Source: Schmidtea polychroa
Lineage: Eukaryota
Length of the DNA: 64,000 bases
Assembly (NCBI GenBank): GCA_044892525.1
Contig: CM097888.1
Span: 14,322,001-14,386,000, forward strand
Reading direction: 5' to 3'
In this document: positions 1 through 64,000 of the stretch, in pieces
Layout of the letters: each line of letters opens with the position of its first letter
How positions within the stretch are numbered: position 1 is the first letter of the stretch
The notes under the pieces: model-generated
Told to the model about the DNA's origin: nothing
Seen by the model: only the letters and a program-made list of their open reading frames with translations
Databases searched by the model: none
Made by a program: the position numbers and the translations under genes

Positions 1-527
1 CAAGATTTATCAACTTATAATTATATTCGACAAAAACTATTTTTGAGGAAAAATATTTTGTAAATCCTTTTTTTATTTACTTTTTGGTATTTTAATTTGT
101 ATAACGTTGGTGTGCAAACTAACGATTCATAATTTGTCAGACACTATGAATTTACAATAATTTGGAATATTTTTGGATTTTTTATAATTTAATTTCTATA
201 TTTTTCAACTTAAATTTACTTTCATTATATTTTATTGGCAAATATAAATTCGATTTTTTAAAAATTGGGGAATACAGTCAACTCTCTATATTATGAACAC
301 GTGCGTAAGCTGCAATGATTATGTTCATTTTAAACAAAATATGAACACATCAACATAAAATGAAAAACAATGAGCAAATCTGTTTTATTTATTTTTATTA
401 ACTAAATAATCGGTCATTTTAAATTTCTTTTTTCTTCCTAAATTTCTGTAGTTCATCTTTAACCTCTTAACTGGTTTATTTCGTCATACGAAATGCGCTT
501 CTCGGCGGCGAGTTTTGTTATCCGCTA

Positions 528-529
<2 letters not shown>

Positions 530-583
<54 letters not shown>
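530..583. repeat. (TA)n microsatellite, about 26 units
   Basis: Perfect TA run read directly. Confidence 0.97.
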
Positions 584-586
<3 letters not shown>

Positions 587-599
587 TTGGGCATAGTGT

Positions 600-2462
600 T
601 GTTGTGTTATTGAGTTGGTGATAAAATTAAATGTTTTACTCTGACTACCAGCTTGTCTTTGACTGATCCACTAATAACACTTGACAACAGAAATCTTTAT
701 TGATAATCACAAATAAACTTTCACTTTACACTGACAATCAATTAAACACTCTACTTGATGACTATACAATGCTTATTACAACACTCAATGAGGAATAGCA
801 CTTGCGTATACACCAAACACCACTGAGATACGTTCTCTATAGTGGTGGTTTGCGTGTAGAGTGATTGCTCACTCACCAATTTACTGATGAATTTTATAAA
901 TGGTTGTTGAGCAAAGTTGTCAGTAATTTGTTTTACGTATGTTTTACATCATGAAATTTATTTTAGCCATTTTAGAAATGGTTTTCAGGTAAGATATTAA
1001 ATTTAAAGTAAATTTTAAGACTTGAATTTTGATCCATATGGATATGAGATCATTATTCAAGTTCTTAAATATTACTTTTAATCAACAATATAATTATAAA
1101 TTATTTTTAATTAATTTTCAGGCTTTTTTTTAGGAATTTTATGTCTTTTATTAAAGTATTTTGGAATTATTTCGAAAAAATGTGAGTCCGACATATTTTT
1201 AATTATAATTAATTAAATAAATAAATCAATCAATGTATTTTTTTAAAACATTTTGGGAAAAATCGCTGATTAGAATAATTTTTTTAATTTTTGTAATTTT
1301 TTTTCTGAGCTCAATATGAGGGGATTCTTAAAGGAAATCAAATCTGGAGTAAAAAGATTTTGAACCAAATTCATCTGCTCTTGATATTTTCATTAAAAAT
1401 ATAATTTAAAAAATTGTCAACGATCTTTTTTTTTCTAAAAATTGTCTAAAATAGAATTATTATAGAAACGTATCTCATCGTTACAATTTTACGAATCAAA
1501 AGTTTGTATGTGTTTTTTATTATGTGTTGTGCTTGTGTGCATTTTTTAATTTTCCTTCCACTTTTCAGATTTCTATAATATAAGATGTATCTCATTGAGC
1601 TATAAATGAGAACATCAACGTGAAATCAAAGTAAGTATGTATGTTTCTATAATGTAAGATTATTGATTTTTTTGTTATATTATAGGAAATGCATCTCAGT
1701 GGTGTTTGGTGTAATACCGAATTAAAAGATCACAAATTACGGATTGGTTTATCAACTGGGACTTTGAGCTGGTTGTTTTCTTTCACCTTCTTCACCGATT
1801 TATTCAAATACTCAAGTAACTTCTTTTCGTTTAATTTTTCAACTAATTCTATTCTTCCAATCTTCTCCAATAATTATTCTTCACAATTATTTTCTTTACA
1901 ATTCTTTTTCACAAATCGTTTCTCCAATAACGTTTCGTTTGACGTTGTCTAATTTTGTCTCTAATTTTGTTTTTAATTTTGTTCCTACTTTTCCTAATTT
2001 TGTTTCAATTTGTGTCCACCAATTTCCGTTTATATAGTTTGTTTTATTTGTGGCACTGGAGACAGATTTTGTTTTTCCATTTTCATTTTCCTTTGTGTTC
2101 CCTGCTACGTCAGCCTTATCTCTAACAGATGTCGAGATATTTTACATTTTCCTTTTTTGTTAAGCCGCCTTCTCCCGGCAATTCCGCTATCTTTGACAGG
2201 CTGTCAAGATACAGCTTTTTCCCATATTTTGGTTTTCTGGAATTTGAAATTCCTCATTTATTTGTACTTCTTAATTAACAATGACATTTGTTTTAATTTC
2301 TTGTTTTTTTTCTTTTCTTTGATGTATCTTTCTCGTTTTTTATTTCTTTAAACTTCCGTTTTTTTTTCTGAGTTCCCATAGATCGTCCCGTTTGTCATAA
2401 AGATCTTCCCCCAGGTAATTTATTTATTTATTATGTTATTTATCATTTAGGTATCCTCAACA
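600..2462 (-). mobile_element. Solo LTR (TGTTGAG-type family) interrupted by a later insertion
   Basis: TGTTG at 600 and CTCAACA at 2456-2462, flanked by 4-bp GTGT on both sides. The reverse complement of ~2030-2460 resembles 62634-63000 (TGTTGAG(A/G)ATACCTAAATG, CTGACGTA, TATATAAA). Confidence 0.6.
950..1686 (-). repeat. Fragment of a dispersed Tc1-type non-autonomous repeat family
   Basis: Segments such as TTATGTGTTGTGCTTGTGTGC and TTTTCAGGCTTTTTTTTAGGAATTTT resemble, in reverse complement, the interior of the 56248-57185 element. Boundaries approximate. Confidence 0.4.
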
Positions 2463-3156
2463 GTGTTACAAAAAATAAAATAATATCTTATTGGATATTT
2501 ATTAAGATAATATTTTAACAAAAGTAATATTTATGATATATTTTTAACATATTTTGTCAATTTAGGTCAATTTAGTTGATGACGTATATATCCGTCATAG
2601 CCACTTAAGAGGTTAATAGTCCAAATTGTTTTATTTTCTGGCATATTTTGAAAAAATTATTTCTTCTGGTCTCTGATCATATCTCTTGCTTCGTACAATA
2701 AAGTAAATCTTTCAATTTCTATATTATCCGATTCTACATCATACGTGTTTTCAACATTTCATCACTTGAATTGGCAAAAATATTTTCAATAAATTGGTGG
2801 TCGTCATCAAAAGCTACATTGGTGTCGTATGGTATTGATTCAAAGTCATCACTAGAACTCAAAACATCAACTTTTTTTAACAGTTTTGGATTTTTGAATG
2901 AATTGTTGAAATAATTTATAATTGTTTCTTTTGAAATTTTAAATCGAACAGCAAGCGCCCTTTGAGTCATATTTGTTTTTCTTCATAATATTTCAATATA
3001 TCCTTTTTCTCTTTGATTGTTAAATTTATTCTCTTCTTAACATTGTTCAATGTTTATATTTAAAGGCTTGTTTTTACAATTATATTTAAACAAATAATAT
3101 TTTAATATTCACTGTCAACTGACAATTTCGTGAGTATCAACAAACATCGATATATT

Positions 3157-3222
3157 CAGTGGCGTAACTAGGGGGGGGGGGACATTTGTCCCCGGGCGCC
3201 AAAATTAGGGGGCGCAAAATTA
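3157..3222. mobile_element. hAT-like MITE terminus
   Basis: CAGTGGCGTAACTAG-G(n)-TGTCCCCGGGCGCC is a GC-rich end typical of hAT-type MITEs. No partner end was identified. Confidence 0.4.
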
Positions 3223-4112
3223 GGGAAGCCAATCTGGAACAAAAATTAAGTAATAAATTATTCTTAAGATCTAAGAGATTAATATATTTTTTATTACTTC
3301 ATTAGTTTCTTAGAATAGATGTGCGTGCATTCAGTTATTTGCAATATTTACTTATACGTGTATATTTAGTTATACGTGTAGTGTATAAATAAAAACACAA
3401 AAACTTTATTATTTTAAATTTTAGTACGTTTACGTTATAGTTAATCCATTTTTGGTCATAATACTAAAAAAAGGTAAGTGTTATAATATATATATACTTT
3501 ATTTATTCTCTACGTAAATAATACAAGACAAGTAGTTACTAAATTTGTAATTTTAAAAATTACATTGATTAACCGTGTTTTTTGTTATTCGTCATTAATA
3601 TTCTTTAAAAAAATTAAATTAAATATATATATATATATATTCTTCTGCCATATATATATACTTCTGCCATACCTTATAACGTTTCAAAACGAAATTAGTC
3701 AGTTTTAATATATTATCTCTATTTTTCGAGAACTAAAAAAGTTGTAAATTTTAATTCAGTAAATTGAATGAAATAGATTGAAATTTCAAAATTTTATTTT
3801 TAATTTTTTCAAAATCAATGTAAAAATCTTTTACCTCTGTGTCTGTGGAATAGTGGTAATTTTTTGTTTGTCTATATCTTAAAACTATGATAAATAGTGA
3901 TAATTCTTCTCAGACTTTGATTTTGAAACCAGGGCATTGATATTTTAGAATTGGTGTATTTCATATAAGAAAACCAGTTATTTTCGATATTTCCATGAGT
4001 AAAACGTGAGACAAACATCAAATTAAATCATATCAACATATTTTTTTGCACGGAGATTAAAAATGAGTTGTTTTACGAGGTTTACGATTATAGTCTAAGT
4101 CACTTTCACGAA

Positions 4113-4400
4113 TCAGGCCCCAAATATAATTTTCCACAACGTGCTTACTTTGATGTCCTTGGTATCGGCGTTCAAATTATTGTATATCCTAATGGAAGTG
4201 TTCTCCTGTTCCTCTGAGTATTCTCCAATGTCCTTGATGTTATTGAGATGAGCATCCAAGATATGAATTTTGGAGGACATCTTGCATCCCATATCATGCA
4301 TATACCAGAGTCTCTAAAAGCTTTACATTATTCTCAGCCATGCTGTTACTTAGCCGTGTGCAATATGCGTATGATTCCAAATCCTAACCAAAGCTGTTAC
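4113..4400 (-). pseudogene. Relic of a Chapaev/Transib-like (CMC) DDE transposase C-terminal region
   Basis: MGCKMSSKIHILDAHLNNIKDIGEYSEEQ resembles the GC-MS-KIH-L-SHL...LG-VSDEQGE motif of such transposases. The surrounding frame is broken. Confidence 0.45.
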
Positions 4401-7400
4401 ATTCTGACGTGTTCGGTGTTGAATAATAGATTATTAAACTAGGTTTTTCATTTAAATGGTGTTATTTATTTTATGTCTTCATTTCACTCCGATAAAATGT
4501 TAGCAAGTTTGATATCACTTACTATGTGGAATTTATTCCACTAATGATAAAATTTTGGGTTATTATATTAATACGACAGTGATTTAGAATCATGCAGACT
4601 TTGCTAATGGCGGTTCAGATTTTTGGATGAATTTCGGTTGATTAATCGCTTTGTTAACACAATCGCTCGGTATTTGTTGAGACTACTTCGTCTTCGTCTT
4701 GCTTTAGATTGAATTGTTTTATTAATCTATTATGCGCGTAATTTGAGATCTTACGAAGTCATTTAGGTATCTTGGAGTGATCAGTTACTGATAGATTTTC
4801 TCATTACTAGCTGTTATACTCCGTTTCAAAATCTTTGCACAGGGGTCCGCCCTTATTTTCCTGTCCTGAGTTTTGAGTCCCTTATAATACGGGTGTCGTT
4901 TGTACTATTTTTACCATTCGTACTACTCTCGAACCCTTTGAGAAGGAATACACCTTGATTCCCAGCTTTATTTAATCTATATTCGATCTTATTATAATAA
5001 TAATCTTTATTTAAACTATTCTTCTAAATATTTACGTAGGGTTCCGCCTTTATTTTCAAGTTTTATTTGGTCCACACCTTAGCTTATCATCACTTAATGT
5101 TATCCATCAAGATTTTTGAGCAGGAATCCACCATTATTTTCGTTGAGTTATTAGATCTATCTTATCTAATCATTATTCGAAATTATTGATTAAAATTTTT
5201 GGGCAGGGATTCGCCCTATCTTTAAGTTTGAAAATTAAGTCGTGAGGTTTATTTTTAAAGTTTGAGTAGGGATCTTCCCTTATTTAATTTACTCTTTTAC
5301 TTACATTCATCATTACTATTTAAGTTAACACTCAATTTTTTGTGCATGGATATGACCCTATTCTTAAGCTCTAAAGTTTATCGTGGTTAGTTAGACCTTC
5401 GCTTTCATCCTGTAATAGAAGTTATTAAGTTGAGTCAATCAGATATTAATTACTCGCCCCACATAGCCAAATTCCGAAATTCTGGAATAACATTACATTT
5501 TTAAAATTTATAAATAAATTTTACAAATATGTTTTATTGTTGTGGTTTTTGAAGGAAATGATAACACAATTTCATTCGAAAAAAATATGTCCACATTTAA
5601 TACATTTTAAGTATAACTTACAATAAATTTTATTGCATTCATTTTTATTGATTTTAATTAAAAAAATTATAATTAAAGAAAATATAAAGCAATTTTTCTC
5701 AAGTATATACGTCGTATTTTATGTATATTATGATAGAAACAATTTCTCAACACTGAAGATATTTGCTCTAACCAAGATCTATAAGCAAAATTGAAATTTT
5801 TAAGTAAGGGCTTGTAAAATAATTTTAAATTAATCCAAAAACTGGGGCAATTTGACTTTTAAACTCTATTGTTGGGGACATAGAGCATAACATGATGAGA
5901 AACACTGTTGTAGACCGTATATAATTTTCAATTAATTTTAGTTTTGAAAACGATCGTTCACAATGACCAAAGGTAATGTATATCTTTGTTTTCTCTCTCA
6001 ATTCGTGATTTTTTTACTATTGGAGAAGTTTTTCTAATGTATTTAATATTTAGGGCCCCGTGCGATTGCACTTGTTGGCGCTGGTTTTGATAGTATTCGA
6101 ATTTTCTAATTTCAAAAGACTAAACATTCAATAAAATTATATTTAATCACAAATAATAATAATAACTTTATTTTAGAAAGAATCAGTCATCCAAAAATAA
6201 TGTTGATTTTATTTTCTTTAAAGAGGAATTTTATTTTTTAATTGGAACGGAAAGAAAATACATATAAACAACATAAATAAGACTGGAATTAAAATTTATC
6301 GCAACATTGTTTTGAATTATTTAAAACAATATATTGAATTGTTTTTAGAATTTCGGGTTTATTAATGCCATGTCCTTCGCCATACAGTGGGATTTGAAAT
6401 TGTTTTCAAATAAAATATCGAGTGTTATGATTTATCTGATACAGAAAATTAAAGTCGTATCAAATTTTTAAGAGAATATTTATATAACTTTTATATTTTA
6501 GAATTTAAAATTTTAAAAATACCCCTTTTTGGGTTAAATTATAATCCAGAAAAATTAATGAATAAAAAATACTAATAAAAAATTTTAAATACACATCTAG
6601 GACATTTAATTCCAAGAAAAGGTTTATTAGACAAAACTTTCAAAAGGTAAATTAAACTTGTTCAGCAACGTTTTATAAAAGGAGATATTTTCAACATTAA
6701 CTAAAAAACTCGATAAATGTTAGTAAGTAATAAAATAAAATTTCAAATAAATTATTAATTAAAAATACCTGATAGGCATGAGAATAAAATAATAAAAAAT
6801 ATTTTCTGTGTCTTGATAAGCATTATGAAATATGAAAATAAAACTCCATACTCTAATCAATATTCATTTTTAATAAGAATTTGCTCGATTGTGATTGGTT
6901 GCAATAATTTCTGAGGAAAAAGAAAATTTTCATTAATTTCAAACAAAAAGAATGCTGTGTATTTTTTATGTTCTAAAAATTTTTATATATATTAGCTTTG
7001 AAAGAAGTCTTTCATTTTTAAACTTATGAAAATAAGAAAAATCTTTGTTAATACTTCTTCATTTATTAATACTTATTCAGTTTTCTTTTTTTCTTTTTCT
7101 TGAACACAGTTCAAACTCAAACCATACACCAATTTGCTGACCTGTAGAGTGATTTTTTTCTCACGCCGAACAATTTTTAGTATTATTTCTACTTCAACAA
7201 CTGACATTGGCTAATTGATGTAATATTTCTGCATTCCTCCTTCGCAAAATGCATCGATACGTACTTCATAACTCATCTTTTCAAGAGTCGTCTTCGTAGA
7301 ATTCTGAACGGTAGTTAATATTGGTAAGTAGCCTGACAGTAATCTCTAGTACCATATAAAATTAGATAAGTTGAAAATAACCCTTGTTGTTGTTGTACAT

Positions 7401-7734
7401 TGTAAAAGCTTCTTTTTTTTCTTTTGCCCCATTTGCTTGCAAGCTACAACTTGAAAAGAAATCCTAAGCTGATTATATTCAACAAATTGTAGTCGCTTTC
7501 TTTTCCTATAAAGAAAGATGTGATTTGTAAAAAAATCTGTACGTTGCAGTTATTAATTACTATGTTTCAATTCCAAATTTTATTTTAATTTTCTGTTATT
7601 AATTCTAATAGCTTATTAGTTTATATTAAATGAATATATTTTCCATTCGAAATTTTTACATCACTTCCTGAAGCATATTAAGACTTTTGGATCATGACAA
7701 TAATTTTCACCCTAATATATTAAAAATTTATAAA

Positions 7735-7850
7735 CAGCAGTTCAGGTGTAAACACTGAAGCTGTTAAATCCTTAAACAATAAATTAAAATCTGAAATCAG
7801 GAGAAGAAAAGGAATCAAGACAAATAAAAGATCGGTGTTTTAAAGGAATT
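7735..7850 (+). pseudogene. Merlin/ISXO2-like transposase relic
   Basis: Translation SSSGVNTEAVKSLNNKLKSEIRRRKGIKTNKRSVF* resembles the GVHT-AIES-N...K-EIK-RKG motif. Confidence 0.45.
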
Positions 7851-8207
7851 TTGTTACATCTTTAATTATAGAGTTAATTTTTTTGGTGCAATATTGATTT
7901 TATTAAAAGTCAAACCCTCAATTTGCGATAAATTAATAAATTTTCTATTTATTTATTGAAATGTAATTTATGGTACATACCATAAATCTGGTATATAAAA
8001 TTCGAATCGTTGTCTTATAATTTCAATATAAATAAAATACTAATATTTGAAACAAAGTTTTAAGCATTAAAAAATGCATAAAAATAACTCTTTGGTAATC
8101 AAGATTGCTTCTGGTTATAAATATATATTTAAAAATTAAAGATAAACTTTTAACACTTTCAATACGATTTTTTTATTTTAATAATTCATGTAATATTTAT
8201 AGCACAA

Positions 8208-8294
8208 AATTTCAAGAAATTCATAGATGAAAGCTCTTTCAATACATGGACGAACAAGAGATTCGGTAGATCACGAGTAGGCAATCGAATTTAT
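8208..8294 (+). pseudogene. Tc1/IS630-like transposase fragment (first catalytic Asp motif)
   Basis: Translation NFKKFIDESSFNTWTNKRFGRSRVGNR. A near-identical frameshifted copy lies at ~42942-43025. Confidence 0.55.
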
Positions 8295-9202
8295 AGTATA
8301 ATAAATTTTCCTTCTCTTGATAACTATTTCTGTCTAATTTTGTTTGTGTGATAACTGTTTGATTTTCACTATCTCAGTGTTACCTTCCTTTTGATTTTAT
8401 GTTGGTATTTACATGCAAACCCATATCTTCTATTTTAGTAAAATATTGAATTAAATAACTAAAGTAAATTAAATTTTAAATTATATATAAATAAATATTT
8501 ATGAGTTTTATTTTAGATAATATGACTCAATGAAATATGAACATTAATTCCAAAGATAGACGAAATCCTTTAAATGGTAACTTATTATTAATGAATATTT
8601 CAAATTAATTTTATTATTTTAGATACTAATACGATTATTTTAAGATCCCCATTGACTGGTAATTTGAATAATTGAATAAATGTGGAAGATGGTAACTTAA
8701 TTATTATTTTTACAGATTAAATTTATTATATTATTGTTGGGCCAAGCTCCGAAGGTGTTGAAAAAACGAACCGAGGAAGGGATAGAGTAAAATAAAATAA
8801 AAACATATAAAAAATACGAGAAACATAGGAGGAAACAAATTAAATATCCAACAAAGAAATTAGAAAAACTAAATAAAATAACAAAACCTCTAAAGGAAAA
8901 ATAAGACAAGAGGGAAGGCACCTAATAAACGACAGTAAAAGAAAAAAAAATAAAATAGCAGAAAATCTAAGAAAAATGAAGAAAAACAAAATAAAAAATC
9001 ATCCATAAGGCTAATTAAAACAAAAAATGAAGTTACAATAAAATAACAACAAAACCACAGGAAAAACAGATAAAATAATAAAAAATAGGAAAATAAATAA
9101 AATAATAATAAAAATAGGAAAAAGTCATTAAAATACACCTGATTACATTAAAAAACATAAAAATTATAATAAACAATAATATTACATGCAAGTCGCGTCC
9201 TG

Positions 9203-9255
9203 ATTGGACGAAAAGTAATATATAAAGAGCGACAAAAATCTGTAGAGTATCATTC
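9203..9255 (+). promoter_or_regulatory. Candidate LTR core promoter (inverted CCAAT, TATA, Inr)
   Basis: ATTGG at 9203-9207, TATATAAA at 9219-9226 and TCATTC at 9250-9255, with the Inr A 33 nt after the TATA start. Duplicated at 35415-35467. Confidence 0.55.
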
Positions 9256-11533
9256 TAACCCGAAACTCTACAGGTAAAATTTTATCCTTTATATAATCAT
9301 TCTAACCCGAAACTCTACAGGAAAACTAGGAGCAACTCACAAGCACAGATTATTGAACCATATTCATACATCGGATAACATATACATTTACCGGAGATCG
9401 AATTCAGTTAAGCCGAACGAGTCTATCTAAAGAAAACTTATATTACTTTGATCTAACACCTTCGGAGATTTTTGGTAAATTATGTTTTTAGATTTTAGTA
9501 TGATGATTTAAATATTTATTATGAATTTAACAAGACGTTTATAATCCAATAAATTTCATATTTTAAACGAAGGTGTTGCTTTCTCTCTATGATGCTGGCG
9601 ACGACGTCCTCTGGAGTCCGGGTATGATGCAGTTGGATTTTTCGAACGTCCTACGGAGAGGACATTTACGAATATGAACTCAGGAAATTGAAGTGATAGA
9701 ACCAGCCCAAGATCCATATGAATTTAGAAACTAAAGTGATTACTTAATGAATAAGAGATTTATATTAACTAGAGTCATCATGCCCGGAATCCAAATGTCG
9801 TGGTCGCCAGGTGAACATTTATTTAATTGATTTCCTCATAATTCCATTATTTCTATATTGTTTTATTGAATAATTAAATTGTATTATTGCACATTTATTG
9901 AGAATGGAGTTGCGATGAGACGGGTCGAGTCGTCCTTCACACCGGTCCAAGAGCAGTGGGCAGAGATGCGTACTGCCTTGGGTGGGTTGTGAGGAGCGAG
10001 GAAACCATGTGAGATTTAACAAATCAAGTAATTGATTCTTTCATCGAGTGTAATCCACCCATCTTAGTCGTCGAAAACCATCCAATGCAGAAACTTCTGA
10101 GTGACATAGTTTGAATCAACGATACCTTGGGAACTCCAGGAGATATACCATTAAAACTATCATCAGCATTGTGTCCAATCACGTAATTAAATAATCTTTG
10201 ATTTTGAGCCATATTCGTCTTGCATTGAGAAAAGTGACTGTTAGAATGTCTGCCGGAAGGAGTTATTAATTTCGAGTTTTTACGAGAGATTCTCTGTACT
10301 AAGCCCATTTCGTATCTTACAATCTGAAGGTGCTTTGGAAGCTACACCGCCGGGAGGTTAGCGAATAGATCCATCGTCTTGCTTATCGTCGACTCCGAGG
10401 AGACTTAATGATCGACCAACGTCTAGCCGCTGTCATTGATAATAGCTCGATTTAGACATGAACGTAAACATCTCTGGATAGTAGATTAAGACACTGACTG
10501 TGAGTCCGAAAGAAACGGTCGCCAGCAACATCGAGTGAGCGTAGTAGACCGCCGGGAAATCGATTGATAAGATATCTGAAGCCTCAATTCTGAGCGAACG
10601 AGTTGACAGTCTTTATCTCAAAACCAATTAGTAGAGAAAAATCTAAATATAAAATCAATCTTATCTAGTAGATTCGCAATTAACCCACACAATTAGATTC
10701 ATGTGATTTCTGTGACACTCTCTCAGACTCCAACCTATCTAGAAAATCAGCCAGCGATATCATGTCTAGTGTGCAGATAGTGGATAGATTTACATCATAA
10801 TTACATAATGGTAGCAGGGGAGATGGCTAGGCTACATGTACAATCCGATAGCGAGATTACGTCACATTGAATGGTAGAATTGCTGCCCAGTCCAAGAACA
10901 CACATCGATGATAAATTGTACAATGCATGCATATGAACCGACCTGACGACATCTGTTAGCATACATAAAAAGAAAAACTAACACACCACTACTCACAAAC
11001 AAGCGTCGTTATGACGACATTTATGTCGCAAGATTTAAGGTGATCAAATAGCAAATTATGATAAGACTTAAATTGAATTTTGCGGTTCTTTTGTGAAGCC
11101 GATCACGACGTTTAAAACCCAATAGTCACCAGTCATACCGAACTAGGTTTTTGCGACACAACTCGCGCGTAATTTCAGGAATATAGTAGCGCGGGGAGTG
11201 GGGATGCTATTGCTAGGGAAGGATAATTATAATAAATTCGACTGTGATAAATTAATAAAAGCACATTAAATAAAAATGGCCAATTTCAGAAAGATAAACA
11301 TAAAGTCAAAGTTATGATAAATGTATTATTTCGAGTAATTCCGTTTTCTTTTTTCTCTATCAGTATGGATGCTTGCGGACAAATGAGTGTAAATGTTGAC
11401 CAGTGATAAGGGTAAGTGGGTCATTGTCGAGTAGGATGATTGGAAATAGGGTAAAAATTGTAGTCAAAATTTGGAAACGACACGCCAACGATTTTTTTTA
11501 ACTCTACAATTAACAAAACGTCTTGATCTTTAG

Positions 11534-12295
11534 ATGCCTGCTTCAACCGCTTCGAACAAGGATCTTCGTCCATGCTTCTCCTGCGCAGATAAAAACGCAG
11601 TCATAGCCCAACTCCACTTATATATCGGGGCACTGAAAAAGAGAATTGATCTCTATGAAGGCACGTGGTTCTCCCCGCCACAAATGAAGGAGGAGCGCAG
11701 TAAAATTCTTCGGTTGGAACATTGCCGGGACAGCCTCCTAGAGGAGAGTCGCTGTCAAAGATTGACGATCAAGGCGCAATCGGAAGCCCTCCACAAGGTC
11801 TATACGGAGGCAGAATTGGCCAAACGGGTACGAGAATTTCCCGTCTTGGAGGCCAGCAATGTTTTTCCAACTCATCACCAAAGTATTTCCACCGCTACAA
11901 CCAGTTGTTTGGGGCACGGCTCCTATCTGCCGCCTGTTCCAGCACCGGCCTTATACAGTCATCAGCCGCCGGTAGGTGGTCCATCCGACCCTATCTTGGC
12001 TCCAGTTTTAGTGACATCCGTTACAGCACCCGATGCGGACAGTCGCCAACCACAGCGTAAAAGAAAACGGCCGACCCGAGCCGCCAAAAACCAAAGACGT
12101 CGAGAGGCAATCGCGGCTCTCGAGGCGTCGTTATCTGTGGCCAAGTCTTCTCTGGAAAAGTTATCGTCGATACCCTCTATCCCCACAAAGGAGATATTCC
12201 GGGTGATCTCACCCGATGGGGTCCAGCTCGTGCGAGACCGTCGGTTACCGGTTGACATCGACGAGATGATCGCCGAAGGGGAAGTTTTCCCATAA
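11534..12295 (+). CDS. LTR-encoded 253-aa protein (CxxC, coiled coil, Pro-rich linker, Arg-rich motif)
   Basis: ATG directly after TTTAG. The protein is identical in both LTRs, and a diverged homolog exists at 55073-55791 (-). Confidence 0.7.
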   Translation: MPASTASNKDLRPCFSCADKNAVIAQLHLYIGALKKRIDLYEGTWFSPPQMKEERSKILRLEHCRDSLLEESRCQRLTIKAQSEALHKVYTEAELAKRVREFPVLEASNVFPTHHQSISTATTSCLGHGSYLPPVPAPALYSHQPPVGGPSDPILAPVLVTSVTAPDADSRQPQRKRKRPTRAAKNQRRREAIAALEASLSVAKSSLEKLSSIPSIPTKEIFRVISPDGVQLVRDRRLPVDIDEMIAEGEVFP

Positions 12296-12836
12296 TTGGA
12301 CGTGTCGATTTACCCATCTCTCATCCGACGCGATCAAGCTCAACAATCTTTATGAATGACTTAGATGATGCGTGCTTGTACTCTCCTACGTGTTGTGATC
12401 TACAATTTGTGTTCATATGTATCCTCAATTTCATTAATATAATCATAGTATTCGTTATGTTGTCCCGTAAAAGTTATAGAGTAATGAGTGATGTCTTGAT
12501 GAATGAATTGGAATGACCATTGGAGAATGTGGGTCGTCCCCTTGGACCAGGGTCGTACCCAGAATGCATGACGAGTATGGGTAAGACCTTCTTAGGCACC
12601 GGGGAACCTGAACTGAGAGTGGGTCCGTAGTAGTCCTAAGGCAGGGGCTCACCTGCAGATCAACTCCGACCCGTGTGAGCAGCACCAACGTGGGTAGATC
12701 ATCACGGGCTCACATGAGGGAATATTTGTAAATCATGCGGGTTATGTGGGGGAAGGGCCCCGAGCTAAAGGAACATGAGGCCAGCTGCACTACGAATGTC
12801 CGTTTGACTCCTCCCATATACGCCCAACATGATTTT

Positions 12837-12854
12837 TGGGGGCTCAGCCGGGAT
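12837..12854 (+). promoter_or_regulatory. Primer-binding site, tRNA-Pro-like
   Basis: TGGGGGCTCAGCCGGGAT matches 16/18 of the standard tRNA-Pro PBS TGGGGGCTCGTCCGGGAT. It begins 7 nt after the LTR end. Confidence 0.85.
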
Positions 12855-13322
12855 ATCATATATTGATTTGTTTGATTGTCTATTTTTGTGTTATGATGTG
12901 TTAGATTAACAATTTAATTTATTATGATAAAAATGGAATCGGGGCTGAAACGAATTATAGTGCAATGAAATGATACGAACTGTCTGAGTTTGAAAGAGAG
13001 TATGTATGAATAAAAACGAACCTAAACGAGTTTGAATGAAAATAAGGTTGAATGAATGTGAAAGAGTGCGGTGAGAAAAGAAAACGGGAATCACTTATTT
13101 TGTTTAGTCTAATTTATTAAATTAAAAAGAGGGATGAAAGGAAGTAATGATAATAAAAGTAAATGATTAAAGTGGAAAATATGACGAGGGAATTCCAAGG
13201 ATGGAATAAAATACAAAAGTTAGAAACATTAACAATAAAAGTCAAACGAAAATTAAATACCAACCTGATAATATCATTAATAATACCCGCAAAACAAATA
13301 ATAACAACACATTTTTTTAGAT

Positions 13323-13802
13323 ATGTCGGAAGCTAGAAAACATCTACAACAGCTAAGCAGATTCATCGACATAGAAAACGATTCTCTAAAGACGTTAAGA
13401 GAAAAACTGCAACAAATAGAGACCCTAGAACAACAACGCCACGATGCACCTCTGATATCAAAACAAAATTATTTAACCAATAAACTGGGAGCAACAAACA
13501 CCGATACCGACTTGTCTACCCATTACCAATGGATGCAGCAACGACTCGACGACCCCGCTCTGAACATCGAATATGTGAGAATACGCGAACAAGTAAAAAC
13601 TTTGTCTCAAAGAATACGAACATCGATAGTAGAGAAAGCAGCGGTCTTAAGAACCTGTAACATTTGTAAGACGCGACCTGCCAAAATTCTAATTCTACCA
13701 TGTGGACACCTTAGCCATTGTGACGAATGTGCCGTCAGTTTAACGCATTGTTCTTTATGTGTATGTGTGATAAAGGAGAAGCACACGATTTACTTCAGTT
13801 AG
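13323..13802 (+). CDS. IAP-type C-terminal RING protein without BIR domains (159 aa)
   Basis: CNICKTRPAKILILPCGHLSHCDECAVSLTHCSLCVCVIKEKHTIYFS* shows XIAP/cIAP-like C3HC4 spacing and terminal aromatic tail, preceded by a coiled coil. Confidence 0.85.
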   Translation: MSEARKHLQQLSRFIDIENDSLKTLREKLQQIETLEQQRHDAPLISKQNYLTNKLGATNTDTDLSTHYQWMQQRLDDPALNIEYVRIREQVKTLSQRIRTSIVEKAAVLRTCNICKTRPAKILILPCGHLSHCDECAVSLTHCSLCVCVIKEKHTIYFS

Positions 13803-14384
13803 CACGCGATCAGCACTCGGTGAAAGAATTGATCTGATTGACGATTTGACTAAATCCTTTATGTTTAATTGATGGGTCAATAATTTTTTAGTAAATGTGT
13901 ATATTGCATGTGGCTTAAGCCAAATAATGAATAAAATGTTTTGTGTGTTCATTTTATTGTGAATTCAGTAACTTTATGATAATTTTCACCATAGAGAGAG
14001 AGCATCAATAAACTTAATTTAAACAAATAATATAAAGTGGAACTAGTCCCAACATAGGGTTAAAGGGGGAATAAACCGAGCCACCTTCGGGAGGTACGTT
14101 ATACAAATGCCGTTTGGGAAGGGACAACCGATCACCCCGAGTAAGAGATGTAAGGCGAGGTACCATCGCGAATATTGAAAAGTTTCTACGGTATGGCTGA
14201 TCACCATACCAATGTGGAAATGGATCAATGCGATCGTTTTGCGTTTTGAGCAAGGGGGGAAAGGGGAAAATATTCTCAAGCGGTGAAGATTAGGTCGACA
14301 AATAAAGTAAAAAATAAAGGAGATGACAGTTTAGAATAAAAGGAGAGGAGGAAATAGAAGCATGCAGATCAGGAGATATTAAGG

Positions 14385-14673
14385 TCGAGTTGTTGAATAG
14401 TCCAACCGGTCAGAAGAAGAAGATTGAGCTGTGAATAGTGCCAGCCAGTCGTAAGATCGAGTTGTTGAATAGTCCAACCGGTCAGAAGAAGAAGATTGAG
14501 CTGTGAATAGTGCCAGCCAGTCGTAAGATCGAGTTGTTGAATAGTCCAACCGGTCAGAAGGAAGAAGATTGAGCTGTTGAATAGTGCCAGCCAGTCGTAA
14601 GATCGAGTTGTTGAATAGTCCAACCGGTCAGGAGAAGAAGATTGAGCTGTTGAAAAGTGCCAGCCAGTCGTAA
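14385..14673. repeat. Tandem array, 4 copies of a 72-74-bp unit in the element leader
   Basis: Units start with TCGAGTTGTTGAATAGTCCAACCGGTCAG at 14385, 14457, 14529 and 14603. No variable spacers. Confidence 0.95.
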
Positions 14674-14957
14674 AGGCCTAAAGTAATAGTGAGATAGCAT
14701 TTAAGCTACAAGTTGATAACATTTAAAAATTACGAGTGAGATAGAATATTAAAGCTAGCTAGAAGCAAATTGAGTTTGAAATATGGAATTTGAATTTAGA
14801 AAGGATCAAACGAGCTCGTAAAAGATGATAGTAAAATTCTTTTAGTAAAGAAGGAGAAAAAGGAAAAGGAAAATGAATTAAGAATAATAGAAACAAAGAA
14901 TAAGTATGAATAGAGAATGAATCAAAGAGGAAATAATTAATTAATTAAAGGGGATCC

Positions 14958-14966
14958 CAGGTAAGT
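14958..14966 (+). promoter_or_regulatory. Consensus 5' splice donor upstream of gag
   Basis: CAG|GTAAGT with GT at 14961. A candidate nearby acceptor is TTTTTCATTGTAG ending at 15393. Confidence 0.5.
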
Positions 14967-16056
14967 AGACAAAAGTTCTACAGAATATTTTTGGTTTAAA
15001 CCGGTTAAACGAATTTTGTTTTGGTTCCAGAGCAGAACCGAGTAAAAGGAAATAGAGATGAAAGATTAAATGAATAAGCGGAACCGCGCAAAAGGATTAA
15101 GGAAAATATGGGGGGTAATAAGCAGTAACTGACAACGACCTATCGATATTATAAATGCTAACTATAGATAATTTATACGACTATATAGATAATTGTTACT
15201 ACCCCAAATAGATAATTAAAAATCGACGAAAACTATGGGTTGATGGGTAATTATATTCCGCGGAGAAGTGTATGAGGGGAAATGAAGAGAAGCATAACAG
15301 AGGCCCAAAAATGGTGTCTGTGCTTGAATGTGGTAAAAAGGAATGATTGATTCGTGTAAGCAAATGCAACACGATATCATTTTTTCATTGTAGATACCCA
15401 TCCAACCAAGTCAATTCAGAACCAGCCCAAAAGGAAGCCAGAGAATATACAAACAACCCAGGAAAAGCAATTCAGAACCCGCATAAAGAAAAACAAGCCA
15501 ATCCGAACACGGAGGACGACAACGACATCTTTACCTACGACGGAATTATCGAAATACTAAGCATCGACGTGATAGCAGCAGTCAATCAAGGACTCAGATA
15601 TCTCCTCCGGAAATCAGCCGAGAAATTACGCGGAATATTCCTCGAAGGAAACACTATCAGAACCAAACTTGACCAATTCAGCAGCCGCTAACCGTAGAAA
15701 AATCCACGTGAAAAGACAGAAAAGAGTAAGAAAGAATCACGGATAAACCCAACCTTAGATCTTCAAGTAAGCCAGGAGACGTATTATTTTCAGGAGACGA
15801 ATTAGATCAACTCAAAAGAGGACGATCATTTAGGCAGCAGAGAGGAATATCACAAGGAGCAAAAAGACCCCACAAAACACCGATATACGATCAAGAAAAC
15901 CCCACAGCCGGACATACGCCCAGTCGATCTAGAAGTAGAGAAAGCCTATCCGATATAACAAACAACCTAACCGGGTCAACAGAAGAATTATCCGTCCATA
16001 GTTTAGCTACATCGCTGGAAAATTTAAAAGGAATAATCGAGTTTCAAGAACCAATC

Positions 16057-16962
16057 ATGACGAATGTGGTAAAAACCGACGAATATAAAGAAAAATTTAG
16101 AGGCGAACCATTCAACGGGAATGCGAACAAGTTGGCAACGTTCATAACAAATTTTGAAGTCTATATCGATGTGTGTGGATGGACATCAGAAGCAATTAGC
16201 AAACGGATGCCGTTGTTTTTATGTGATAGCGCATTAGAAGTGTATCTAGAAGCAAAAGAAAGAAATACGAAGTTAGACAATTGGGAAAGCATCAAAACAT
16301 TTTTGAGAAAAACATTCGGAGCCAGCAAACCAATAAATCAAGCCCTAGGAGAATTAGCGAGTAGAAAACAAAGAGCAAATGAATCCATAACGTTGTATGC
16401 GAGTGAATTGCGAAGATTGGCAAAGAAGGCCATGAACGGAAACTTGCCGGAGGAAAATTTAATTGGTTATTTCATAGAAGGACTGCGCCGAGAAGAGGTA
16501 AGGGCCTCGGTGGGATGTCAAATGTGTAAAACACTAGAGGAAGCCATAGATTGGGCCACGAGATGCGAACTCCACCTCCCGGCACAAATGAATGTCATGC
16601 AAGAGGAAGGAAGAATCGCAACAGCAACGGTAAAAACTGAAAATGGAGAGAACAGCAATCATGAACCAAAAATGAATCAGTTTATACCCGGTGCGCATCA
16701 AATTTTCAAACCACCGCAAGGACGATCAAATGGGAATAACAGTGAACGCAACAACCCGAACAATGGGAATAATTTTAATAATCGACGAAACACGAACGAT
16801 AACAAACAATGCCGAACATGCGGTAAACCAGGACATTGGGATAGAGATTGCTACCGAAACGCAAATTGCAATAGGTGTGGACGACGAGGACACACGGAAA
16901 ATATATGCCAATTAAGAGGATGTTTTAACTGCGGTCAACTAGGTCATATCTCAAGAGACTGT
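16057..16962 (+). CDS. gag: Gag portion: capsid-like domain and three CCHC zinc knuckles
   Basis: PFNG...W...L...A...Y and RKQRANESITLYASELRRLA are retrotransposon gag features. Knuckles CRTCGKPGHWDRDC, CNRCGRRGHTENIC and CFNCGQLGHISRDC span 16810-16962. Confidence 0.92.
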
Positions 16963-19900
16963 CGAGAAAGGAGCCAACAACAACGACCACCACAGCGAAA
17001 TAATAACTATGCACCAAATCCGCAACGACAAAGTAATCCTAGTGAGGGAAAGCAAATGAATGTGATGCAAGAAATTTCACAAATGAAGCAGATGATGCAA
17101 CAAATGATGAGACCGAGACAAGAGCAAGTACCACAACAAACCCAGAATATACGCATGATGAGGAGCACCGAGAATCTTAACAACTATGAAGTACAACAAC
17201 ATGCACAAGAATGGCAAAGACTACAAGCTGAAGAAGAGAGGATAAAAAGAGAGCGAATCCAGCAGCGACAAGAACAACCATTACGAATAAATATGATGAG
17301 AATGGCAAGGGAGATAAAAGAGCAATATTGTTACAATTACGGTAAAAATCCAAGAGTTGTACCTATGAGCGAACCAGAGAAACCGAAAGAAACAATTCCA
17401 GCAGCAAAAAAGGAAAATTCAACAACATCGCTAAAAGGAAATCAGAGAATTCAGAAAATATTTTGGAAAAAGATAAAAGATAAAATCGAAAGAGAAAATG
17501 AAAAAACAAAAACAGAAGCAGAAGCGGAAAATGACGAAAATGAAAAACAGATTAATCATCTAAATCATGATATGATACGAGGATTAGACTCAGAGGAGCT
17601 AACGATACTCGAGAACAAAAAATTAAAGAAAGTACCAAGAATGAGAAATTTACGAATTAATATGATGAGGACAACAAAGAAGGTGTTGTCAACAGATGAC
17701 GATGAGGATTATGTGAGTAGCCTTGGTGGAGAAATGTTACAGTTAAATGAAAATATCGACCAACTAAGAGAAAAGATCGGAGCAGATGAGGATGAAAGTG
17801 AAAGCAACGTGACAAGCGAAAGCGAAGACGAGAATATCGAAATGAAATTGAGAAAAGAAAGAGAAGAAGCGATAAAACAAGTAAAGGAAATACTTCCAGT
17901 GGTGGTAAGAAACCAGGAATTCATTGACATCATACCATACAGACGCTTCACACAAAGGATAATGAAACTAGAAAGAAACGAAAAAGATCTAATACCAAAC
18001 GAGGAAAAAGCGATAATAAAGAAGTATATGGAAAAAATGAAACAAGCGGAGACAACACGCTATGTAATAAAAATCGGAACGAGCAAAGGACTCGAGAGAA
18101 TATGGATAAAAAATGCAGTTACAGACGATCTTTTCGATTGGATAAGAGAACATTTGGGCAGCTCGAGAAAGAAAGAATACCTGTATCAATATCAAGGAGA
18201 ACAAATCAAACCAGACATGCACCTAATAGATGCATTGATCTGGCCAGGAGAAACTCAAATATTGAAATTGCATAAAGAGAAGCAACCAGCGAATATTCAC
18301 GAATGGGCTAAAGACGCCAAGGCCGAGTATGACTTTAACATCAAGCTGAAGCTGGAGCAAATAAAACAATGCACCTTGCGACGAAATCTAGATAAATTAA
18401 TCAAACAAATCCAAGAACAAGTTGAAGATAACTGGGATTTGCTCATAACAAGACGAACTGCAGACATGCATGAACTAATGAGCCGACTGCGAGATACAGA
18501 ACTGCTCAGGATGAGCGATTGGAGAACCATAAATTTGATCCACAAATACGGAAGATTAAAAGAAACGCAACCGCAGAAATTAGAAATAACCATATGGTTA
18601 CCAAATGAGGAGAAACGACGAATAAAGATGAGTAATCAGAGTACGGTGGATGACTTAGTAACCAAGATAAACCAAGAGATAACGGAAAAAGTACGAAGCG
18701 AGAGCAGCGATGGTATGATAGATGACGTAGTCATGATGTACGATAAAATAATACTACGGGCTGAAGACGATACCTCGTTAAGTGAAATGGGAATGTGGGA
18801 TAATCATCAAATCATCAGAATATTGCCCATGGACGAATTCCGAACAAGAGATGTAACATACCAGAAAGAAATACGAGACAGGATGAAAACGCTATATCAA
18901 AAATCAGTAGAGATAATTGAAATTCATCAACAGTGGCTAAAAGAAAAAGAGCTTCAAGGAAAAATAAAGAAACTAAGTGTTAGATCCTGCAGACGAACCC
19001 CATGGGAAAGGATGTGGAATGCGGAAAACAAAGAATGGGAAATCAGGAAAGGGATTTTCGTGGAAACAGACATTGGTGAGATAGAAAGCGAATCAGAAGA
19101 AGAGGAAGATGAACCTCCAAAATACGAAGAGGACGAAATAAAATCGACATCGGACGACGAAAGCGAAACGGATGTTACGTCAGAAAGTGAAACGGAAACC
19201 AGGCATATTCATGCGATGAGAAAGAAGGAACGCGAATACGCCGACATAGACGGGGAAGAGGCAAAAGAAGCGAGAGAACGAGAAGAGAAGGAAAGATATA
19301 AACAATTAGGTGATATCTTAGCAACGGGAGCAAAAAATCAAAAACGTCAAGTAATAGCATTGGCTAACATCATCCTAAAGACATCAGAGAATATCCACAA
19401 TCTAAGAGAAATGGCGAAAGCGATTGAGGAATACCGACAATATAACGAATGGTACCCAGAACAGCTAGAACAAATTATTAGGAAATGGAGAAACCAAGAA
19501 TGGGCACAAGATACCCAGGAAAGGTATCGTATCCGAGTCAAGTATCCCGACAAAAGCATTGAGGATATAGAAGTACATCCAACAACAAAGATCAGAGAGT
19601 TAAAAAAGAAATTAGCATACGAAACTCCATTTCACCTACAACTATTCGGAAAATCGTTGGATGATAATGCAGATGTCGGAATAACACCCATGAGATTGGG
19701 GGAGATCAATGTATTGACAATGGCAGAAACATTGGGAAAACCGATTAAAAGGAAGAGCAAATCAAGTAAACCTACGAAAGGTAGCTTGAGTACACCAAGC
19801 CCTAACAAAGTAGCGAGTAAATCGAATGAAACCGAGGAAATCGAGGAAATTATATTGGAAGACAGCGATGAAGGAGCGGGAGAAAGATCACCAATTCTGG

Positions 19901-22900
19901 TAAGATGGCCGACAGGAGCCGAAATATGGACAACGAGCCAACCATCAACTAGCTATCAACAACCACATAAACTGAACATAGAGGAAATTATCGATAATAC
20001 AACAGAAACCGAAACCGACGAACAATTCCAACGACAGAAAGGACCAACGAAAGCAACACCAGAAGGTCAAACAGACAAAATAATAGACGAATGGAACGAA
20101 TGGCTGAGAAACAACGATAGCTCATTGCCCAGAACAGATAATGAGAGAAACCCGAAGTATGAAACGACAAGAGAAGCCGGAACAATGATGGAAAAACGGG
20201 CAAAAGGAAGACCTAGGAAGCAAGGAGAAAAACCAGAATTCAAAACTAGAGAACAACTGAAACAAGAACAAGGACAAGTCAGATTAGAGAAACTGGATAA
20301 AATAGTGTGGGACTTAAAAGAAGCTCAACCAACAATCGAGAGAGGCGAAAAATGGATACGAGAGCTAGTAAAAGATATGCTAATAATAACGAACCCACAA
20401 TTGCGACGGTTATGGCAACGAAAAGTAGCAAGCGTAGATGCCAGACAACTATGGAATACAATATCCGGAATAATTCCGAAATTAATCAAAGAGAAGACAA
20501 AAACCACTAAAACCGATTGGGAAGAGACAAGAAGAGTAATTGAACAATTAACTTTAAACGCAAACGACGACGAACATCATTTAGTAGTATTAACGTATCT
20601 AATGTACAATTTGATGGGATTAGCAGCAAGGAAAATACCTAACAAACAATTCGCAAATCATGTAGAAATGACCGTTACAATCATTGAAAATACAATCGAA
20701 CCACATATTATCCGCGCCGGTGGGTGGAAAAGACTCATACAAGCGCCACGAAAAAACGAGCAAGAGAGATCAATGCAAATTCGGTTGAAGAAATTGCTAA
20801 ACGAGCTGGAATGGGAATTACCATTGAAAGACCCAGCCAGCAGAAAAGCGTCGATTAATTCACTAATGATGACCATGATGATATGGATGCTCTGCACTAG
20901 TGGAGCCGCGGGATTTACTATTTACGACTGTGACAATTCAATAATAGGAGAAAGATACTCCCTGAGAGATATAGAGGAATGTAGACAGGCATCTCCGAAT
21001 AAATTAGATATAGTAAAAAAGAAAGTCTCCTATCACGTATACCAAGAATCAGATTTCATTAGAACGCAAGCTAGAGAATGCGTAGTATCGAAGAAAGTGT
21101 TGGCATACTACTGTGGACAATACTCATATTCAACCCTTATATTACCGGGATTAGATAAAGAAATAGTACCTATACAACGGGAAGACTGTAAAGAACTTTT
21201 TAGAACCGGAGCGATGAGAATCAGGGATGGAGTAACCATACACGGACAAAGCGGAATGATCAAGACGGAAAGTATCTATGTAGCCGGACGAGTAAAATCA
21301 ACTGATGGATCATGTAACGGAGGCACATATACGATCAGAGGAGAAGTGATCTCGGGAGTAGTAGTAATTGAGTCCTACACAGTGGAGTTGAAGGAATACG
21401 AAGCACAATTCGACGCAAACAACTATCAAATGAAAACCAACCCAGCATGCAGAGCTACGGAAAACGTGTGTAGAACGGGAATTTCGACTATAATATATGA
21501 AGCTAACACCCAAAAATGCCGACTGCAATTGTTAAAAAGTGCTCTATTCAATGAAGTAAAAGGAGAAATTTACGAAAACGAGGATGACGATGAAGAGAAT
21601 GGGAACGTAAGGATGCGAAATGGGAAACCAGTCCCGCCATCCCCCAAAGAAAAGAGACTCACAACCCAAAAAACACCAACGGCATTAATTACAGATGATC
21701 CGGACATCGGCATGAGATTCATTAGAGAAAAAGAGACCACCAAATGTGACAGCATAGTATATCGGACGAACTACGCAGGTATCTACATGTCAAGGCAAGT
21801 AATAGACCGAGCAGTGGGAAAGGTAGCAACAGAGGACGTAAAATTGTACCTGTACGCTAATAACAAAATGGACTTTTTATTTCATCGAGGACAAACGACA
21901 ATGCAAAAAGTGTATTACGATCTTATACAAAATGACTGTTCATTGAATAAAGAGATACTAAAAACAAAATTAGCTATCGCAATAACACACCCAGATAACA
22001 CAATGCCATCACTCCCGTTACCGGATGGACATTTTGGTAGAATGGTGGGAGAGGTAATGTATACATATGCATGTACCAAGACATTTGCGCGACTGCCAAG
22101 AAAGCCCACAATTCCACCAGGGAAATGTGCAAACGAATTAGAAATTAGCTACAAAGGGCGGAACAGATTCGTTCAACCAGTCACTCGAATTATGAACCCA
22201 ATTGGATTTTATCCGAACACCTTTAACTGTTCAAATGCATACGGACCGTTATATGAAAAACCCGATGGGAAATGGATAATGTTACCGGTAAAAACCGAAG
22301 TACAAGAACCTAAAAAGTTTGGATTAATAGAACTCGCAACAGAGCAAGACTTCAAACCAATTGATGTGTCAAAAGCGGGTATGTACTCACCAGAGGATTT
22401 AGAAACGGCACGATTAAACGTATTATTCCCAGCAAGGCGAGAATCCATTCTATCAAATATGGTTACCATAACTGGGGGAACGAATTTCCAGTCAGGCCCC
22501 AATTACGAACTATTATTGTCACCCGATCATTTTCAACAAGCCACGTCAAACATGATGAAAGCAATGTGGGGAAGATTTCTAGTGTTCGGTCAAATGATGG
22601 CAGGAATATTGGGAATCATCTTAATTATCCAGATTGTTAGAGTGATATTGACTCAAATGCTAGCGTGTTTTGATATCTATAAGAGAGAAAAGAAAGTAAA
22701 TTGGAAGTTGATAGTAGGTTTTCTACCATTTTTGGCAAAAACAATGGTGTTGCACGGTCATTCTAAAGATATACACAGAATAAAACGATTAATCAAAATA
22801 CTGACAAAAATAAAAGGGACTGACGAGGAGGTCGGTAGACGATTTCGGAAAACAATGTATGATGAAGCAACAAGGACGCAACTGAAAAAGAACAAACCAA

Positions 22901-25900
22901 AATTTTTGGACAGATTTAGAAATCGGTCAAACAGCAGCGATAGCGATGATGACGACAACGGGAATGACAAATACCCATATCCAAGTAGAAACCCGAATGA
23001 AAAGCCAATAGAAACAGCGCCATATTGGGAGAAAGAAAAAACAAATACCTGGATAACCAACGGAAGTTATATACCACCAGATATCGTTGGACAACAAACA
23101 GCTTTGACCATGACACAAAATATGTATCCACAGTTACCAAGTCAACCAGGGATGAACTATATGCCGAACCGAAGAACGAAAAGCGTAGACCAAGCGGATG
23201 ACGTAAGAACGATAGCAGTGATGAGTTCACCAGGAGGCGCGGCAGTAACAGTCATGATCCAAATCAACGGGAAAGAGACAAGCGCAATGATAGATACCGG
23301 AGCAAATGTATCAGCAATAGCAATCAACCAAATACCCAGTAAATGTTGGAAAGACATCGAACAAACAACTATCCATATCATCGCATGCAGTAAAGAAACC
23401 GTAGACGTAGTAGGAAGATGGTGGACTACGTTAAGATATCAAGATAACGAAATTGAAACGTATCTAGCGGTGATACCCAAACTGAGTGAACCATGTATAA
23501 TCGGAACGGATTTAATGCCAGAATTGTTCAAGGAAGTAGTGATCGATTTAACAACAATGTGTCTAAAGGACAAAACGGGTAGAATATGCAAGATGAACGC
23601 AATAATTAGATGTCCGGAGAAAATAATTGTACCAGCAAAATCACAGATGATATGTCAAATAAAAGTGGATGCAGGAATGGAAGGAGAAGTCATTTTTGAG
23701 CCAAGCAAATCATTCGAAAAACGACGAGAATTACCATTAGCAAGAGAAATAATAACAATAAATGAAGACGGGGAAATACCAATCAACATCACAAATTTCG
23801 AGGAAGAAGATAAAATCATATATGAAAATGAAAGATTGGGTAGATTGACACCCATGATAGACATCGAATTACCAAAAATCACCAACGAAACAACGAAAGC
23901 TGACGAATTATGGATAATTGACAGCACCTTGCTAACGGAAAAAGAAAAGGAAAGACTTCAACAATTATTGATAGAATATAAAGATATATTCGCAATTTCG
24001 GATTTAGATTTGGGAGCATGCGATGTTACATTACACGCAATACCATTAATAGACGAAACTCCAATCGCACTACGTCCATACAAACTAGCAGAGAAGCAAA
24101 AAGAGATAGCCGAAGCAGAAGTACAAAAAATGCTAGATGCACAAGTGATCGAACCAAGTTGTTCGCCATGGCAATTTCCCGTAGTCATGGTGAAGAAAAA
24201 AGATGGTACTCAGAGATTCTGTATCGATTATCGGAAATTAAATGCAGTAACAAAAAGAGACACATACCCGTTACCAGACATCAATGAGATGTTACTTATG
24301 TTACAGGGGGCCGCATATTTTACATCTTTAGATCTGAAAAGCGGATATTGGCAGATCAAAGTCAAAGAGGAAGACAAAGAGAAAACAGCATTCACATTGG
24401 GCCGAGATCTATACCAATTCAGGAAAATGCCGTTCGGACTGACCAATGCCCCAGCATCATTCCAGAGATGTATGAATTTTGTCACACATGGGATCAAGCA
24501 GTGTATGGTATATATTGATGATTTATTAATATATTCAGCAACATTCGAACAACATTTGGAAGATATCAGAAACGTGTTCGTTCGATTACGACAATGGAAA
24601 TTGAAACTCAAACCATCCAAATGTGATTGGGCAAAAGAAAAGGTTACGTTCTTAGGACACATAGTGTCAGCAAAAGGCAAAGAACCAGATCCAAGAAACA
24701 TAGAAAAAATAAAAACATGTCCAGCACCAAAAACTGTCACCCAAGTTCAAGAATTTCTCGGATTATGCGGATATTATCGAAAATTCATCAAAAACTATGC
24801 AGGTATTGCGAAACCAATACAGGACTTAGTGAAAAAGGATATTTCATTTATTTGGGGTGCAGAACAACAAAAAGCATTTGAGACATTGCGAGATAAATTA
24901 ATTGAAGCTCCAATACTGGTACATCCTGATTTCAAGAAACCGTTCTTATTAGCAACAGATGCAAGTGGATATGCAGCCGGAGCAATATTAGGACAACTGG
25001 ATGAAGAGGGAAAAGAAAGAGTGATTGGATACTACAGTAGAACGTTTAAAAAGCATGAGAAAAACTATTCCGTAACCGAGAGAGAAGCATTAGCAATTAT
25101 ACAAGCGATTAAACATTTTCGATATTTGTTGTGGGGACACGAAATATGTATCACAACAGATCATCAACCACTAGTATGGCTTGGCCAACACAAAGAAGCT
25201 TCAAGTAGATTGATGCGATGGGCAATGCAGTTACAAGAATATTCACCGTTCATAAAATTCAAAGCGGGAAGAGCGAATGCCAATGCGGATTGTATGTCCA
25301 GATTTATCTTTCCAGATTTAGTAGATCACGAAACGCAACGAATATGTCTGATGGTAGCAGAAGATCTAGATTTTTGCCAATTACGGAAAGACCAACAAGA
25401 GGATACAGAGTTGAAGCAAATCATTGAATATGTGAAAACAGGGAAAGCAGAGGTATATGAGAAAGATCAAAAATTGAAGGAGCATATGGATAAACATCGA
25501 CATCGATATATTATCGAGAAAGACTGGTTGTTGATAATGGATGGAGAAAAAAGACTGATGTGCATCCCCGAGAATAGACGTAAAGAGCTGCTAACACAAT
25601 ACCATGACGGAAGACTCGGAGGACATATGTCATCTAAAAAGACGTTGGCACGAATGAAACAAAAGTATTTTTGGCCTACATTGACCGAGGATGTAACGGA
25701 ATGGGTGAAAAATTGCATAACTTGCGCAACCAGAAAAAACACGGGAACCAAATGGAAGGCACCATTAAAGCCAATGCCAGTACCAGCAGAACCAATGACC
25801 ATGATATCAATGGACGTGGTCGGTCCACTACCAGAATCAGATAGAGGAAATATATATATATTGGTAATCACAGACTATTTGACGAAATTCCCCGAAGCAT

Positions 25901-28900
25901 TCGCTATGGCAGATCAGAAAGCAAGAACAATCGCAAAAATACTAGTAGAGGAGATATGTTGTCGATATGGAACACCAAAACAGATATTAACTGACCAAGG
26001 AACAAATTTCATGAGCGAAATAATGAGCGAAGTCACCAACTACTTCAAGATCGCAAAATTAAGAACATCACCGTACCATCCACAAACTAATGGTATGACG
26101 GAAAGATTCAATGGAACACTGATTCAAATGTTATCAAATTATGTCGATCGTCATCAACGCGACTGGGACGAGTATATAAAATTATGTTTAATGGCTTACA
26201 GAATGTCGATTCACGCGTCCACAAAGATGAGTCCGTTCAAGTTGATGTACGGCAGAGAATGCAATATGCCAATGGATTTGGAGTATCAGCCACCAATATC
26301 ACAGTACATGGAAATAGACGATTATGTAACCAAGTTCAAGGAAAGAATGCAGGAAATCTGGGAAACTGCAGGATTGAATATAAAATTTTATCAGGAAAGT
26401 TACAAAGATCTACATGATAGAAAGAAAAACGTCAAACAGCATACGTTTCAAACAGGCGATTGGGTGATGATCGAAACACCAGAATTAATTCTAGGAACCA
26501 CCAAAAAATTACAACGAAACGGTAAAGGTCCGTATGAGATCCTATTCATCGGAGAAACCAATGTAAGAGTACGATTGGTAAACAACCCCTTCACAAGGCC
26601 AATATATGTAAATGTGGCACGATGTAAGCCAATACCGAAAACAGCCACCAGCCAGCCGGAAGGGCGAACATTAACAACAAGATCACAAACATATAGAATA
26701 AATATGTTACAGCAGATAAACGAACCAACAGGTAACCGATTGGGGTTACAACCATCAGAAGCCGAGAAAATCATAAAGGAAGTGAAAGCTAAAATGCCCG
26801 GATGGGCAGAAGACAGATTAGATTTTGAGATATTGGGAGGTCTGCTAACAATGATCGAAAATTATGCAAACCGAGAAAGGACACACCCATTACTCAGGGT
26901 AGTAAAAAGTCAATGGCCTATATTATTTACGATCACAGACCATTATGGAGATACACCGCTGCACAAACTTTTAAAGGTCGGGAATAATGAACAAATACTG
27001 GAAACGATCGAAGCATTTCGCGATTGTAACGTTTCAACAGATCAAGAAAATAACCAAGGTTACACTCCACTAATGATAGCAGCCAATCGGGATAAAGCTA
27101 AAGATATTATCATCGCATTACTTGAAACTGGGTCAAAGATAACCACACAAGACCACAACCAGAAAAATGCACTACATCATGCAATCGAAGGGAAAAGTAC
27201 GGAAGCCTTCATAATCTTAGTAGATCTATTATCATATGAGGATAATAGGGAGATAGGAAACATGTATGACGGGTTATTAACTGCAATCAAAGAGAAATTA
27301 ATAATAATTACTGGAATACTAATTGCGTGGAGGAACCCGATCAAAAACGATTATATGGTAGATATAAACGAAACATTTACCAAAGGAGAAAATACCTTGA
27401 TGAGGGAAGCGATGAGAGGACATCACCTATTCGAAATTCCAAATCAACTACTACAACGTGGCATAAAGTTTTCAAATCACAAAGACGAACAACTAATCAG
27501 AAAACGAATTACCAACTTCGAAAAAGCTATATCTCAATTTACCGATAAAGTACAAGTAAAATTTTGGGAAACCGTGAGTGTATTATATATGATGGAAACT
27601 ATGAACAACATTCGAGAAAACTACCTAAGTATTATTCAAGTGCTTACGGCGGAAGAACGCATTAACAGTTCAAACAAGAAAAAGATAAAAATAAAGAAAG
27701 TAAAAACAAGGGAGTCCGAGGAACAAGTCGATCAAATAATAACCGAGATAGCAACAACAAGTAAACCCAAGATAATAAACTCAGACCAGGAGATAATAAT
27801 ACGCAAAGCCAAAGAGGTGTTCTTTGAAGAAATGCAAGATCTATCCGATGAAGCGATACTAGCAAAAATAACAAAAACAGTACACACCTACGCAAGAGAC
27901 CAGACCACAAATCTAGACATAGAAAAAATAAAAACATTTATACCACTAGCATTCACCTTACCAACAAAAGACTCAAGAACACCATTACAACAAGCCATTT
28001 TAGCAGCAAAAGAAAACAGAGCAATAACCATCATAAGAATCCTGGGAGACTTCGGAGAAGAATCTAATGCAAAAAACGAACAAGGAGAAACAGCAATAAT
28101 GTATGCAGCCATAACAAATATACACCCGAAAACATTACATATACTACATCGATCGGGATCAAGACTGGACGAAATATCAAACGAAGGAAATTCTACCATG
28201 GATTGGGCAACCATACAACCAAACTTGGAAATGATTAGATTCATTTGTAAAAATGCTACAAGAACTGAGGTAGAAAATATCTGTAAAAACACGTCACAGT
28301 TCCAATGGAACACGATACGGATGAACTTAGAAGCCATGAAGTTATTGCTAACATGGAAAATACCGCAAAGCAATAAACATGCAATAAATATAAATGAGTT
28401 CTACGAAAACGGAGAAAATGCTATGGTTAAAAATACACTAACAAAAGGAGGAACTCCGAAAATCATAATGATCGTATTGAACAGAGAAGACCTCAAATTC
28501 ACGCAAAATCTAAACGAACAAAAGCGGATTGGAAAACATCGCCGTATACAATTGAGAGAACTGGTAAAAGAATGGAATAGAAAGAGACATGTAGCAACAG
28601 GCAGAAAAGAGTTTGAATTCGAGGCAAAATTAGCAAGGAATAGAGTGTTAACGGCATATCGCAGATTATTGAACGACATAAATGTCGAGGACGACATTTC
28701 AAACGATAGCGGGGGAGATAAAGACGATAAAGACGACGATAATAATGAACAAGGTCGAAGCGGGAATGGAGAGAAAGAGAAATCAGAGGAAAATAATCAA
28801 GGGAATAACGACTCAGGTATAAAAAAGGAGGAAAATAAACCGGGAAGCCGAACAAAGGAAGAGGAAAAGACGAATAATGGGAAACAGAGGGTATGCCCAC

Positions 28901-29904
28901 TTTTTACCAACAAGGAAATGGAAACAAATATGATGGTAATGATACTCATACTAACAATGATAGAAATGATAACAGCCCACGGTGGAATGAGAACGATAAA
29001 AGAAGCCAAGGAAACGGAAAACAAAGACAACAAGGAGAAGGAACTAAAGCAAGAAAAGAAGAAGCAAGTACGAGAGCAACAATGGGATTTAAAAGAAGAA
29101 TGGGATCTAAAAGAAAGATGCATACTAGGAAGATGTATGTCGAGAGCATATCGGAGACTAGTATTAATAAATGAAGATACAGAACCAATAACGGAAGTAA
29201 GAATACAAGAAGCATACCGGAATCGAGACGGGAAGAGAATAACTAAAGTCAAAGGGAAGGAGGTACACCTGAGAAAAGGAGGTGAGGTAGTGATAACGCA
29301 ACTCCAGCCAAGAAAAGAACACAAAGTCTGCATTTCAAGATTAGGACCGGGTGAAGACTGTCTACAATATGTAACACAGCAACAACCTCCAAAAGAATAC
29401 ACAGTATGCATCTGGAGAAACGATACAGCGAGAGAATGTCGACGATACCCTGGGAGAAGAGGGAGGAAAAGAAAAATCAATGACGAAAAAGATGAGCAAG
29501 GAAAACGCAAGAAAACCGATGAAAACCAGATGGAGAAAATACAAAGAATGGCAAAGGAAGGTATGAACGAGGAAATAGCAAGAATACGAGGAATGATGAA
29601 AGGAAATGGCAAAGACGGTAATCTAAAAAGCACAGAAGCAATATCAACAATAGCGAACAAGGAAAAAGCAGAAATTATAAGCGTAAAACAGATGATGTGG
29701 ATCAGCGGCATAATAATAACAGGGGCCTTTTTAATCATAACGGGGGGGACAATAAAAATAATCAAAGATAGACGGCATCGCGGAGAACTAGAAATGGCCA
29801 GAATAAGAAATTTTCAACATCGTGTAAGACGACCAAGTAATATCAAGCAGGAACAGTGGGTGGAGGCCTGGAATGCTCAGCGCCCTCCAAGCTCACGTAT
29901 ATAG
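16057..29904 (+). CDS. 4615-aa single-ORF polyprotein Gag-UBL-Bcl2-Env-PR-RT-RH-IN-ANK-TM
   Basis: Uninterrupted 13.8-kb ORF with recognisable motifs listed in the sub-features. Confidence 0.95.
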   Translation: MTNVVKTDEYKEKFRGEPFNGNANKLATFITNFEVYIDVCGWTSEAISKRMPLFLCDSALEVYLEAKERNTKLDNWESIKTFLRKTFGASKPINQALGELASRKQRANESITLYASELRRLAKKAMNGNLPEENLIGYFIEGLRREEVRASVGCQMCKTLEEAIDWATRCELHLPAQMNVMQEEGRIATATVKTENGENSNHEPKMNQFIPGAHQIFKPPQGRSNGNNSERNNPNNGNNFNNRRNTNDNKQCRTCGKPGHWDRDCYRNANCNRCGRRGHTENICQLRGCFNCGQLGHISRDCRERSQQQRPPQRNNNYAPNPQRQSNPSEGKQMNVMQEISQMKQMMQQMMRPRQEQVPQQTQNIRMMRSTENLNNYEVQQHAQEWQRLQAEEERIKRERIQQRQEQPLRINMMRMAREIKEQYCYNYGKNPRVVPMSEPEKPKETIPAAKKENSTTSLKGNQRIQKIFWKKIKDKIERENEKTKTEAEAENDENEKQINHLNHDMIRGLDSEELTILENKKLKKVPRMRNLRINMMRTTKKVLSTDDDEDYVSSLGGEMLQLNENIDQLREKIGADEDESESNVTSESEDENIEMKLRKEREEAIKQVKEILPVVVRNQEFIDIIPYRRFTQRIMKLERNEKDLIPNEEKAIIKKYMEKMKQAETTRYVIKIGTSKGLERIWIKNAVTDDLFDWIREHLGSSRKKEYLYQYQGEQIKPDMHLIDALIWPGETQILKLHKEKQPANIHEWAKDAKAEYDFNIKLKLEQIKQCTLRRNLDKLIKQIQEQVEDNWDLLITRRTADMHELMSRLRDTELLRMSDWRTINLIHKYGRLKETQPQKLEITIWLPNEEKRRIKMSNQSTVDDLVTKINQEITEKVRSESSDGMIDDVVMMYDKIILRAEDDTSLSEMGMWDNHQIIRILPMDEFRTRDVTYQKEIRDRMKTLYQKSVEIIEIHQQWLKEKELQGKIKKLSVRSCRRTPWERMWNAENKEWEIRKGIFVETDIGEIESESEEEEDEPPKYEEDEIKSTSDDESETDVTSESETETRHIHAMRKKEREYADIDGEEAKEAREREEKERYKQLGDILATGAKNQKRQVIALANIILKTSENIHNLREMAKAIEEYRQYNEWYPEQLEQIIRKWRNQEWAQDTQERYRIRVKYPDKSIEDIEVHPTTKIRELKKKLAYETPFHLQLFGKSLDDNADVGITPMRLGEINVLTMAETLGKPIKRKSKSSKPTKGSLSTPSPNKVASKSNETEEIEEIILEDSDEGAGERSPILVRWPTGAEIWTTSQPSTSYQQPHKLNIEEIIDNTTETETDEQFQRQKGPTKATPEGQTDKIIDEWNEWLRNNDSSLPRTDNERNPKYETTREAGTMMEKRAKGRPRKQGEKPEFKTREQLKQEQGQVRLEKLDKIVWDLKEAQPTIERGEKWIRELVKDMLIITNPQLRRLWQRKVASVDARQLWNTISGIIPKLIKEKTKTTKTDWEETRRVIEQLTLNANDDEHHLVVLTYLMYNLMGLAARKIPNKQFANHVEMTVTIIENTIEPHIIRAGGWKRLIQAPRKNEQERSMQIRLKKLLNELEWELPLKDPASRKASINSLMMTMMIWMLCTSGAAGFTIYDCDNSIIGERYSLRDIEECRQASPNKLDIVKKKVSYHVYQESDFIRTQARECVVSKKVLAYYCGQYSYSTLILPGLDKEIVPIQREDCKELFRTGAMRIRDGVTIHGQSGMIKTESIYVAGRVKSTDGSCNGGTYTIRGEVISGVVVIESYTVELKEYEAQFDANNYQMKTNPACRATENVCRTGISTIIYEANTQKCRLQLLKSALFNEVKGEIYENEDDDEENGNVRMRNGKPVPPSPKEKRLTTQKTPTALITDDPDIGMRFIREKETTKCDSIVYRTNYAGIYMSRQVIDRAVGKVATEDVKLYLYANNKMDFLFHRGQTTMQKVYYDLIQNDCSLNKEILKTKLAIAITHPDNTMPSLPLPDGHFGRMVGEVMYTYACTKTFARLPRKPTIPPGKCANELEISYKGRNRFVQPVTRIMNPIGFYPNTFNCSNAYGPLYEKPDGKWIMLPVKTEVQEPKKFGLIELATEQDFKPIDVSKAGMYSPEDLETARLNVLFPARRESILSNMVTITGGTNFQSGPNYELLLSPDHFQQATSNMMKAMWGRFLVFGQMMAGILGIILIIQIVRVILTQMLACFDIYKREKKVNWKLIVGFLPFLAKTMVLHGHSKDIHRIKRLIKILTKIKGTDEEVGRRFRKTMYDEATRTQLKKNKPKFLDRFRNRSNSSDSDDDDNGNDKYPYPSRNPNEKPIETAPYWEKEKTNTWITNGSYIPPDIVGQQTALTMTQNMYPQLPSQPGMNYMPNRRTKSVDQADDVRTIAVMSSPGGAAVTVMIQINGKETSAMIDTGANVSAIAINQIPSKCWKDIEQTTIHIIACSKETVDVVGRWWTTLRYQDNEIETYLAVIPKLSEPCIIGTDLMPELFKEVVIDLTTMCLKDKTGRICKMNAIIRCPEKIIVPAKSQMICQIKVDAGMEGEVIFEPSKSFEKRRELPLAREIITINEDGEIPINITNFEEEDKIIYENERLGRLTPMIDIELPKITNETTKADELWIIDSTLLTEKEKERLQQLLIEYKDIFAISDLDLGACDVTLHAIPLIDETPIALRPYKLAEKQKEIAEAEVQKMLDAQVIEPSCSPWQFPVVMVKKKDGTQRFCIDYRKLNAVTKRDTYPLPDINEMLLMLQGAAYFTSLDLKSGYWQIKVKEEDKEKTAFTLGRDLYQFRKMPFGLTNAPASFQRCMNFVTHGIKQCMVYIDDLLIYSATFEQHLEDIRNVFVRLRQWKLKLKPSKCDWAKEKVTFLGHIVSAKGKEPDPRNIEKIKTCPAPKTVTQVQEFLGLCGYYRKFIKNYAGIAKPIQDLVKKDISFIWGAEQQKAFETLRDKLIEAPILVHPDFKKPFLLATDASGYAAGAILGQLDEEGKERVIGYYSRTFKKHEKNYSVTEREALAIIQAIKHFRYLLWGHEICITTDHQPLVWLGQHKEASSRLMRWAMQLQEYSPFIKFKAGRANANADCMSRFIFPDLVDHETQRICLMVAEDLDFCQLRKDQQEDTELKQIIEYVKTGKAEVYEKDQKLKEHMDKHRHRYIIEKDWLLIMDGEKRLMCIPENRRKELLTQYHDGRLGGHMSSKKTLARMKQKYFWPTLTEDVTEWVKNCITCATRKNTGTKWKAPLKPMPVPAEPMTMISMDVVGPLPESDRGNIYILVITDYLTKFPEAFAMADQKARTIAKILVEEICCRYGTPKQILTDQGTNFMSEIMSEVTNYFKIAKLRTSPYHPQTNGMTERFNGTLIQMLSNYVDRHQRDWDEYIKLCLMAYRMSIHASTKMSPFKLMYGRECNMPMDLEYQPPISQYMEIDDYVTKFKERMQEIWETAGLNIKFYQESYKDLHDRKKNVKQHTFQTGDWVMIETPELILGTTKKLQRNGKGPYEILFIGETNVRVRLVNNPFTRPIYVNVARCKPIPKTATSQPEGRTLTTRSQTYRINMLQQINEPTGNRLGLQPSEAEKIIKEVKAKMPGWAEDRLDFEILGGLLTMIENYANRERTHPLLRVVKSQWPILFTITDHYGDTPLHKLLKVGNNEQILETIEAFRDCNVSTDQENNQGYTPLMIAANRDKAKDIIIALLETGSKITTQDHNQKNALHHAIEGKSTEAFIILVDLLSYEDNREIGNMYDGLLTAIKEKLIIITGILIAWRNPIKNDYMVDINETFTKGENTLMREAMRGHHLFEIPNQLLQRGIKFSNHKDEQLIRKRITNFEKAISQFTDKVQVKFWETVSVLYMMETMNNIRENYLSIIQVLTAEERINSSNKKKIKIKKVKTRESEEQVDQIITEIATTSKPKIINSDQEIIIRKAKEVFFEEMQDLSDEAILAKITKTVHTYARDQTTNLDIEKIKTFIPLAFTLPTKDSRTPLQQAILAAKENRAITIIRILGDFGEESNAKNEQGETAIMYAAITNIHPKTLHILHRSGSRLDEISNEGNSTMDWATIQPNLEMIRFICKNATRTEVENICKNTSQFQWNTIRMNLEAMKLLLTWKIPQSNKHAININEFYENGENAMVKNTLTKGGTPKIIMIVLNREDLKFTQNLNEQKRIGKHRRIQLRELVKEWNRKRHVATGRKEFEFEAKLARNRVLTAYRRLLNDINVEDDISNDSGGDKDDKDDDNNEQGRSGNGEKEKSEENNQGNNDSGIKKEENKPGSRTKEEEKTNNGKQRVCPLFTNKEMETNMMVMILILTMIEMITAHGGMRTIKEAKETENKDNKEKELKQEKKKQVREQQWDLKEEWDLKERCILGRCMSRAYRRLVLINEDTEPITEVRIQEAYRNRDGKRITKVKGKEVHLRKGGEVVITQLQPRKEHKVCISRLGPGEDCLQYVTQQQPPKEYTVCIWRNDTARECRRYPGRRGRKRKINDEKDEQGKRKKTDENQMEKIQRMAKEGMNEEIARIRGMMKGNGKDGNLKSTEAISTIANKEKAEIISVKQMMWISGIIITGAFLIITGGTIKIIKDRRHRGELEMARIRNFQHRVRRPSNIKQEQWVEAWNAQRPPSSRI
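18058..19725 (+). CDS. Three ubiquitin/SUMO-like folds inside the polyprotein (~18058-18280, ~18574-18835, ~19519-19725)
   Basis: For example RIRVKYPDKSIEDIEVHPTTKIRELKKKL...LQLFGKSLDD parallels ubiquitin [29 protein letters not shown]...RLIFAGKQLED. Confidence 0.6.
20280..20740 (+). CDS. Bcl-2-like helical domain
   Basis: All-helical segment ending in BH2-like TIEPHIIRAGGWKRL (GGW at 20719-20727). BH1 is degenerate. Confidence 0.55.
20851..22671 (+). CDS. env: Envelope-like fusion glycoprotein (chuvirus/Monjiviricetes-type, class III-like): signal helix, Cys-rich ectodomain, TM
   Basis: Signal-like LMMTMMIWMLCTSGAAG is followed by FTIYDC...YSLRDIEEC...REC-V-KKVLAYYCGQYS and about 14 Cys. 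TM FLVFGQMMAGILGIILIIQIVRVIL lies at 22576-22650. Confidence 0.75.
23227..23560 (+). CDS. pro: Retropepsin aspartic protease
   Basis: AMIDTGANVS (DTG at 23293-23301) and the IIGTDLM motif. Confidence 0.93.
23960..25310 (+). CDS. pol: Reverse transcriptase and RNase H
   Basis: RFCIDYRKLN, LDLKSGYWQI, MPFGLTNAPASFQR, YIDD (24511-24522), LATDASG, EREALAI and TTDHQPL. Confidence 0.97.
25560..26640 (+). CDS. int: Integrase (HHCC, DDE core, GPY/F)
   Basis: HDGRLGGH...CITC, SMDVVGP, TDQGTNF, NGMTERFN and GKGPYEI. Confidence 0.96.
26935..28260 (+). CDS. Ankyrin-repeat region fused after integrase (two clusters)
   Basis: GDTPLHKLL, GYTPLMIAA and QKNALHHAI, then SRTPLQQAI, GETAIMYAA and GNSTMDWAT. 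Confidence 0.85.
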
Positions 29905-30072
29905 AAAGGATTATGACTGTATATAGATTGTAAAAAGTAAGTAGACAATATTTATTTATATAACAGTATGATATATTTTTATACAAGCGCGGTATCAATA
30001 GTATATAATGATGGGGATAATTAACATAAAAATAAAATTAGATAAGGATTGAAAAGTATATATAACTTAAGA

Positions 30073-30432
30073 ATGGAACGAATAGGCGAGGAAGTAAATC
30101 ACAGTACGACAACCGAGGAGATGTGGAAACAACAATGTGCAATGTTAACTCAAGTGATTTCGAATTTACAGGAACAAGGACTCGCTGTACAAAGAAGCTT
30201 AGTCGAAAGTTTAAATAAAGGCTTCAGTTATGTAAGAATAATCGAAGACCAACGAATAAAAATAGAACAAATGCAGCGAGAGATAGACCGAATATCACGA
30301 TACAGCCAGGTGCAAGAAGAGGAGTTAATAAGAATCGCGGAAGAGATGGAGCGAGAGGAGATAGAAGACTGGTCAGAATGGTTAACCAGCAGGGAAGAGG
30401 GCGGACAAGAGGCCGACTCTTCCAGCCAATAA
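30073..30432 (+). CDS. Accessory coiled-coil protein (119 aa)
   Basis: First ATG is at 30073 (the ORF track starts at an upstream TTG). Heptad-rich with an acidic tail and the same codon style as the element. Confidence 0.6.
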   Translation: MERIGEEVNHSTTTEEMWKQQCAMLTQVISNLQEQGLAVQRSLVESLNKGFSYVRIIEDQRIKIEQMQREIDRISRYSQVQEEELIRIAEEMEREEIEDWSEWLTSREEGGQEADSSSQ

Positions 30433-30521
30433 ATATAACCTAAAATAGCAATGTAAATAACTGTAAATAAAAATACGAAACTGTACCAGTAACGAATATA
30501 TGTATATATATAATTATAGAA

Positions 30522-31394
30522 ATGGATAAGCGACAACGAGAAGAATTCAAAGAAATTGTCGAACAAGTCAGAAAGTCCACCACAATTCGAATACACAACC
30601 ATGTAACGTGTGGAATATGCAAGAACTTATTAAGAGAACCTCACCAAACCCGATGTGGATGCAGAATGTGCAGAGAATGTGTAGAGGAGGTAATAAAGAA
30701 GGGACCACAATGGTGCCCAGTATGCAAAGAAACAATGATAACAAGTTTGGGAGATACAAACGAAGATAAAGCAGCTGTAAAAGATATGATGAATGCAAAC
30801 CTAGGATGCAAAAACACCCCATGTAATTGGCGAGGAGTGATATGGGAAGTGAGGCAACATATGGAGCAATGTGAATATAAAATCAGTCAATGCAAACGTT
30901 GCCAAGAAGAGATTAAAGTCAATGAAGAAGCAGAACATCAAAGTCGATGCGAAGAAAGACTGGAGAAATGTGAGTATTGCGGAGAAACCGACACCTGGAA
31001 AAAACTAATCAGTCAACATCACAACATACAAGAGGAGAAAGTGTGCGCAGAATTCAGAGGAGAATGCCCCAACAAATGCGATAAACCCGGAGTAATAAAA
31101 CTCGCTCAACATCTGAAAGAATGTGAAAGGAAAAAGATAAGGTGTGTGTTAGGAAAATGGGGATGTCAGAAACAATTACACCGAGGGGAATTACCCCAAC
31201 ATCTAGCAGAAAACGTATCAACACACGCGGAAATATGGTCAACGGTATTACAAGAAAACGAAAGGAAAACCGAAAACTTAGAAAGAGAAATAGTCTCGCT
31301 AAAAGCGTTGGTAAAAGAACTATTGGAAGAAAAGGAAGCATTCGAAGAGGCGAGAACAAGCACAAAGATACAAACAGATCTAGTAGAAACTTAG
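30522..31394 (+). CDS. TRAF homolog N-terminal part (RING, TRAF zinc fingers, coiled coil)
   Basis: CGICKNLLREPHQTRCGCRMCREC...CPVC, CKNTPCNWRG...HMEQC and CVLGKWGC...HL are TRAF-type motifs. Ends at TAG 31392-31394. Confidence 0.88.
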   Translation: MDKRQREEFKEIVEQVRKSTTIRIHNHVTCGICKNLLREPHQTRCGCRMCRECVEEVIKKGPQWCPVCKETMITSLGDTNEDKAAVKDMMNANLGCKNTPCNWRGVIWEVRQHMEQCEYKISQCKRCQEEIKVNEEAEHQSRCEERLEKCEYCGETDTWKKLISQHHNIQEEKVCAEFRGECPNKCDKPGVIKLAQHLKECERKKIRCVLGKWGCQKQLHRGELPQHLAENVSTHAEIWSTVLQENERKTENLEREIVSLKALVKELLEEKEAFEEARTSTKIQTDLVET

Positions 31395-31400
31395 AACATT

Positions 31401-31910
31401 ATGGTGAAAGAACTACATCAAAAAGTAAGCGAATTAAACCTCAACGAATTAATACCAACGGCTCCATACATATGGAAGATAACGGGAGTAAAAGAGAAGA
31501 TGCAGAGAGCGAGAAATGGAAAGGATACAACATTACTAAGTCCAGCATTCTACTCATGGAAAAACGGGTATAAAATGAAAATGAAAGCATACCCCAATGG
31601 GGATGGAAGTGCATATGGAACGCATTTCTCAGTATTCTTCTTGATATGCAAAGGGCTATACGACGAGTTAATAGAATGGCCATTCAAAGCAAAAATAGAC
31701 CTCGCAATGATGAACTATCAAAGTATACATGAACAGAGTTTCCATACAGCGGGAAGCCTCGTATGTTACCAAAGACCCTTGGAAGAAGAAGGACCAGCAA
31801 CTGGAGCACCGAATTTCATCCTACAGCGGAAAGTAGAAGACATGACGAGAAACGACACTATATACATAAAAATAGCGGTGAGGCGAGACGGGAAGAGTAG
31901 GACTGAGTAG
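31401..31910 (+). CDS. TRAF-C/MATH domain protein, in frame with the TRAF N-part
   Basis: YIWKITG, SPAFYS...GYKM...YPNGDG...THFSVFF...G.YD..IEWPF, YQRP and DTIYIKIAV. Confidence 0.92.
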   Translation: MVKELHQKVSELNLNELIPTAPYIWKITGVKEKMQRARNGKDTTLLSPAFYSWKNGYKMKMKAYPNGDGSAYGTHFSVFFLICKGLYDELIEWPFKAKIDLAMMNYQSIHEQSFHTAGSLVCYQRPLEEEGPATGAPNFILQRKVEDMTRNDTIYIKIAVRRDGKSRTE

Positions 31911-32125
31911 AGAGACGAATAATTTTGTATATATTAAATTGTAAATATCGGTGAATATACCCAGTAAAATATTATATAGTAGTGTAGAAAACCCCAAATA
32001 TGTTAAGAATAAACTTAAACGGAAAAATTCTAAAAACAACCCACCGATAACGAATTATAAACAATGAATAAATAACGAATATAAAAAGGCGACGTCAAGT
32101 TAATAATATCATTGTTCAGATCAAG

Positions 32126-33163
32126 ATGACACAAGAAGGAACTGAAGCCCCAAACCACGAAACCAAAGTCAATAAAATCCATAAGGGAAAATGGGTCAAA
32201 GTAATGTTACAATTGACGAACCAGACCCGTAACCACCTCGAAGAGGCCAGGGAATACGAGAATAACAAATATCAGTGGTTAGTAAACAATTTGAGAGCCG
32301 AAGCAGAAACATGCAAAAGAGCCTCTAAGTGGGCATCATTGGAAAACACTCGCCAAGAAGCGCACAGCCACTATTTAAAAAAGTTAGTGCAGGAAGCACG
32401 GAAACGATTGACGGACGAAAACACAAAACGAGAAGCAGAAAAACAAAAGGAAGGAAGGAAAATGAACCACCTATTGGCAGAAGCCCGAAACTGGAAGCGA
32501 CAGAACAAAGAGATGAAAAAAGAAATGAAAGAATTGCCTATGAGATTAGAATACGAAAGCGAACAAGGCAAATGGGAGGAAAATCTGGTCATAAGAGAAG
32601 AACTGAAACGGCTCAGAAAGATTGCGGCCCGAAGTCAAACATGGCAGACCAAAGCCATGGAATTTGAAAGACATCTAGCCATGAAAATCTCCATAAGGGA
32701 GCACGAGAATGCCGCAATGGAAGAACTGATACTTCAACAGTCAGGACGACTCGTGGAACTGGTAAATAAGGTCGCAGAACTAGAACGAGATGTCAACGGA
32801 TACCAAGGAGCTCTGGAGCAGAGAAATATGGTACTGGCGGGGAAAAACAAAAAGTTAGAAAACGAAAGGAAAATGTATAACGAAAATCTCAAAAATCTGG
32901 AGATAGAAATCAAGAAATGGGAAAACGGCGAAAAAGCGGAAGAGCTAGAAAAACAGATAGAGGTAAGAGACGATGAAACCAGGTATCTAACATACCTGTT
33001 GGACGAGGAACTTAACGTGTCAAGAGCACTAAGAGACGAAGTGCAAGAACTTAGAGCGCAGATTCCCCGGTACTACATCCCATTTAATCCCATCGCATTC
33101 CAATTACAAACGTCAGTAGAAAGCGATGAAGGATATGTAGGCCAGGAAGAGACCTTTGTATAA
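32126..33163 (+). CDS. Accessory long coiled-coil protein (345 aa)
   Basis: ATG after an AT-rich spacer, with E/K/R/L heptads throughout. Confidence 0.75.
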   Translation: MTQEGTEAPNHETKVNKIHKGKWVKVMLQLTNQTRNHLEEAREYENNKYQWLVNNLRAEAETCKRASKWASLENTRQEAHSHYLKKLVQEARKRLTDENTKREAEKQKEGRKMNHLLAEARNWKRQNKEMKKEMKELPMRLEYESEQGKWEENLVIREELKRLRKIAARSQTWQTKAMEFERHLAMKISIREHENAAMEELILQQSGRLVELVNKVAELERDVNGYQGALEQRNMVLAGKNKKLENERKMYNENLKNLEIEIKKWENGEKAEELEKQIEVRDDETRYLTYLLDEELNVSRALRDEVQELRAQIPRYYIPFNPIAFQLQTSVESDEGYVGQEETFV

Positions 33164-33332
33164 AGATGAAGGGAAAGATAAAAAATATAAAAATCGGGAC
33201 CTGTATCCCAACCAAAAAATTAATAGTACAGTAAAAGTATGAAAGGGACTGTAACCCTGATTATAAAATAACATACAAATGTATAAGTATAAGCCGCACT
33301 GTAGCGCACTATTAATTGTAAATATTGTAGAA

Positions 33333-34022
33333 ATGAAAATAGAAGAAATATCCACCATGACCGAGCTAGAGGAGGGAGAAATTGAAGTTGATGAAGTGGA
33401 GAGGAAGAAAACTATCAAGGAAGAATTACAAGAAGAGAGACAGGAAAACGAAAGATTAGTAGAAAAGTGGAGGGATAATCGAAAAATGATTAAAGTATTG
33501 AAAAGAGAATACACCTTGCTAGAAGAAGTAAAGAAAGAAGTGGAGGAAGAAAATGAATGGCTTCACGAGCAAGGAAAGCGAGGGAGAAATTGGGAAAAGA
33601 TCGCGGAAGAATTATGGCAGGAGAGGGCCAGTCGAAAGGCCGACGAAGTGATTAGTGACTATTGGAAAACCGAGGCACGGAAACACCAAGAAAGCCTGAA
33701 AGAGTTACAACTCCAACTACACCAAAAACAGAAAGAATGTGAGATAATGAGACGAATGAACAACAAATACCAGGAAATAGACAACGAAGAAGACGGGGAA
33801 AGGGAAAATGATTTTCTACAGATAATGAACCATAAAAACCTCGAAAGAGCAACACAAGAAATAAAAGCACTAAAAGAAAAAATAATAACCCTAGAGCAAC
33901 AGTTAGACGAAAGAGACAAACAGTTAAAAGTACTACCCGAATTGAGAAAACGAGTAATAAAAGCAGAAACGAGAGTGATGAGAACATCCGAGAAAACCCG
34001 TAAAAAGAAAACCCGGCAATAA
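33333..34022 (+). CDS. Accessory coiled-coil protein (ATG 33333 preferred; alternative ATG 33279)
   Basis: E/K-rich heptads with a basic C-terminus. ATG 33333 follows TTGTAG. Confidence 0.7.
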   Translation: MKIEEISTMTELEEGEIEVDEVERKKTIKEELQEERQENERLVEKWRDNRKMIKVLKREYTLLEEVKKEVEEENEWLHEQGKRGRNWEKIAEELWQERASRKADEVISDYWKTEARKHQESLKELQLQLHQKQKECEIMRRMNNKYQEIDNEEDGERENDFLQIMNHKNLERATQEIKALKEKIITLEQQLDERDKQLKVLPELRKRVIKAETRVMRTSEKTRKKKTRQ

Positions 34023-34078
34023 TTAAAGATGAATGATCAATGTAAATAATTGTAAATAAAAAATTTTCGTATAGTAGT

Positions 34079-34714
34079 ATGTGGTTCGGAGCAACCCTGG
34101 TGACAATAATGATGATAGCGATAAACGGAATACCCATGTGGCAGCCAATCCCAACACTCTGGGAGAATCCCGAGAAACAGCAAAACCCGTTAACCAAACT
34201 GAAAAGCGAAAGAAAGCTCTCCAACAACATCCCGAAACAATGCTGGAACAAAGCCGTCTGGCAAAAACTTCAAATGCAACTCCACCTACAAACCCAAAAA
34301 ATCGAACAGCTCGAAATTCTCTTACAAGAACAAACCACCCAACAATCCTTGAAGGAAATCATCGTGAAGAAGGAAGTAAAAGAAAGTCAAGTCCTACTCT
34401 ATGCTACCATCAGTGAAACCCTTATCATCTGCGCACTAGTCATCTGGAAAGCGCATGATATTCATCGAACATGGAGAAGAAACCAGTCACTATCCGAGAA
34501 ACACGAAAGAAAGAACCCACGACCGAAAAATAAACATAAACGAGCAGTACATTTTCAACAACCAAGCCCACCCGACCAAATGCAACAAAATCTATCCCCT
34601 GACCAAATGCCTGTTACAATCCAGCTCCCCACGATAGCAACTTCAACCAGCCATCCGACCCAGAATTCAACCAACCAAGACAGTAATAACATTCCGAACC
34701 TCGAGATCATGTGA
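34079..34714 (+). CDS. Putative type-I membrane protein (signal, coiled coil, TM, Pro/Gln/Thr tail), 211 aa
   Basis: Hydrophobic N-terminus MWFGATLVTIMMIAING, TM VLLYATISETLIICALVIW, and a tail containing PTQNS. Confidence 0.65.
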   Translation: MWFGATLVTIMMIAINGIPMWQPIPTLWENPEKQQNPLTKLKSERKLSNNIPKQCWNKAVWQKLQMQLHLQTQKIEQLEILLQEQTTQQSLKEIIVKKEVKESQVLLYATISETLIICALVIWKAHDIHRTWRRNQSLSEKHERKNPRPKNKHKRAVHFQQPSPPDQMQQNLSPDQMPVTIQLPTIATSTSHPTQNSTNQDSNNIPNLEIM

Positions 34715-34945
34715 CATCGACCATTCATAAACTTTGTGTGTATAAATCCGGTCACCTAAAGTGGCCACTGCTTGCTTATTTTTGTCCTTTTATCTGTTTA
34801 ATTAAAGTATTATTTAGTTATTTTAATTTTATGTTTGTGTGGATTTTGATTGTGAGATTAGTTGTTATACTGAAAGAAGGTACGATTCGAATGTACGATA
34901 TTATGTGAATTGCGGGACGCAATTTTAACGGGCCCCGGAGTGATT

Positions 34946-37900
34946 TGTTGGGCCAAGCTCCGAAGGTGTTGAAAAAACGAACCGAGGAAGGGATAGAGTA
35001 AAATAAAATAAAAACATATAAAAAATACGAGAAACATAGGAGGAAACAAATTAAATATCCAACAAAGAAATTAGAAAAACTAAATAAAATAACAAAACCT
35101 CTAAAGGAAAAATAAGACAAGAGGGAAGGCACCTAATAAACGACAGTAAAAGAAAAAAAAAATAAAATAGCAGAAAATCTAAGAAAAATGAAGAAAAACA
35201 AAATAAAAAATCATCCATAAGGCTAATTAAAACAAAAAATGAAGTTACAATAAAATAACAACAAAACCACAGGAAAAACAGATAAAATAATAAAAAATAG
35301 GAAAATAAATAAAATAATAATAAAAATAGGAAAAAGTCATTAAAATACACCTGATTACATTAAAAAACATAAAAATTATAATAAACAATAATATTACATG
35401 CAAGTCGCGTCCTGATTGGACGAAAAGTAATATATAAAGAGCGACAAAAATCTGTAGAGTATCATTCTAACCCGAAACTCTACAGGTAAAATTTTATCCT
35501 TTATATAATCATTCTAACCCGAAACTCTACAGGAAAACTAGGAGCAACTCACAAGCACAGATTATTGAACCATATTCATACATCGGATAACATATACATT
35601 TACCGGAGATCGAATTCAGTTAAGCCGAACGAGTCTATCTAAAGAAAACTTATATTACTTTGATCTAACACCTTCGGAGATTTTTGGTAAATTATGTTTT
35701 TAGATTTTAGTATGATGATTTAAATATTTATTATGAATTTAACAAGACGTTTATAATCCAATAAATTTCATATTTTAAACGAAGGTGTTGCTTTCTCTCT
35801 ATGATGCTGGCGACGACGTCCTCTGGAGTCCGGGTATGATGCAGTTGGATTTTTCGAACGTCCTACGGAGAGGACATTTACGAATATGAACTCAGGAAAT
35901 TGAAGTGATAGAACCAGCCCAAGATCCATATGAATTTAGAAACTAAAGTGATTACTTAATGAATAAGAGATTTATATTAACTAGAGTCATCATGCCCGGA
36001 ATCCAAATGTCGTGGTCGCCAGGTGAACATTTATTTAATTGATTTCCTCATAATTCCATTATTTCTATATTGTTTTATTGAATAATTAAATTGTATTATT
36101 GCACATTTATTGAGAATGGAGTTGCGATGAGACGGGTCGAGTCGTCCTTCACACCGGTCCAAGAGCAGTGGGCAGAGATGCGTACTGCCTTGGGTGGGTT
36201 GTGAGGAGCGAGGAAACCATGTGAGATTTAACAAATCAAGTAATTGATTCTTTCATCGAGTGTAATCCACCCATCTTAGTCGTCGAAAACCATCCAATGC
36301 AGAAACTTCTGAGTGACATAGTTTGAATCAACGATACCTTGGGAACTCCAGGAGATATACCATTAAAACTATCATCAGCATTGTGTCCAATCACGTAATT
36401 AAATAATCTTTGATTTTGAGCCATATTCGTCTTGCATTGAGAAAAGTGACTGTTAGAATGTCTGCCGGAAGGAGTTATTAATTTCGAGTTTTTACGAGAG
36501 ATTCTCTGTACTAAGCCCATTTCGTATCTTACAATCTGAAGGTGCTTTGGAAGCTACACCGCCGGGAGGTTAGCGAATAGATCCATCGTCTTGCTTATCG
36601 TCGACTCCGAGGAGACTTAATGATCGACCAACGTCTAGCCGCTGTCATTGATAATAGCTCGATTTAGACATGAACGTAAACATCTCTGGATAGTAGATTA
36701 AGACACTGACTGTGAGTCCGAAAGAAACGGTCGCCAGCAACATCGAGTGAGCGTAGTAGACCGCCGGGAAATCGATTGATAAGATATCTGAAGCCTCAAT
36801 TCTGAGCGAACGAGTTGACAGTCTTTATCTCAAAACCAATTAGTAGAGAAAAATCTAAATATAAAATCAATCTTATCTAGTAGATTCGCAATTAACCCAC
36901 ACAATTAGATTCATGTGATTTCTGTGACACTCTCTCAGACTCCAACCTATCTAGAAAATCAGCCAGCGATATCATGTCTAGTGTGCAGATAGTGGATAGA
37001 TTTACATCATAATTACATAATGGTAGCAGGGGAGATGGCTAGGCTACATGTACAATCCGATAGCGAGATTACGTCACATTGAATGGTAGAATTGCTGCCC
37101 AGTCCAAGAACACACATCGATGATAAATTGTACAATGCATGCATATGAACCGACCTGACGACATCTGTTAGCATACATAAAAAGAAAAACTAACACACCA
37201 CTACTCACAAACAAGCGTCGTTATGACGACATTTATGTCGCAAGATTTAAGGTGATCAAATAGCAAATTATGATAAGACTTAAATTGAATTTTGCGGTTC
37301 TTTTGTGAAGCCGATCACGACGTTTAAAACCCAATAGTCACCAGTCATACCGAACTAGGTTTTTGCGACACAACTCGCGCGTAATTTCAGGAATATAGTA
37401 GCGCGGGGAGTGGGGATGCTATTGCTAGGGAAGGATAATTATAATAAATTCGACTGTGATAAATTAATAAAAGCACATTAAATAAAAATGGCCAATTTCA
37501 GAAAGATAAACATAAAGTCAAAGTTATGATAAATGTATTATTTCGAGTAATTCCGTTTTCTTTTTTCTCTATCAGTATGGATGCTTGCGGACAAATGAGT
37601 GTAAATGTTGACCAGTGATAAGGGTAAGTGGGTCATTGTCGAGTAGGATGATTGGAAATAGGGTAAAAATTGTAGTCAAAATTTGGAAACGACACGCCAA
37701 CGATTTTTTTTAACTCTACAATTAACAAAACGTCTTGATCTTTAGATGCCTGCTTCAACCGCTTCGAACAAGGATCTTCGTCCATGCTTCTCCTGCGCAG
37801 ATAAAAACGCAGTCATAGCCCAACTCCACTTATATATCGGGGCACTGAAAAAGAGAATTGATCTCTATGAAGGCACGTGGTTCTCCCCGCCACAAATGAA

Positions 37901-39041
37901 GGAGGAGCGCAGTAAAATTCTTCGGTTGGAACATTGCCGGGACAGCCTCCTAGAGGAGAGTCGCTGTCAAAGATTGACGATCAAGGCGCAATCGGAAGCC
38001 CTCCACAAGGTCTATACGGAGGCAGAATTGGCCAAACGGGTACGAGAATTTCCCGTCTTGGAGGCCAGCAATGTTTTTCCAACTCATCACCAAAGTATTT
38101 CCACCGCTACAACCAGTTGTTTGGGGCACGGCTCCTATCTGCCGCCTGTTCCAGCACCGGCCTTATACAGTCATCAGCCGCCGGTAGGTGGTCCATCCGA
38201 CCCTATCTTGGCTCCAGTTTTAGTGACATCCGTTACAGCACCCGATGCGGACAGTCGCCAACCACAGCGTAAAAGAAAACGGCCGACCCGAGCCGCCAAA
38301 AACCAAAGACGTCGAGAGGCAATCGCGGCTCTCGAGGCGTCGTTATCTGTGGCCAAGTCTTCTCTGGAAAAGTTATCGTCGATACCCTCTATCCCCACAA
38401 AGGAGATATTCCGGGTGATCTCACCCGATGGGGTCCAGCTCGTGCGAGACCGTCGGTTACCGGTCGACATCGACGAGATGATCGCCGAAGGGGAAGTTTT
38501 CCCATAATTGGACGTGTCGATTTACCCATCTCTCATCCGACGCGATCAAGCTCAACAATCTTTATGAATGACTTAGATGATGCGTGCTTGTACTCTCCTA
38601 CGTGTTGTGATCTACAATTTGTGTTCATATGTATCCTCAATTTCATTAATATAATCATAGTATTCGTTATGTTGTCCCGTAAAAGTTATAGAGTAATGAG
38701 TGATGTCTTGATGAATGAATTGGAATGACCATTGGAGAATGTGGGTCGTCCCCTTGGACCAGGGTCGTACCCAGAATGCATGACGAGTATGGGTAAGACC
38801 TTCTTAGGCACCGGGGAACCTGAACTGAGAGTGGGTCCGTAGTAGTCCTAAGGCAGGGGCTCACCTGCAGATCAACTCCGACCCGTGTGAGCAGCACCAA
38901 CGTGGGTAGATCATCACGGGCTCACATGAGGGAATATTTGTAAATCATGCGGGTTATGTGGGGGAAGGGCCCCGAGCTAAAGGAACATGAGGCCAGCTGC
39001 ACATCGAATGTCCGTTTGACTCCTCCCATATACGCCCAACA
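34946..39041 (+). repeat. 3' LTR (4096 bp)
   Basis: Same termini as the 5' LTR. Differences noticed are one extra A in an A-run, T>C at 38465 and TA>AT at 39003-39004. Confidence 0.96.
37746..38507 (+). CDS. LTR-encoded 253-aa protein, 3' LTR copy
   Basis: Identical translation to 11534-12295. Confidence 0.7.
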   Translation: MPASTASNKDLRPCFSCADKNAVIAQLHLYIGALKKRIDLYEGTWFSPPQMKEERSKILRLEHCRDSLLEESRCQRLTIKAQSEALHKVYTEAELAKRVREFPVLEASNVFPTHHQSISTATTSCLGHGSYLPPVPAPALYSHQPPVGGPSDPILAPVLVTSVTAPDADSRQPQRKRKRPTRAAKNQRRREAIAALEASLSVAKSSLEKLSSIPSIPTKEIFRVISPDGVQLVRDRRLPVDIDEMIAEGEVFP

Positions 39042-40981
39042 TGATTTAAAAAGTTAATAAAAGTTTCAACTAATACAAATGGAAATGGTGGAATACGAAA
39101 AAAATCTCTTCGTCCTCATCGTCGCATTGACGTTATCTATAGAGTTTAAAAATCCAAATTTTTCTTAAGTTTGACATCCTTTTTCCTGCTTCTTCTTTTT
39201 TTCTTCTTTCTCCTTTCTTTTCTGGCCTCCCGACTTATGCTGATAACTCATTGCAACTTTTAGAAATAAAAAGTTTTAGTTAAAATTAAATAATATAGTA
39301 AATAAAATTCATAATAGATAAAAATTTCAAATTAATAAAACTTACCAATAAATGTGATAATCTAATTCCCAAAACGTAAATTATAAAAAGCTTTAGAGTA
39401 AACGTTTGAATTCATGCAAACATTTTCTAGATTTCTGTTTCCAGAATTTTCAAAAAAACCTAGTTGGTAGGTCAAGAAAAATACAAGGGTTCGCATCATT
39501 AAAAAGTGTAAAAATTATAAAGCCATTAACTTTGTTTTATTGAAAACCGTTTTCAGAAATGGCAACTTGTAAATATCTGGTAAGATATTTTAGTAAAACT
39601 TAAAAGATGAAAATAAACATGAGTTTAAAAACTTGTAAAAAGTAGTTATCTGAAATTGAAATTTTAAAGCCAAATATAATTATATCGCGGGCCCCAATGA
39701 TTTGCATCACCTGCATCGCCCTCTTATCAGTGATGATTATTTCTTTCAATGTCCTTTACAATAAAATCTTTATTCAAATTAGTTTTATGTCTAAACTAAG
39801 AAGTTGATACTCACGCATTATCCCAAGAAAGAATTATGTTCTTCGGGTAGGAGAGGACGAACAAATATATTAATTTAAAAACGTACTGTTTATACAAAGC
39901 TAAGTTTATTAATTAAATATTTACATACATATATATCAGCCAGGCTAAATTGTTACTGGAAAATAAGATTTTGTTGAATCAGCAGCATTTAAAAATTAGT
40001 CGTCCACGTACCTGACACGTGTTCGGCCCCTCCCAGGACCGGCGCTGATCAAATCTAAGAACTCCCAACAATATATATTTTTATTGATACCCCAATTTAT
40101 AATCAAAATATGACACTGATCTTCAAACTTTATAGATAACTTGTTAATAATTACAGTTTTATAACGTACATCTCAAAACGACACAACTGATATGAAATGC
40201 AATGGTAAAACAATTCTGCCTGAAGAAATGATTTCCTTTTTTTCGTTATCACTTAACCAACTAATCAAATAAAGTTTTTAAAATTTTTTTGTAAATTATT
40301 TGTGTCCCAAATTTCTCTTTCACGTTCATTTTTATACTTCCCAGCCATCAATCTAATAATAATTTTCCTTATGCCACAAATGCTTCAGGAAACAATTAGG
40401 ATTTACAAATTTATTTTTTTGAACTCATTTTTAAAACCAATTTGTTAAGTACGTTTTTAATTAATTAATTTCGACCTTTTTCAACTGATCAAAAAGATTC
40501 TCGAATTAAAAGTCCTATGTATTTTTGTTACAGTAAAGTAGTACTTTATCTCAAGACAATATTTTAGAATCAAATAACTACTTTGTATGAAATAATTTTT
40601 TATTAATAACTTTGTATTGTGCATTGCCTAATCCATCGATGACATAAAACAAACTCAAGGAATTATTTACTATGTTAAGTCGTTAAATTTCAAAAATGAA
40701 ATTTCAAGCTTTTATTTTCAGACTCCAATATATATAGTTAAAAATTTAGTAATAAAATTCTTTTAATAGTTTTCATTATGTATTTTTGATGAAATATGTT
40801 TTATTTCATAAAAAACTGTAACAAAATTAATATAAGCATCAAAAAGTTGAAAATTTAATATTTTGTTTATTTTTCCATTTATATTTTATCAACATTGGAT
40901 ATTTAAATAATTAAATGTCTGATTTTGAAGCATCTAATTTAATTTTTTTCTGTAAATAAAGCTATTGATGAATTTTTAGGA

Positions 40982-41777
40982 ATGGCAGTTGCTGCTCAAG
41001 CTGCGTTATTAGATGAATTAATGGGAAAGGGAAGGAACGTAGCAATAGGAAATTTATCATTACCACACTGGTCCGATGAAGAAATTTGCAAACATTTTTT
41101 AGCAGGATTATGTCCACATGATTTATTTACAAATACTAAAGATGATTTGGGATTATGTGATAAAGTTCATGATCAATCGATGTTAGAAAATTATAAAAAA
41201 AGTGGGAGATATGGAAAAATGAAATATGAAGGGAAATTATGCTCCTACCTTAAGGATTTAATTACGACAGTTGAAAATCGTATAAAACGTGGTCAGAATC
41301 GTTTGAAAAAAAATGGAAGTTTAGTTCATTCTAATTATAATTCAGAAAGAGAAGAAAAATTAGAAGAATTAAATGACAACATTAATGAAACTTTAGTAAA
41401 TGTAGAAAAATTAGGCATTGAAGGAAAAGTTCAAGAAAGCCAAGTGCTATTAGAATTGGCAGAAAGTATAAAAACTGAAAAAAGTAGATTAGAAAAAGAA
41501 ATTGAAATGTATAATTTACAGGTAATTTTATTATTTTTTTATAATTAATAAAGTTGAATTATAGGCAAAAGAATTGGAAGTTTGTTTAACATGCGGAGCT
41601 TTCCAAGTTAAAGGTGACGCTCAACAGAGAATCGAAGAGCATCTTCAAGGTAAAATGCACATTGGATACGCGTTAATTCGACAGTATTTATCTGAATTTG
41701 CTCTTAATTCTGTAAAATCGAAATCAGTCGAACAGGAACTTGACAAAATTCAAAGGTTGACAATTAATAATAATTAA
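40982..41777 (+). CDS. LUC7L3: LUC7-like U1 snRNP-associated splicing factor (LUC7L3/CROP-like); exons 40982-41521 and 41565-41777
   Basis: LLDELMG, CKHFLAGLCPHDLFTNTKDDLGLCDKVHD and LEVCLTCGAF...GDAQQRIEEHLQGKMHIGY. A 43-nt GT-AG intron at 41522-41564 keeps the frame. Confidence 0.88.
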
Positions 41778-43761
41778 AATTAATTTATTTAATATAAATA
41801 ATATTAGAAATAAAAAAGAATGGGAATATATTTTTTTGTTGATAAAACAGTTCTTCTTATAGTAGATTATGTCTTACTTGTGTATGGTCAGTTTGCGCAT
41901 TCCTTAATATTGGCATATTTATAAGGAATTATGGATTCTTATACTGATGACGCACTTGTAAAATATAGCATCATCACGCTCGGTAGTAACATGAATAGCG
42001 TCCCAGATAATTAACTCTGGAAACTATACGATGAACAGTTGATGAGTTCTATTTCCCTCCCCTATGTAAGATCACTATTTGAAACCTTAAAGTTAGTGAA
42101 TGTTCTTGTTTTCGACCCATGAGCAGCAAAGTATAAGTAATAATGACAAACATAATAATTTCCATATTTAAATTATATTTCATCACAAACATTTGATAAA
42201 TATCTACTAAGAGTATTGTAATAAATTATTTGTTTTCATCAAAAATACGTAGTGCTGCTCAACTTTTATTCGTTACTGCATTTATAAAATATTGATCCCG
42301 ATTAGTTACATGATTCATCCCATAAAATAAATTAAATCTTTAAATAGTCGAGTTTGCATAGTCACAAACAAATCGTTTTGTAACATTGATTGACATTCGG
42401 TTCGACTAGTGAATTTATAAAACCTATAGAAAAAACCAAAATAAGCCTCATTATACACTCGTTTGCAATGAACAAACGCATCTATAATGTAAAAAAATCA
42501 TTACGTGTATATTATATAAACATACAAACTTACCTGTGTGTTGATTTTTAGTGTTGCAATGAATAAACGAATTTAATACACCAACCAGCAATTGATTATC
42601 ATCAAATGGCCATTGATTTGCAAATTTAATAATATAAATATTAACTCACCTATAATAAATGTGTGTGTGTGTGTCATAGCCAGAAGGGACATTGAATTAG
42701 CTAGGTGGCATTAAATTGGCTATTACACTATAGAAAGATAGACAAAATCGCTGTTGGAAGAAAAATAAATAAATACATACAAACACGGTTCACAAAATTT
42801 CTATAATAAAAAATACACACTATAGGACATTGATTTATCATGCGGACATTCAATTGGCTAAAAATTTTCAATTTAAAATTAATTAATTATAAAAAAATAT
42901 ATGAGAATATGTCAGAAACTTCATCAGAATCGACTATTGCATTTCAAGAAATTCATAGATGAATGCTCTTCAATACATGGACGGACAAGAGCTTCGGTAG
43001 ATCACGAGTAGGCAATAGAATTTATAACAATATACCAACAAATCCATTTACAATAATATATCTTCATTGGCTATTCAAATAGAAAAGTTGCCATATAATC
43101 CATTTTTGAACCCCATCGAAAGCGTTAAGCAAAATTAAAAATGGGGTAAGGACTAAAGTTTCTTCGGCTGATGGATTTACCAGTCAGATTTAGTTTCAAT
43201 GAATGATTTACTGCAATATCCCAAGCAGTTAACGAGGAACTTCGAAAACCAGATCGTAATAATTTCAAAAATCATATTAATAATCATATTAAAGATTCTT
43301 CCCTAAATACTGGATATTTTAGGTGAACTATGAAATATTTAATGTATATTATAATAAATAAATAAATATCTTACTTCTTTATTCATTATTTTAACAAAAA
43401 AACTTAAAATTAACTAAAATCCAAAACAAAGCCTATTTGACATAGCTAAATGAATGTCTCATTTATGATAATCAAATGCGCTTTGGTGTATAGAAAGTGG
43501 TAGAAAAAATAGAATGTCACACACAAACACAATACAGTAAAAAATGCATGCAAAATTTCGATATTTAGAATCGTTGTAATGAATAAACGCACTATAATAA
43601 ATCATTTTACAGACTATTTTAGAAATTTTTAGAAAAAAATAACCGAAAAAATTTTGACGAAACTTCCGAAAACTCAACTTTAAGTCGTATAGATAATAAA
43701 GACATTATTTCGTAAGATTTATCTTCAATTTTTAATAAATTTAATTTTAGTTTTTTTAATA

Positions 43762-43970
43762 GAACATGACAAAATTCGACTAATTAATGCTATTGAAAAT
43801 GTTGAAAATTACCAAGAATTCGGAGGGTTACTTGGGATCACCAAACAATCGATTGGAACAGTAATTTACAGATATAAAAATATGGAGAAATTTGAAAACA
43901 GAAGAGATAGGAGAAAGCTAATTATTTCAGAAGAGCATGGAAATAATTTGTTAGATTTCGTAGAATCCAA
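43762..43970 (+). pseudogene. Tc1/IS630-like transposase N-terminal HTH relic
   Basis: EHDKIRLINAIENVENYQEFGGLLGITKQSIGTVIYRY followed by a frameshift. Confidence 0.45.
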
Positions 43971-43987
43971 TTTTTATTTATTTATAG

Positions 43988-44326
43988 CAGTGGTTCTCAA
44001 TTAATATAAAAGCGCAGAACTCCACATGATTTTTTTTACGCGGAACACTGACAAAAATACTTGCCCACAATGAGTGACCAATCACAAATTACTATAAATC
44101 TTTCGTAAACGTAAACAATGCCTTCTTATAAGCAAAGAAAATACCACTCGCAACAATAACAAGCAATAAAAACTTATATTTGAATGTTTATATATCTGTG
44201 TAACGGCTTTCTTATTGAATCATCTTATAGAAAAAATTAATTGAGGTTTTTGATGATTTGTATCTTAAATGCAAATTTAAAGATAAAATGTCATTTTTTT
44301 CGCGGAACAAGGGTTGAGAACTACTG
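43988..44326. mobile_element. hAT (Charlie-like) MITE
   Basis: TIR CAGTGGTTCTCAA / TTGAGAACTACTG matches 12/13, with a perfect 8-bp TSD ATTTATAG at 43980-43987 and 44327-44334. Confidence 0.9.
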
Positions 44327-46204
44327 ATTTATAGTTAAAAAATATATCTGACTTACATTATATCGAAATAATTCCAAATAACTTCATAGAAATCCTAAAA
44401 ACCCTGAAATTTAATGAACCCCTGAGCTTGAATAATGATCTCATATCTATATGAATTAAAATCCAAATCTTAAAATTTAGTTTAAACTTAAAAGCCATTT
44501 CACATTTACTTTAAATCCTGTTTTTAAAGGACAAGAAATCCCTGAGAAAGTTTAATATTCCAAAAAAATTACTTATATTTTTAATCGATTTTTTTCATTC
44601 AAAATTTTTTTTTTATTTTTAATTTCAAATTAATATTTGGTGTTTTTATCATGGAAAAATATTTAGGGTTTTTCATTGAAAAAAAACTTTTAGGCTTTTT
44701 AACGAGAATTTATTTTTAAGGTTTTAAATAGAGAAAAATTATTTGGTTTTTATCGAGACTAAAAACACTCATATTTAAATTCGACCAAAAGATTCCGAGT
44801 GCAAAAATGCCGTTAGAAAAATAAATATTAATTTAGAAAAAATTAAAAATCACCATTAAACAAATTTAATTAAAAATCACTTCATTTAAACAAAATATTA
44901 AATTTTAAAAAAATTTGGTTCTCAAGACAAATATTCTGACAGTGCTTAGTGGGGTTTATTTCTAGTTATTTGATATGTTGGGTTTGACGGTCATTTATGA
45001 GTTATTGATCTGACTCATTGCGTGCTCTAATAATAATAATAACGAACTCTCAATAAAATAAAATTGATCACTACATTATCAAATACCACAGAATAAGCTA
45101 ATTGGATGGATACCCGCTATTGATCAGTGCCTATTGCAACTCAAAGTGAGATATAGCGATATCATTTAGATTCAAATTTACTGTCACTTGGCTAATGATT
45201 TTGGTTTAAAATATTGGCTTTATTTGACTTGAAAGCCTCTTGTATTTTACAAAGATTTGAACAATTGATATCAATAGAACTTATCTGTTATTCTGATATT
45301 TCTAATAAATTCTTTATAAAATTTTACGATTTCGTTTCTCTATAATTCCACTTGGATACATTCGTAATGTCCATTAGTTCTCAGAGTGTTCTTTCTTTTC
45401 TTGGCGACACATTCCAACTAATCTACAAACCACACGAATCATCGTTCTACTTTCCTTATTTACTCGTTAAAATTAATAATGTCTGTCTTTCACATTTTTA
45501 CTTTAAGTTTCCGAACCTTTCTTTCAATAGCTACTAATAACATTTCCTTTATTTTATGTTCCTTCCTGGTTATTTTTAAAATATTACAACTTATCATTAA
45601 TTACAAAAAAACTTTCTAGATCAAATTCTTTACATAGAAAAGAAAGGCGGAATAAAAATTCAAATTCCGAAAAAAATGAAAAAAAACATAAAAAAGATGG
45701 AAAAAGAAAAAGAAGTTATTCAAATGAAAATGGCAGGCGTGATAGAAAACATAGTAGAATTCATCGAGACAGTAAAAAAGTCAACTCAAAATATTCGAAA
45801 AACAAAAGAAAAGAGTCAAGATCTCCAAAGAGACATCGACATAAGTGAAATTTATGTAAATATTTTTCATTATTAAGGCTTTTTTGTTAAATAAAGATTA
45901 TCAGTCGTTATTTTTTTTATTGCAATTGAAAATGTCTGTTATTGCAAAATTTTAAAAATTCAGGAAGACTAAAAATAAATATTTTTTGATAAGAAAAGTG
46001 GTAACCGGTGGCAAATGAAATTCTGTAGACAAATAAAATTATTTCAAATTGATCCGAGGTCTTTAGAAGGGTCAGGAGCTAACTAATTAATTAAATTTCA
46101 ACGATAAGGATAACATCGTTTATTTTATTTTTTTTACACTAATTTTAAAATTTAACTATTTTGATTGTAATTTTTCATTTACCAATGTTTTTGTTTTAAA
46201 ATAG

Positions 46205-46964
46205 TTTTGAGTTTTTAATAAAATAAATATTAACGTCGGTATTTCTGACTTTTCGTGTTCTGTAAAGACAATCGGCTAAACAACATTCAACGTATATTTG
46301 TCATCAAATTAGTAAAAACTACAATTTACAAAACTCCGAATATCGTAATAAAATGACTGTTCTGCTCGTTCTGCTACAATAATCACCTCTTATTTACTCC
46401 TTTGACTTGTCTTGATTCTTTTATTTCCCTTTCCGCTAGTTCTATCTTCTATTTTTCATTTTTTGCCTTACTGTTGATTTTTTCCATACCTATTTCTAAA
46501 TTTGAGTTCTCTTAAATAGTTTAAATAATCGCCTTGATTAATGATATTTCAAGTAGATCGTCTCCTCTTGACAAACTTTACCTCGGTCTTTTTTCTTTTC
46601 TTCTTCGAAAAAAAATTAATTGTTTCGCGCGCGTCTCTCTTTCCATAATCTTTTTCCCGTTTTCCATTTACTCATGTCATGATAATGGTTTTCCAGAATC
46701 AACTTTGTTTACTTTTCTTTCTGTTTACTTATTCTAGTTTTCCTTAATTAATTAATTAATTATTGATTTTCTGTTTTTGTACGTTTTCTAGTATTTCAAC
46801 ACTTTCTGAACATATTCTGATGAATCCGTTCTCGTCATGATCTTTCCCATCATCTCATTTGCATCTGACCCGTTTATCAAATTTTAATTCGATAACTTTT
46901 TGATCTTTTGAATTTTCAAATATTCCATTTTTAATTATATCATTTTAAATTTGATGACCCCATC
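46205..46964 (-). mobile_element. Degenerate solo LTR, related to 60232-61007
   Basis: Colinear similarity to 60232-61007 (for example CTACAATTTACAAAACTCCGAATATCG and GATGAATCCGTTCTC). Termini are decayed. Confidence 0.55.
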
Positions 46965-47129
46965 GTTCTTTAAAATTCGTTCTTTAAAAATCGTTCTTTA
47001 TTAAAAAAGAAGTCTACATTTGGACTGAGTATATCAACCATTGAATTTCAATGGTTAACTGAAAATAACTGTTAATGTACTTTAAATCATTTTCAAATCT
47101 TAATTAAGATGAAAATGGATGTTAAAATA

Positions 47130-50100
47130 TTAAGTAAAACAGCTAATTGGTGATTTGAGAGTTTTCTTTGAATATTCATCATTTTTATGAACAACTTTTC
47201 TACATTTCGCTGGTTTTTTAGATTTTGTTTCTAAAAGTGCCTCCAAAATAATCGATTGACTCGAATCTGATTGGTTAGATATTGTTTCATGCGATCGAAT
47301 CGAATTTTTGCTGTCTGTCAATAAAATCGAAATATCCACACATTTCGTATCGGAAATTTCATTGTCATTTCTAACAATATTACTTTTATTCAAATATTTA
47401 CAATTGATTTTTGAATTATTTTTTATTTGCTGATAAAAGTCTGACATGGTTTTGAAATTTTTTTTCGACAGATTTTCTTTCTTAATTGATTTTCTGTTTG
47501 AGGATATTTTTGGAGACAAGATATTAAAATTTTTAGAAGGAATTTTTGGAATAACTTGTTGAATAACTGGTGTATTATAAAGAATAACGTTTATATACAA
47601 AGAGCTTTCATGAGTAAATTCGCTTGAAGAAAGATTCCTCGTTGAGTTGATGTTGTTTCCGTCTTTGGAAAATGAAGTATTTGGAATGGCAAAAATAGTG
47701 CTGCTTTTCGAACAAAGTTTTGATTTTTCTGACAGACTTTCGTCGATTATGCATGAGAATAAATCGCTTTCAAATGTCATTTGGTTGGTTCTTGTAGTTT
47801 TGAAGTGATTTTCGTTTTCTTTATCATCAAAGATCGTCAGTTGACTTTGATTTTCTGAATCATTAATTGATGTCGATAGTAGAAGATCAACTGTGCAAAA
47901 TGAATTTGGAAGTTTATTATTGTTAAACAAATGATGGACTTGAGAATGGAAAGGAATATTGGATTTTTTGTTCTTCGTTTTGTTTTTTATTGGTAGATAG
48001 AAATTAGTAGATGAAGAACTGTCAGAGCGTATTAAAACATTAGTAGACTTTATTATATGTCCGCTCGTCGTCCATGTTGAAGTTTGAAGAGAAGCATTAT
48101 CGATATTTGATGAGTTATGGGTTCCATTATCTTGAGGCTTAACCGATTTTATATAATATGCTGATAACATATCTTCGTTGAAAACACAACGATTATTTTT
48201 ATAAGAATGATATTTAACAACTGATTCAAATCCACCTTTGGAGAATTTCTTTTTATGGCTCAAGATCTTAATTAATTTTGAACTTTCGCTAGAATGACGT
48301 GAACTTAGTCTTAAAGATTGTGAAGGCTCTACTGCATTGGTAGGTCCAGATATACTTTTTGATAATAATCCATCATTTGTTGGAATAACTTGAATATCAT
48401 CGAAATTAATTTCAGCTTCTGTGAATGCGGAAATTTTGTTTGATTCTAAATTTATATCATTTGAATTATCCGACCTATTATTCTTTTCATTACTGCCTTT
48501 TTTAGATGTTTCTTTTTCGTTGGATTTTTGAGAGTTTCTTAACTTGTTAGAAGTTTCAGTTCTTATTTCAGAATTACTAATAACAATTGGGTTGAGATTG
48601 TTGTCATAAAAGAGGTTGGTTTCTAAAGTTACTGAATACGGATTTTCGTTTTCATTTTTTACCTGATTATCGTAATTTGTTTTCGATTCGGTTAAATTGC
48701 TATTTCCAGGTATTTTGTCTCTCGAGTTTTGTGAAGGTGATTTGGTTTCTGAATTACGAGATCTTTCCCGGGGTTTTTCTACGTTAATGTTCTCGTTTCC
48801 TTTTGATGATTTGAATGACTCTCTTATATCTGTATTTATATTTTCACTTTTTTTGCTGGATACAATAGATTCATTTGTTTGAACACGTACATTTTCGTTA
48901 AAAGGTACACTCATGTGAACATCTAAAATGTCACTTTTATAATTGAGATTTAATCTCTTCGCGCCATTTTTGCTATTTATTGACTCTTTGGAATTTTTAT
49001 TTTCTGTGGAGGTTTTATGTTGAATATTTTTGGATAATCTTTCAGGTTCGTTGGGTTCATTAATTGAACTTTGAAAGTTTTTATTAATTTCAATTTTTTT
49101 CTTATTTAATTGGTTTCCATTGTACGGTTCGGCACTGGAATAGAATGTCTGTAAATCATTTATCTGAAACAATCTGTTAGCGTTTGTTTCTTCATATAAA
49201 ACCGGAGTAATTATGTCAGATATTACTTGATCTGGATTCTTATCATTCATCAGATTGTTTGGAAAGTTGTTATCTTTTAAATTGATTAAATTTCCTACTT
49301 CGTCTATAAAATTTAAATTGTCTTCAGCTTTAGGATGGTTTTCAAAGCTTGTTGAGGAAAGAACTGCTTGTCCGTCTGTGATCACAAATACGTCGGTGGA
49401 ATTTATCACCTTTGCCTTAGAATTAGATTTATCTGATCTTGCTTTACTAGACTGTGATTTGATTGCTATGCTATCGTAATGATTAGTTGTACTTGGAGGT
49501 TTGTCAAAAATATGTGTAACATTTGAAATTTGATGCGAATATTGGTTGATCGTTGGTTCGGAAGTTTTGATCGTTTCACTACTTCTTTTATTCTTGGAGG
49601 ATTGTGGCTTGGAGGTAATTGGGAATAATTCTGGATGTAGAGTTCTCTCATCTTTCGACAAAGTTTCATCTCTAGATTTTGATGTTTCCTTTTTTAAAAT
49701 GTCGTCAATATTATCATTCAAAACTAATTCATGGCTTGACCCAAGTATACTTTTATTGGCAGATACATTATCAGAATTTTTGAAGCTTTGTTTAGGCGAA
49801 TTAGTTATTTTATCGGTTGTAACTTCCTTTCTATTTGTGGTATTTAGTGTAGAGTTTCGAGTTACTGAGTTTCTAGTGAGTGTCAAAGTTTTTACCATTT
49901 GAGAAATCGGTTTTATATTGTTGTCGTCGACAATAGTGTCTTTATTTTTCACAGAAATTTCTGTAAAATTCTTACTGTTACGTTTCGACCAATCTTGGAC
50001 ATCTTGATTAGTTATCAAAGGTTGTGAAACGATATTGAGTGGTGGTGTTTGGGTAGTAGATTCTTTTTTAGAAATAGATTTATTGGGAAAAATTTTACTG

Positions 50101-51443
50101 ATTTGGTGAGAAACTTTTATAGAGTTCGTTGTGGATTGTATTTGTTTTCCATTGATTGAAGGAGATGGAATTTTTGATTCCGACAGTTTATTTGCATATT
50201 TATTATCTTTTAATGCTTGTACTGTATCTGGAACTGAAGATAAATGTTTTGTTTCTGATTTACCACTAGCTATTGTTTTAATCTCATTAATTTCGTTGTT
50301 TAAATAGAATTCCCTGACATATAAATCAGTTGGGAGAAACTCGTCTTTCAAGTTTTCTATTTTACTATTTCTTTCACTATGAAAAGGCGAGTATATTGTG
50401 TCACTAACCGTATAAGTTTGATTTATATCTTTGCCACCGTTTTCATTCACAGAATATTTGGCTGTCGGTATGTACATTTCAGTTGCAACTGTCAACTGAT
50501 CAATTTCATCATTTATAATCTCAATATGACTATCAATGTTGTAAGGGTCTTTCTCTTGGTCATAGATGGCATTTTTTTCGGAAAATTCCGTGACATATTT
50601 ATATGATTCGGCCTTATTGTTTAATCCGTGAAAACTACCGATTTTTTTTTCTGGCGATTGAGCTATTTCAATTTTTGAAGAATCTCTGTTGTATGTATCA
50701 ATTTTCTTAGGTTGGCTTTCTTTATCTAACGAACGAGATTTGAATGAAGATTGAAGAGTGCTGCTAAAAGTAGTTTTTATTAAACTATTAATCTTTTTGA
50801 TATTCAGATCTTCTTCGTTATTTTTTTGCTCCAATAACAATTTTTGTTTTGAGATAGAACTTCTTTGTGTATTTCCAATGCCTATGTCTCCATCTTTGCT
50901 GATATCAAATTGATAATAGTCATCTTTTATGTTGTCTGTGTCGTTTAGTGAGGTCTGTTGCTCCTTGTCTAATCTTTCAATTAAAGACCTTTGAAATCTA
51001 GAAGCAGAATATCTGTCCTGGCAACGTGTGGCTGACATGTTTTTAAGTGTTAGTGGGAAAGGAATAGATGTGTTATATTTAGTAGCCAAATTGAGATGCT
51101 TATCAATATTGATGAAATCTCCACACGAGTTTGAATCTGGGAAATTCGAGATTTCGTGGATGACTGAACCGCATTTGCTACAATGCCTACAATCATCAAT
51201 GGATGATGAAGATTCTGAAATAATATTTGACACAAATTCTAAATGATCAGAATTTTGTAAGTATGCACAACGATGAACACAGTCACAATAACAAAAGCAT
51301 CTCTGATTGTTAAGGAGGCTGTTTCGTTGTTGATTCATTTCCAATATATCTAAGGAAGAAAACATAGTAAGAAGATGTTGGGATATACATCGTATGGCGG
51401 TTACACATAGATATAGTGAATCATCCATTTCACTTTCATTCAT
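47130..51443 (-). CDS. Uncharacterised 1437-aa Asn/Ser/Lys-rich protein or large exon with Cys-rich N-terminus
   Basis: A 4.3-kb stop-free frame in very AT-rich DNA is unlikely by chance. No domain recognised. Confidence 0.6.
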   Translation of the reverse strand: MNESEMDDSLYLCVTAIRCISQHLLTMFSSLDILEMNQQRNSLLNNQRCFCYCDCVHRCAYLQNSDHLEFVSNIISESSSSIDDCRHCSKCGSVIHEISNFPDSNSCGDFINIDKHLNLATKYNTSIPFPLTLKNMSATRCQDRYSASRFQRSLIERLDKEQQTSLNDTDNIKDDYYQFDISKDGDIGIGNTQRSSISKQKLLLEQKNNEEDLNIKKINSLIKTTFSSTLQSSFKSRSLDKESQPKKIDTYNRDSSKIEIAQSPEKKIGSFHGLNNKAESYKYVTEFSEKNAIYDQEKDPYNIDSHIEIINDEIDQLTVATEMYIPTAKYSVNENGGKDINQTYTVSDTIYSPFHSERNSKIENLKDEFLPTDLYVREFYLNNEINEIKTIASGKSETKHLSSVPDTVQALKDNKYANKLSESKIPSPSINGKQIQSTTNSIKVSHQISKIFPNKSISKKESTTQTPPLNIVSQPLITNQDVQDWSKRNSKNFTEISVKNKDTIVDDNNIKPISQMVKTLTLTRNSVTRNSTLNTTNRKEVTTDKITNSPKQSFKNSDNVSANKSILGSSHELVLNDNIDDILKKETSKSRDETLSKDERTLHPELFPITSKPQSSKNKRSSETIKTSEPTINQYSHQISNVTHIFDKPPSTTNHYDSIAIKSQSSKARSDKSNSKAKVINSTDVFVITDGQAVLSSTSFENHPKAEDNLNFIDEVGNLINLKDNNFPNNLMNDKNPDQVISDIITPVLYEETNANRLFQINDLQTFYSSAEPYNGNQLNKKKIEINKNFQSSINEPNEPERLSKNIQHKTSTENKNSKESINSKNGAKRLNLNYKSDILDVHMSVPFNENVRVQTNESIVSSKKSENINTDIRESFKSSKGNENINVEKPRERSRNSETKSPSQNSRDKIPGNSNLTESKTNYDNQVKNENENPYSVTLETNLFYDNNLNPIVISNSEIRTETSNKLRNSQKSNEKETSKKGSNEKNNRSDNSNDINLESNKISAFTEAEINFDDIQVIPTNDGLLSKSISGPTNAVEPSQSLRLSSRHSSESSKLIKILSHKKKFSKGGFESVVKYHSYKNNRCVFNEDMLSAYYIKSVKPQDNGTHNSSNIDNASLQTSTWTTSGHIIKSTNVLIRSDSSSSTNFYLPIKNKTKNKKSNIPFHSQVHHLFNNNKLPNSFCTVDLLLSTSINDSENQSQLTIFDDKENENHFKTTRTNQMTFESDLFSCIIDESLSEKSKLCSKSSTIFAIPNTSFSKDGNNINSTRNLSSSEFTHESSLYINVILYNTPVIQQVIPKIPSKNFNILSPKISSNRKSIKKENLSKKNFKTMSDFYQQIKNNSKINCKYLNKSNIVRNDNEISDTKCVDISILLTDSKNSIRSHETISNQSDSSQSIILEALLETKSKKPAKCRKVVHKNDEYSKKTLKSPISCFT

Positions 51444-52362
51444 AATAAAATTAGAGAATTCATAAAATCGATGGAAAATTATCCATGCAAATATTATAAT
51501 AATAGAACAATTATCTAATAATTACATTGCAGGTTTTTTATTTACAACATTAGCGTAATTCAGTTTTAATTGAGGTCTTTAAACTTTCATCCGAAAAAAG
51601 TATACCATATACTGGTCAAAATAAATTGACCAAAAAGCTTTATTTCCAATTGTTTTGACGCTTTACCCCTTGCCTGTCCCGTGCATCACACAATTTTTAT
51701 ATAATATAACTTTTCAATACAACCGGTTTAAATAGGTTTCAAATTTTTATATATTTTTTAATTATATTTTTAATTTTATAACTTAATAATGTCAGTTTTT
51801 GTAGCTAATGGAAAAAATTTATTGAAAGATTTGTAAACTTATTGGAATTTTAAGTACAATAAATATATGTGGACAGACGTGGGGTTAAATAAAGTGAAAA
51901 TATTTACAATAATAACCATGAAGTTTTCCTAAGAATTGTTAAATTTAATTATTATCATTTCAAATTATAATTCATCTAAAAATAATTAAATTAAAATAAA
52001 ATGCATATAAGCTAAGAATTAAATGAATTATTAATATTAAAGGTCAAGGTCACACAAATAGATCAATAATCCTAAGTTGCAGAAAATAAAGCAATTAGAA
52101 TGAAAATTAATGAAATAGTAAATAACAAATCAAATGTTCAAAAAATGTGAATTATAATAAATTAATTAAAGATACTTTTGTAAGGTTGAATAAGCAACTA
52201 AGTTTAAATCTTTCTCCAAGACCCGGCAATATTGAAACTCTATATTTGTCACTTATATAGAAAATAAACTCAATAAAGGAGACTACATGACATCAAAAAG
52301 ATGAAACATAAAAGTAAAGTAAATAAAATGACAAAAGCAAGACGTAGTGCACGAAATGAATA

Positions 52363-54351
52363 CAGTAACGATTCACAAAAGGCAACTTCGCAAAAAGAAA
52401 CTTTTCACAAAAAGAAACTAACGTAAAAAGAAACTTTTTTTGATTCAAATTAAAAAAGTGATTCAATAAAAGGAACTTTTAAAAATTTTGCTTTGTTTTT
52501 TTTGTTTAACGTAAATTTTTAACATTGCTAAATTTTCAAATAACTTTTGATTTACGTTAAATTTATTATACCTGAGGTATTGCACTTTTAATGAAGCTAT
52601 ATAGTATGTAAATTCAATTTTAAACATTAAATATTCAAAAATAGCATTTGTTAGGCCCGCTATGAATAAAAGAAAACAGAAACTAACAATTGAGGATAAA
52701 TGTAATATCCTGACTGCATTGGAAGATGGTACCAAAGCCAACAATATTTGCGCACAATACGGTGTGAATAAAAGTACAATTTCTAAGATCAGAAATAACA
52801 AAGAAAACATAAAAGAAATTTCCAGTTAAATTTCCAGATATTGAAAAGGCCCTTTATCAGTGGTTTTTAAATGAGAGACTCAAGCATAACATAATTAACG
52901 ATGATATGCTTAGAATCAAAGCGCTAGAATTTCATCGTGATTTGAACTCTGAAATTTTGTTTTCAGGCAGCTACGGTTGGATTCAAAAATTTTAAAAACG
53001 GCATTCAATTCGAATCCTCAAAATTTGTGGAGAAAAATTATCCGCTAATGATTCTGCTGTACCTGCATTTATTGCAAATTTTAAGACGAATATTCAACGG
53101 TTAGGATTGCGACCTGAGCAAATATACAACGCAGATGAAACTGGATTAATTGTCAAAAAATTGAATTCCAAAACTTTAGTAACCAAAAGAAAAATCTGCA
53201 CCAGGTAGAAAATCCAGCAAAGAACGGATTACTGTAATGGGGTGTGTGAATGCAACTGGACAGCATAAACTACCCTTGATGATTATTGGGCGATCTAAAA
53301 ATCCACGCTGCTTCAAAAATACGACTTTACCTAGCATGCACTACCGCTCATCAAAAAATGCGTGACAAACAGGAGCGCTGTTTAAAGAATGGTTCTATGA
53401 CGTATTTGTGTCAGAAGTTAAAAGAAATTTGATGCAGAAAATCTTACCTTTGAATGCGATTCTTCTGCTGGATAATGCCAGCTCCCATTGTTGTGGGGAA
53501 GAATTGAAATCGAGTGATGGAAACATTTCGGTTATATATTTTCCTCCAAACGCAACAGCGTTATTGCAACCACTCGATCAAAATATTATAAGATCACTAA
53601 AAACGTTGTACCGCAAGAAACTCTTACTCAGTTTATTGTCTCACAATAATCAAAATTTAGACGAAAAATTAAAGCACGTTACATCGAAAGAAGTTGTTTA
53701 CATGGTGGTGGAGGCATGGAATGAAGTTAATATTCAAACAGTCAATTCTAGTTTTAAGCATCTGTTCTGCTCAGTTGATGAAATAATTTTTAATTTGCCA
53801 CAGAATCACTTTTTAGAAGAGGATGAAATTCCATTAATAGAACTTTACCACCATTTAGTTCCAGGAGATAATATGAATGACGAGCAGATATTGAATTAGG
53901 CAAGAGGAAGTAACGAAATGTCAAGATCATTAATTACCGAGGGCGAAATAATTGAAAATATTAATATGGATGATGCAGACAATAGTGGTGACTTTTCAAG
54001 CCCTGATGTTGACATTGCACTCAGGAGCGTAAATGTAACTCTTAATTGGGCCGAATCTAATTTATCCATTTCTGATATATTGTTTCTTCGCAATATCAGA
54101 GACAAAATAACTTTAAAGAAGATTATGAACTAGTGTTTTCTACAATAAAAGTTTGTTTTCGCTATATATGCTATTTCTAATTGCTTAGTGATAACTATAA
54201 AATAATATTTACTTTAAAATGTACTTAGAAATTGTTGTTTTTGCACACAAAATAGAATTGTACACTAAATTCACAAAAATAAACTTTTTACAGAAAAAGA
54301 AACTTTTTCGAATTTTGTGTCAAAGAAGTTTCTTTTTCTGAATCTTCACTG
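52363..54351 (+). mobile_element. pogo/Tigger-like DNA transposon
   Basis: TA|CAGTAACGATTCACAAAAGGCAACTT ... AAGTTTCTTTTTCTGAATCTTCACTG|TA gives imperfect TIRs with a TA duplication, enclosing transposase remains. Confidence 0.8.
52662..54133 (+). pseudogene. pogo/Tigger (CENP-B HTH plus DDE_1) transposase pseudogene
   Basis: MNKRKQKLTIEDK...YGVNKSTISKI, FPDIEKALYQWF, IYNADETG, SKERITVMGCVNATGQHKL and LLLDNASSH, with several stops and frameshifts. Confidence 0.88.
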
Positions 54352-55072
54352 TATAAATATAGCACATCTAAATAACAAGGTGACGTAAACTGAATTCGAA
54401 TTTATAGCGATAAAGGAAAATAGAAGTTGAAAATAAAAAGAATTTACAGAAAATACCATAAAGAATAAAATATGAAGTGAAAATATTGTTGGCATGCTGC
54501 TAGGTCGACATCAACTTTTAATACTTGTCTAGGGGATGGCGGTCTCTTTCACTAACGTCTCTCGTCTTTTCGTCGACCTCAAGCAGTACTTCAAATGACT
54601 GCTCTCACGGCATGATACCCACGAATTGCTTCATGTTGGTACTGTATCATGACGGCGAGGTATCAGAAAGCAGGTGAGCCCTGCCTTAGGACTACTCCTC
54701 CCGGATAACTCGACTTACTCTTCCCAGACGGCCGATAGAAGGTCGTTCGTCTCATTTTCCTCACACGACAACCATGATTTTTCATCACTCTCTGAACATA
54801 TTGTCACCCACCAGCCGTTGTCAAAGTAAAATAATATAAATTGTCATCACCATTAGAAATTTTAAGCTCAAGATTTAACATGACCAAGACAAATTCCTTA
54901 CAGGACAATAGTATTTATTAATAATATACCAAATTACAACAAAAATTGCCGGATACTGCAAAAACCATCAGATCACACCTCAATAGTCAAACCAGTAGTC
55001 ACATTAAGTCCGGTATCTTTCTGCCGTTGATATGTCATTGTTTATCGGTTGCGGCTTCCTCGAACAAAGCTT

Positions 55073-55791
55073 CTAGGTCGAAAAATTCGGATGCATTTTC
55101 CTCCCAGGTTGTGCCCGCAGCCATGATGACGCGACCTTGTATGACGGTATTTGCATGGAGTGCTGGGGGTGGTTCGATATTTTCATGCGTAGTACTCGCG
55201 TTTCGCCTATGTTCTTTTCAATAAAGTGCTTCTTCTGTCCCTTCTTGCGCTCAGCTCGTGACAATTGTCGGCGCTTGGGTTTTGTAAGATGAGTTGGAGA
55301 GCGGGTTACACTGGGTGATTGAGTAGTTTTGGGTTTCATCCGACTAGTGCCCGTGAAAACGACTTCGGAAGTGGTCGGCGAGAAATCTGCTTCTACACAC
55401 CCTGGCATGATTTTTTTGTGGATCGAAGCTTGTCAGAAATCTGATCATGGTGGGCAGGAAATACATTATCCTCCTCGGCTATGTGGATATTTACGATCTT
55501 CTTGGTCACTGTTGCCTGTGGATATACTTTATGTAGAGCATCCGACTGCTCTTTGATATAGAGACGCTGTGATCGACTTTCTTCTATTAAAATATCTCGG
55601 CAATGCTCACTCCAAAATAATTTCTTTTGTGTTTCTTTCATTTGTGCAGGGGTAAACCAAGTACCCCTCAACTCATCAATCTTTCGTTCCAACGCCCCTA
55701 TTTGGGCTTGTAGACCTTTGATAGCCGCATTTTTATCGGCGTACGGAAAACAGGATTAGATTGTAGACTTGGGAGCAGAATTGGTGATCAT
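55073..55791 (-). pseudogene. Decayed homolog of the LTR-encoded 253-aa protein
   Basis: SCFPYADKNAAIKGLQAQIGALERKIDELRGTWFTPAQMKE...EHCRDILIEESRSQRL.IK.QSDALHKVY aligns to the LTR ORF. It has an early TAA and a downstream frameshift. Confidence 0.85.
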
Positions 55792-56247
55792 GACCTATGA
55801 AAATAAGAGACAATAATTCGTGATTAAGATCTTCGCGTTCGAAACAAAATTCTAAGAATGGGACTAATAATTCGGTGACAATTATCCATGGAAGCCTCCA
55901 CATACATTACCAAAAGAGATTTAATCAAGGCTTTCTAACAGATTAGAGAAGATAGACGGAAGTTAACGAGAGGGAAATCCGCCACAGACAATCTAATTTA
56001 ATTCATTTCTGATATATTAAAAGGAGGACAGGTTTGAATATTGTCATGTTAAAATCAATTGCTAAGAATAAGGACAGATTTAAATATTGTTATTTTGAAA
56101 TAAATTATTAAAGTGAAAACAGATTTAATTATTATTATTTTAAAACTAATCACTAAAATTATAGACAATTTTAATTATCGTTAATTCAAAGTTTAAAAAA
56201 TGAGAACAGATCTAAGTATTGTTATTTTAAACTTAATTATTAAAATA

Positions 56248-57185
56248 CACCTAACCGCGAAATATAACATTATCTATAATCTAAAAAAAAAATCAATAAA
56301 TATATATTATAGGAACACACAAACTTACCTGTGTGTAGAAATTTAATGCCACGAAATCTAAAAAGTGAGAGAAAATAATTAAGCATACAAGCACAGCACA
56401 CATAATGAAAAATACATACAAAATTAAGTAAAGTGTTTTTCATGCGAAATTCAGATTGATTAACATATAATTAACATATCAATATTTTAAAATTATTTAA
56501 AAAATTATGTACAAAAAAACTTTTGAATCAGATTCCGACTGCTCTACGTTGAGCTTTAGGGAAAAAGAAGTAAATACATCGTAAGATTTAATTATAAAAT
56601 AATTTAGAATATAAAATTTCTTTAGATTTACAGATATTGAAGAAGATCCTTCGACATCTTTGAATTTGCAGGAAAAACATCGCAAATCGTAAATTTTAAT
56701 AAATTAAATCATAGAATTACAGAAATAGACAAAATTCGAAAGAAGATTACAAAAACTTAAAAAATATTTTATCCATTCTTTACTAAATGTCTTTAAAAAA
56801 TAAATGTTTAGTGATTACTTTACATATTTATAATTATAAAAATATCTAACTTACATTTTTACGAAATAAATCCAAATAAATCCAAATAAAATACCATAAA
56901 ATTCCTAAAAAACACCTGAAATTTAATTATCAATGTTATATATTATCAATATTATAAATGCTGACTAACAGTAATATTTAAGAACTTGAATAATGATCTC
57001 ATAATTATATAAAATCAAAATTCAAGTCCTAAAAATTACTTCAATGCAAAAACTTACCTTTAAACGATTTTTGGAAAATTGAATAAATGAAATTAAGTTA
57101 ACATTGTCATATAATTGGTGACTCACCTCAGGTGGTGTGCACACCAACTTATATTATAGACAATGTTAACTTTCGCGGTTAGGTG
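56248..57185. mobile_element. Tc1/mariner-type MITE (938 bp)
   Basis: TA|CACCTAACCGCGAAATATAACATTATCTATAAT ... ATTATAGACAATGTTAACTTTCGCGGTTAGGTG|TA gives a ~33-bp TIR and TA TSD. It interrupts a degenerate AT-rich tandem repeat. Confidence 0.85.
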
Positions 57186-58974
57186 TAAGAAAAATTTAAA
57201 ATATCGTTAATTTAAGGTTAAACATGAGAATCGATTTAAATATAGTTAAATTAAGAGTAATTGCTAAAATGAGAACAATTTTAAATATCATGGATTTAAA
57301 GTTAAAGCACGAAGACTGATTTAACTATTATTGTTTTTTAATTCAGAAGAATTACGAGAATTAGGGTACGAGAATTTTCATTTTGATGAATTTTCAATCG
57401 AATTCAATTTGTTGCCTTATTATCGTGGCATTTTATTTGTGGATTTATTATCGTTGTTGAGCATGTTTTACTTATCTGATGGATTTCCGCGTCATGTTAT
57501 CTGATAATCCGCCTACTACTCTGCCATTAATACTGTGCTCAGCTGTTATCTCACTTGTATGTAACTTGTATGTAACAGTTCTATCTATTTATATCTATCG
57601 TCAGTTGTCTCACATGTTATTAGATGCTGATTTCTCATGACAAGTTGGCTTGTTCATAGGAATATTCGATGTTTGAAGTTGAATAGATGTATTTGTGCCT
57701 ACCCTACTCACGGGTATTTATATCGACAATATTTGGCCATGCTGATGCCGTTTCTCAGACACGGTTTACTTTTGAGCTGAAGATTTCGAACTATGTACTT
57801 GGATCAACAAAAAATTCTAGTGGTCTACGAAGATCTCATTTCTCTATACTGGAAACTGGTATAACATGGCGACTACTTGGATCAATTTAGTTTAATTTAA
57901 TTTGTTAATTTCTCATGATTTTAGGGCTATTTAAGTTCCTTCAACGACAGTTTTACCGTATTTTCCTCCATTGAAAAATTTTAAAACAGAAATAGAATGT
58001 AAAGGAAATTGTTAGAGTTTGGTTTCTCGATTTCCAGTCCAACATTATAATCAAAAAGATGAAAATTCTAGGAAAATAGCGAATACCATCATGGCGCTAT
58101 TATTCACAGAATCTAAATAGAATATAAAAATTTGGAAAATTGATTTATCACAAAATAAACGAAATCCAGACACTACAGCAGGAGCTACAGAATAATTATT
58201 ATAAAATGTTTGAATTCTTTAAATTTCATTAGCACGCAAAAAAATGCATAATATCAGTGTATACTTGTAGTAGATCGTTCTTAAACTCTTAAATCACATT
58301 ATAGTATTTTTGTTGCTTACTTGATTTTAAACGATGCTCAGCTCAGCTGGCTTTGCGCGTACTGCTTCTCATGGCTTATAGGAAACGTTGACATCAAGTC
58401 ATATGAAATCACTCTCAACGCAAGACATACACTCCAAGGTTATTAAAGAGTCAGATATTTATTAATAAATTAAACAAGGCCACAAGGTCCCAGATATAGT
58501 AGCGAGCTACTATCTGAGTAAATAGGAGCATGAGCATGCGCACACCTCAGAAAACAGTTATCTGTTAGTAGTACCGAAGTTCTTAAAATACAGAAGAACA
58601 AGAGTGGAGGTGAATATTCTATTTTGATGATTTGGATGATCTATTGTTAATAGATAACGCTTCGTCTTGTAATATTCTGATCGAAGATGCAATTGAGCTA
58701 TTTTTTGCTGCCGAATGTAACCACGTTAATCCAGTCAATGGATCAAAAAGCAATGAGCGCATTTTAAAGACAATATGGACATTAAGGAAATTAATCAAAA
58801 TGTTTTAAAATCATCAATAATGAAAACAATATTACAAGAAGTGTTATAAATTAACGAATTTGCTTTTTGTAGTACGCTTCCAAAATGTAAATAATATTTT
58901 ACACTGGGGACAGACTTGTTTTTAAAACCATTCTTCAAACAGATCATTCTCCATCCAGTATTCTTGTATATATC

Positions 58975-59826
58975 ATGCAATTTAACCACTTTCTTCATAT
59001 TGATTTTAGATATCGTGTAGTTCCTCATAAATATTTTCCGTTGAAATATTTTTCGTTATGTAATTATGATAATAAAAGTAGTGTAATAAAATCAAATCAC
59101 ATAGTCATGAAGCAATATACAATATTAAATGAAAATATAAAAAATTGCGATCTCTGCCAGAGCATTCAGTCAAAAGGTGTTGTTATCATTCTGGAAAAAT
59201 GTGGACATTTGTTACATTTTGATTGTCTTGTTATTGATAGATTAGACAAAAAGACAGCCTGTCCAATTTGCAAAACTTCATTCAACACTTTTCAATATTA
59301 TTCGGAATCAAATTCAGTCAAAACATCAGTTGTAATAAAAAACTACTGGAACAGTTTTCGGCTTGGACAAAGTCATTTTCAAGATTCAAAAATCCAAGGA
59401 TACTCGTATTTATTTGGAAATTACGACCTGTTTGTCAATGGTAAACCTTTCATTTTAACAATTACCATAAAGAATACAAATCACTATTGGTTTGCATACG
59501 GATCAACAGTGGATGACATTCGACCCGTCAGTTTAGAATTCGTGCGAAAACAATATTGTAACATAATTCGTAATTTCATTAACGATTTCAGTATTACGCT
59601 GAAACCGAATGTTTCTGAATTTGACATTTTAAAATTTATCGTTGAAATTATTCCCTCTCCGACTGCAGTTGGAATTTTTTATTGCAAAATTCTTGTAAAA
59701 AATGGATTAGCTTCAACAGACTTTCCGGGAATCGACGAATTGAAGTCAATATCAAATTATTTACCAACAAGAAAACAAAAAGTTTTAAGACCAATTTGTT
59801 CTTTATCTACAAAACTCTCCAAATAA
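58975..59826 (+). CDS. RING-H2 protein with an unrecognised C-terminal domain (ATG 59107 is a plausible true start)
   Basis: CDLC...CGHLLHFDC...CPIC is a C3H2C3 pattern. The ORF is open for 283 aa. Confidence 0.65.
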   Translation: MQFNHFLHIDFRYRVVPHKYFPLKYFSLCNYDNKSSVIKSNHIVMKQYTILNENIKNCDLCQSIQSKGVVIILEKCGHLLHFDCLVIDRLDKKTACPICKTSFNTFQYYSESNSVKTSVVIKNYWNSFRLGQSHFQDSKIQGYSYLFGNYDLFVNGKPFILTITIKNTNHYWFAYGSTVDDIRPVSLEFVRKQYCNIIRNFINDFSITLKPNVSEFDILKFIVEIIPSPTAVGIFYCKILVKNGLASTDFPGIDELKSISNYLPTRKQKVLRPICSLSTKLSK

Positions 59827-60231
59827 TATAGGATAAAATGAATAAAGATATAATGAAAATATAATAAAGACAACAACATTATTAATGACTAACATTATTA
59901 ATTCACTAAAATTAACACATTATAAATTTAAGATTAAGTCCTGTATATCTACTGAAGAAATATTTGTCATCAAAAGTTTTATGAAATTTTAAATTTTATC
60001 TTTGTGTAAAACCAAACCAACGCGCACCTTCTTTTAAAAATTGAAAAACAGCATGAATGAATAAAATTAAATATATATTGAAATCTCAACTTGGTATCTT
60101 ATATAAACAAACAAGTCAACATTGGTTAGTATGGTATTAGAATTATAAAGTAATTACTTGATAAAATTTGATTTAGTTTTTTTTGTTGTAATGTGTCATG
60201 AATTGCGAGTCTTGTACTATAGTTATCCAAT

Positions 60232-61007
60232 TGTTGAGTTTTAATTAAATAAATAATAACGTCGGTGTTACTGACTCCACGTATTCTGTAAAACAATTAG
60301 ATAAAAAACATTCAACGTTTATTTGTAACCAAATTTATATGAGCTACAATTTACAAAACTCCGAATATCGCAATACAATCCCTATTCTCACTATTTAATA
60401 AGTCTCACTGTAACCACTCTGGTTCTGAATATTCTGTAACAATAATCACCTCTTTTATTTACTCTTTTGACTTAGCTTGATTCTTTTATTTCCCTTTCAG
60501 CTAGATCTATCTTATATTTTTAATTTTTCCTTTTTTGCCCTACTGTCGATTTCTTCTTCCCTACCAGTGAAAAAATTTCAATAGTTTATGAATTTGAGTT
60601 CCTTTATATAGTTGAAATAATAACCTTGTCTCCTTTTGACAACCTTTGCCTGTCGGTCTTTTTTATCTTTTCTTCTTCGAAAAAAATAAATAATTGTTTC
60701 GCCGCGTGTCTCCCTTTCCATAATCTTTCTCCAGTTTTCCAATTACTAATGTTGTCATGATAATGGTTTTCCAGAATCCACTTTATTTACTTTTCTTTCT
60801 GTTTACTTCCTCGGGTTTCCCTTAATTAATTATCAATTTTCTGTTTTTGTATGTTTTCTTGTATTTTTACCTTTCTGAACATATTCTGATGAATCCGTTC
60901 TCACCATGATCTTTCCCACCATCTCATTCGCATCTGACTCGTTTTTCAAATTTTAATTCGATAATTTTCCATTTAATAATATTCCATTTTTAATTACAAC
61001 CCCAACA
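60232..61007 (-). mobile_element. Solo LTR (776 bp)
   Basis: TGTTGAG...CCCAACA ends with flanks CAAT/AAAT. The minus strand is A-rich and contains TATATAAAG. A related copy lies at 46205-46964. Confidence 0.65.
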
Positions 61008-62633
61008 AAATGCTTTTTCTGAGATCGATAAACTGTGTGCTCTATTTTATTCTTTTTATAGTTATCAACTATGACATTCTTCTTGAGCTAAGATTTTTTT
61101 TGGGCGATTTGACTGAGCATTCCCTCAGCATATATATAAAATTTTCTTGCCTGTGATTTTAAGTGTCAAGGGTTGTTATTTGTCAATAACGCTTGTTATT
61201 TAAAAACAATGTCCAATTTTGAAAGTGCAATTGTATTGGGTTAATAAAAATAATATAAATAATCATAATAATGATGACATTGATTATAGGAAACTTAATA
61301 TTTGTGATAATGTTATCTTGAGTAGGGAACTGGAATGATAGAGATCCTCATACTACGATTTTCGGCACAACAACGAATATTTTAGAGTATTCTGTTTCTT
61401 AGAAGAATCGTTATTGATAACAGTGAAGGACTACTTTGAATGATTAAATCAGAGTAATGACGAATTTCTCCGAAGTTTAGTGTTCTTATTTTAAATTAAC
61501 ATTTACTGTCTGCTCATCATAGTTTCAAGAATTTATAGTAAAATCACTGATTTAGATGAAGTCTACAACTAGTAATCTGAAGAAAATTGTTTTCAATAGT
61601 TAATTAACTTTTCGACTCCATTTGAGGGCAATTTCAGTTACTTAAAGTCATGTACTTTTTCACTTCTTCTACAGGCTTTCTTCTCATTTTATTTTTAGGT
61701 GCAAATTTTAAAACCATAATCGGCTACGAAAGTGAACTGCGCCAAACTCCTTCCTCAGTGGAGTTCTGGTACCGTATACTTCCGAGTAGAATAACCACTC
61801 CTCACACTGCAGAGCATGACGATTCATAGATCCTTCACAGCTTAATTTTGTGAAATGTCATCACCATACTAATATCTACATTAAAAGATGAAATAATTTG
61901 GGACCTGCCTATCAAAAAAAATTAAATGATATCTAATTAAAATATTAATTTTTAGAGAAAGAACGAAAATATTTTGATTTTTTTTAAAATGATATTTTTA
62001 ACATTTACAAATTACACGGATTATTGAAATTAAAACCATGAATAAAAATATAAAAAATGAAATTAAACTTATAAATAGTGCGATTCGATTTTTATTTTCA
62101 ATAGATACAAATGAATATCGAAAATAATTAATAATATTAACTTATATAACTCATGACATAAATATTCATAACCAAGATCCGAAAACGATCAAAATAAGAT
62201 TTGAAATCCACTAATAAACACGAAGTTAAAAAACAGTAATTAGAAACGACCTTACAATATTGAATAGATAATTTCTTGTTCAAAATCTACACAAACAGTA
62301 TAACATTCCAAATACAAAAATGTAAACCTAAACACAAAATTGTGTTTGTTGATATAAATCAATTTCCTCAGTCAACAGTTATCCAGAACTTGAGAACGGA
62401 GATGACGAGCAGTCATTCAAATGTATGTGACATTGCACCCATGACATATATATTCAAAACCAAGATCGGAACACAATCTAAGCAAGAATCGAAATAGACC
62501 AACTTCACAATTTATATCACACATACCCAATCCAATCATTAATAGTTTTTATTTCATTAATTTTTTACATCTCTTCATCAATTCCAAAGTGCTTTTATTG
62601 AGTATTGGAAAAAACAAATTTGAAATATGAAAT

Positions 62634-63449
62634 TGTTGAGAATACCTAAATGACAAAGAGGACGATTTATGGGAAATCAGAGAAGAAAACGGAAGTAAAA
62701 AGAAATGAAAAATGAAAAAGTGAAATCAAAGAAGACAAAATAAACAAAAAATTAAAACAAAGGTCATTCTTAATTAAAAAGTACAAACGAAGGAGGAATT
62801 TCTGATTGAGGAAACAAAAATATGGGGAAACCCGTATTTTGACAGTCTGTCAAAGATAAGGAAGGTCGGCACAACATGAAAATGAAAAAACAGGGCATAT
62901 CTAGACATCTGTCAGGCTGACGTAACGGGGAATACAGAGGAAAATGAAAAACAAAATCTGTCTCTAGTGCCACAAACGAAACAGACTATATAAAGCGGAA
63001 CAGTTGACCGAGAAATCAGAACATAAGTAGAAACAAAATTAGAGACAACGAAAGAAAAAAACGAGAGTTAAAATGAGAATTAAAAAGGAGAATCAAAGGG
63101 AGAATTTAAAGGAAGAATTAAAGGGAGAATTAATAAGAATTCAGAACTGAGTAAAACAAGAACTGACGTGAATTTTTAGAAAAATTAAATATAAAGTGGA
63201 ATAAATAAGTTTGTGGTCAAAGCAACTAGAACAATCGATCAACGTACCCTGTACTTGAGTGGTTGACGACTTGTTGTGGTCACAGAAAGGGCTATATTTC
63301 ACGTAGTGTCGAAATAAGCTCTGTGATAAATTTGTTGTAATTTAAATTTGTACAATCCATTATGTTAAATTGTGAGTTAATAAATACGCTTTAGAGTCAA
63401 AGTAACAGTTTGAATTTACAAACATTGTCACCAAACCAATAACATAACA
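62634..63449 (+). mobile_element. Solo LTR (816 bp), same family as 600-2462
   Basis: TGTTGAG start and ATAACA end with a perfect 4-bp AAAT TSD. Contains CTGACGTA and TATATAAAG. Confidence 0.7.
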
Positions 63450-63618
63450 AAATTTATCATAACAATCACTAAATAATGGCGTTGATTTAAATGTAACGAA
63501 AAACACCAAATCCAATAAAATTTTTACTACATTATATATCGAGAGAATCACTGTCGTTAGGTATAATTGAAATTAAACTAAATCAATCTAAATTGCTCTT
63601 TTTTAAACAAGCTAATTA

Positions 63619-63777
63619 CCGTATATTTCGGCGTATAAGACGACCTTTAAAGTCAAAAAATCACCCTTGAAAATTGTGGATCGTCTTATACAACCGATAT
63701 ATGATAAATCATAAAAATTTGCTCTAATTTTGTACCTCGTCTTATCTGACGGTCGCCTTATACGCCAAAATATACGG
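63619..63777. mobile_element. pogo/Tc2-type MITE (159 bp)
   Basis: TA|CCGTATATTTCGGCGTATAAGACGACC ... GGTCGCCTTATACGCCAAAATATACGG|TA gives a 27-bp TIR with 2 mismatches. Confidence 0.88.
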
Positions 63778-64000
63778 TAAATAATTCATTAATTTTTTAA
63801 AATATAATTTCGTTAAAATGTCTGTTTTTTCAATTCAAACATTAAAAATTATAAAAGTTATAATATTAATTAAAAAACATTAATATTAGAATTCCTTAAT
63901 TAATCAAATGTACATTTTACAAAATAATATATTTACAAAATTAAGTATACAATAACAATATATTTTTAATAAACATAGTGATATCAATACATACAAAATT

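Follow-up and report, generated by a model that had tools for sequence, protein, structure and literature searches.

The window analysed here, a 64,000-nt stretch of the Schmidtea polychroa genome (GCA_044892525.1, contig CM097888.1, positions 14,322,001 to 14,386,000, forward strand), contains a Burro-like Ty3/gypsy element whose LTRs each enclose an open reading frame (Table 1). The two LTRs are 99.9% identical. Outside the ORF they differ by one indel and two adjacent substitutions, and the ORF copies themselves differ solely by a synonymous GTT/GTC change in codon 240 (position 12253). This had already been noticed in an earlier sequence-only reading of the locus, which also described the ORF, its N-terminal CxxC and the basic motif starting at 12056 as we find them. 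A single synonymous change is no proof of coding by itself.

Table 1. Features of the element and of its LTR gene (positions in the window)
Feature	Position	Strand	Description
Burro-like Ty3/gypsy element	8734-39044		30.3 kb, two 4.1-kb LTRs
5′ LTR	8734-12832	+	4.1 kb, ends TGTTGGG...CCCAACA; second copy 34945-39044
U3	8734-9249	+	inverted CCAAT (about 9201-9209) and TATA (about 9220) boxes; start site inferred
Exon 1, non-coding	9250-9273	+	24 nt, inferred start of R
Intron 1	9274-9320	+	47 nt; its 3′ 24 nt repeat exon 1
Exon 2, non-coding	9321-9474	+	no ATG; ends at donor 2
Intron 2	9475-11533	+	2,059 nt; donor 2 at its 5′ end, acceptor adjoining the ATG
AATAAA poly(A) signal	9548-9553	+	inside intron 2; marks inferred end of R
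Conserved stems in intron 2	9595-9999	+	9595-9630 pairs with 9774-9810; hairpin 9930-9999
LTR (U5) gene	11534-12295	+	253 codons; second copy 37746-38507
Core	11573-11878	+	CxxC (residues 14-17), hairpin 20-89, conserved N-x-x-P-x-H-H (109-115)
Basic motif	12056-12106	+	Lys/Arg run, Ser/Thr helix cap, basic helix; 17 residues from residue 175
C-terminal module	12206-12274	+	invariant Arg225, then acidic amphipathic motif (residues 240-247)
Structured non-coding block, conserved	12533-12725	+	3′ end of U5; donor-like GTAAG at 12581
Primer-binding-site-like sequence	12840-12857	+	7 nt after the 5′ LTR
Acceptor for spliced gag-env-pol mRNA	15375-15393	+	no ATG from there to the start at 16057
Polyprotein	16057-29904	+	4,615 aa, Gag-Env-PR-RT-RH-IN-ankyrin

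The polyprotein occupies a single frame, in which Pfam recognises Gag, CCHC knuckles and then PR-RT-RH-IN, and an Env-like fusion glycoprotein (PF24664, E 7.7e-72, residues 1870-2209) lies in frame in the Gag-protease interval. Among the cargo, ankyrin and MATH domains are clear by Pfam, Bcl-2 reached only E 0.078, and a BIR domain had no Pfam match in the element's proteins. RING and MATH ORFs are also encoded; a RING/zinc-finger ORF (30522-31394) and a MATH ORF (31401-31910) lie 6 bases apart and have the appearance of a split TRAF-like protein. The primer-binding-site-like sequence is one that we take to be of tRNA-Pro type, and the leader before gag holds about four 72-nt tandem repeats (14380-14673). 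The target-site duplication of the element is imperfect (TTAT at 8730-8733, TGAT at 39045-39048); solo LTRs have exact 4-bp duplications. A host LUC7-family exon (40982-41548) follows the 3′ LTR at a distance of 1.9 kb, in the same orientation. Elsewhere in the genome, tandem element arrays with three or four evenly spaced LTR genes were seen (G000:C1:72646425-72699960 and C1:145063309-145163760).

In an alignment of full LTRs, 17/17 have kept four signals ahead of the ORF (the inverted CCAAT box, the TATA box, the donor near 9475 and the AATAAA at 9548), and sequence identity between these signals is only 30-64%. The donor-poly(A) pair is present in 40/50 LTRs, distant clades included. From these signals we infer a division into U3 (8734-9249), R (about 9250-9570) and a U5 of 3.3 kb. 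As the ORF lies downstream of both the conserved TATA box and the poly(A) signal, it would belong to U5 and not to U3, given the presumed start site. The R-U5 region would then span 9250-12832, about 3.5 kb, which far exceeds the usual length, and together with a conserved gene in U5 this is unlike textbook LTR anatomy.

The size of intron 1 ranges from 44 to 52 nt across LTRs (L032-L183 and the window). Within one LTR, the two exon-1 copies are identical in 31/40 and agree at 23 or more of 24 bases in 38/40 of the LTRs with a donor, and between different LTRs the repeat has only 51% identity. This pattern fits splicing of intron 1 in the 5′ genome RNA and not in the 3′ R, with strand transfer rewriting the second copy in each cycle. 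A literature search by title found no paper on a cap-proximal intron ending in a copy of exon 1. In most of the 17 LTRs the end of U3 (9240-9248) is complementary to the ends of both exon-1 copies (9265-9273 and 9313-9320); only RNA read from the 3′ LTR would be able to pair in this way, and its splicing could be blocked as a result. Many LTRs also have a reverse-signal-like TTTATT or TTTATA just after the AATAAA, and one contig (run X6, record 15, 9538-9961; run type guessed) ends in a T-run before 9538, resembling antisense polyadenylated RNA.

A genome search with the ORF gave 6,951 candidates, 150 of which were scored; the best 38 of the 150 are full length with 93-100% identity, and 35/38 are free of stops. 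Choosing copies by the non-coding LTR block led to the same 38 places, and of 30 copies retrieved in this way 28 were intact and 2 had one stop. The CxxC-codon pattern matched the genome exactly 2,335 times and a control pattern 0 times, which indicates at least 2,335 gene copies; the gene is present in thousands of copies because it is carried in every LTR. For estimates of selection we used 70 copies, the 30 best matches and 40 hand-picked from other rows, a sample biased to intact copies, and grouped them at 94% identity into 21 lineages (210 pairs). The overall pN/pS was 0.168 (pS 0.70, pN 0.12), far from the value near 1 across LTR copies that the sequence-only reading had associated with a spurious gene. 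By region the ratio was lowest in residues 12-103 (0.041) and the basic helix (0.107), higher in the tail (0.18) and highest in the linker (0.32), and the variable columns at the three codon positions numbered 132, 83 and 245 of 253. Variants confined to a single LTR (pN/pS 0.19) did not differ from shared ones (0.15, p 0.62), a comparison that is uninformative since the sample was ranked by protein similarity. The pattern of codon substitutions identifies the ORF as a gene whose protein product is maintained by purifying selection.

It is this conservation that raises the ORF above chance, and not its motif or the single synonymous change: comparable basic 17-residue stretches occur 4 other times in the six frames of the A-rich element and once in its flanks. 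The opposite view, of a non-functional open frame kept by RNA structure or base composition, is largely refuted and highly improbable, as synonymous sites are near saturation and non-synonymous sites are not, the other five frames over the ORF have 7.5-10 stops on average (four of them with ratios above 1), ORF folding z-scores are only -1.1 to 1.0, and the ATG and its acceptor are kept while the intron sequence is not.

Three more distant clades of the ORF were found in the same genome at 33-58% identity. In addition, ten unnamed database proteins share its core at 33-43% identity, most of them fused to unrelated host domains. In P0002-P0004, P0006 and P0008-P0011 the core is joined to an SNF transporter, CRAL-TRIO, actin, phosphatase or other host domains. 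These fusions are probably false gene models built from LTR exons, so relatives of the LTR gene already contaminate public gene models as false host-protein fusions.

A splice acceptor precedes the ATG in 70/70 copies, its pyrimidine-AG directly adjoining the ATG in 67 and standing one base away in 3. Because this spacing varies, the reading frame must begin with the ATG itself and cannot be carried over from an upstream exon. Gap-pattern searches for LTRs with the promoter close to the CxxC codons yielded 9 short LTRs, in which that distance is only 228-350 nt, against 2,335 gene copies. In one of these (L186) the 20 bases before the ATG equal the exon 2 end of L039 (20/20), and in L189 and L190, which flank a single element, they equal the exon 2 end of L069 at 19/20 bases; a null for such a join never rose above 14/20 in 600 draws. 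This exact loss of intron 2 indicates that transcripts with donor 2 joined to the ATG were once made and, on at least two independent occasions, copied back into DNA. The L189/L190 element (G000:C1:144997130-145025647) is 25 kb long, and both its LTRs are without intron 2 and the AATAAA and have kept intron 1; its origin is an RNA with spliced leader and full internal region that was copied and inserted.

For L191/L192, L187, L188, L193 and L217 (11-15/20 bases) a precise intron loss could not be shown. L191 and L192 are short LTRs of one element (G000:C3:35745473-35776291), the 5′ copy with and the 3′ copy without intron 1. We dropped loss of intron 1 as a proof of splicing, as deletion between the two exon-1 repeats yields the same product. 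The gap-pattern search, with spacings of 116-227 nt outside its range, found no direct join of exon 1 to the ATG. In public RNA contigs (X1, X6, X7, X2) no joint at the predicted splice sites was seen among the 15/50 joints listed, which is neutral evidence, and peaks of RNA depth over the ORF are not readable as expression.

Downstream, 129 ATGs lie between the presumed start site and gag. In 10/10 further elements an acceptor is present 580-690 nt before gag with no ATG after it, and most accessory ORFs of the element also have an AG just before their ATG. We read the element as multiply spliced on this evidence and on the two events of exact intron-2 loss, which agrees with the multiply spliced genome postulated before. 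The pattern of acceptors and upstream ATGs implies that the genome RNA must keep introns with working sites and that it is probably not the mRNA for Gag.

The predicted model of the 253-residue protein, which is about twice the size of Rev, has a mean pLDDT of 65.8 and a pTM of 0.34. A helical hairpin at residues 20-89 (20-42/48-89) and a helix at 182-211 are predicted with confidence; the linker between them is disordered, and a further short helix covers 242-248. The hairpin agrees with the N-terminal coiled coil proposed earlier, and self-association through it is a prediction. The family alignment comprises 43 proteins from the genome, after removal of copies that were frameshifted, truncated or near-duplicates. 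The CxxC, H114, the Ser/Thr cap and R182 are conserved in all 43, and C64 and R190 in 42. All of the 42 proteins (of 43) that could be anchored by pattern have 8-11 Lys/Arg in the 17 residues of the basic motif, and the basic helix is retained in all clades, down to 33% identity. In distant database relatives the CxxC is absent, but a more Arg-rich motif stands in the same place. Two distant clades (L152-L185) have V/I-x-D-L-T motifs at different places, which we take to resemble SUMO-interacting motifs.

The basic motif, which the sequence-only reading had described as Rev-like and arginine-rich, is of mixed charge type across the family: the 17 residues contain on average 5.9 Arg and 3.8 Lys, so that Lys makes up a large share of the charge. 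The helix said to follow it with spaced leucines is present in the model (182-211), but the leucines are not a family-wide property, being found in only 24/43 and 32/43 proteins and missing in one whole clade. An export-signal pattern after the basic motif, scored with the generally known pattern classes, occurs in 18/42 proteins at differing places, compared with 47% of shuffled tails. Conserved instead is an acidic hydrophobic-x-x-hydrophobic-hydrophobic motif at the C-terminus, detected in 40/43 proteins with a mean net charge of -4.6, to which two clades add aromatic residues.

Homology and fold searches did not connect the protein to a known family. A word-index search of 5.8 billion proteins left 0/1,201 candidates standing, and a 49-row profile, run on the same set for forms of comparable length, recovered only P0012, already one of its rows. 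The window protein matched no Pfam family, Rev (PF00424) included; among the 49 aligned members one, a distant database relative, reached PF00424 at E 0.0013 with 19.1 bits, below the 22-bit cut-off. NCBIfam searches with 4 proteins gave one weak unrelated match, a profile search of PDB 0 matches at E 10, and comparison with the element's own polyprotein no similarity. The C-terminal profile against PDB found no activator; its sole match, GINS Psf3 at E 1.6, was taken as chance. Foldseek found no match at E 0.001 in PDB or a viral library, the C-terminal parts being barely covered, and an SIV Rev model at rank 24 (E 0.27) was not significant. The best VIA score (Z 8.8) fell on generic helical hairpins, and the best ESM Atlas scores (0.85 and 0.83) are leads only. 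P0001 and P0005 were dropped as repeat-protein noise. Taken together, there is no sequence or fold link to Rev or to the CERV protein of Cer1. Of the nuclear RNA-export or transactivator protein suggested at the outset, a nuclear regulator stays likely; a specific tie to Rev is not supported, with no Pfam, PDB or fold match. The ORF product is probably small and nuclear, with a role in controlling either the RNA of the element or its transcription.

Two stem regions in intron 2 show double-sided changes at 14/30 and 11/29 pairs across 17 LTRs. Kinship of the sequences inflates such counts, and the pairing still holds at 56-64% identity; a control segment in the same comparison gave no shared structure, and Rfam had 0 matches for the LTR RNA structures. 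The covarying stems occur only in RNA that retains intron 2. When 9 elements were compared with that of the window, RT-IN was 96-99% identical and the ORF only 36-75%, and in five of the 9 pS was 0.08-0.34 in pol vs. about 0.7 in the ORF, indicating that LTR genes have been reshuffled onto near-identical pol genes. The ORF did not follow the intron-2 stems: over 17 LTRs the rank correlation with them was 0.02 when the core was used and -0.13 with the basic region. Nor did it follow U3 (0.09). Given that the ORF reassorts freely against the stems, no protein-RNA co-evolution is visible, and reassortment against U3 and stems alike favours neither an RNA nor a DNA target.

Our leading, still tentative, interpretation is that the product of the ORF frees intron-retaining RNA from splicing or from retention in the nucleus, as a regulator similar to Rev and CERV in function only. 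Transcription would start near 9250, and splicing at donor 2 would skip the poly(A) signal and 43 upstream ATGs, so that the ORF would become the first cistron. The protein would enter the nucleus by means of its Lys/Arg run and self-associate through the helical core; its basic helix would bind element RNA, with the covarying intron-2 stems as candidate target, and its acidic C-terminal motif may recruit a host factor. As a result, the genome RNA, which must keep intron 2, could escape splicing, premature polyadenylation or nuclear retention, by a route without homology to Rev or CERV and probably without a classical CRM1 signal. We place such post-transcriptional control first because the need for it is evident, the basic helix is family-wide, the stems lie in the retained intron and CERV offers a precedent. 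The need is seen in that intron 2 has working sites, yet only the 9 short LTRs stand against 2,335 gene copies, and in the separate acceptor that serves Gag in 10/10 elements. Counting against it are the export-signal pattern, which is not conserved after the motif, and the Lys content of that motif, which resembles plain nuclear localisation signals. Moreover, packaging, dimerisation or poly(A) control would be equally plausible roles for the intron-2 stems, and the genome RNA might gain access to a host export route through the splicing of intron 1 alone.

The acidic tail may resemble UAP56-binding motifs. Such motifs are described in PMC5095910 and PMC12823420, whose passages gave no consensus with which to compare the tail. 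A more elaborate proposal, which we consider rather doubtful, is that an invertebrate element independently evolved a Rev-type system within its LTR, with an oligomeric basic-helix adaptor, binding to intron stems and non-CRM1 export, and with an LTR that rebuilds its cap-proximal intron at each reverse transcription. If that were true, thousands of solo LTRs would be potential sources of the regulator.

The acidic tail places another explanation close behind the preferred one. Here the core would dimerise, possibly around zinc, the basic helix would be a nuclear localisation signal or bind DNA, and the acidic tail would recruit coactivators to the U3 promoter or oppose PIWI-guided silencing. 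The make-up of the tail, acidic and hydrophobic with aromatics added in two clades, is usual for acidic activation domains, and the near-invariant CxxC, C64 and H114 would suit such a core. Burro1 is upregulated on knock-down of smedwi-2 in planarian (PMC8532177), so that such elements face transcriptional silencing. On the other hand, no bZIP, zinc-finger or other DNA-binding family matched, the C-terminal profile met no activator in PDB, the CxxC is missing from distant relatives, and the ORF reassorts freely against the U3 on which it would act. We regard a transactivator or anti-silencer as somewhat unlikely. Its bZIP version was rejected, as the 49 members gave no bZIP_1 or bZIP_2 match (2 weak HALZ matches were seen) and the leucines are not conserved across clades.

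An accessory effector directed at the host, comparable to the RING, TRAF and Bcl-2-like cargo of the element, would act in a nuclear host pathway and use the basic motif for localisation only. The element does carry several host-type regulators, and divergence of the ORF down to 36-38% identity among elements with RT-IN 96% identical is often met in host-facing proteins. Within a clade, however, the constraint on the core comes close to that on RT-IN, with pN about 0.02-0.03 and pS near saturation. The searches met no domain of host origin, and the place of the first cistron behind the promoter suits an autoregulator; we consider an effector improbable. Still less probable is a particle-associated nucleic-acid chaperone that packages genome RNA or assists in copying or transferring the strong-stop DNA of the R-U5. 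The unusual length of that region and a basic helix on an oligomerising core, which could anneal nucleic acids, would be in keeping with it, but Gag already has CCHC knuckles and the protein is made outside the polyprotein with an NLS-like run.

On balance, we tentatively assign the ORF an early regulatory role in this Burro-like retroelement, which is complex and multiply spliced. The sequence-only reading had further supposed that solo LTRs would spread this gene independently. Solo LTRs do carry the ORF, since 18/29 classifiable LTRs are solo with matched 4-bp target duplications. Solo LTRs arise by recombination in place, and an AATAAA between the stop and the LTR end is found in only 6/70 copies (64/70 are without it), so they multiply the gene but do not spread it independently. 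With that signal rare, a solo copy would need host signals, perhaps reached via the donor at 12581.

The genes MMTV sag and HIV nef lie in U3, and like them the present frame is protein-coding and duplicated with the LTR. The parallel with retroviral genes overlapping the LTR, drawn in the earlier reading, is thus a loose one: sag and nef are read from the 3′ LTR, and the present ORF, downstream of the start site and the poly(A) signal, would be read from a 5′ or solo LTR. A U3 gene of the sag/nef type was dismissed, as CCAAT, TATA, donors and AATAAA are upstream of the ORF in 17/17 LTRs (with the start site as placed above). A closer likeness in layout is found in foamy viruses, where R in either LTR has a splice donor ahead of its poly(A) signal, which therefore has to be silenced in the 5′ LTR and active in the 3′ LTR (PMC3694450). 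The donor-before-poly(A) order is shared; different here are a U5 of 3.3 kb that holds a gene and an R that holds a mini-intron ending in a copy of exon 1.

As for the element itself, it matches the description of planarian Burro/GYPSM1, giant gypsy-like LTR retrotransposons for which accessory ORFs are mentioned (PMC6431247); the match is at the level of that description. Shared are a size of about 30 kb, multi-kb LTRs, very many copies, one huge polyprotein (4,500-5,000 aa), Gag, a possible Bcl-2-like stretch, an in-frame Env before the protease, ankyrin repeats and MATH/TRAF cargo. Ours differs in a polyprotein of 4,615 aa, a MATH domain in a separate downstream ORF and no BIR match. The part of that description covered mentions no gene inside the LTR. 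Nor did the literature seen, in part, describe a gene in a Burro LTR or a U5 ORF (including PMC8532177, PMC11410931 and PMC6338049); the original Burro paper, figures, supplements and Repbase were outside the search and may show it. The element family is already known, and we found no earlier description of a spliced gene in its LTR.

Rev, Rex, Rem and Rec share a layout with a basic motif and an export signal that is usually C-terminal to it, as far as the source was seen (PMC5568270). The present protein has in common with them a basic motif predicted to be helical, a predicted helical or coiled-coil part, an origin from spliced RNA and structured RNA in the LTR region. It differs by the absence of a homology or fold match, a Lys/Arg-mixed motif, no conserved C-terminal export signal and a place in U5. 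Membership of the Rev family was rejected because the export-signal and PF00424 profile tests fail, which leaves room for a non-canonical signal.

The nearest functional parallel is CERV of C. elegans Cer1, which is made from a spliced mRNA and needed for export of the genome RNA, and which indicates that a Ty3/gypsy element can evolve such an export factor (PMC10309623, seen in part). Both are novel nuclear proteins (here a predicted one) of Ty3/gypsy elements, encoded by spliced mRNA, with conserved cysteines and arginine, and the Cer1 genome RNA likewise keeps working splice sites. The present protein has 253 aa, lies wholly in the LTR and shows no match to CERV, for which export was demonstrated; here export is what we propose. 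For the question of how giant Burro elements express and export a genome RNA rich in splice sites, the locus supplies a specific candidate regulator together with the splice junction of its mRNA and RNA segments that may be its targets. Should the protein be an exporter, it would be a further independent analogue of Rev outside the vertebrate retroviruses, beside the CERV of Cer1.

Follow-up and report, generated by a model that had tools for sequence, protein, structure and literature searches.

A giant Burro-type retroelement of Schmidtea polychroa carries host-like death and ubiquitin-related domains under purifying selection

Introduction

Burro1-4/GYPSM1 are giant gypsy-like LTR retrotransposons found in Schmidtea mediterranea and in further members of the Dugesiidae, credited by PMC6431247 to Jurka 2007 and Grohme et al. 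2018. Their cargo (MATH/TRAF, BIR, BCL2, ankyrin, Ubi2/SUMO and env) is already in print, as is the idea that Burro meddles with apoptosis and ubiquitination; the cargo is reported to vary among elements, with TRAF and BIR shuffled between the polyprotein and accessory ORFs (PMC6431247). Burro elements are silenced by PIWI, and BURRO1, which is intestinally enriched, is upregulated in differentiated cells after smedwi-2 RNAi (PMC8532177). A literature search returned one paper that takes up Burro cargo and no functional test of it.

On the host side, TRAF/MATH transcripts are unusually numerous in planarians (PMC6109357), and cell survival in S. mediterranea depends on host TRAFs (PMC7586133). 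Here we analysed a 64,000-nucleotide stretch of S. polychroa DNA (the window), for which the original prediction had proposed a coherent cell-death and NF-kB toolkit carried by one retroelement. PMC6431247 contains both this list of cargo and the hypothesis of a role in apoptosis and ubiquitination, so neither is new.

Results

The window contains a gypsy-type LTR element of 30.3 kb (8735-39041) with the pol order PR-RT-RH-IN. Its two 4.1-kb LTRs differ by three mismatches and one indel. The primer-binding site, which we take to be tRNA-Pro-like, recurs as the same motif 3' of the LTR at 13 of the 30 loci listed. Of 17 LTR pairs or solo LTRs, 16 are flanked by a perfect 4-bp target-site duplication; only the window copy is not. 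LTR mapping and domain searches confirmed that the RING, Bcl-2-like, ankyrin, TRAF and UBL motifs all lie between the two LTRs; death/ubiquitin-like domains amount to only about 20% of the internal coding residues. The window copy is very probably a Burro-type giant gypsy retroelement with an env gene that inserted very recently in a planarian-type genome.

Table 1. Features of the window element (positions in the window).
Feature	Position	Strand	Description
5' LTR	8735..12829	+	4095 bp, TG...CA ends
253-aa ORF	11534-12295	+	inside 5' LTR; without Pfam match
Primer-binding site	12837..12854	+	motif directly 3' of LTR
159-aa RING ORF	13323..13802	+	helical N-terminus, C-terminal IAP-type RING
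Tandem array in leader	14380..14673	+	non-coding, 4 x 72 bp
4615-aa polyprotein	16057..29904	+	gag, CCHC x3, UBL x3, Bcl-2-like, env, PR, RT, RNase H, IN, ankyrins
gag	16057..16962	+	capsid motif and three CCHC zinc knuckles (aa 252, 271, 289)
Three ubiquitin-fold domains (UBL)	18049-18291, 18589-18861, 19519-19746 (span 18049..19746)	+	
Basic GRP motif (AT-hook-like, by our assumption)	20197..20220	+	just 5' of Bcl-2-like domain
Bcl-2-like helical domain	20314..20781	+	Bcl-xL match spans about 20527-20748
env	20860..22683	+	Monjiviricetes-type fusion glycoprotein, E 8e-72; in frame between gag and pol
Protease, RT, RNase H, integrase	23251..26256	+	protease DTGA, RT YIDD
Two ankyrin blocks	26917..28260 (about 26917-27264 and 28000-28260)	+	Ank_2 E 1e-15
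119-aa accessory ORF	30073..30432	+	helical; open in 30/30 loci; also in sister family
TRAF gene	30522..31910	+	RING, Zn fingers, coiled coil, MATH; 462 codons; TRAF2/3-like
Three accessory ORFs	32126..34714	+	345 aa, 247 aa, 211 aa; without assignment
3' LTR	34946..39041	+	99.9% identity with 5' LTR

Within the polyprotein, the ubiquitin folds were weak individually (Pfam E 0.0055, under the cut-off) and firm with profiles of related element families (ubiquitin/ISG15, E 6e-6); the C-terminal di-Gly of conjugatable ubiquitin-like modifiers is absent from all three in the window element. The env transmembrane segment occupies aa 2180-2198. Protease and RT are separated by a conserved spacer for which Pfam and PDB profile searches gave no dUTPase match; the published dUTPase-like assignment in Burro rests on HHpred (PMC6431247). 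The polyprotein C-terminus matches no assigned domain, and a search of the ESM Atlas with it gave no match. A border motif occurs 15 times, where shuffled sequences average 5.5, and in a stricter version 7 times, compared with 0.37, the pattern having been picked after viewing the sequence. Such recurrent sites suggest that the element protease may cut at about aa 534, 1051, 1600, 2386, 2513, 3096 and 3548. Cleavage would separate UBL1-UBL2 as one piece, UBL3 together with the AT-hook-like motif and the Bcl-2-like domain as a second, adjoining the env signal peptide, and the ankyrins as another; RING and TRAF would be produced from ORFs separate from the polyprotein.

The RING ORF matched Pfam zf-C3HC4_3 (E 2e-8), and the 10 best of its 12 PDB matches were the RINGs of cIAP1, cIAP2, XIAP and livin (best E 5e-9; top matches to cIAP1, cIAP2 and XIAP, E 5e-9 to 2e-6). 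No BIR was found in any scanned ORF of the window element, and neither UBA nor CARD was detected in the RING ORF. Its last Cys pair reads CSLCV, without Pro and without the linchpin Arg; the linchpin position is Val or Ala in 30/30 loci, and Lys in one diverged subfamily. The proposal that this ORF joins the TRAF in a cIAP-TRAF2/3 ligase module is unsupported, because the ORF lacks a BIR and cIAP contacts TRAF2 via BIR1 (PMC8869227).

Taken alone, the Bcl-2-like region is a weak match (Pfam E 0.03, under the cut-off): a single-sequence PDB search gave no Bcl-2 match, and HMMER against 1.84 billion representatives gave none at all. A profile of related element families, by contrast, matched Bcl-xL (E 5e-4), and hhalign of such a profile against six Bcl-2-family sequences from the same genome gave 93% (E 3e-7). 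These profile comparisons reveal homology across BH1-BH2. The BH2-like GGW is retained and invariant across element families that are about 17-31% identical, while the BH1 NWGR is replaced in all three families examined. Structure models were of low confidence (pLDDT 48 from sequence alone, 53 with an 8-row alignment) and three fold searches with them gave no significant match; Foldseek listed Bcl-xL throughout, though with no E below 0.36, and VIA gave Z 6.3, among ties. Stops fall inside the region in 6 of 150 scored copies. In all three families the domain lies between gag and env and is preceded by the basic GRP motif.

These comparisons include two further families. The sister family (L111-L114), which shares the genome and has an RT 84% identical to that of the window family, shows a Burro1-like layout, with MATH in the polyprotein, a TRAF ORF and an adjoining true BIR-RING IAP with CPMCR. 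The third family, about 30% identical, has a Pfam Bcl-2 match at E 2e-6. Because it retains gag-Bcl-2-env, the placement of the Bcl-2-like domain beside env is an old arrangement.

Of 186 PDB matches to the ankyrin blocks, the 60 best include no IkB, and in the ESM Atlas the region matched generic ankyrin clusters. A Rel homology domain (RHD) search of the S. polychroa genome gave 0 matches; its controls were uninformative and the result was not used. For S. mediterranea, the consulted text of PMC13563047 describes only highly divergent RHD genes (seven) and no clear NF-kB homolog. With generic-looking ankyrins and no clear homolog to act upon, IkB mimicry lacks support.

The MATH domain of the TRAF gene was readily recognised (E 2e-25), and the TRAF of an intact sister copy, used as query, matched TRAF3/2/1 best; a word-index search with a sister TRAF gave 1 unnamed match. 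The frame is open in 27 of 30 loci and broken in the window copy, by an in-frame stop at 31392-31394, and in 2 more. RING, zinc fingers, coiled coil and MATH thus share one frame at the family level, not in the window copy. Programmed readthrough was considered and rejected, the stop being present in 1/30 loci. In the window copy, near-identical LTRs coexist with a broken TRAF.

Element-borne MATH domains are abundant in the S. polychroa genome and group together weakly (81/80). A one-clade test (p-AU 2e-14) was unusable, since the 'host' row L205 is an element copy and the origin of L202 is unclear. The grouping fits a single old capture followed by duplication and so lends no support to the proposed repeated captures aimed at one pathway. 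Among the downstream accessory ORFs, those of 345 and 247 aa are coiled-coil-like and that of 211 aa encodes a single-TM protein with a P/Q/S/T-rich tail. An LMP1-like TRAF-binding motif in this tail was rejected as a candidate: it occurs in 11/16 homologous ORFs, its position is not conserved, and it is absent from the two most diverged groups.

Selection was assessed by pairwise dN/dS between the window copy and 7 other copies, 3 of which come from one subfamily and for which several dS values were saturated. Values were 0.00-0.03 for the Bcl-2-like domain, 0.01-0.02 for RT-RH, 0.00-0.05 for UBL1/2, 0.02-0.05 and 0.05-0.19 for the ankyrin blocks and 0.06-0.22 for TRAF; the RING ORF, compared with 17 diverged copies, gave 0.04-0.16 and is intact in 28/30 loci, the loci examined being the best-scoring ones, which lean to young, intact copies. 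Between subfamilies, purifying selection thus acts on every part of the cargo, on the Bcl-2-like domain at the level of RT, so the cargo is not mere baggage. The constraint is not peculiar to the death-like domains: an acidic linker (0.04-0.07) shares it to about the same degree, as do the unassigned ORFs (0.04-0.41), which again leaves the aim at a single pathway unsupported.

Discussion

In the window element we observed the architecture, the homologies, the purifying selection and the mostly intact copies described above. On balance, we lean towards the reading that the host-derived domains are accessory proteins that act separately and are kept by selection for the element's own propagation. 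Each would act on host survival and ubiquitin signalling in the particle-producing cell: the Bcl-2-like domain in the manner of a divergent viral Bcl-2, the TRAF by competing with the many host TRAFs or as a rewired adaptor beside them, and the RING, which has no BIR, either as a weak ligase or as a decoy that dimerises with host IAP RINGs. Neither a cIAP-TRAF2 ligase nor an IkB-NF-kB switch would be expected to form. Several observations count against this reading: the constraint extends to the linker and the unassigned ORFs, death/ubiquitin-like domains are a small part of the coding residues, the window copy has a broken TRAF despite near-identical LTRs, BURRO1 RNAi left the smedwi-2 phenotype unaltered, as the relevant text of PMC8532177 has it, and, with BH1 NWGR absent and a basic motif of DNA/RNA-binding type before the Bcl-2-like domain, a structural role fits too.

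That structural role is a possible, if doubtful, account in its own right: the cargo may have been co-opted for particle building and traffic instead of signalling, the AT-hook-like/Bcl-2-like part serving as a matrix-like helical scaffold or nucleic-acid binder and UBL, RING and TRAF serving ubiquitin-dependent assembly or release. The RT-like constraint on the Bcl-2-like domain, its fixed place between gag and env, the basic motif before it and its degenerate BH1 all point this way, and expression in the polyprotein would make it equimolar with Gag; the invariant BH2-like motif argues otherwise, and a canonical BIR-RING IAP beside a TRAF in the sister family is hard to read as structural. 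We consider it quite unlikely that the cargo forms an integrated TNFR/NF-kB circuit, with a cIAP-TRAF2/3 ligase, ankyrins as IkB, Bcl-2 blocking intrinsic death and stem cells protected. The cIAP/XIAP-like RING, a TRAF whose best matches are TRAF3/2/1 and the constraint on all cargo are in keeping with it, and the module is more plausible in the sister family, where TRAF adjoins a full BIR-RING IAP. The window family, however, lacks the TRAF2-binding BIR (PMC8869227) and, in all 30 loci, the Arg that makes the most effective linchpin (PMC12326332); no IkB appears among the 60 best matches of its ankyrins, S. mediterranea offers no clear NF-kB homolog in the consulted text of PMC13563047, and the differentiated, intestine-enriched expression of BURRO1, like the lack of effect of its RNAi on the smedwi-2 phenotype in the consulted text of PMC8532177, runs contrary to stem-cell protection.

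A benefit to the host, with the cargo as domesticated survival genes maintained by host selection, seems very improbable to us. The numerous planarian TRAF/MATH transcripts (PMC6109357) and the abundance of element-borne MATH domains would suit it, but constraint between actively spreading subfamilies (intact RT and IN, young LTRs, scattered private stops) indicates selection on the element lineage, and the elements are silenced by PIWI (PMC8532177). Neutral hitchhiking of captured host fragments is scarcely credible: it could appeal to the TRAF broken in 3 of 30 loci, but dN/dS is far below 1 in every cargo domain with enough synonymous differences and most copies are intact. The original prediction is supported in that host-like death and ubiquitin domains are carried and are neither neutral nor usually broken across copies, the outcome that would have counted against it; its TNF/NF-kB circuit is not supported, parts that it requires being missing.

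A bolder reading, which we think unlikely, would make Burro elements endogenous planarian viruses whose anti-death and anti-immune weapons are functional and have been reshuffled from family to family. In the window family a BIR-RING IAP would have become a RING-only decoy, and cutting by the protease at the env signal peptide would decide whether the Bcl-2-like protein is anchored to the membrane. Part of the TRAF expansion reported for planarians may stem from TRAFs carried by such elements.

The dN/dS values do away with the reading as neutral baggage and point to the most constrained domains, the Bcl-2-like one being at the level of RT. One genome harbours both a BIR-RING and a RING-only family, which offers a natural comparison in an animal amenable to RNAi. 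Should the cargo work, a retroelement would be following a strategy of large DNA viruses, and transcriptome counts of planarian TRAF, IAP and Bcl-2 genes would need checking for element-derived sequences.

Comparison with known systems

The element resembles the cIAP1/2-TRAF2 module in having a C-terminal RING of IAP type whose dimerisation tail contains an aromatic residue, and in its TRAF2/3-like MATH and full TRAF layout. It differs in that its RING ORF has no BIR, no detected UBA or CARD and a last Cys pair without Pro or Arg, and in that the TRAF is broken in the window copy. With the IkB family and viral ankyrin IkB mimics it shares ankyrin repeats, but in two short separated blocks with generic best matches, and an RHD partner would be hypothetical. 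With the viral Bcl-2 proteins (poxvirus F1L, M11L and DPV022; KSHV KsBcl-2) it shares a divergent Bcl-2-like domain on a mobile element. BH motifs are partly lost, as in poxviral members, which without recognisable BH motifs still block Bax/Bak (PMC11209288). The likeness is one of sequence, binding and fold being putative, and unlike the viral proteins the domain is embedded in a retroelement polyprotein, after a motif that we assume to be AT-hook-like and directly before the env signal peptide.

The closest correspondence is with Burro/GYPSM1, judged by published description rather than by reference-sequence identity: more than 30 kb with long LTRs (4.1 kb) and accessory ORFs, a single giant polyprotein (4615 aa, against 4600-5100 aa), gag with three CCHC, env in frame between gag and pol, Ubi-like domains, a BCL2-like domain before env, PR-RT-RH-IN, ankyrins, and TRAF/MATH and IAP-derived cargo with MATH in an accessory ORF. 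The window family may already be present in the extended data of Grohme et al. 2018 or in a Repbase entry. Unlike Burro1, it has neither BIR nor MATH inside the polyprotein, but a RING-only ORF 5' of gag and a full RING-ZnF-coiled coil-MATH TRAF 3' of pol. As cargo is reported to vary among Burro elements, the missing BIR marks a family difference from Burro1 and not an exclusion from the Burro group.

Results

The G+C content is approximately 39% across a 30.3-kb block of the window, and the flanks of the block are AT-rich. The block is a giant gypsy-type element (family A) bounded by direct repeats, its LTRs, which are identical but for 3 mismatches and 1 indel; judged by this near-identity, the element inserted very recently. 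The 5' LTR is followed by an 18-nt primer-binding site, which we take to be tRNA-Pro-like. Pfam analysis of the polyprotein identified gag, CCHC knuckles, a Monjiviricetes fusion glycoprotein, protease, RT, RNase H, integrase and ankyrins. The polyprotein C-terminus, which matched neither Pfam nor Atlas, is possibly a membrane protein on the basis of its hydrophobic segments.

Of 17 insertions, seen as LTR pairs or as solo LTRs, 16 carry perfect 4-bp target duplications. The window copy is the exception: it may be a tandem copy that was truncated or a copy that recombined, its duplication may have mutated, or the assembly may account for its unusual ends. Additionally, the 345-aa ORF exists in two forms (approximately 98% and 80% DNA identity, in 16/30 and 14/30 loci respectively) next to TRAF genes that share 97-99% identity in every case, pointing to recombination between subfamilies.

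Features of the window element, its flanks and related loci of the same genome (G000); L, individual locus
Feature	Position	Strand	Remarks
5' LTR	8735-12829		4.1 kb; TG...CA ends
3' LTR	34946-39041		4.1 kb; TG...CA ends
Element ends	8731-8734 / 39042-39047		No perfect 4-bp target duplication
Six bases after 3' LTR	39042-39047		Identical to start of internal leader
253-aa LTR ORF	11534-12295 and 37746-38507		No Pfam match; related to LTR ORFs of diverged subfamily and family B
159-aa ORF		+	Pfam zf-C3HC4_3 RING
4615-aa polyprotein	16057-29904	+	
Polyprotein C-terminus	28927-29901	+	Hydrophobic segments aa 4292-4310 and 4543-4561 flank Cys-containing region
119-aa ORF		+	
TRAF, 462 codons		+	Pfam RING and MATH
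In-frame stop in TRAF	31392-31394	+	Cuts TRAF of window copy; present in 1/30 loci
345-aa ORF	32126-33163	+	
247-aa ORF		+	
211-aa ORF		+	
LUC7-like exon	40982-41545		Best matches of gene are animal
1437-aa ORF	47133-51521	-	No Pfam match
DDE_1 transposase fragment	53366-53896		
Decayed relative of 253-aa LTR ORF	54.6-55.8 kb; 55396-55755	-	
RING-H2-like ORF	58975-59823		
Family B TRAF ORF directly 5' of BIR-RING IAP	L111:6400-9138 (G000:C1:201.1 Mb)		Further MATH in polyprotein
Family C Bcl-2 domain	L150-L153, L160, L161		More recognisable; Pfam E 2e-6
Bcl-2 gene cluster	L130-L136 (G000:C4:89.9-90.8 Mb)		Seven near-identical genes; canonical NWGR; no match to element
Non-element TRAFs	G000:C2:16.2 Mb, 29.2 Mb; C4:15.0 Mb		Open frames 454-473 aa, suggesting single-exon full-length genes
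Large MATH gene cluster	G000:C2:105-124 Mb		

Three element families were seen in the genome, which comprises 781 Mb in 1012 contigs. For the Bcl-2-like region, family A gave 952 candidates; 150 were scored, at 95-100% identity, and six of these have a stop inside the region. A diverged subfamily retains the gene order with a RING ORF 42% identical. Family B, 84% identical to family A over RT, places a MATH domain inside the polyprotein, followed by a separate TRAF and a 393-aa BIR-RING IAP; the genome holds 309 BIR candidates, 150 of which were scored. Family C is approximately 30% identical and more compact, comprising gag, Bcl-2-like, env and pol. The order of basic GRP motif, Bcl-2-like domain and env is common to all three families.

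The best 10 of 12 PDB matches to the RING of the 159-aa ORF were IAP RINGs, and the ORF contains no BIR. The last Cys pair of the family A RING lacks Pro and its linchpin is Val or Ala in 30/30 loci; the family B RING retains a canonical last Cys pair in all 18 motif matches among 21 loci. Arg is described as the most effective linchpin residue, yet XIAP is said to work with Tyr (PMC12326332). In an intact sister copy, TRAF was closest to TRAF3, 2 and 1.

From a single sequence, the Bcl-2-like and UBL calls fell below the Pfam cut-off, and their support comes from profiles built on related element families. The Bcl-2-like profile matched Bcl-xL (E 5e-4) and, by hhalign, this genome's Bcl-2-family sequences (93%), while the UBL profile matched ubiquitin and ISG15 (E 6e-6 to 6e-5). 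A BH2-like GGW is invariant in the Bcl-2-like domain and the BH1 NWGR is replaced; structure models were of low confidence and fold searches gave no significant match. All three UBLs lack a C-terminal di-Gly.

Selection was assessed by pairwise Nei-Gojobori dN/dS, with the window copy as reference against seven other copies, three of one subfamily; the loci fetched were the best-scoring and some dS values were saturated. Values were 0.00-0.03 for the Bcl-2-like domain, 0.04-0.05 for UBL1 and 0.00-0.02 for UBL2, alongside 0.01-0.02 for RT-RH and 0.00-0.04 for env. UBL3 gave 0.04-0.57, values above 0.04 resting on 1-3 synonymous differences. Ankyrin gave 0.02-0.19, TRAF 0.06-0.22 (one value saturated), the acidic linker 0.04-0.07, ORFs without domain assignment 0.04-0.41 and the RING ORF 0.04-0.16 against 17 diverged copies. 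The RING ORF is intact in 28/30 loci and TRAF is open in 27/30. Thus, by its substitution pattern, the cargo is not neutral. Selection of this kind shows use by the element and is not evidence of a single pathway; death- and ubiquitin-like domains make up approximately 20% of internal coding residues.

Discussion

The original prediction held that one element carries a cell-death/NF-kB toolkit built by repeated host-gene captures. Its observation is confirmed, in that the cargo lies within the LTRs; its interpretation is partly supported, in that the cargo is under purifying selection. Such an integrated TNFR/NF-kB toolkit now appears improbable. TRAF2 is reported to be bound by cIAP1/2 via BIR1 (PMC8869227), the part missing from the family A RING ORF, which argues against a cIAP-TRAF2/3 module; a true IAP-TRAF module is more plausible in family B. 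Mimicry of IkB likewise found no support, since the ankyrin blocks resemble generic ankyrin proteins, with IkB absent among the best 60 of 186 PDB matches, and S. mediterranea is reported to lack a clear NF-kB homolog, its seven RHD genes being highly divergent (PMC13563047). Nor are repeated captures evident in a tree of 21 MATH domains, where the element domains and one row of unknown origin fall into a single group with weak support (81/80), separate from 12 other TRAFs of this genome. This topology would fit one old capture with duplication.

On the reading that we favour, and consider somewhat probable, separately acting accessory proteins sustain the survival of producer cells or dampen stress signalling through TRAF and ubiquitin, to the benefit of the element. 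A border motif, picked by eye, occurs 15 times versus 5.5 in shuffles, at sites including both protease ends and the RT/IN and IN/ankyrin borders. The element protease would release UBL1-UBL2, a UBL3/GRP motif/Bcl-2-like piece, env, the enzymes and an ankyrin piece. Cleavage at a site immediately ahead of the env signal peptide would determine if the Bcl-2-like piece remains anchored in the membrane, and RING and TRAF would derive from putative separate messages. Poxviral Bcl-2 proteins without BH motifs are reported still to antagonise Bax/Bak (PMC11209288), and planarian cell survival reportedly needs host TRAFs (PMC7586133); both argue for a survival role. Enrichment of BURRO1 in the intestine and its derepression in differentiated cells have been described, and BURRO1 RNAi reportedly brought no improvement of the smedwi-2 phenotype (PMC8532177). 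For the cargo, a role in structure or assembly is possible, if rather unlikely. Domestication of the cargo by the host is very improbable, and neutral cargo, against which the low dN/dS speaks, still more so.

The planarian Burro/GYPSM1 elements exceed 30 kb, with a polyprotein near 4900 aa (PMC6431247, section 7); their gag carries three CCHC knuckles, and env lies in the same frame, between gag and pol (PMC6431247). The window element thereby suggests a planarian-type host. Among the papers listed by our literature searches, we saw no functional test of the Burro cargo. That cargo comprises MATH_TRAF_C, BIR, ankyrin, BCL2-like and Ubi2/SUMO-like domains, and Burro has been proposed to meddle with host apoptosis and ubiquitination (PMC6431247). 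Thus, the cargo list of the window element and its broad reading were already in print, and the original interpretation was largely anticipated. Of the families described here, family B has the Burro1-like layout.

Follow-up and report, generated by a model that had tools for sequence, protein, structure and literature searches.

The 64,000-nucleotide stretch of Schmidtea polychroa DNA analyzed here (the window) carries a retroelement of 30.3 kb with long terminal repeats (LTRs) of ~4.1 kb. Its features are the following.

8735..12829, + strand: 5' LTR with TG...CA ends, 99.9% identical to the 3' LTR (3 mismatches, 1 gap)
12836..12853, + strand: sequence like a primer-binding site (PBS), found 6-7 nt past the 5' LTR here and in 5/5 sister copies
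13323..13802, + strand: accessory ORF of 159 aa with a C-terminal RING finger (PF13920, E 2.3e-8)
16057..29904, + strand: ORF1 polyprotein, 4,615 aa from the first Met, in a frame open from 15730
16210..16965, + strand: Gag capsid (Retrotrans_gag, PF03732, E 4.3e-10) and three CCHC knuckles (PF00098, E 1.9e-12)
20527..20727, + strand: weak Bcl-2-like domain (PF00452, E 0.036, below cut-off) that immediately precedes env and has a GGW motif
20863..20913, + strand: internal signal-peptide-like segment with small residues at its end (hydropathy and conservation), with a predicted signal-peptidase site before nt 20914
20914..22563, + strand: predicted class III fusogen ectodomain, gB/chuvirus-like, 550 aa with 14 Cys (Pfam and predicted fold)
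22564..22671, + strand: membrane-proximal helix and transmembrane (TM) anchor, conserved in relatives (19-residue hydropathy 2.53 at 22594-22650)
22672..23250, + strand: predicted cytosolic tail or linker to the protease; a second, short stretch of hydrophobic residues lies near 22705
23251..23526, + strand: aspartic protease (PR), DTG at 23293, aa 2413 (PF00077, E 8.3e-8)
24190..26082, + strand: reverse transcriptase (RT), RNase H (RH), and integrase (IN) in Ty3/gypsy order (PF00078, E 3.3e-37; PF17917, E 1e-39; PF17921, E 3.7e-21; PF00665, E 1.1e-12)
27001..28146, + strand: ankyrin repeats in two clusters (PF12796, E 4.7e-18)
28930..29904, + strand: C-terminal module, in which a Cys-containing middle lies between a second signal-like segment and a TM (hydropathy)
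30522..31910, + strand: TRAF-like accessory gene with RING, Zn fingers, and MATH (PF00097, E 4.1e-5; PF21355, E 1.8e-25)
32126..34714, + strand: three more accessory ORFs of 345, about 230-247, and 211 aa, with no Pfam match above cut-off
34946..39041, + strand: 3' LTR, paired with the 5' LTR at 99.9% identity

By its LTRs, PBS-like site, PR-RT-RH-IN order, and gypsy-type Pfam profiles (PF17917, PF17919, PF17921, and PF03732 in ORF1), the element is classed as a Ty3/gypsy LTR retrotransposon (Metaviridae), and the near-identity of its two LTRs marks the insertion as recent. The PBS-like site may resemble a tRNA-Pro PBS; no tRNA genes were found in the 64-kb window. A 4-bp target-site duplication is present in all four sister copies with both ends recovered, and none is found at the window copy. 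The six bases that follow the 3' LTR (39042-39047) are the same as those after the 5' LTR, so that this copy resembles what is left of a tandem or rearranged insertion. In five sister copies (among L021-L035) with an identical env protein, the LTRs align to 8735-12829 only patchily, at ~65-80% identity; such comparison suggests that LTR subfamilies may have been swapped onto a conserved coding core. A 253-codon ORF lies within the 5' LTR at 11534-12295, and in the 5' untranslated region a 72-74-nt unit occurs four times in tandem (14360-14673).

Six accessory ORFs begin 0-6 nt past a YAG in an AT-rich stretch (11533, 13320, 30519, 32119, 33330, and 34077, by a crude score), so the element probably uses splicing, and the accessory messages are likely to be spliced or trans-spliced, as in complex retroviruses. 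The TRAF-like gene has a stop at 31392-31394 in the window copy and no internal stop in any of the five sisters examined. Flanking DNA has a GC content of 25-30%, which, like the relatives of the element, suggests a planarian host. Host-like ORFs encode LUC7 (40943-41548, E 6.4e-49) and a RING protein (58891-59826), and outside the element a 1,463-codon frame without a Pfam match occupies 47130-51521 on the minus strand.

The stop-free frame of ORF1 extends over 15730-29904 on the plus strand (4,724 codons), with its first Met at 16057, and its domains follow in the order Gag, ubiquitin-like, Bcl-2-like, Env, PR, RT, RH, IN, ankyrin, and C-terminal membrane module. An earlier note on this DNA had placed a fusion glycoprotein in frame between Gag and the protease, with neither stop nor frameshift. 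The single open frame bears this out and the order is as described; however, Env does not adjoin Gag. Between the zinc knuckles, all three of which can be read from the translation, and the Env signal lie ~1,300 aa of acidic or coiled regions, two weak ubiquitin-like matches that are below the Pfam cut-off, and the Bcl-2-like domain. Recounting from Met 16057 recovered every landmark given in that note: YDC at aa 1623, a membrane segment at ~2171-2200 (given as a TM at aa ~2174), the protease DTG at aa 2413 (nt 23293), and the ~14 cysteines, with 14 in the mature ectodomain and 16 across 20851-22671, where the signal and the stretch past the TM contribute one more each. The linker between protease and RT (23590-24000) gave no Pfam match to dUTPase. 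This linker is strongly conserved (pN/pS 0.02), and Burro elements are described as having a dUTPase-like domain at the same place (PMC6431247).

The identity of Env is supported by both profile and predicted structure. Over 20851-22671 it matches PF24664 (Monjiviricetes_fusion) at E 4.6e-74 with a score of 250 against a cut-off of 27 bits, and the profile has matches in 0 of 14 control genomes, which together show that the match is not due to chance. The ectodomain model (117-row alignment, 550 aa) has a pLDDT of 90.1 and a pTM of 0.76 and contains a long central helix at 311-358. When it was compared with the PDB by Foldseek, all 37 matches listed were herpes gB (best E 3.1e-14, TM ~0.42), and VIA-align gave a Z of 9.7 and an rmsd of 7.7 over 416 aligned residues. 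The best predicted viral structures were chu-like glycoproteins (E 1.2e-36, TM 0.72, 18% identity). A single-sequence search of the PDB with Env found nothing (best E 1.2), and a profile search yielded weak gB matches (E 0.016). By its modeled fold, Env is a class III fusogen, so that both the chuvirus-type glycoprotein read at 20851..22671 in the earlier note and its anticipated structural kinship with class III fusogens hold. The fold is common to the Env model, herpesvirus gB, and jingchuvirus G, with sequence identities of 10-12% to herpesvirus gB and 17-21% to chu-like G; unlike those proteins, Env is encoded here within a retroelement polyprotein. Its cysteines are nearly invariant and are common to free-standing glycoproteins. 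The ectodomain has only one N-glycosylation sequon, and no canonical furin site is evident.

The relatives described here come from the best 150 of 1,004 homologous matches at E 0.001; a word-index protein search, which covered 5,014 candidates (333-1,063 aa), turned up no relative. The top relatives are long polyproteins, and a protease family follows env in 9 of 20 scanned at E 1e-4, with two more added when the threshold was relaxed. P0003, P0016, and P0018 each combine a Gag marker, env, and protease in one chain, and P0017 has a knuckle, a ubiquitin-like match, a Bcl-2-like match (likewise weak and likewise preceding env), and env in the same order as the window. Of 30 relatives inspected, 16 have at least 140 residues upstream of env. 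Each of these carries a hydrophobic segment immediately ahead of its YDC-like start, spaced like the N-terminal signals of free-standing glycoproteins. The best 11-residue hydropathy of the window segment is modest (2.05), below that of all 16 (2.15-3.68). A protease motif lies 112-355 aa past the TM in 9 of these 16. Two or three aspartic-protease domains per polyprotein were seen in P0002, P0003, P0004, P0005, and P0018, and in P0113 immunoglobulin domains stand in frame before a gB-type env.

Other embedded envs, which share 28-42% identity with the window env, are its nearest sequences. In a quick, midpoint-rooted tree of 62 rows (the window, 16 embedded, and the first 45 of 104 free-standing sequences, after 30 of the 150 matches were dropped for partial cover), the window env falls in a 14-row clade of 13 embedded sequences and 1 fragment (SH-aLRT 100), apart from free-standing glycoproteins; four other embedded rows are placed among the free-standing ones. 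This clade, and the same layout in relatives, indicate that the arrangement is old and shared rather than a private capture.

Within its own genome the element is abundant and its env conserved. All 72 env copies scored, out of 2,848 candidates, which makes the copy counts lower bounds, are 99-100% identical, and 4 carry a stop in env. At least 40 of the 72 lie in frames of at least 4,700 codons, and 2 of those 40 have a stop inside the match. Loss of the signal and TM in sister copies, which the earlier note had named as evidence against its reading, was not seen: signal segment, TM, and frame to the protease are intact in 20/20. Relative to these 20 copies the Env ectodomain shows a mean of 44.5 silent differences per copy and 0 replacement differences (pS 0.124). 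The copies were chosen for the best protein match to env, which pulls env pN towards 0; such picking cannot explain a pS of 0.12. The pN/pS values are 0.024 for the Bcl-2-like region, 0.034 for the tail, and 0.022 for the protease, with 0.02-0.08 overall for neighbors outside the selection of copies. When copies were ranked instead by tail DNA, 37 of the 39 others were also in the env-ranked list, as matched by coordinates. From these substitution patterns, env is judged to be under strong purifying selection. That env is real, functional-looking, and kept by selection is well supported; its conservation indicates that it is used, but not for what.

A second family in the same genome, found by the Pfam profile, has an env 36-37% identical to that of the window. 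In the 30 copies examined (68 of 2,581 candidates scored), a signal-like segment is present in 30/30, pN/pS is 0.14 over 29/30, and the order Bcl-2-like, env, protease is as in the window in the one copy in which it was seen. Contigs of four sequencing runs (three presumed RNA) that fall on 15000-32000 cover 30, 22, 30, and 12 of 30 bins, a cover that is no measure of expression or splicing.

We consider it probable that the window holds a recent insertion of a giant Ty3/gypsy element of Burro type (a gB-type GAG-ENV-POL "errantivirus") in whose polyprotein env has long been a functioning part, and that this polyprotein is threaded through the endoplasmic reticulum (ER). As the chain is translated, Gag and the Bcl-2-like domain would remain cytosolic, and the internal signal would start ER translocation of the ectodomain. 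Signal peptidase would then cut before nt 20914, freeing the Env N terminus, and the TM would halt transfer, so that PR-RT-RH-IN would be back in the cytosol, at first tethered to the Env tail, until the protease of the element freed the cytosolic domains. Env would trimerize and fuse membranes, allowing particles or capsids to pass between cells. The signal and TM roles here rest on hydropathy and conservation. Against this reading stand the modest hydropathy of the signal segment, the lowest of those scored, and the need of herpes gB for partner glycoproteins. A motif resembling I/M-N-x-M recurs at ORF1 domain borders, including just before the signal (15 versus 6.3 and 13 versus 4.1 over shuffles), and was defined post hoc; among 12 relatives, one pattern reached p < 0.05 in 2 and the other in 0. 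As a general protease site it was dropped, being post hoc and not enriched in most relatives, and it is kept as a lead.

The earlier note had instead seen in env an independent capture in an unusual position. That the element itself recently took up a chuvirus glycoprotein, or that env is a passenger insertion, now appears very improbable. Chu-like glycoproteins are indeed the nearest viral structures to Env, and the published GAG-ENV-POL elements are described as not forming one clade in Pol trees (PMC13524379), so the arrangement may have had more than one origin. Against this stand the well-supported clade that groups the window env with other embedded envs, the layout shared by the second family, and the strong purifying selection on env. 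Nor is there support for the position as a new event of this element: published accounts give the same layout for Burro in planarians (PMC6431247) and for elements of flatworms, nematodes, and bryozoans (PMC13524379).

Other possibilities concern how Env is made and what it does. Expression apart from the polyprotein, by splicing, trans-splicing, or an internal start at a Met cluster, would do away with the 1:1 ratio of Gag, Env, and Pol suggested in the earlier note. The signal segment does hold five Met codons, and the YAG-preceded accessory ORFs make splicing available to the element; however, by the same crude score no T-rich acceptor-like site lies near the Met codons of the signal, the nearest candidates listed being ~240 nt upstream and G-rich, and sister copies and relatives alike keep the frame open through the two junctions of env. 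With a YAG site at six accessory ORFs and none at the env signal, reading of env from the long message fits, and we regard separate expression as distinctly unlikely. A reading that departs from the preferred one only at the last step is that Env is inserted in the membrane and acts inside the cell or between touching cells, without a free infectious particle; its roles would be ER or endosome budding, anchoring of Pol and capsid, or cell-cell fusion. The covalent joining of Env to Gag and Pol and the single sequon of the ectodomain are consistent with such roles, and neither Burro particles nor a processing model turned up in the open-access literature searched. A complete class III ectodomain whose cysteines hardly vary is, on the other hand, what entry proteins keep, and we hold these intracellular or contact roles to be plausible, if somewhat short of an even chance.

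The end of ORF1 may add to the membrane functions of the element. A second signal-like/TM pair spans 28930-29763, and the module that contains it (28930-29904) has no Pfam, PDB, or Atlas match and gave a single-sequence model with a pLDDT of 54; from hydropathy it is possibly a second type I membrane protein. On a bolder reading, Burro-type elements would be working enveloped retroviruses whose polyprotein, threaded through the ER like that of a flavivirus or alphavirus, yields a gB-like fusogen and a C-terminal type I protein as its possible attachment or trigger partner, with copies from differentiated tissue reaching stem or germ cells. We put this forward as speculation that is rather doubtful at present. 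The proposed topology, in which an internal signal is followed by stop-transfer and Pol stays tethered to Env, gives concrete proteomics predictions. The family, being young, high in copy number, and with env under strong selection, offers a test case for gB-type env in retroelements, and it occurs in a host group in which RNAi derepression has been described: BURRO1 is transcribed and is derepressed on smedwi-2 RNAi (PMC8532177).

Env-bearing elements of other kinds provide context. Cer1 was rejected as a precedent, as its extra ORF lies after pol and is not env. Dezordi et al. 2020 are said to have found mosquito BEL/Pao elements with a chuvirus glycoprotein. That glycoprotein is of the same family as the window env (as treated in PMC13524379); the mosquito elements differ in being BEL/Pao rather than Ty3/gypsy and in having env after integrase, a layout seen in P0075. 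Sacco et al. 2022, as cited in PMC13524379, described noncanonical nematode endogenous retroviruses with a glycoprotein before pol in a metavirus. In Chary & Hayashi, eLife (PMC13524379), GAG-ENV-POL elements of gB type are reported from flatworms, nematodes, and bryozoans, with nine flatworm elements listed, six of them from S. mediterranea (Smed_errantivirus_1-6); that paper argues for an ancient origin and states the entry mechanism as unknown, and the words "polyprotein" and "Burro" are absent from its main text. The window element resembles these gB-type errantiviruses in GAG-ENV-POL order, class III env, and many near-identical copies. Its env domain I-II is ~57% identical to the nearest listed row, Smed_errantivirus_5 (107 of ~187 columns, counted by hand), a value low enough to mark a distinct family.

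The closest counterpart is the planarian Burro group, for which Arkhipova & Yushenova 2019 (PMC6431247) describe env in frame between BCL2 and protease, with Burro env giving matches to mononegavirus glycoproteins. Because this layout has been in print since 2019, the present finding is a rediscovery; what it adds is the internal signal-like segment kept in 16/16 relatives that have at least 140 upstream residues, purifying selection on env, and a second family of the same layout in the genome. As described in PMC6431247, Burro and GYPSM1 share with the window element a length above 30 kb with LTRs, one long ORF (near 4.8-5.1 kaa, against 4,615 aa here), Gag with three CCHC knuckles, Ubi/SUMO-like, BCL2, env, and PR-RT-RH-IN regions, and the presence of ankyrin and TRAF/MATH. 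BIR, a Burro trait, gave no family match in Pfam scans of ORF1 and of ORFs of at least 150 aa. TRAF/MATH is a separate downstream ORF in the window, lies inside ORF1 in Burro1, and is upstream in the D. tigrina element (PMC6431247). By size, LTRs, layout, and cargo, compared with Burro1-4 by description, the window element is assigned to a Burro-type family, and with its layout already known, it is a further family of the Burro-type, or gB-type GAG-ENV-POL, kind.

Follow-up and report, generated by a model that had tools for sequence, protein, structure and literature searches.

A Burro-type giant retrotransposon of Schmidtea polychroa with an internal envelope signal peptide that may also anchor a Bcl-2-like domain

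When an envelope gene lies in frame between gag and pol, how can the envelope protein (Env) become luminal and Pol stay cytosolic? This question is not addressed in the literature that we examined, and it is raised by the locus analysed here, a stretch of 64,000 nucleotides of Schmidtea polychroa DNA that we call the window. An earlier note on this DNA had proposed that a single hydrophobic helix serves both as the tail anchor of a Bcl-2-like protein and as the signal peptide of Env, in a polyprotein with a flavivirus-style topology. The helix is encoded by an LTR element of 30.3 kb (positions 8735-39041) with LTRs of 4.1 kb. In one frame, ORF1 of this element has Pfam matches to gag, zf-CCHC, Bcl-2 (weak), Env, PR, RT, RH, IN and ankyrin domains, and RING and MATH ORFs are located 3' of ORF1 (Table 1). 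The Burro or GYPSM1 elements of Schmidtea mediterranea have been described as giant gypsy-like LTR retrotransposons of more than 30 kb with long LTRs and a single huge ORF1 that encodes Gag, three CCHC knuckles, a Ubl domain, BCL2, env, PR-RT-RH-IN and ankyrin repeats; their mononegavirus-like env lies in frame between BCL2 and PR, a position that was called unique, and a Ubi2/SUMO-like domain occupies the place that corresponds to the ubiquitin-like domain of the window element (PMC6431247). The shared features, i. e. a size of more than 30 kb, long LTRs and an ORF1 with Gag-BCL2-env-PR-RT-RH-IN and ankyrin repeats in frame, identify the window element as a Burro-type giant LTR retrotransposon. 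It is probably not Burro1 itself, since ORF1 has no Pfam match to MATH or BIR domains and RING and MATH are found downstream instead. The succession of Bcl-2 and env is already in print (PMC6431247), and it is therefore the topology that is the question. The term "signal peptide" is absent from PMC6431247, and its section on these elements contains nothing on topology or on a second membrane module. We found no statement of the proposed topology in the literature, although annotations of signal peptides or TM segments may already exist in the primary Burro papers (Lee et al. 2026; Grohme et al. 2018). Burro elements are reported to escape repression in smedwi-2 RNAi animals (PMC8532177). Our analysis yields a testable membrane map with a predicted N-terminus of Env, and in addition a second membrane module.

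Several features of the element and its surroundings may be mentioned here. No target-site duplication is evident at the LTR ends at 8735 and 39041, and six identical bases come after both LTRs. The PBS-like stretch may resemble a tRNA-Pro primer site. The 5' leader contains tandem repeats of 72-74 nt (14360-14673). Downstream of ORF1, a TRAF-like accessory gene (30471-31910) consists of RING/zinc-finger and MATH frames that are in phase and separated by one stop codon. Outside the element, the minus strand has an open frame of 1,463 codons without a Pfam match (47130-51521). When the genome (781 Mb) was searched for the Bcl-2/Env junction, all 135 scored copies (of 1,820 candidates) were 92-100% identical.

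Table 1. Features of the window element and their positions in the window
Feature	Position	Strand	Remarks
5' LTR	8735-12829	+	TG...CA ends; 99.9% identity with the 3' LTR over 4,103 nt
PBS-like stretch	12837-12854	+	immediately 3' of the 5' LTR
ORF1 polyprotein	15730-29904	+	stop-free; 4,724 aa stop to stop; 4,615 aa from the first ATG at 16057
Ubiquitin-like domain 5' of Bcl-2	19498-19740	+	PF00240, E 0.003, under the curated cut-off
Bcl-2-like domain	20335-20751	+	BH2 motif IIRAGGW at 20707-20727; BH1 degenerate
Linker, 45 aa	20728-20862	+	basic n-region (RKAS) at its end; candidate protease motif INSL at 20854
Internal signal peptide of Env	20863-20913	+	h-region 20863-20895, c-region TSGAAG; candidate residual anchor of the Bcl-2 fragment
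Predicted signal-peptidase cut	20913/20914	+	AAG/F, same register as the N-terminal signals of related glycoproteins
Env ectodomain	20914-22593	+	mononegavirus/chuvirus-type fusion glycoprotein; PF24664, E 8e-72; predicted luminal
Env TM helix (stop-transfer)	22594-22650	+	best 19-mer dG about 0
Proline-broken amphipathic helix	22696-22752	+	dG +6.9; predicted non-spanning
PR, RT, RNase H, integrase core	23251-26082	+	Pfam; predicted cytosolic
Ankyrin repeats, best Pfam stretch	27001-27225	+	PF12796, E 1e-15
Second internal signal-peptide-like helix	28930-28983	+	no Bcl-2 ahead; hydrophobicity pattern only
Second TM helix	29698-29763	+	closes a predicted luminal domain of about 240 aa
3' LTR	34946-39041	+	paired with the 5' LTR

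The explanation that we favour as a whole, with a probability of roughly 0.55, is that of a membrane-threaded ORF1 product in which the signal helix of Env is left as the residual anchor of Bcl-2. ORF1 would be made as a single polyprotein. Its part ahead of Env, i. e. Gag, the ubiquitin-like domains and the Bcl-2-like domain, would be produced in the cytosol. Next, the helix at 20863-20895 would act as an internal signal that opens the translocon and directs the ectodomain to the ER lumen, and signal peptidase would cut at AAG/F. The TM helix of Env would halt the transfer, the next helix would lie on the membrane surface, and PR-RT-RH-IN-ankyrin would be cytosolic; finally, a second internal signal and a TM helix would give rise to another membrane protein at the end of the polyprotein, which with its two internal signals appears to cross the membrane four times. 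Since the Bcl-2-like domain lacks its own tail helix, the Bcl-2 fragment would end in the signal helix after the cut, with a cytosolic N-terminus like a tail-anchored Bcl-2 protein. The protease of the element would release this fragment from the upstream Gag, and it may then play a role in cell-death or immune signalling.

Judged by homology rather than by a predictor, the helix is Env's own signal peptide by descent. LMMTMMIWMLC (20863-20895), TSGAAG (20896-20913) and FTIYDC (from 20914) are all encoded in the frame 15730-29904, and exactly 45 residues separate the W of the BH2 motif from LMMTMMIWMLC; both the placement and the spacing had been read correctly in the earlier note. For the comparison of helices, 114 of 155 sequences were anchored on the first conserved cysteine of Env. 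The relatives with N-terminal signals, defined by a distance of at most 45 residues between the N-terminus and this cysteine, number 65; 32 of them are full-length stand-alone proteins, and some of the 65 may be element fragments called from the Met of the signal. In 62 of the 65, the hydrophobic core ends about 12 residues before the cysteine, as it does in the window. Of all 65, 56 sequences have G/A/S/C at -1, 49 have A/T/V/S/G at -3 and 64 have L/I/F/M/V at +1, a register that the window matches with A-A-G/F. Within the window family (39 rows, which are close copies and count the window twice), position -1 is G in 39 of 39, A occupies position -3 in 38 rows and T in the remaining one, and position -2 varies between A, T and S. 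Small residues at -3 and -1 together with a free -2 are the textbook pattern of signal peptidase. Moreover, the window has the features of a cleavable signal, i. e. a basic n-region, a short h-region and small residues at -3 and -1. By a home-made weight matrix, AAG/F came only 13th to 14th among the sites of the polyprotein, behind a site two residues upstream of it that came 6th. The proposal of an Env signal peptide with a cut at AAG/F agrees with the N-terminal signals of the related glycoproteins. Descent of the helix from a Bcl-2 tail anchor was considered and rejected, because the helix is in register with the signals of stand-alone glycoproteins.

The protein behind the helix matches the Monjiviricetes fusion glycoprotein family PF24664 with 242.6 bits at a cut-off of 27. 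Of its 14 ectodomain cysteines, 12 are kept in 32 of 32 stand-alone proteins and the other two in 28 of 32, and all are present in 15 of 15 polyproteins; this full conservation calls for oxidative folding in the lumen. The dN/dS ratio of Env is far under 1, and there is a single N-glycosylation sequon in its 560 aa. The window Env shares the signal register, the cysteines, the TM helix and the helix that follows it with the stand-alone (Monjiviricetes/chuvirus-type) glycoproteins; in contrast to the window, their signal is N-terminal and their post-TM helix is nearly always free of proline. The post-TM helix itself is present across the whole glycoprotein family, and it contains a proline in 12 of 12 Pol-fused but in only 1 of 32 stand-alone proteins, with the reservation that one of 13 polyproteins was dropped for gaps and that the remaining 12 are related and do not represent 12 independent events. 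It is also less hydrophobic in the Pol-fused set, with a median dG of 7.0 as compared to 5.0 (p 0.026; dG values on a Hessa-type scale). The proline and the lower hydrophobicity fit a surface helix and a cytosolic Pol; a second membrane span past the Env TM was rejected in view of the proline and the dG of this helix. These comparisons support a single TM helix in Env and the return of Pol to the cytosol, as had been suggested for PR-RT-IN. Taken together, the signal peptide and the overall topology, including translocation and cleavage by signal peptidase, are very probably as described above.

The identity of the Bcl-2-like domain is more difficult to recognise from the window alone: the match to Pfam Bcl-2 is weak (E 0.06-0.08), phmmer found no match in the PDB, and the ESM Atlas gave no usable match for this domain. 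Scanning the genome with Pfam and searching 1.84 billion representatives yielded further element families with a like arrangement; the domains of these related elements reach E 5e-5 against Pfam Bcl-2 in family B and 8e-5 to 0.012 in 4 of 28 scanned proteins. A profile built from 12 element-borne domains only finds Bcl-xL and Bcl-2 in the PDB (E 1e-5 to 1e-4) over BH1-BH2, which bears out the identity that had been proposed from the BH2 motif. An AlphaFold (AF2) model based on the alignment of the 12 domains reached a pLDDT of 65.5, and the single-sequence model was uninformative (pLDDT 46.9). With the former model, the Foldseek matches listed all belong to the Bcl-2 family, the best with E 0.004 and none at or below 0.001, with TM scores of 0.45-0.56. 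In the VIA wide search, Bcl-xL reached a Z of 8.1 with 116 aligned residues; unrelated helical bundles, which align over only about 70-80, reached the same Z. In five subfamily pairs, the dN of the domain is 0.02-0.05 and its dS ranges from 0.56 to saturation. By these sequence criteria, the domain is a maintained, divergent Bcl-2 homologue under purifying selection. With Bcl-xL (3spf/4qnq), BHRF1, KsBcl-2 and A179L it has the BH1-BH2 homology and, as predicted, a helical bundle in common; it differs from the cellular and viral Bcl-2-fold proteins in that it lacks the NWGR glycine, is embedded in a polyprotein and has the Env signal as its tail helix.

The missing glycine has consequences for the function that can be assumed. 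All 11 element rows with coverage of BH1 lack it, and the window reads D-D-E-H at the place of NWGR, so that the arginine is missing as well. The NWGR glycine is needed for BH3 binding. A canonical anti-apoptotic action is therefore uncertain, and we rather doubt that the domain traps BH3 proteins in this way. In view of the TRAF-like, ankyrin and ubiquitin-like cargo of the element, a role in immune signalling seems as plausible as an anti-apoptotic one; poxviral proteins with a Bcl-2 fold act in immune signalling. The IAP of a sister element has been reported to protect planarian stem cells (as cited in PMC13465017). If every Env molecule left one membrane-anchored Bcl-2 regulator behind, the production of the envelope would be coupled one-to-one to the protection of the host cell.

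The genome also contains Bcl-2 genes outside the elements. One host Bcl-2 protein is 99% identical to S. mediterranea Bcl2-2. The L042/L044/L053 lineage, which obtains the best scores with the element profile, may represent the group of donors. Two multi-copy Bcl-2 genes (L046-L051, L059 and L060; L053-L058) lie in repeats and have their own stop-terminated tails; one of them has an intron, and the other is intronless and located beside a TBP-like ORF. Seven near-identical intronless Bcl2-2 copies without a tail helix (L031-L037) are clustered on C4 (89.9-90.8 Mb). Among the polyproteins, P0001, which is counted as Bcl-2-less, shows by eye a stretch that resembles a worn BH2 ahead of the signal (residues ~845-865), and the window, P0001-P0003 and P0006 have an AT-hook-like GRP motif ahead of the place of Bcl-2.

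Does the helix stay with the Bcl-2 fragment? After the signal-peptidase cut, the fragment would be anchored by default unless it is trimmed. In 12 of 12 elements, the next hydrophobic helix after Bcl-2 is the Env signal, 26-58 aa past BH2, and none of the 12 domains has a tail helix of its own. The distance from BH2 to the cut is 42-76 aa in the 12 elements (62 in the window, 42, 46, 47 and 48 in the shortest), and it measures 43 in three stop-terminated Bcl-2 genes of this genome, whose tail helices are no more hydrophobic; this comparison covers a few multi-copy genes. Basic residues behind a tail helix are associated with mitochondrial targeting; the window has no K or R in the last 8 residues and none behind the helix, and the 12 elements have between 0 and 2. 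Of the 12 Bcl-2-adjacent helices, that of the window has the lowest hydrophobicity (11-mer Kyte-Doolittle value of 2.05). Neither hydrophobicity nor core length distinguishes the Bcl-2-adjacent helices (n=12) from the internal signals of Bcl-2-less polyproteins (n=21; 7 of 28 rows without a helix were dropped) or from N-terminal signals (n=55 of the 65), with p values of 0.08-0.82. In length and hydrophobicity there is thus no sign that the helix has adapted to the role of an anchor. Moreover, the same internal signal is found, among others, in the polyproteins P0001, P0011, P0016, P0019, P0021 and P0126, which have 370-895 residues ahead of it as well as Gag or Pol domains and are Bcl-2-less as judged by the element profile, which very divergent copies could escape. 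A quick Env tree groups the Bcl-2-less P0001-P0003 as sisters with the Bcl-2-bearing P0009 (SH-aLRT 97/99); on this tree, the Bcl-2 label requires six changes, three of which are forced by strong branches, and Bcl-2-less polyproteins are basal with weak support (83). By this comparison, Bcl-2 is gained or lost repeatedly while the signal persists, and the internal-signal design is wider than the Bcl-2-bearing elements. The earlier idea of one helix with two roles has fared unevenly: its signal-peptide half stands, whereas its tail-anchor half is no more than possible. The helix is not lengthened beside Bcl-2 and also occurs as a signal in Bcl-2-less polyproteins and stand-alone glycoproteins. 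For a lasting retention of the Bcl-2 fragment by the helix, we consider the odds to be even.

The same topology can be combined with a helix that is a signal peptide only, from which Bcl-2 is freed by the aspartic protease of the element at the n/h boundary or by signal peptide peptidase, to become soluble or loosely bound. The core protein of HCV is released by signal peptide peptidase, and the flavivirus capsid is cut off its anchor and thus provides the model for such a fate. ORF1 contains 9 copies of the motif [IM]-N-x-[MLIV] (16588-26698) where 3.2 are expected, several of them at junctions, i. e. at the end of capsid, NC, PR and IN, so that they may represent a candidate protease cleavage map; this enrichment is, however, partly circular because it was from this very sequence that the motif was derived. 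One copy, SINSLMM (20854), lies at the start of the helix and shows no variation in the 39 family rows, but about half of this site would be buried in the membrane. Again, the comparison with other families speaks against a general release site: by eye, the stretch from BH2 to the helix contains no like motif in families B, C and D or in P0004, P0006, P0009 and P0018, and the linker of family C comprises only about 20 aa and a basic patch and resembles a native Bcl-2 tail. On the other hand, the second internal signal comes after integrase, which must be freed, and adjacency therefore does not imply anchoring. All in all, we regard the release of Bcl-2 from the helix as unlikely, though as the most serious of the alternatives.

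It is less probable still, and in our view improbable, that Env is mainly made from a message that arises by splicing or internal initiation and has its start at the methionines of the helix, which would then be an ordinary N-terminal signal with an incidental place after Bcl-2. The window helix does begin with MMTMM, and a Met at or near the start is present in 8 of the 12 Bcl-2-adjacent helices, but it is missing from the other 4 (L064, P0004, P0006, P0018). With Pol in frame behind Env, the full polyprotein must cross the helix anyway. Moreover, the linker is under purifying selection as a protein, with a dN of 0.022 within the family. Between families, its length and sequence differ. No GT..AG joint was seen among 15 of 46 joints (contigs of 4 sequencing runs), a result that has no bearing on splicing. 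Finally, the short h-region, the single sequon and the unusual position of a signal about 1,600 residues into the nascent chain might suggest that the helix is unused in the polyprotein and Env an unfolded or cytosolic passenger, which is very improbable given the complete conservation of the cysteines, the conserved -3/-1 pattern and TM helix and the low dN/dS.

For the favoured reading, in which the signal helix is left on the Bcl-2 fragment, viral polyproteins provide precedents. In flavivirus C-prM and HCV core-E1, an internal signal peptide lies in a multi-pass polyprotein that is processed by host and own proteases. The flavivirus-style model of the earlier note thus holds for the topology and not for a retained anchor, from which the flavivirus capsid is severed. 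By analogy, the closest precedents for a retained anchor are the rubella capsid and NSm of Rift Valley fever virus (RVFV). The rubella capsid retains the signal peptide of E2, on which its mitochondrial targeting depends. Like the Bcl-2 fragment, it is the cytosolic part of a polyprotein, ends in the signal peptide of the next glycoprotein as a membrane and mitochondrial anchor, and is anti-apoptotic; unlike the element, it belongs to an RNA virus and has no Bcl-2 fold, and its anti-apoptotic effect does not require the anchor (PMC3040668). In the RVFV precursor NSm-Gn-Gc, signal peptidase severs the anti-apoptotic NSm from Gn, and NSm reaches the outer mitochondrial membrane via its C-terminal TM segment; the differences are that NSm is a short N-terminal protein, that no Bcl-2 homology is reported for it in the passages of PMC4926171 that we consulted, and that no Pol follows the glycoproteins. 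If the anchor is retained, the retroelement has arrived by convergence, and with a real Bcl-2 fold, at the trick that the rubella capsid and NSm of RVFV use. It is tempting to speculate further that, in one lineage of LTR retroelements, Gag, Env and Pol are all parts of a multi-pass polyprotein that has two internal signal peptides, that its planarian members captured Bcl-2 exactly before the first signal, which replaced the tail anchor of Bcl-2, and that each Env leaves one membrane-anchored Bcl-2-fold regulator at the ER or the mitochondrion; this complete scenario is tentative and unlikely to apply in all its parts.

The second of these signals belongs to a signal-plus-TM module that we infer from hydrophobicity. 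In the window element and in families B and C (L090, L092), a signal-like helix, 220-340 residues and a TM helix follow integrase, and the module has no match in Pfam or the ESM Atlas. A deletion derivative of family B' is present in three dispersed copies that are 98-100% identical (L069:3310-3490, corresponding to G000:C2:128251261; G000:C3:26915272; G000:C2:177074715). It has an in-frame deletion of about 6.25 kb at an 8-nt microhomology by which the Env signal, Env and Pol were lost, and the Bcl-2 domain now lies about 110 aa ahead of the second TM helix. This could reflect selection that keeps Bcl-2 together with a membrane helix, or a deletion that is in frame by chance.

Follow-up and report, generated by a model that had tools for sequence, protein, structure and literature searches.

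The closest described systems are the planarian Burro elements (Burro/GYPSM1, PMC6431247; Smed errantiviruses, PMC13524379). In the portions of these accounts that are available, Burro elements exceed 30 kb, are bounded by LTRs, and carry tandem repeats in the leader. Their giant polyprotein has env in frame after gag and ahead of pol, and they encode three CCHC knuckles, ankyrin repeats, and MATH/TRAF sequence (PMC6431247); the same portions contain nothing on spacer motifs or on the expression of accessory ORFs. Burro1 is reported, second-hand, to protect planarian stem cells via a captured anti-apoptotic gene (PMC13465017). Two other systems are relevant, i.e., flatworm operons, candidates for which are defined by same-strand gaps of at most 300 bp (PMC12582326), and the Pumilio response element UGUAHAUA (PMC4995099). 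RNAi of Pumilio in planarians leads to neoblast loss or differentiation defects (PMC3552358). Both the element type and the motif considered here are already known. The succession of stop codon, PUF site, acceptor, and ATG described below was not found in print, the key Burro literature being covered in part, and no LTR element with a gene cassette resolved by spliced leader (SL) was found in the literature searched.

A young Burro-like element and its accessory cassette

The window, i.e., the whole stretch of DNA analyzed, comprises 64,000 nt of Schmidtea polychroa. It contains a young Burro-like Ty3/gypsy element of 30,307 nt (8735..39041), whose LTRs of about 4.1 kb are identical at 4098 of 4102 aligned bases. 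Its features outside the accessory cassette are as follows.

8735..12829, + strand: 5' LTR (TGTTGGG...CCCAACA)
9219..9255, + strand: candidate LTR core promoter of putative function, with TATATAAA at 9219 and a TCATTC initiator-like site at 9250
9274..9320, + strand: candidate 47-nt intron, GTAAAA...TTCTAAC...CTACAG
11531..12295, + strand: LTR ORF, 253 aa (11534..12295); TAG abuts the ATG, AG-free zone of 54 nt
12837..12854, + strand: primer-binding-site-like TGGGGGCTCAGCCGGGAT
13318..13802, + strand: RING ORF, 159 aa (13323..13802); TTTTTTTAG 2 nt 5' of the ATG
16057..29904, + strand: polyprotein, 4615 aa, with gag, three CCHC knuckles, fusion glycoprotein, protease, RT, RNase H, integrase, and ankyrin repeats
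34946..39041, + strand: 3' LTR

The consensus matched at 9219..9255 is presumably that of an LTR core promoter and initiator, and TGGGGGCTCAGCCGGGAT we take to be a tRNA-Pro-like primer-binding site. The donor of the candidate intron, about 22 nt past the inferred start site, is possibly the major splice donor. One host intron is comparably short (43 nt, 41522-41564).

The length above 30 kb, the multi-kb LTRs, the placement of env in frame after gag and ahead of pol in a single polyprotein, the CCHC knuckles, the ankyrin and leader repeats, and a MATH/TRAF match (PF21355/PF22486 in Pfam, at 31401-31907) are all shared with Burro. The polyprotein differs in size (4615 aa vs. 4873 in Burro1 and 5140 in D. 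tigrina, as given in the available portions of the Burro accounts), and, unlike in Burro as described there, TRAF is a downstream accessory gene. The class assigned is Burro-like rather than Burro1, as no BIR domain was found: in 10 element translations (14 scanned) Pfam matched RING only, and not the BIR that together with RING constitutes B-IAP. The best single-stretch pol relatives show 50–52% identity; env precedes pol in two of the five scanned, and ankyrins are present in one of the five. The env region is nearest to that of Smed_errantivirus_5 (47/90 residues by eye; PMC13524379). Host flanks are 71–74% AT. The architecture of the element, this env likeness, and the AT content of the flanks point to a planarian as the probable host.

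The polyprotein is followed by five accessory ORFs, preceded by spacers of 56–215 nt (697–698 nt together, 70–82% AT); values with a plus sign count nucleotides past the stop.

29905..30072, + strand: spacer S1, with TGTATATA at 29918 (+14), near-match TGTAAAAA at 29929, and AATAAA at +127
30073..30432, + strand: accessory ORF A1, 119 aa, no family above cut-off
30433..30521, + strand: spacer S2, with TGTAAATA at 30452 and 30462 (the latter merging into AATAAA), TGTATATA at 30501, and acceptor-like TAG at 30517-30519
30522..31910, + strand: TRAF-like accessory gene with RING, zinc fingers, coiled coil, and MATH
31911..32125, + strand: spacer S3, with TGTATATA at 31926, TGTAAATA at 31940, and acceptor-like CAG at 32117-32119
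32126..33163, + strand: accessory ORF A3, 345 aa, charged, probably coiled-coil, without a Pfam family
33164..33332, + strand: spacer S4, with TGTAAATA at 33317 (+154, 16 nt 5' of the ATG), five more TGTA, and acceptor-like TAG at 33328-33330
33333..34022, + strand: accessory ORF A4, 229 aa from the ATG at 33333, with an in-frame ATG further upstream at 33279
34023..34078, + strand: spacer S5, 56 nt, with TGTAAATA at 34041 and 34051 (the latter merging into AATAAA) and acceptor-like TAG at 34072-34074/34075-34077
34079..34714, + strand: accessory ORF A5, 211 aa; its 3' side carries near-matches only (TGTGTATA/TGTATAAA at 34737/34739)

The TRAF-like gene is broken by an in-frame TAG (31392-31394). 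Its 11 relatives (427–549 aa) are 24–29% identical to it, and all 11 have TRAF zinc-finger and MATH domains. Tandem paralogy of the accessory genes was rejected, as no pair of their proteins scored below E 0.2.

Enrichment and position of the nine sites

All nine spacer sites pointed out in the earlier note were recovered, each on the + strand, as three copies of TGTATATA and six of TGTAAATA. The H position is never C, hence the motif reads TGTAWATA. The previous estimate was well under one copy by chance in about 700 bp. In dinucleotide shuffles made separately for each spacer (n = 20,000), the mean is 0.64 sites, the maximum is 6, and none reaches nine; at least one site in every one of the five spacers was obtained in a single shuffle of the 20,000. 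The host-flank rate predicts 0.15 sites, and the densest 700-nt host window holds at most two. Chance or AT-richness as the source of the sites was rejected. In a post hoc check of any word, the best one-N 8-mer reached nine copies in 137 of 3,000 shuffles; for words with G or C, none of 3,000 did so (maximum 7).

The two pairs spaced by exactly 10 nt are real but not independent, both being one 25-mer that is identical at 24 of 25 positions between S2 and S5. Exclusion of S5 leaves seven sites in the other four spacers (0/20,000 shuffles). Site 33317 falls within an ORF (33279..34022) if the first ATG is used; eight sites remain without it vs. 0.58 expected (0/20,000). A third pair has a spacing of 14 nt (31926/31940), and a pair involving a near-match a spacing of 11 nt (29918/29929). 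The strand bias of the sites is weak, because the shuffles themselves favor the sense strand (0.64 to 0.25). The whole 8-mer is constrained, with TGTA continuing as HATA in 9/17 cases in the spacers, compared to 0/48 in the polyprotein, 0/21 in the LTR plus leader, and 5/113 and 0/39 in the host flanks. Similarly, AY precedes TGTA in 10/17 cases in the spacers and in 5/48, 4/21, and 14/113 elsewhere.

Site positions follow the preceding stop codon and not the next ATG. In four of the five spacers the first site starts at +14, +20, +16, and +19 past the stop (p = 0.0036; 0.0075 if either end is allowed), a statistic that was picked after data inspection and represents at most three independent stop-linked cases, given the common 25-mer. 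Seven of the nine sites start within 30 nt past a stop (p = 0.0045), while clustering relative to the next ATG is absent (spread 139 nt, p = 0.99). Site starts are absent from the first 13 nt past a stop. The ribosome shadow covers roughly 15 nt, and this site-free interval suits it. The exception is S4, whose single perfect site is at +154. Sites 30501 and 33317 are located in the acceptor zone, 21 and 16 nt 5' of the ATG, respectively, which is a point against a post-stop unit, and no perfect site is found 3' of A5, the LTR ORF, or the RING ORF. Of three host ORF ends examined, one has the motif: in a LUC7-like gene, TGTAAATA is located 7 nt past the putative stop, and the same gene carries the motif 31 nt 5' of its ATG.

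Acceptor-like signals and a Pumilio reading

A YAG within 0–6 nt of the ATG, together with 18 nt or more free of AG, immediately precedes six of the eight element ORFs, including four of the five accessory ones; both thresholds were fixed after data inspection. The same combination is seen at 3–6% of other ATGs, and 0/20,000 shuffles match six of eight. A close YAG is absent before A1 and the polyprotein; in S1, AAG alone adjoins the ATG, and the closest YAG is 31 nt upstream. A diverged sister LTR ORF (46% identity) retains TTTTCATAG 3 nt 5' of its ATG, in the layout of the LTR ORF at 11534..12295. For two acceptors that lack an ATG (about 15393 and 15793), an AUG supplied by the SL 3' end was rejected, as hand reading gave short frames only.

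Complex retroviruses and adenovirus late units employ alternative acceptors with one 5' promoter and donor. The plan proposed here is similar, with a single 5' promoter and donor and an acceptor ahead of each ORF; unlike in those systems, donor-acceptor distances would be 21–25 kb. We know of no common post-stop motif in either. The cassette also resembles, at the DNA level, the SL trans-spliced operons of flatworms, having same-strand genes, gaps of 56–215 nt, and a candidate YAG 3' acceptor just 5' of downstream ORFs (PMC12582326, PMC8629364). By the donor-first rule, an upstream LTR donor could outcompete the SL (PMC4558846).

The best explanation, to which we give an about even chance, is that the spacer sites are Pumilio-type (PUF) response elements in the 3'UTRs of cistrons that would be separately processed and controlled by the host. 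All nine match UGUAHAUA exactly on the sense strand, given a specificity that is taken from the fly protein and assumed for the planarian one, and the predicted folds of the spacers are unstructured (z from -0.30 to 1.25 in six folds). We rejected a conserved fold or membership in a known RNA family, since none of six stretches folds better than shuffles and Rfam gave no matches in 8000-40000; no tRNAs were found. A Musashi element (6 vs. 4.7, p = 0.32) and a coronavirus-like match of leader and body sequences (the LTR is without any motif copy) were rejected as well.

We infer acceptor use, PUF binding, and repression as follows. Most spacers would constitute a punctuation unit, with a stop, one or two UGUAWAUA 14–30 nt further on, a stretch lacking AG, a YAG acceptor, and an ATG. 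Acting at the RNA level, the sites would be situated in the proximal part of the 3'UTR, both in the polyprotein cistron and in the accessory ones; splicing onto the acceptors, either SL trans-splicing or cis-splicing from the LTR donor, would yield a separate mRNA for each downstream ORF; and binding of host Pumilio would repress or destabilize these mRNAs, so that output tracks cell state. The arrangement suggests that each accessory gene may have its own, host-controlled message. If so, the retroelement would dose its cargo by cell state through host Pumilio and possibly SL trans-splicing, and the proposed unit yields exact predictions of junction positions, poly(A) positions, and the response to pumilio RNAi.

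Among known Pumilio targets, the Nanos response elements of hunchback share the exact UGUAHAUA and its pairing, in a 3'UTR that is putative for the present sites, and three sites here have the upstream AAU of hb NRE2 (AAAUUGUACAUA) (PMC4995099); the present sites differ in being 10–14 nt apart and within a retroelement. Positions -1 and -2 are both A/T in 7/9 sites, on an AT-rich background. Nanos is blocked by C at -1 in a fly assay (PMC4995099), and 2/9 sites have this base, hence Nanos co-binding is not generally supported.

A bolder and doubtful version of the Pumilio reading is that the captured genes are run as a true eukaryotic operon, the LTR transcript being cut by internal polyadenylation and SL trans-splicing into mRNAs with paired Pumilio sites each. 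This would tie the TRAF and coiled-coil accessory genes into host stem-cell RNA control and would explain the free addition of genes by Burro elements.

Alternative explanations

A real rival, though we consider it unlikely, is 3'-end formation: paired UGUA, recognized by CFIm or some planarian factor beside AAUAAA, would punctuate the operon by cleavage before trans-splicing. TGTA is enriched in the spacers (17 vs. 7.4), but with the perfect sites masked the excess is borderline (7 vs. 3.75, p = 0.055). At least one planarian PAS-type hexamer is present in each of the five spacers, and the second site of both S2 and S5 merges into AATAAA (TGTAAATAAA); however, AATAAA occurs no more often than expected (5 vs. 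5.4), and the gap to it is inconstant (+33 to +127). Twin UGUA motifs boost mammalian poly(A) sites (PMC10476966), whereas a planarian 3P-Seq study reports neither UGUA ahead of the PAS nor a CFIm59/68 homolog (PMC5068929). Cleavage in S5 would adjoin the acceptor, resembling SL1-type operons (PMC12582326), yet full-length genomic RNA has to read through the sites. Both this rival and the acceptor-like signals before most ORFs were missed in the earlier note.

That note had suggested shared regulation of the cassette, either by PUF or by Forkhead. The PUF half is consistent with sequence, strand, unstructured RNA, and stop-linked position, while the Forkhead half fits poorly, and we regard as improbable that the sites are DNA elements (a Forkhead site or a TATA surrogate) of internal promoters for downstream accessory genes. 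The Forkhead consensus is RYAAAYA. It is matched, as GTAAATA, within six of the nine sites and unmatched in three, and is not significantly enriched in the spacers (sense 8 vs. 4.3, p = 0.068; antisense 2 vs. 0.6, p = 0.13). TATATA is contained in TGTATATA, but TATAWA as such reaches p = 0.066. CAGTA, which we take to be an arthropod or baculovirus cap-site-like motif, has four copies in four spacers, with a raw p = 0.0015 among 303 5-mers that is not significant once corrected. Promoter elements would not be expected to follow the upstream stop with no tie to the next ATG, S5 has just 56 nt, with its sites 38 and 28 nt 5' of the ATG, and acceptor-like signals would be superfluous for a promoter. 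The absence of the TCAKTY initiator from the spacers (0 vs. 0.14 expected) and of the motif from the LTR (0 vs. 0.33) is uninformative. CAGTA/YAGTA (raw p 0.0015–0.017 among hundreds of words) is a lead only.

It is quite improbable that the sites are functionless relics, either of an A/T-rich piece copied among spacers or of captured host 3'UTRs. S2 and S5 share the 25-mer at E about 1e-6, and a host gene in the window bears the motif just past its stop; however, the 25-mer sits between unrelated flanks, no paralogy is seen among the accessory proteins, and in S1, S3, and S4 the motif has other spacings and flanks, the enrichment persisting without S5. Finally, a role of the sites at the downstream acceptor, as enhancers of splicing or trans-splicing or as branch-point-like elements, is highly improbable: sites 30501, 33317, 34041, and 34051 are 16–38 nt 5' of an ATG that has an acceptor, and in the host the LUC7-like gene carries TGTAAATAAA 31 nt ahead of TTTTTAG-GA-ATG, but the remaining five sites are 60–200 nt distant, and the LTR and RING ORFs, with the clearest acceptors, lack the motif. 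A search with the LUC7-like gene itself returned matches at 41–49% only, from other animals and unnamed records.

Spacer sites and their placement

Our motif search returned 25 TGTAHATA matches in the window. Nine of these, with H as A in six and T in three, are the sites listed in the earlier note, and they do indeed all lie on the plus strand, in the five spacers of 29905–34078 (S1–S5: 29905..30072, 30433..30521, 31911..32125, 33164..33332, 34023..34078). The strand bias is weak once composition is considered.

Features of the window
8735–39041: LTR element, 30,307 nt
11534–12295 and 37746–38507: LTR ORF, 253 aa, no Pfam family, one in each LTR, 3' of the inferred start site
16057–29904: polyprotein ORF, 4615 aa (gag, three CCHC knuckles, fusion glycoprotein, protease, RT, RNase H, integrase, ankyrins)
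31392–31394: in-frame TAG of the TRAF-like gene, splitting the coiled-coil from the MATH part
40982–45848: host LUC7-like gene; the motif (TGTAAATA) occurs 31 nt 5' of the ATG as well as 7 nt past the putative stop; AATAAA at 45890
54490–56000, minus strand: LTR remnant from a sister family, with an LTR ORF 46% identical, a common 28-nt patch, and a terminal CCAACA

The rough chance estimate of the earlier note is borne out by per-spacer dinucleotide shuffles, with a mean of 0.64 sites expected and at least nine reached in 0/20,000. Since the motif had been chosen by eye, the best 8-mer with one N was also scored in each shuffle as a post hoc control; nine copies were reached in 137/3,000 shuffles for any word and in 0/3,000 for words with G or C. 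Host flanks (15 sites per 33.7 kb, both strands) predict 0.15 sites for the spacers. The two pairs spaced 10 nt apart are correctly described but not independent, those of S2 and S5 being one 25-mer (24/25 identical), and site 33317 becomes coding sequence if accessory gene A4 starts at its first ATG (33279). The enrichment remains at 0/20,000 shuffles without the S5 duplicate pair, and likewise without site 33317. Within the spacers TGTA continues as HATA in 9/17 cases, versus 0/48 in the polyprotein and 0/21 in the LTR plus leader; hence the entire 8-mer is constrained, beyond its TGTA core. The motif is real and position-specific, and it lies in an element of a known type.

The first site after the stop codon begins at +14 (S1), +20 (S2), +16 (S3), and +19 (S5), with S4 an exception (154 nt). 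Under random placement, so tight a spread in four of five spacers has p=0.0036 (p=0.0075 if either end is allowed), for a statistic picked after inspection and with S2 and S5 non-independent; seven of the nine sites begin at most 30 nt past a stop (p=0.0045). Relative to the next ATG the spacing is scattered (p=0.99). A ribosome casts a shadow past the stop codon. The PUF control proposed in the earlier note gains from exact, sense UGUAHAUA matches near stops, but S4 lacks a stop-proximal site. Two sites fall within acceptor zones. No perfect site was found 3' of A5, the LTR ORF, or the RING ORF, and the six stretches folded had no RNA structure beyond that of shuffles.

Acceptor-like signals and competing readings

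A YAG lies 0–6 nt 5' of the ATG in 6/8 element ORFs (LTR ORF, RING ORF, polyprotein, five accessory genes) versus 22/115, 36/197, and 67/519 control ATGs. When an AG-free zone (18 nt or more) is also required, the counts are 6/8 versus 7/115, 11/367, 24/404, 21/422, and 3/113, and six was reached in 0/20,000 shuffles, both thresholds (0–6 nt; 18 nt) having been chosen after data inspection. The two ORFs without the signal are A1 and the polyprotein. The sister LTR remnant, whose ORF (55354–55791, minus strand) is 46% identical to the LTR ORF over 146 aa and has TTATTTTCATAG three bases 5' of its ATG, offers an independent check. The S2 acceptor AATTATAG matches the sequence that closes a 43-nt host intron (41522–41564). 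In the LTR there are a candidate TATA/initiator pair and, at 9274, a donor-like GTAAAA.

In the simplest combined reading, most spacers would join the end of one cistron to the start of the next: splicing at the acceptor would bring the downstream ORF to the first position in its mRNA, and the stop-proximal sites would act as Pumilio-type elements in the message of the preceding ORF. An analogy with adenovirus can be drawn. The enrichment, the site placement, and the acceptor-like signals are observations. We give roughly even chances to our preferred reading, an RNA-level Pumilio-type module paired with splice acceptors, in which acceptor use, binding, and repression would all occur; the operon-plus-Pumilio reading is unlikely. 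UGUAHAUA is given as the Pumilio element in PMC4995099, and Pumilio RNAi led to neoblast loss or differentiation defects according to PMC3552358. Flatworms have spliced leader (SL) trans-splicing and short-gap operons (PMC12582326; PMC8629364); since a cis donor is able to outcompete the SL (PMC4558846), splicing onto the spacer acceptors may be either cis or SL trans. An hb-like AAU context occurs at three sites, but at two sites position -1 is C, a base that blocks Nanos in a fly assay, so that Nanos co-binding is doubtful.

As the main rival, though an improbable one, the sites might form a 3'-end signal: TGTAAATAAA is present in both S2 and S5, and twin UGUA is active in mammals (PMC10476966), but AATAAA is not enriched, and the planarian 3P-Seq study (PMC5068929) reports neither a UGUA signal nor CFIm59/68. 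Quite unlikely are Forkhead or TATA promoters, including the Fox-driven internal promoters of the earlier note, since both the enrichment test and the site position speak against them. That reading draws on the Forkhead and initiator consensuses. A relic copy (very unlikely) and a splicing enhancer (the least probable) would each leave some of the sites unexplained.

Neither Burro elements nor the Pumilio element is new. Among the titles and abstract openings searched, none described the accessory cassette of a retroelement as punctuated by Pumilio sites or SL-type acceptors; Grohme 2018, Lee et al. 2026 (via PMC13465017), or supplements may map Burro transcripts (further background: PMC8532177, PMC11410931, PMC3868585).

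The LTR element and its host

The two LTRs are identical at 4098/4102 aligned bases, indicating a young element. Of the five accessory genes 3' of the polyprotein, one is TRAF-like; 11 relatives (427–549 aa) have TRAF zinc fingers and MATH on one chain, and the in-frame TAG is probably a copy-specific break, or is read through. The plan is that of planarian Burro elements (PMC6431247), and we infer a planarian host. The closest env, among the supplement rows of PMC13524379 consulted, is that of Smed_errantivirus_5; as 47/90 residues agree (counted by eye), the present element represents a sister family and is not Smed_errantivirus_5 itself. No BIR domain was found in the element, and we therefore call it "Burro-like".

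A primer-binding-site-like sequence is tRNA-Pro-like. The flanks show no target-site duplication (ATTAT left, 8730–8734; TGATT right, 39042–39046); TGATT also occurs directly 3' of the 5' LTR (12830–12834) and 5' of the 3' LTR (34941–34945), near which no clear polypurine tract was seen. This may reflect non-standard LTR ends or a recombinant copy. Two copies of a 26-nt sequence, offset by 47 nt, lie at the inferred start site (9249–9320); one such 47-nt period can be read as a GT-AG mini-intron with CTAAC. The leader holds four copies of a 72–74-nt tandem repeat (14360–14673) and a 98-codon ATG-less frame (15395–15691) 3' of TTTTTTCATTGTAG. GTAAG donors (~15727, ~15768) and, at 15793, the acceptor TTTTCAG are present there too, and upstream of the polyprotein ATG the frame stays open for 109 codons; the start of gag may therefore lie in an exon joined by splicing. 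Inspection by eye and regex gave ubiquitin-like stretches in the polyprotein and, near residue 1555, a BCL2-like GGW motif; its C-terminal end is a hydrophobic segment.

Among host genes, the motif is absent at two other ORF ends; the LUC7-like gene is possibly a host operon or SL target. A stop-interrupted DDE transposase remnant (PF03184) lies in the host flank at 52605–53899.
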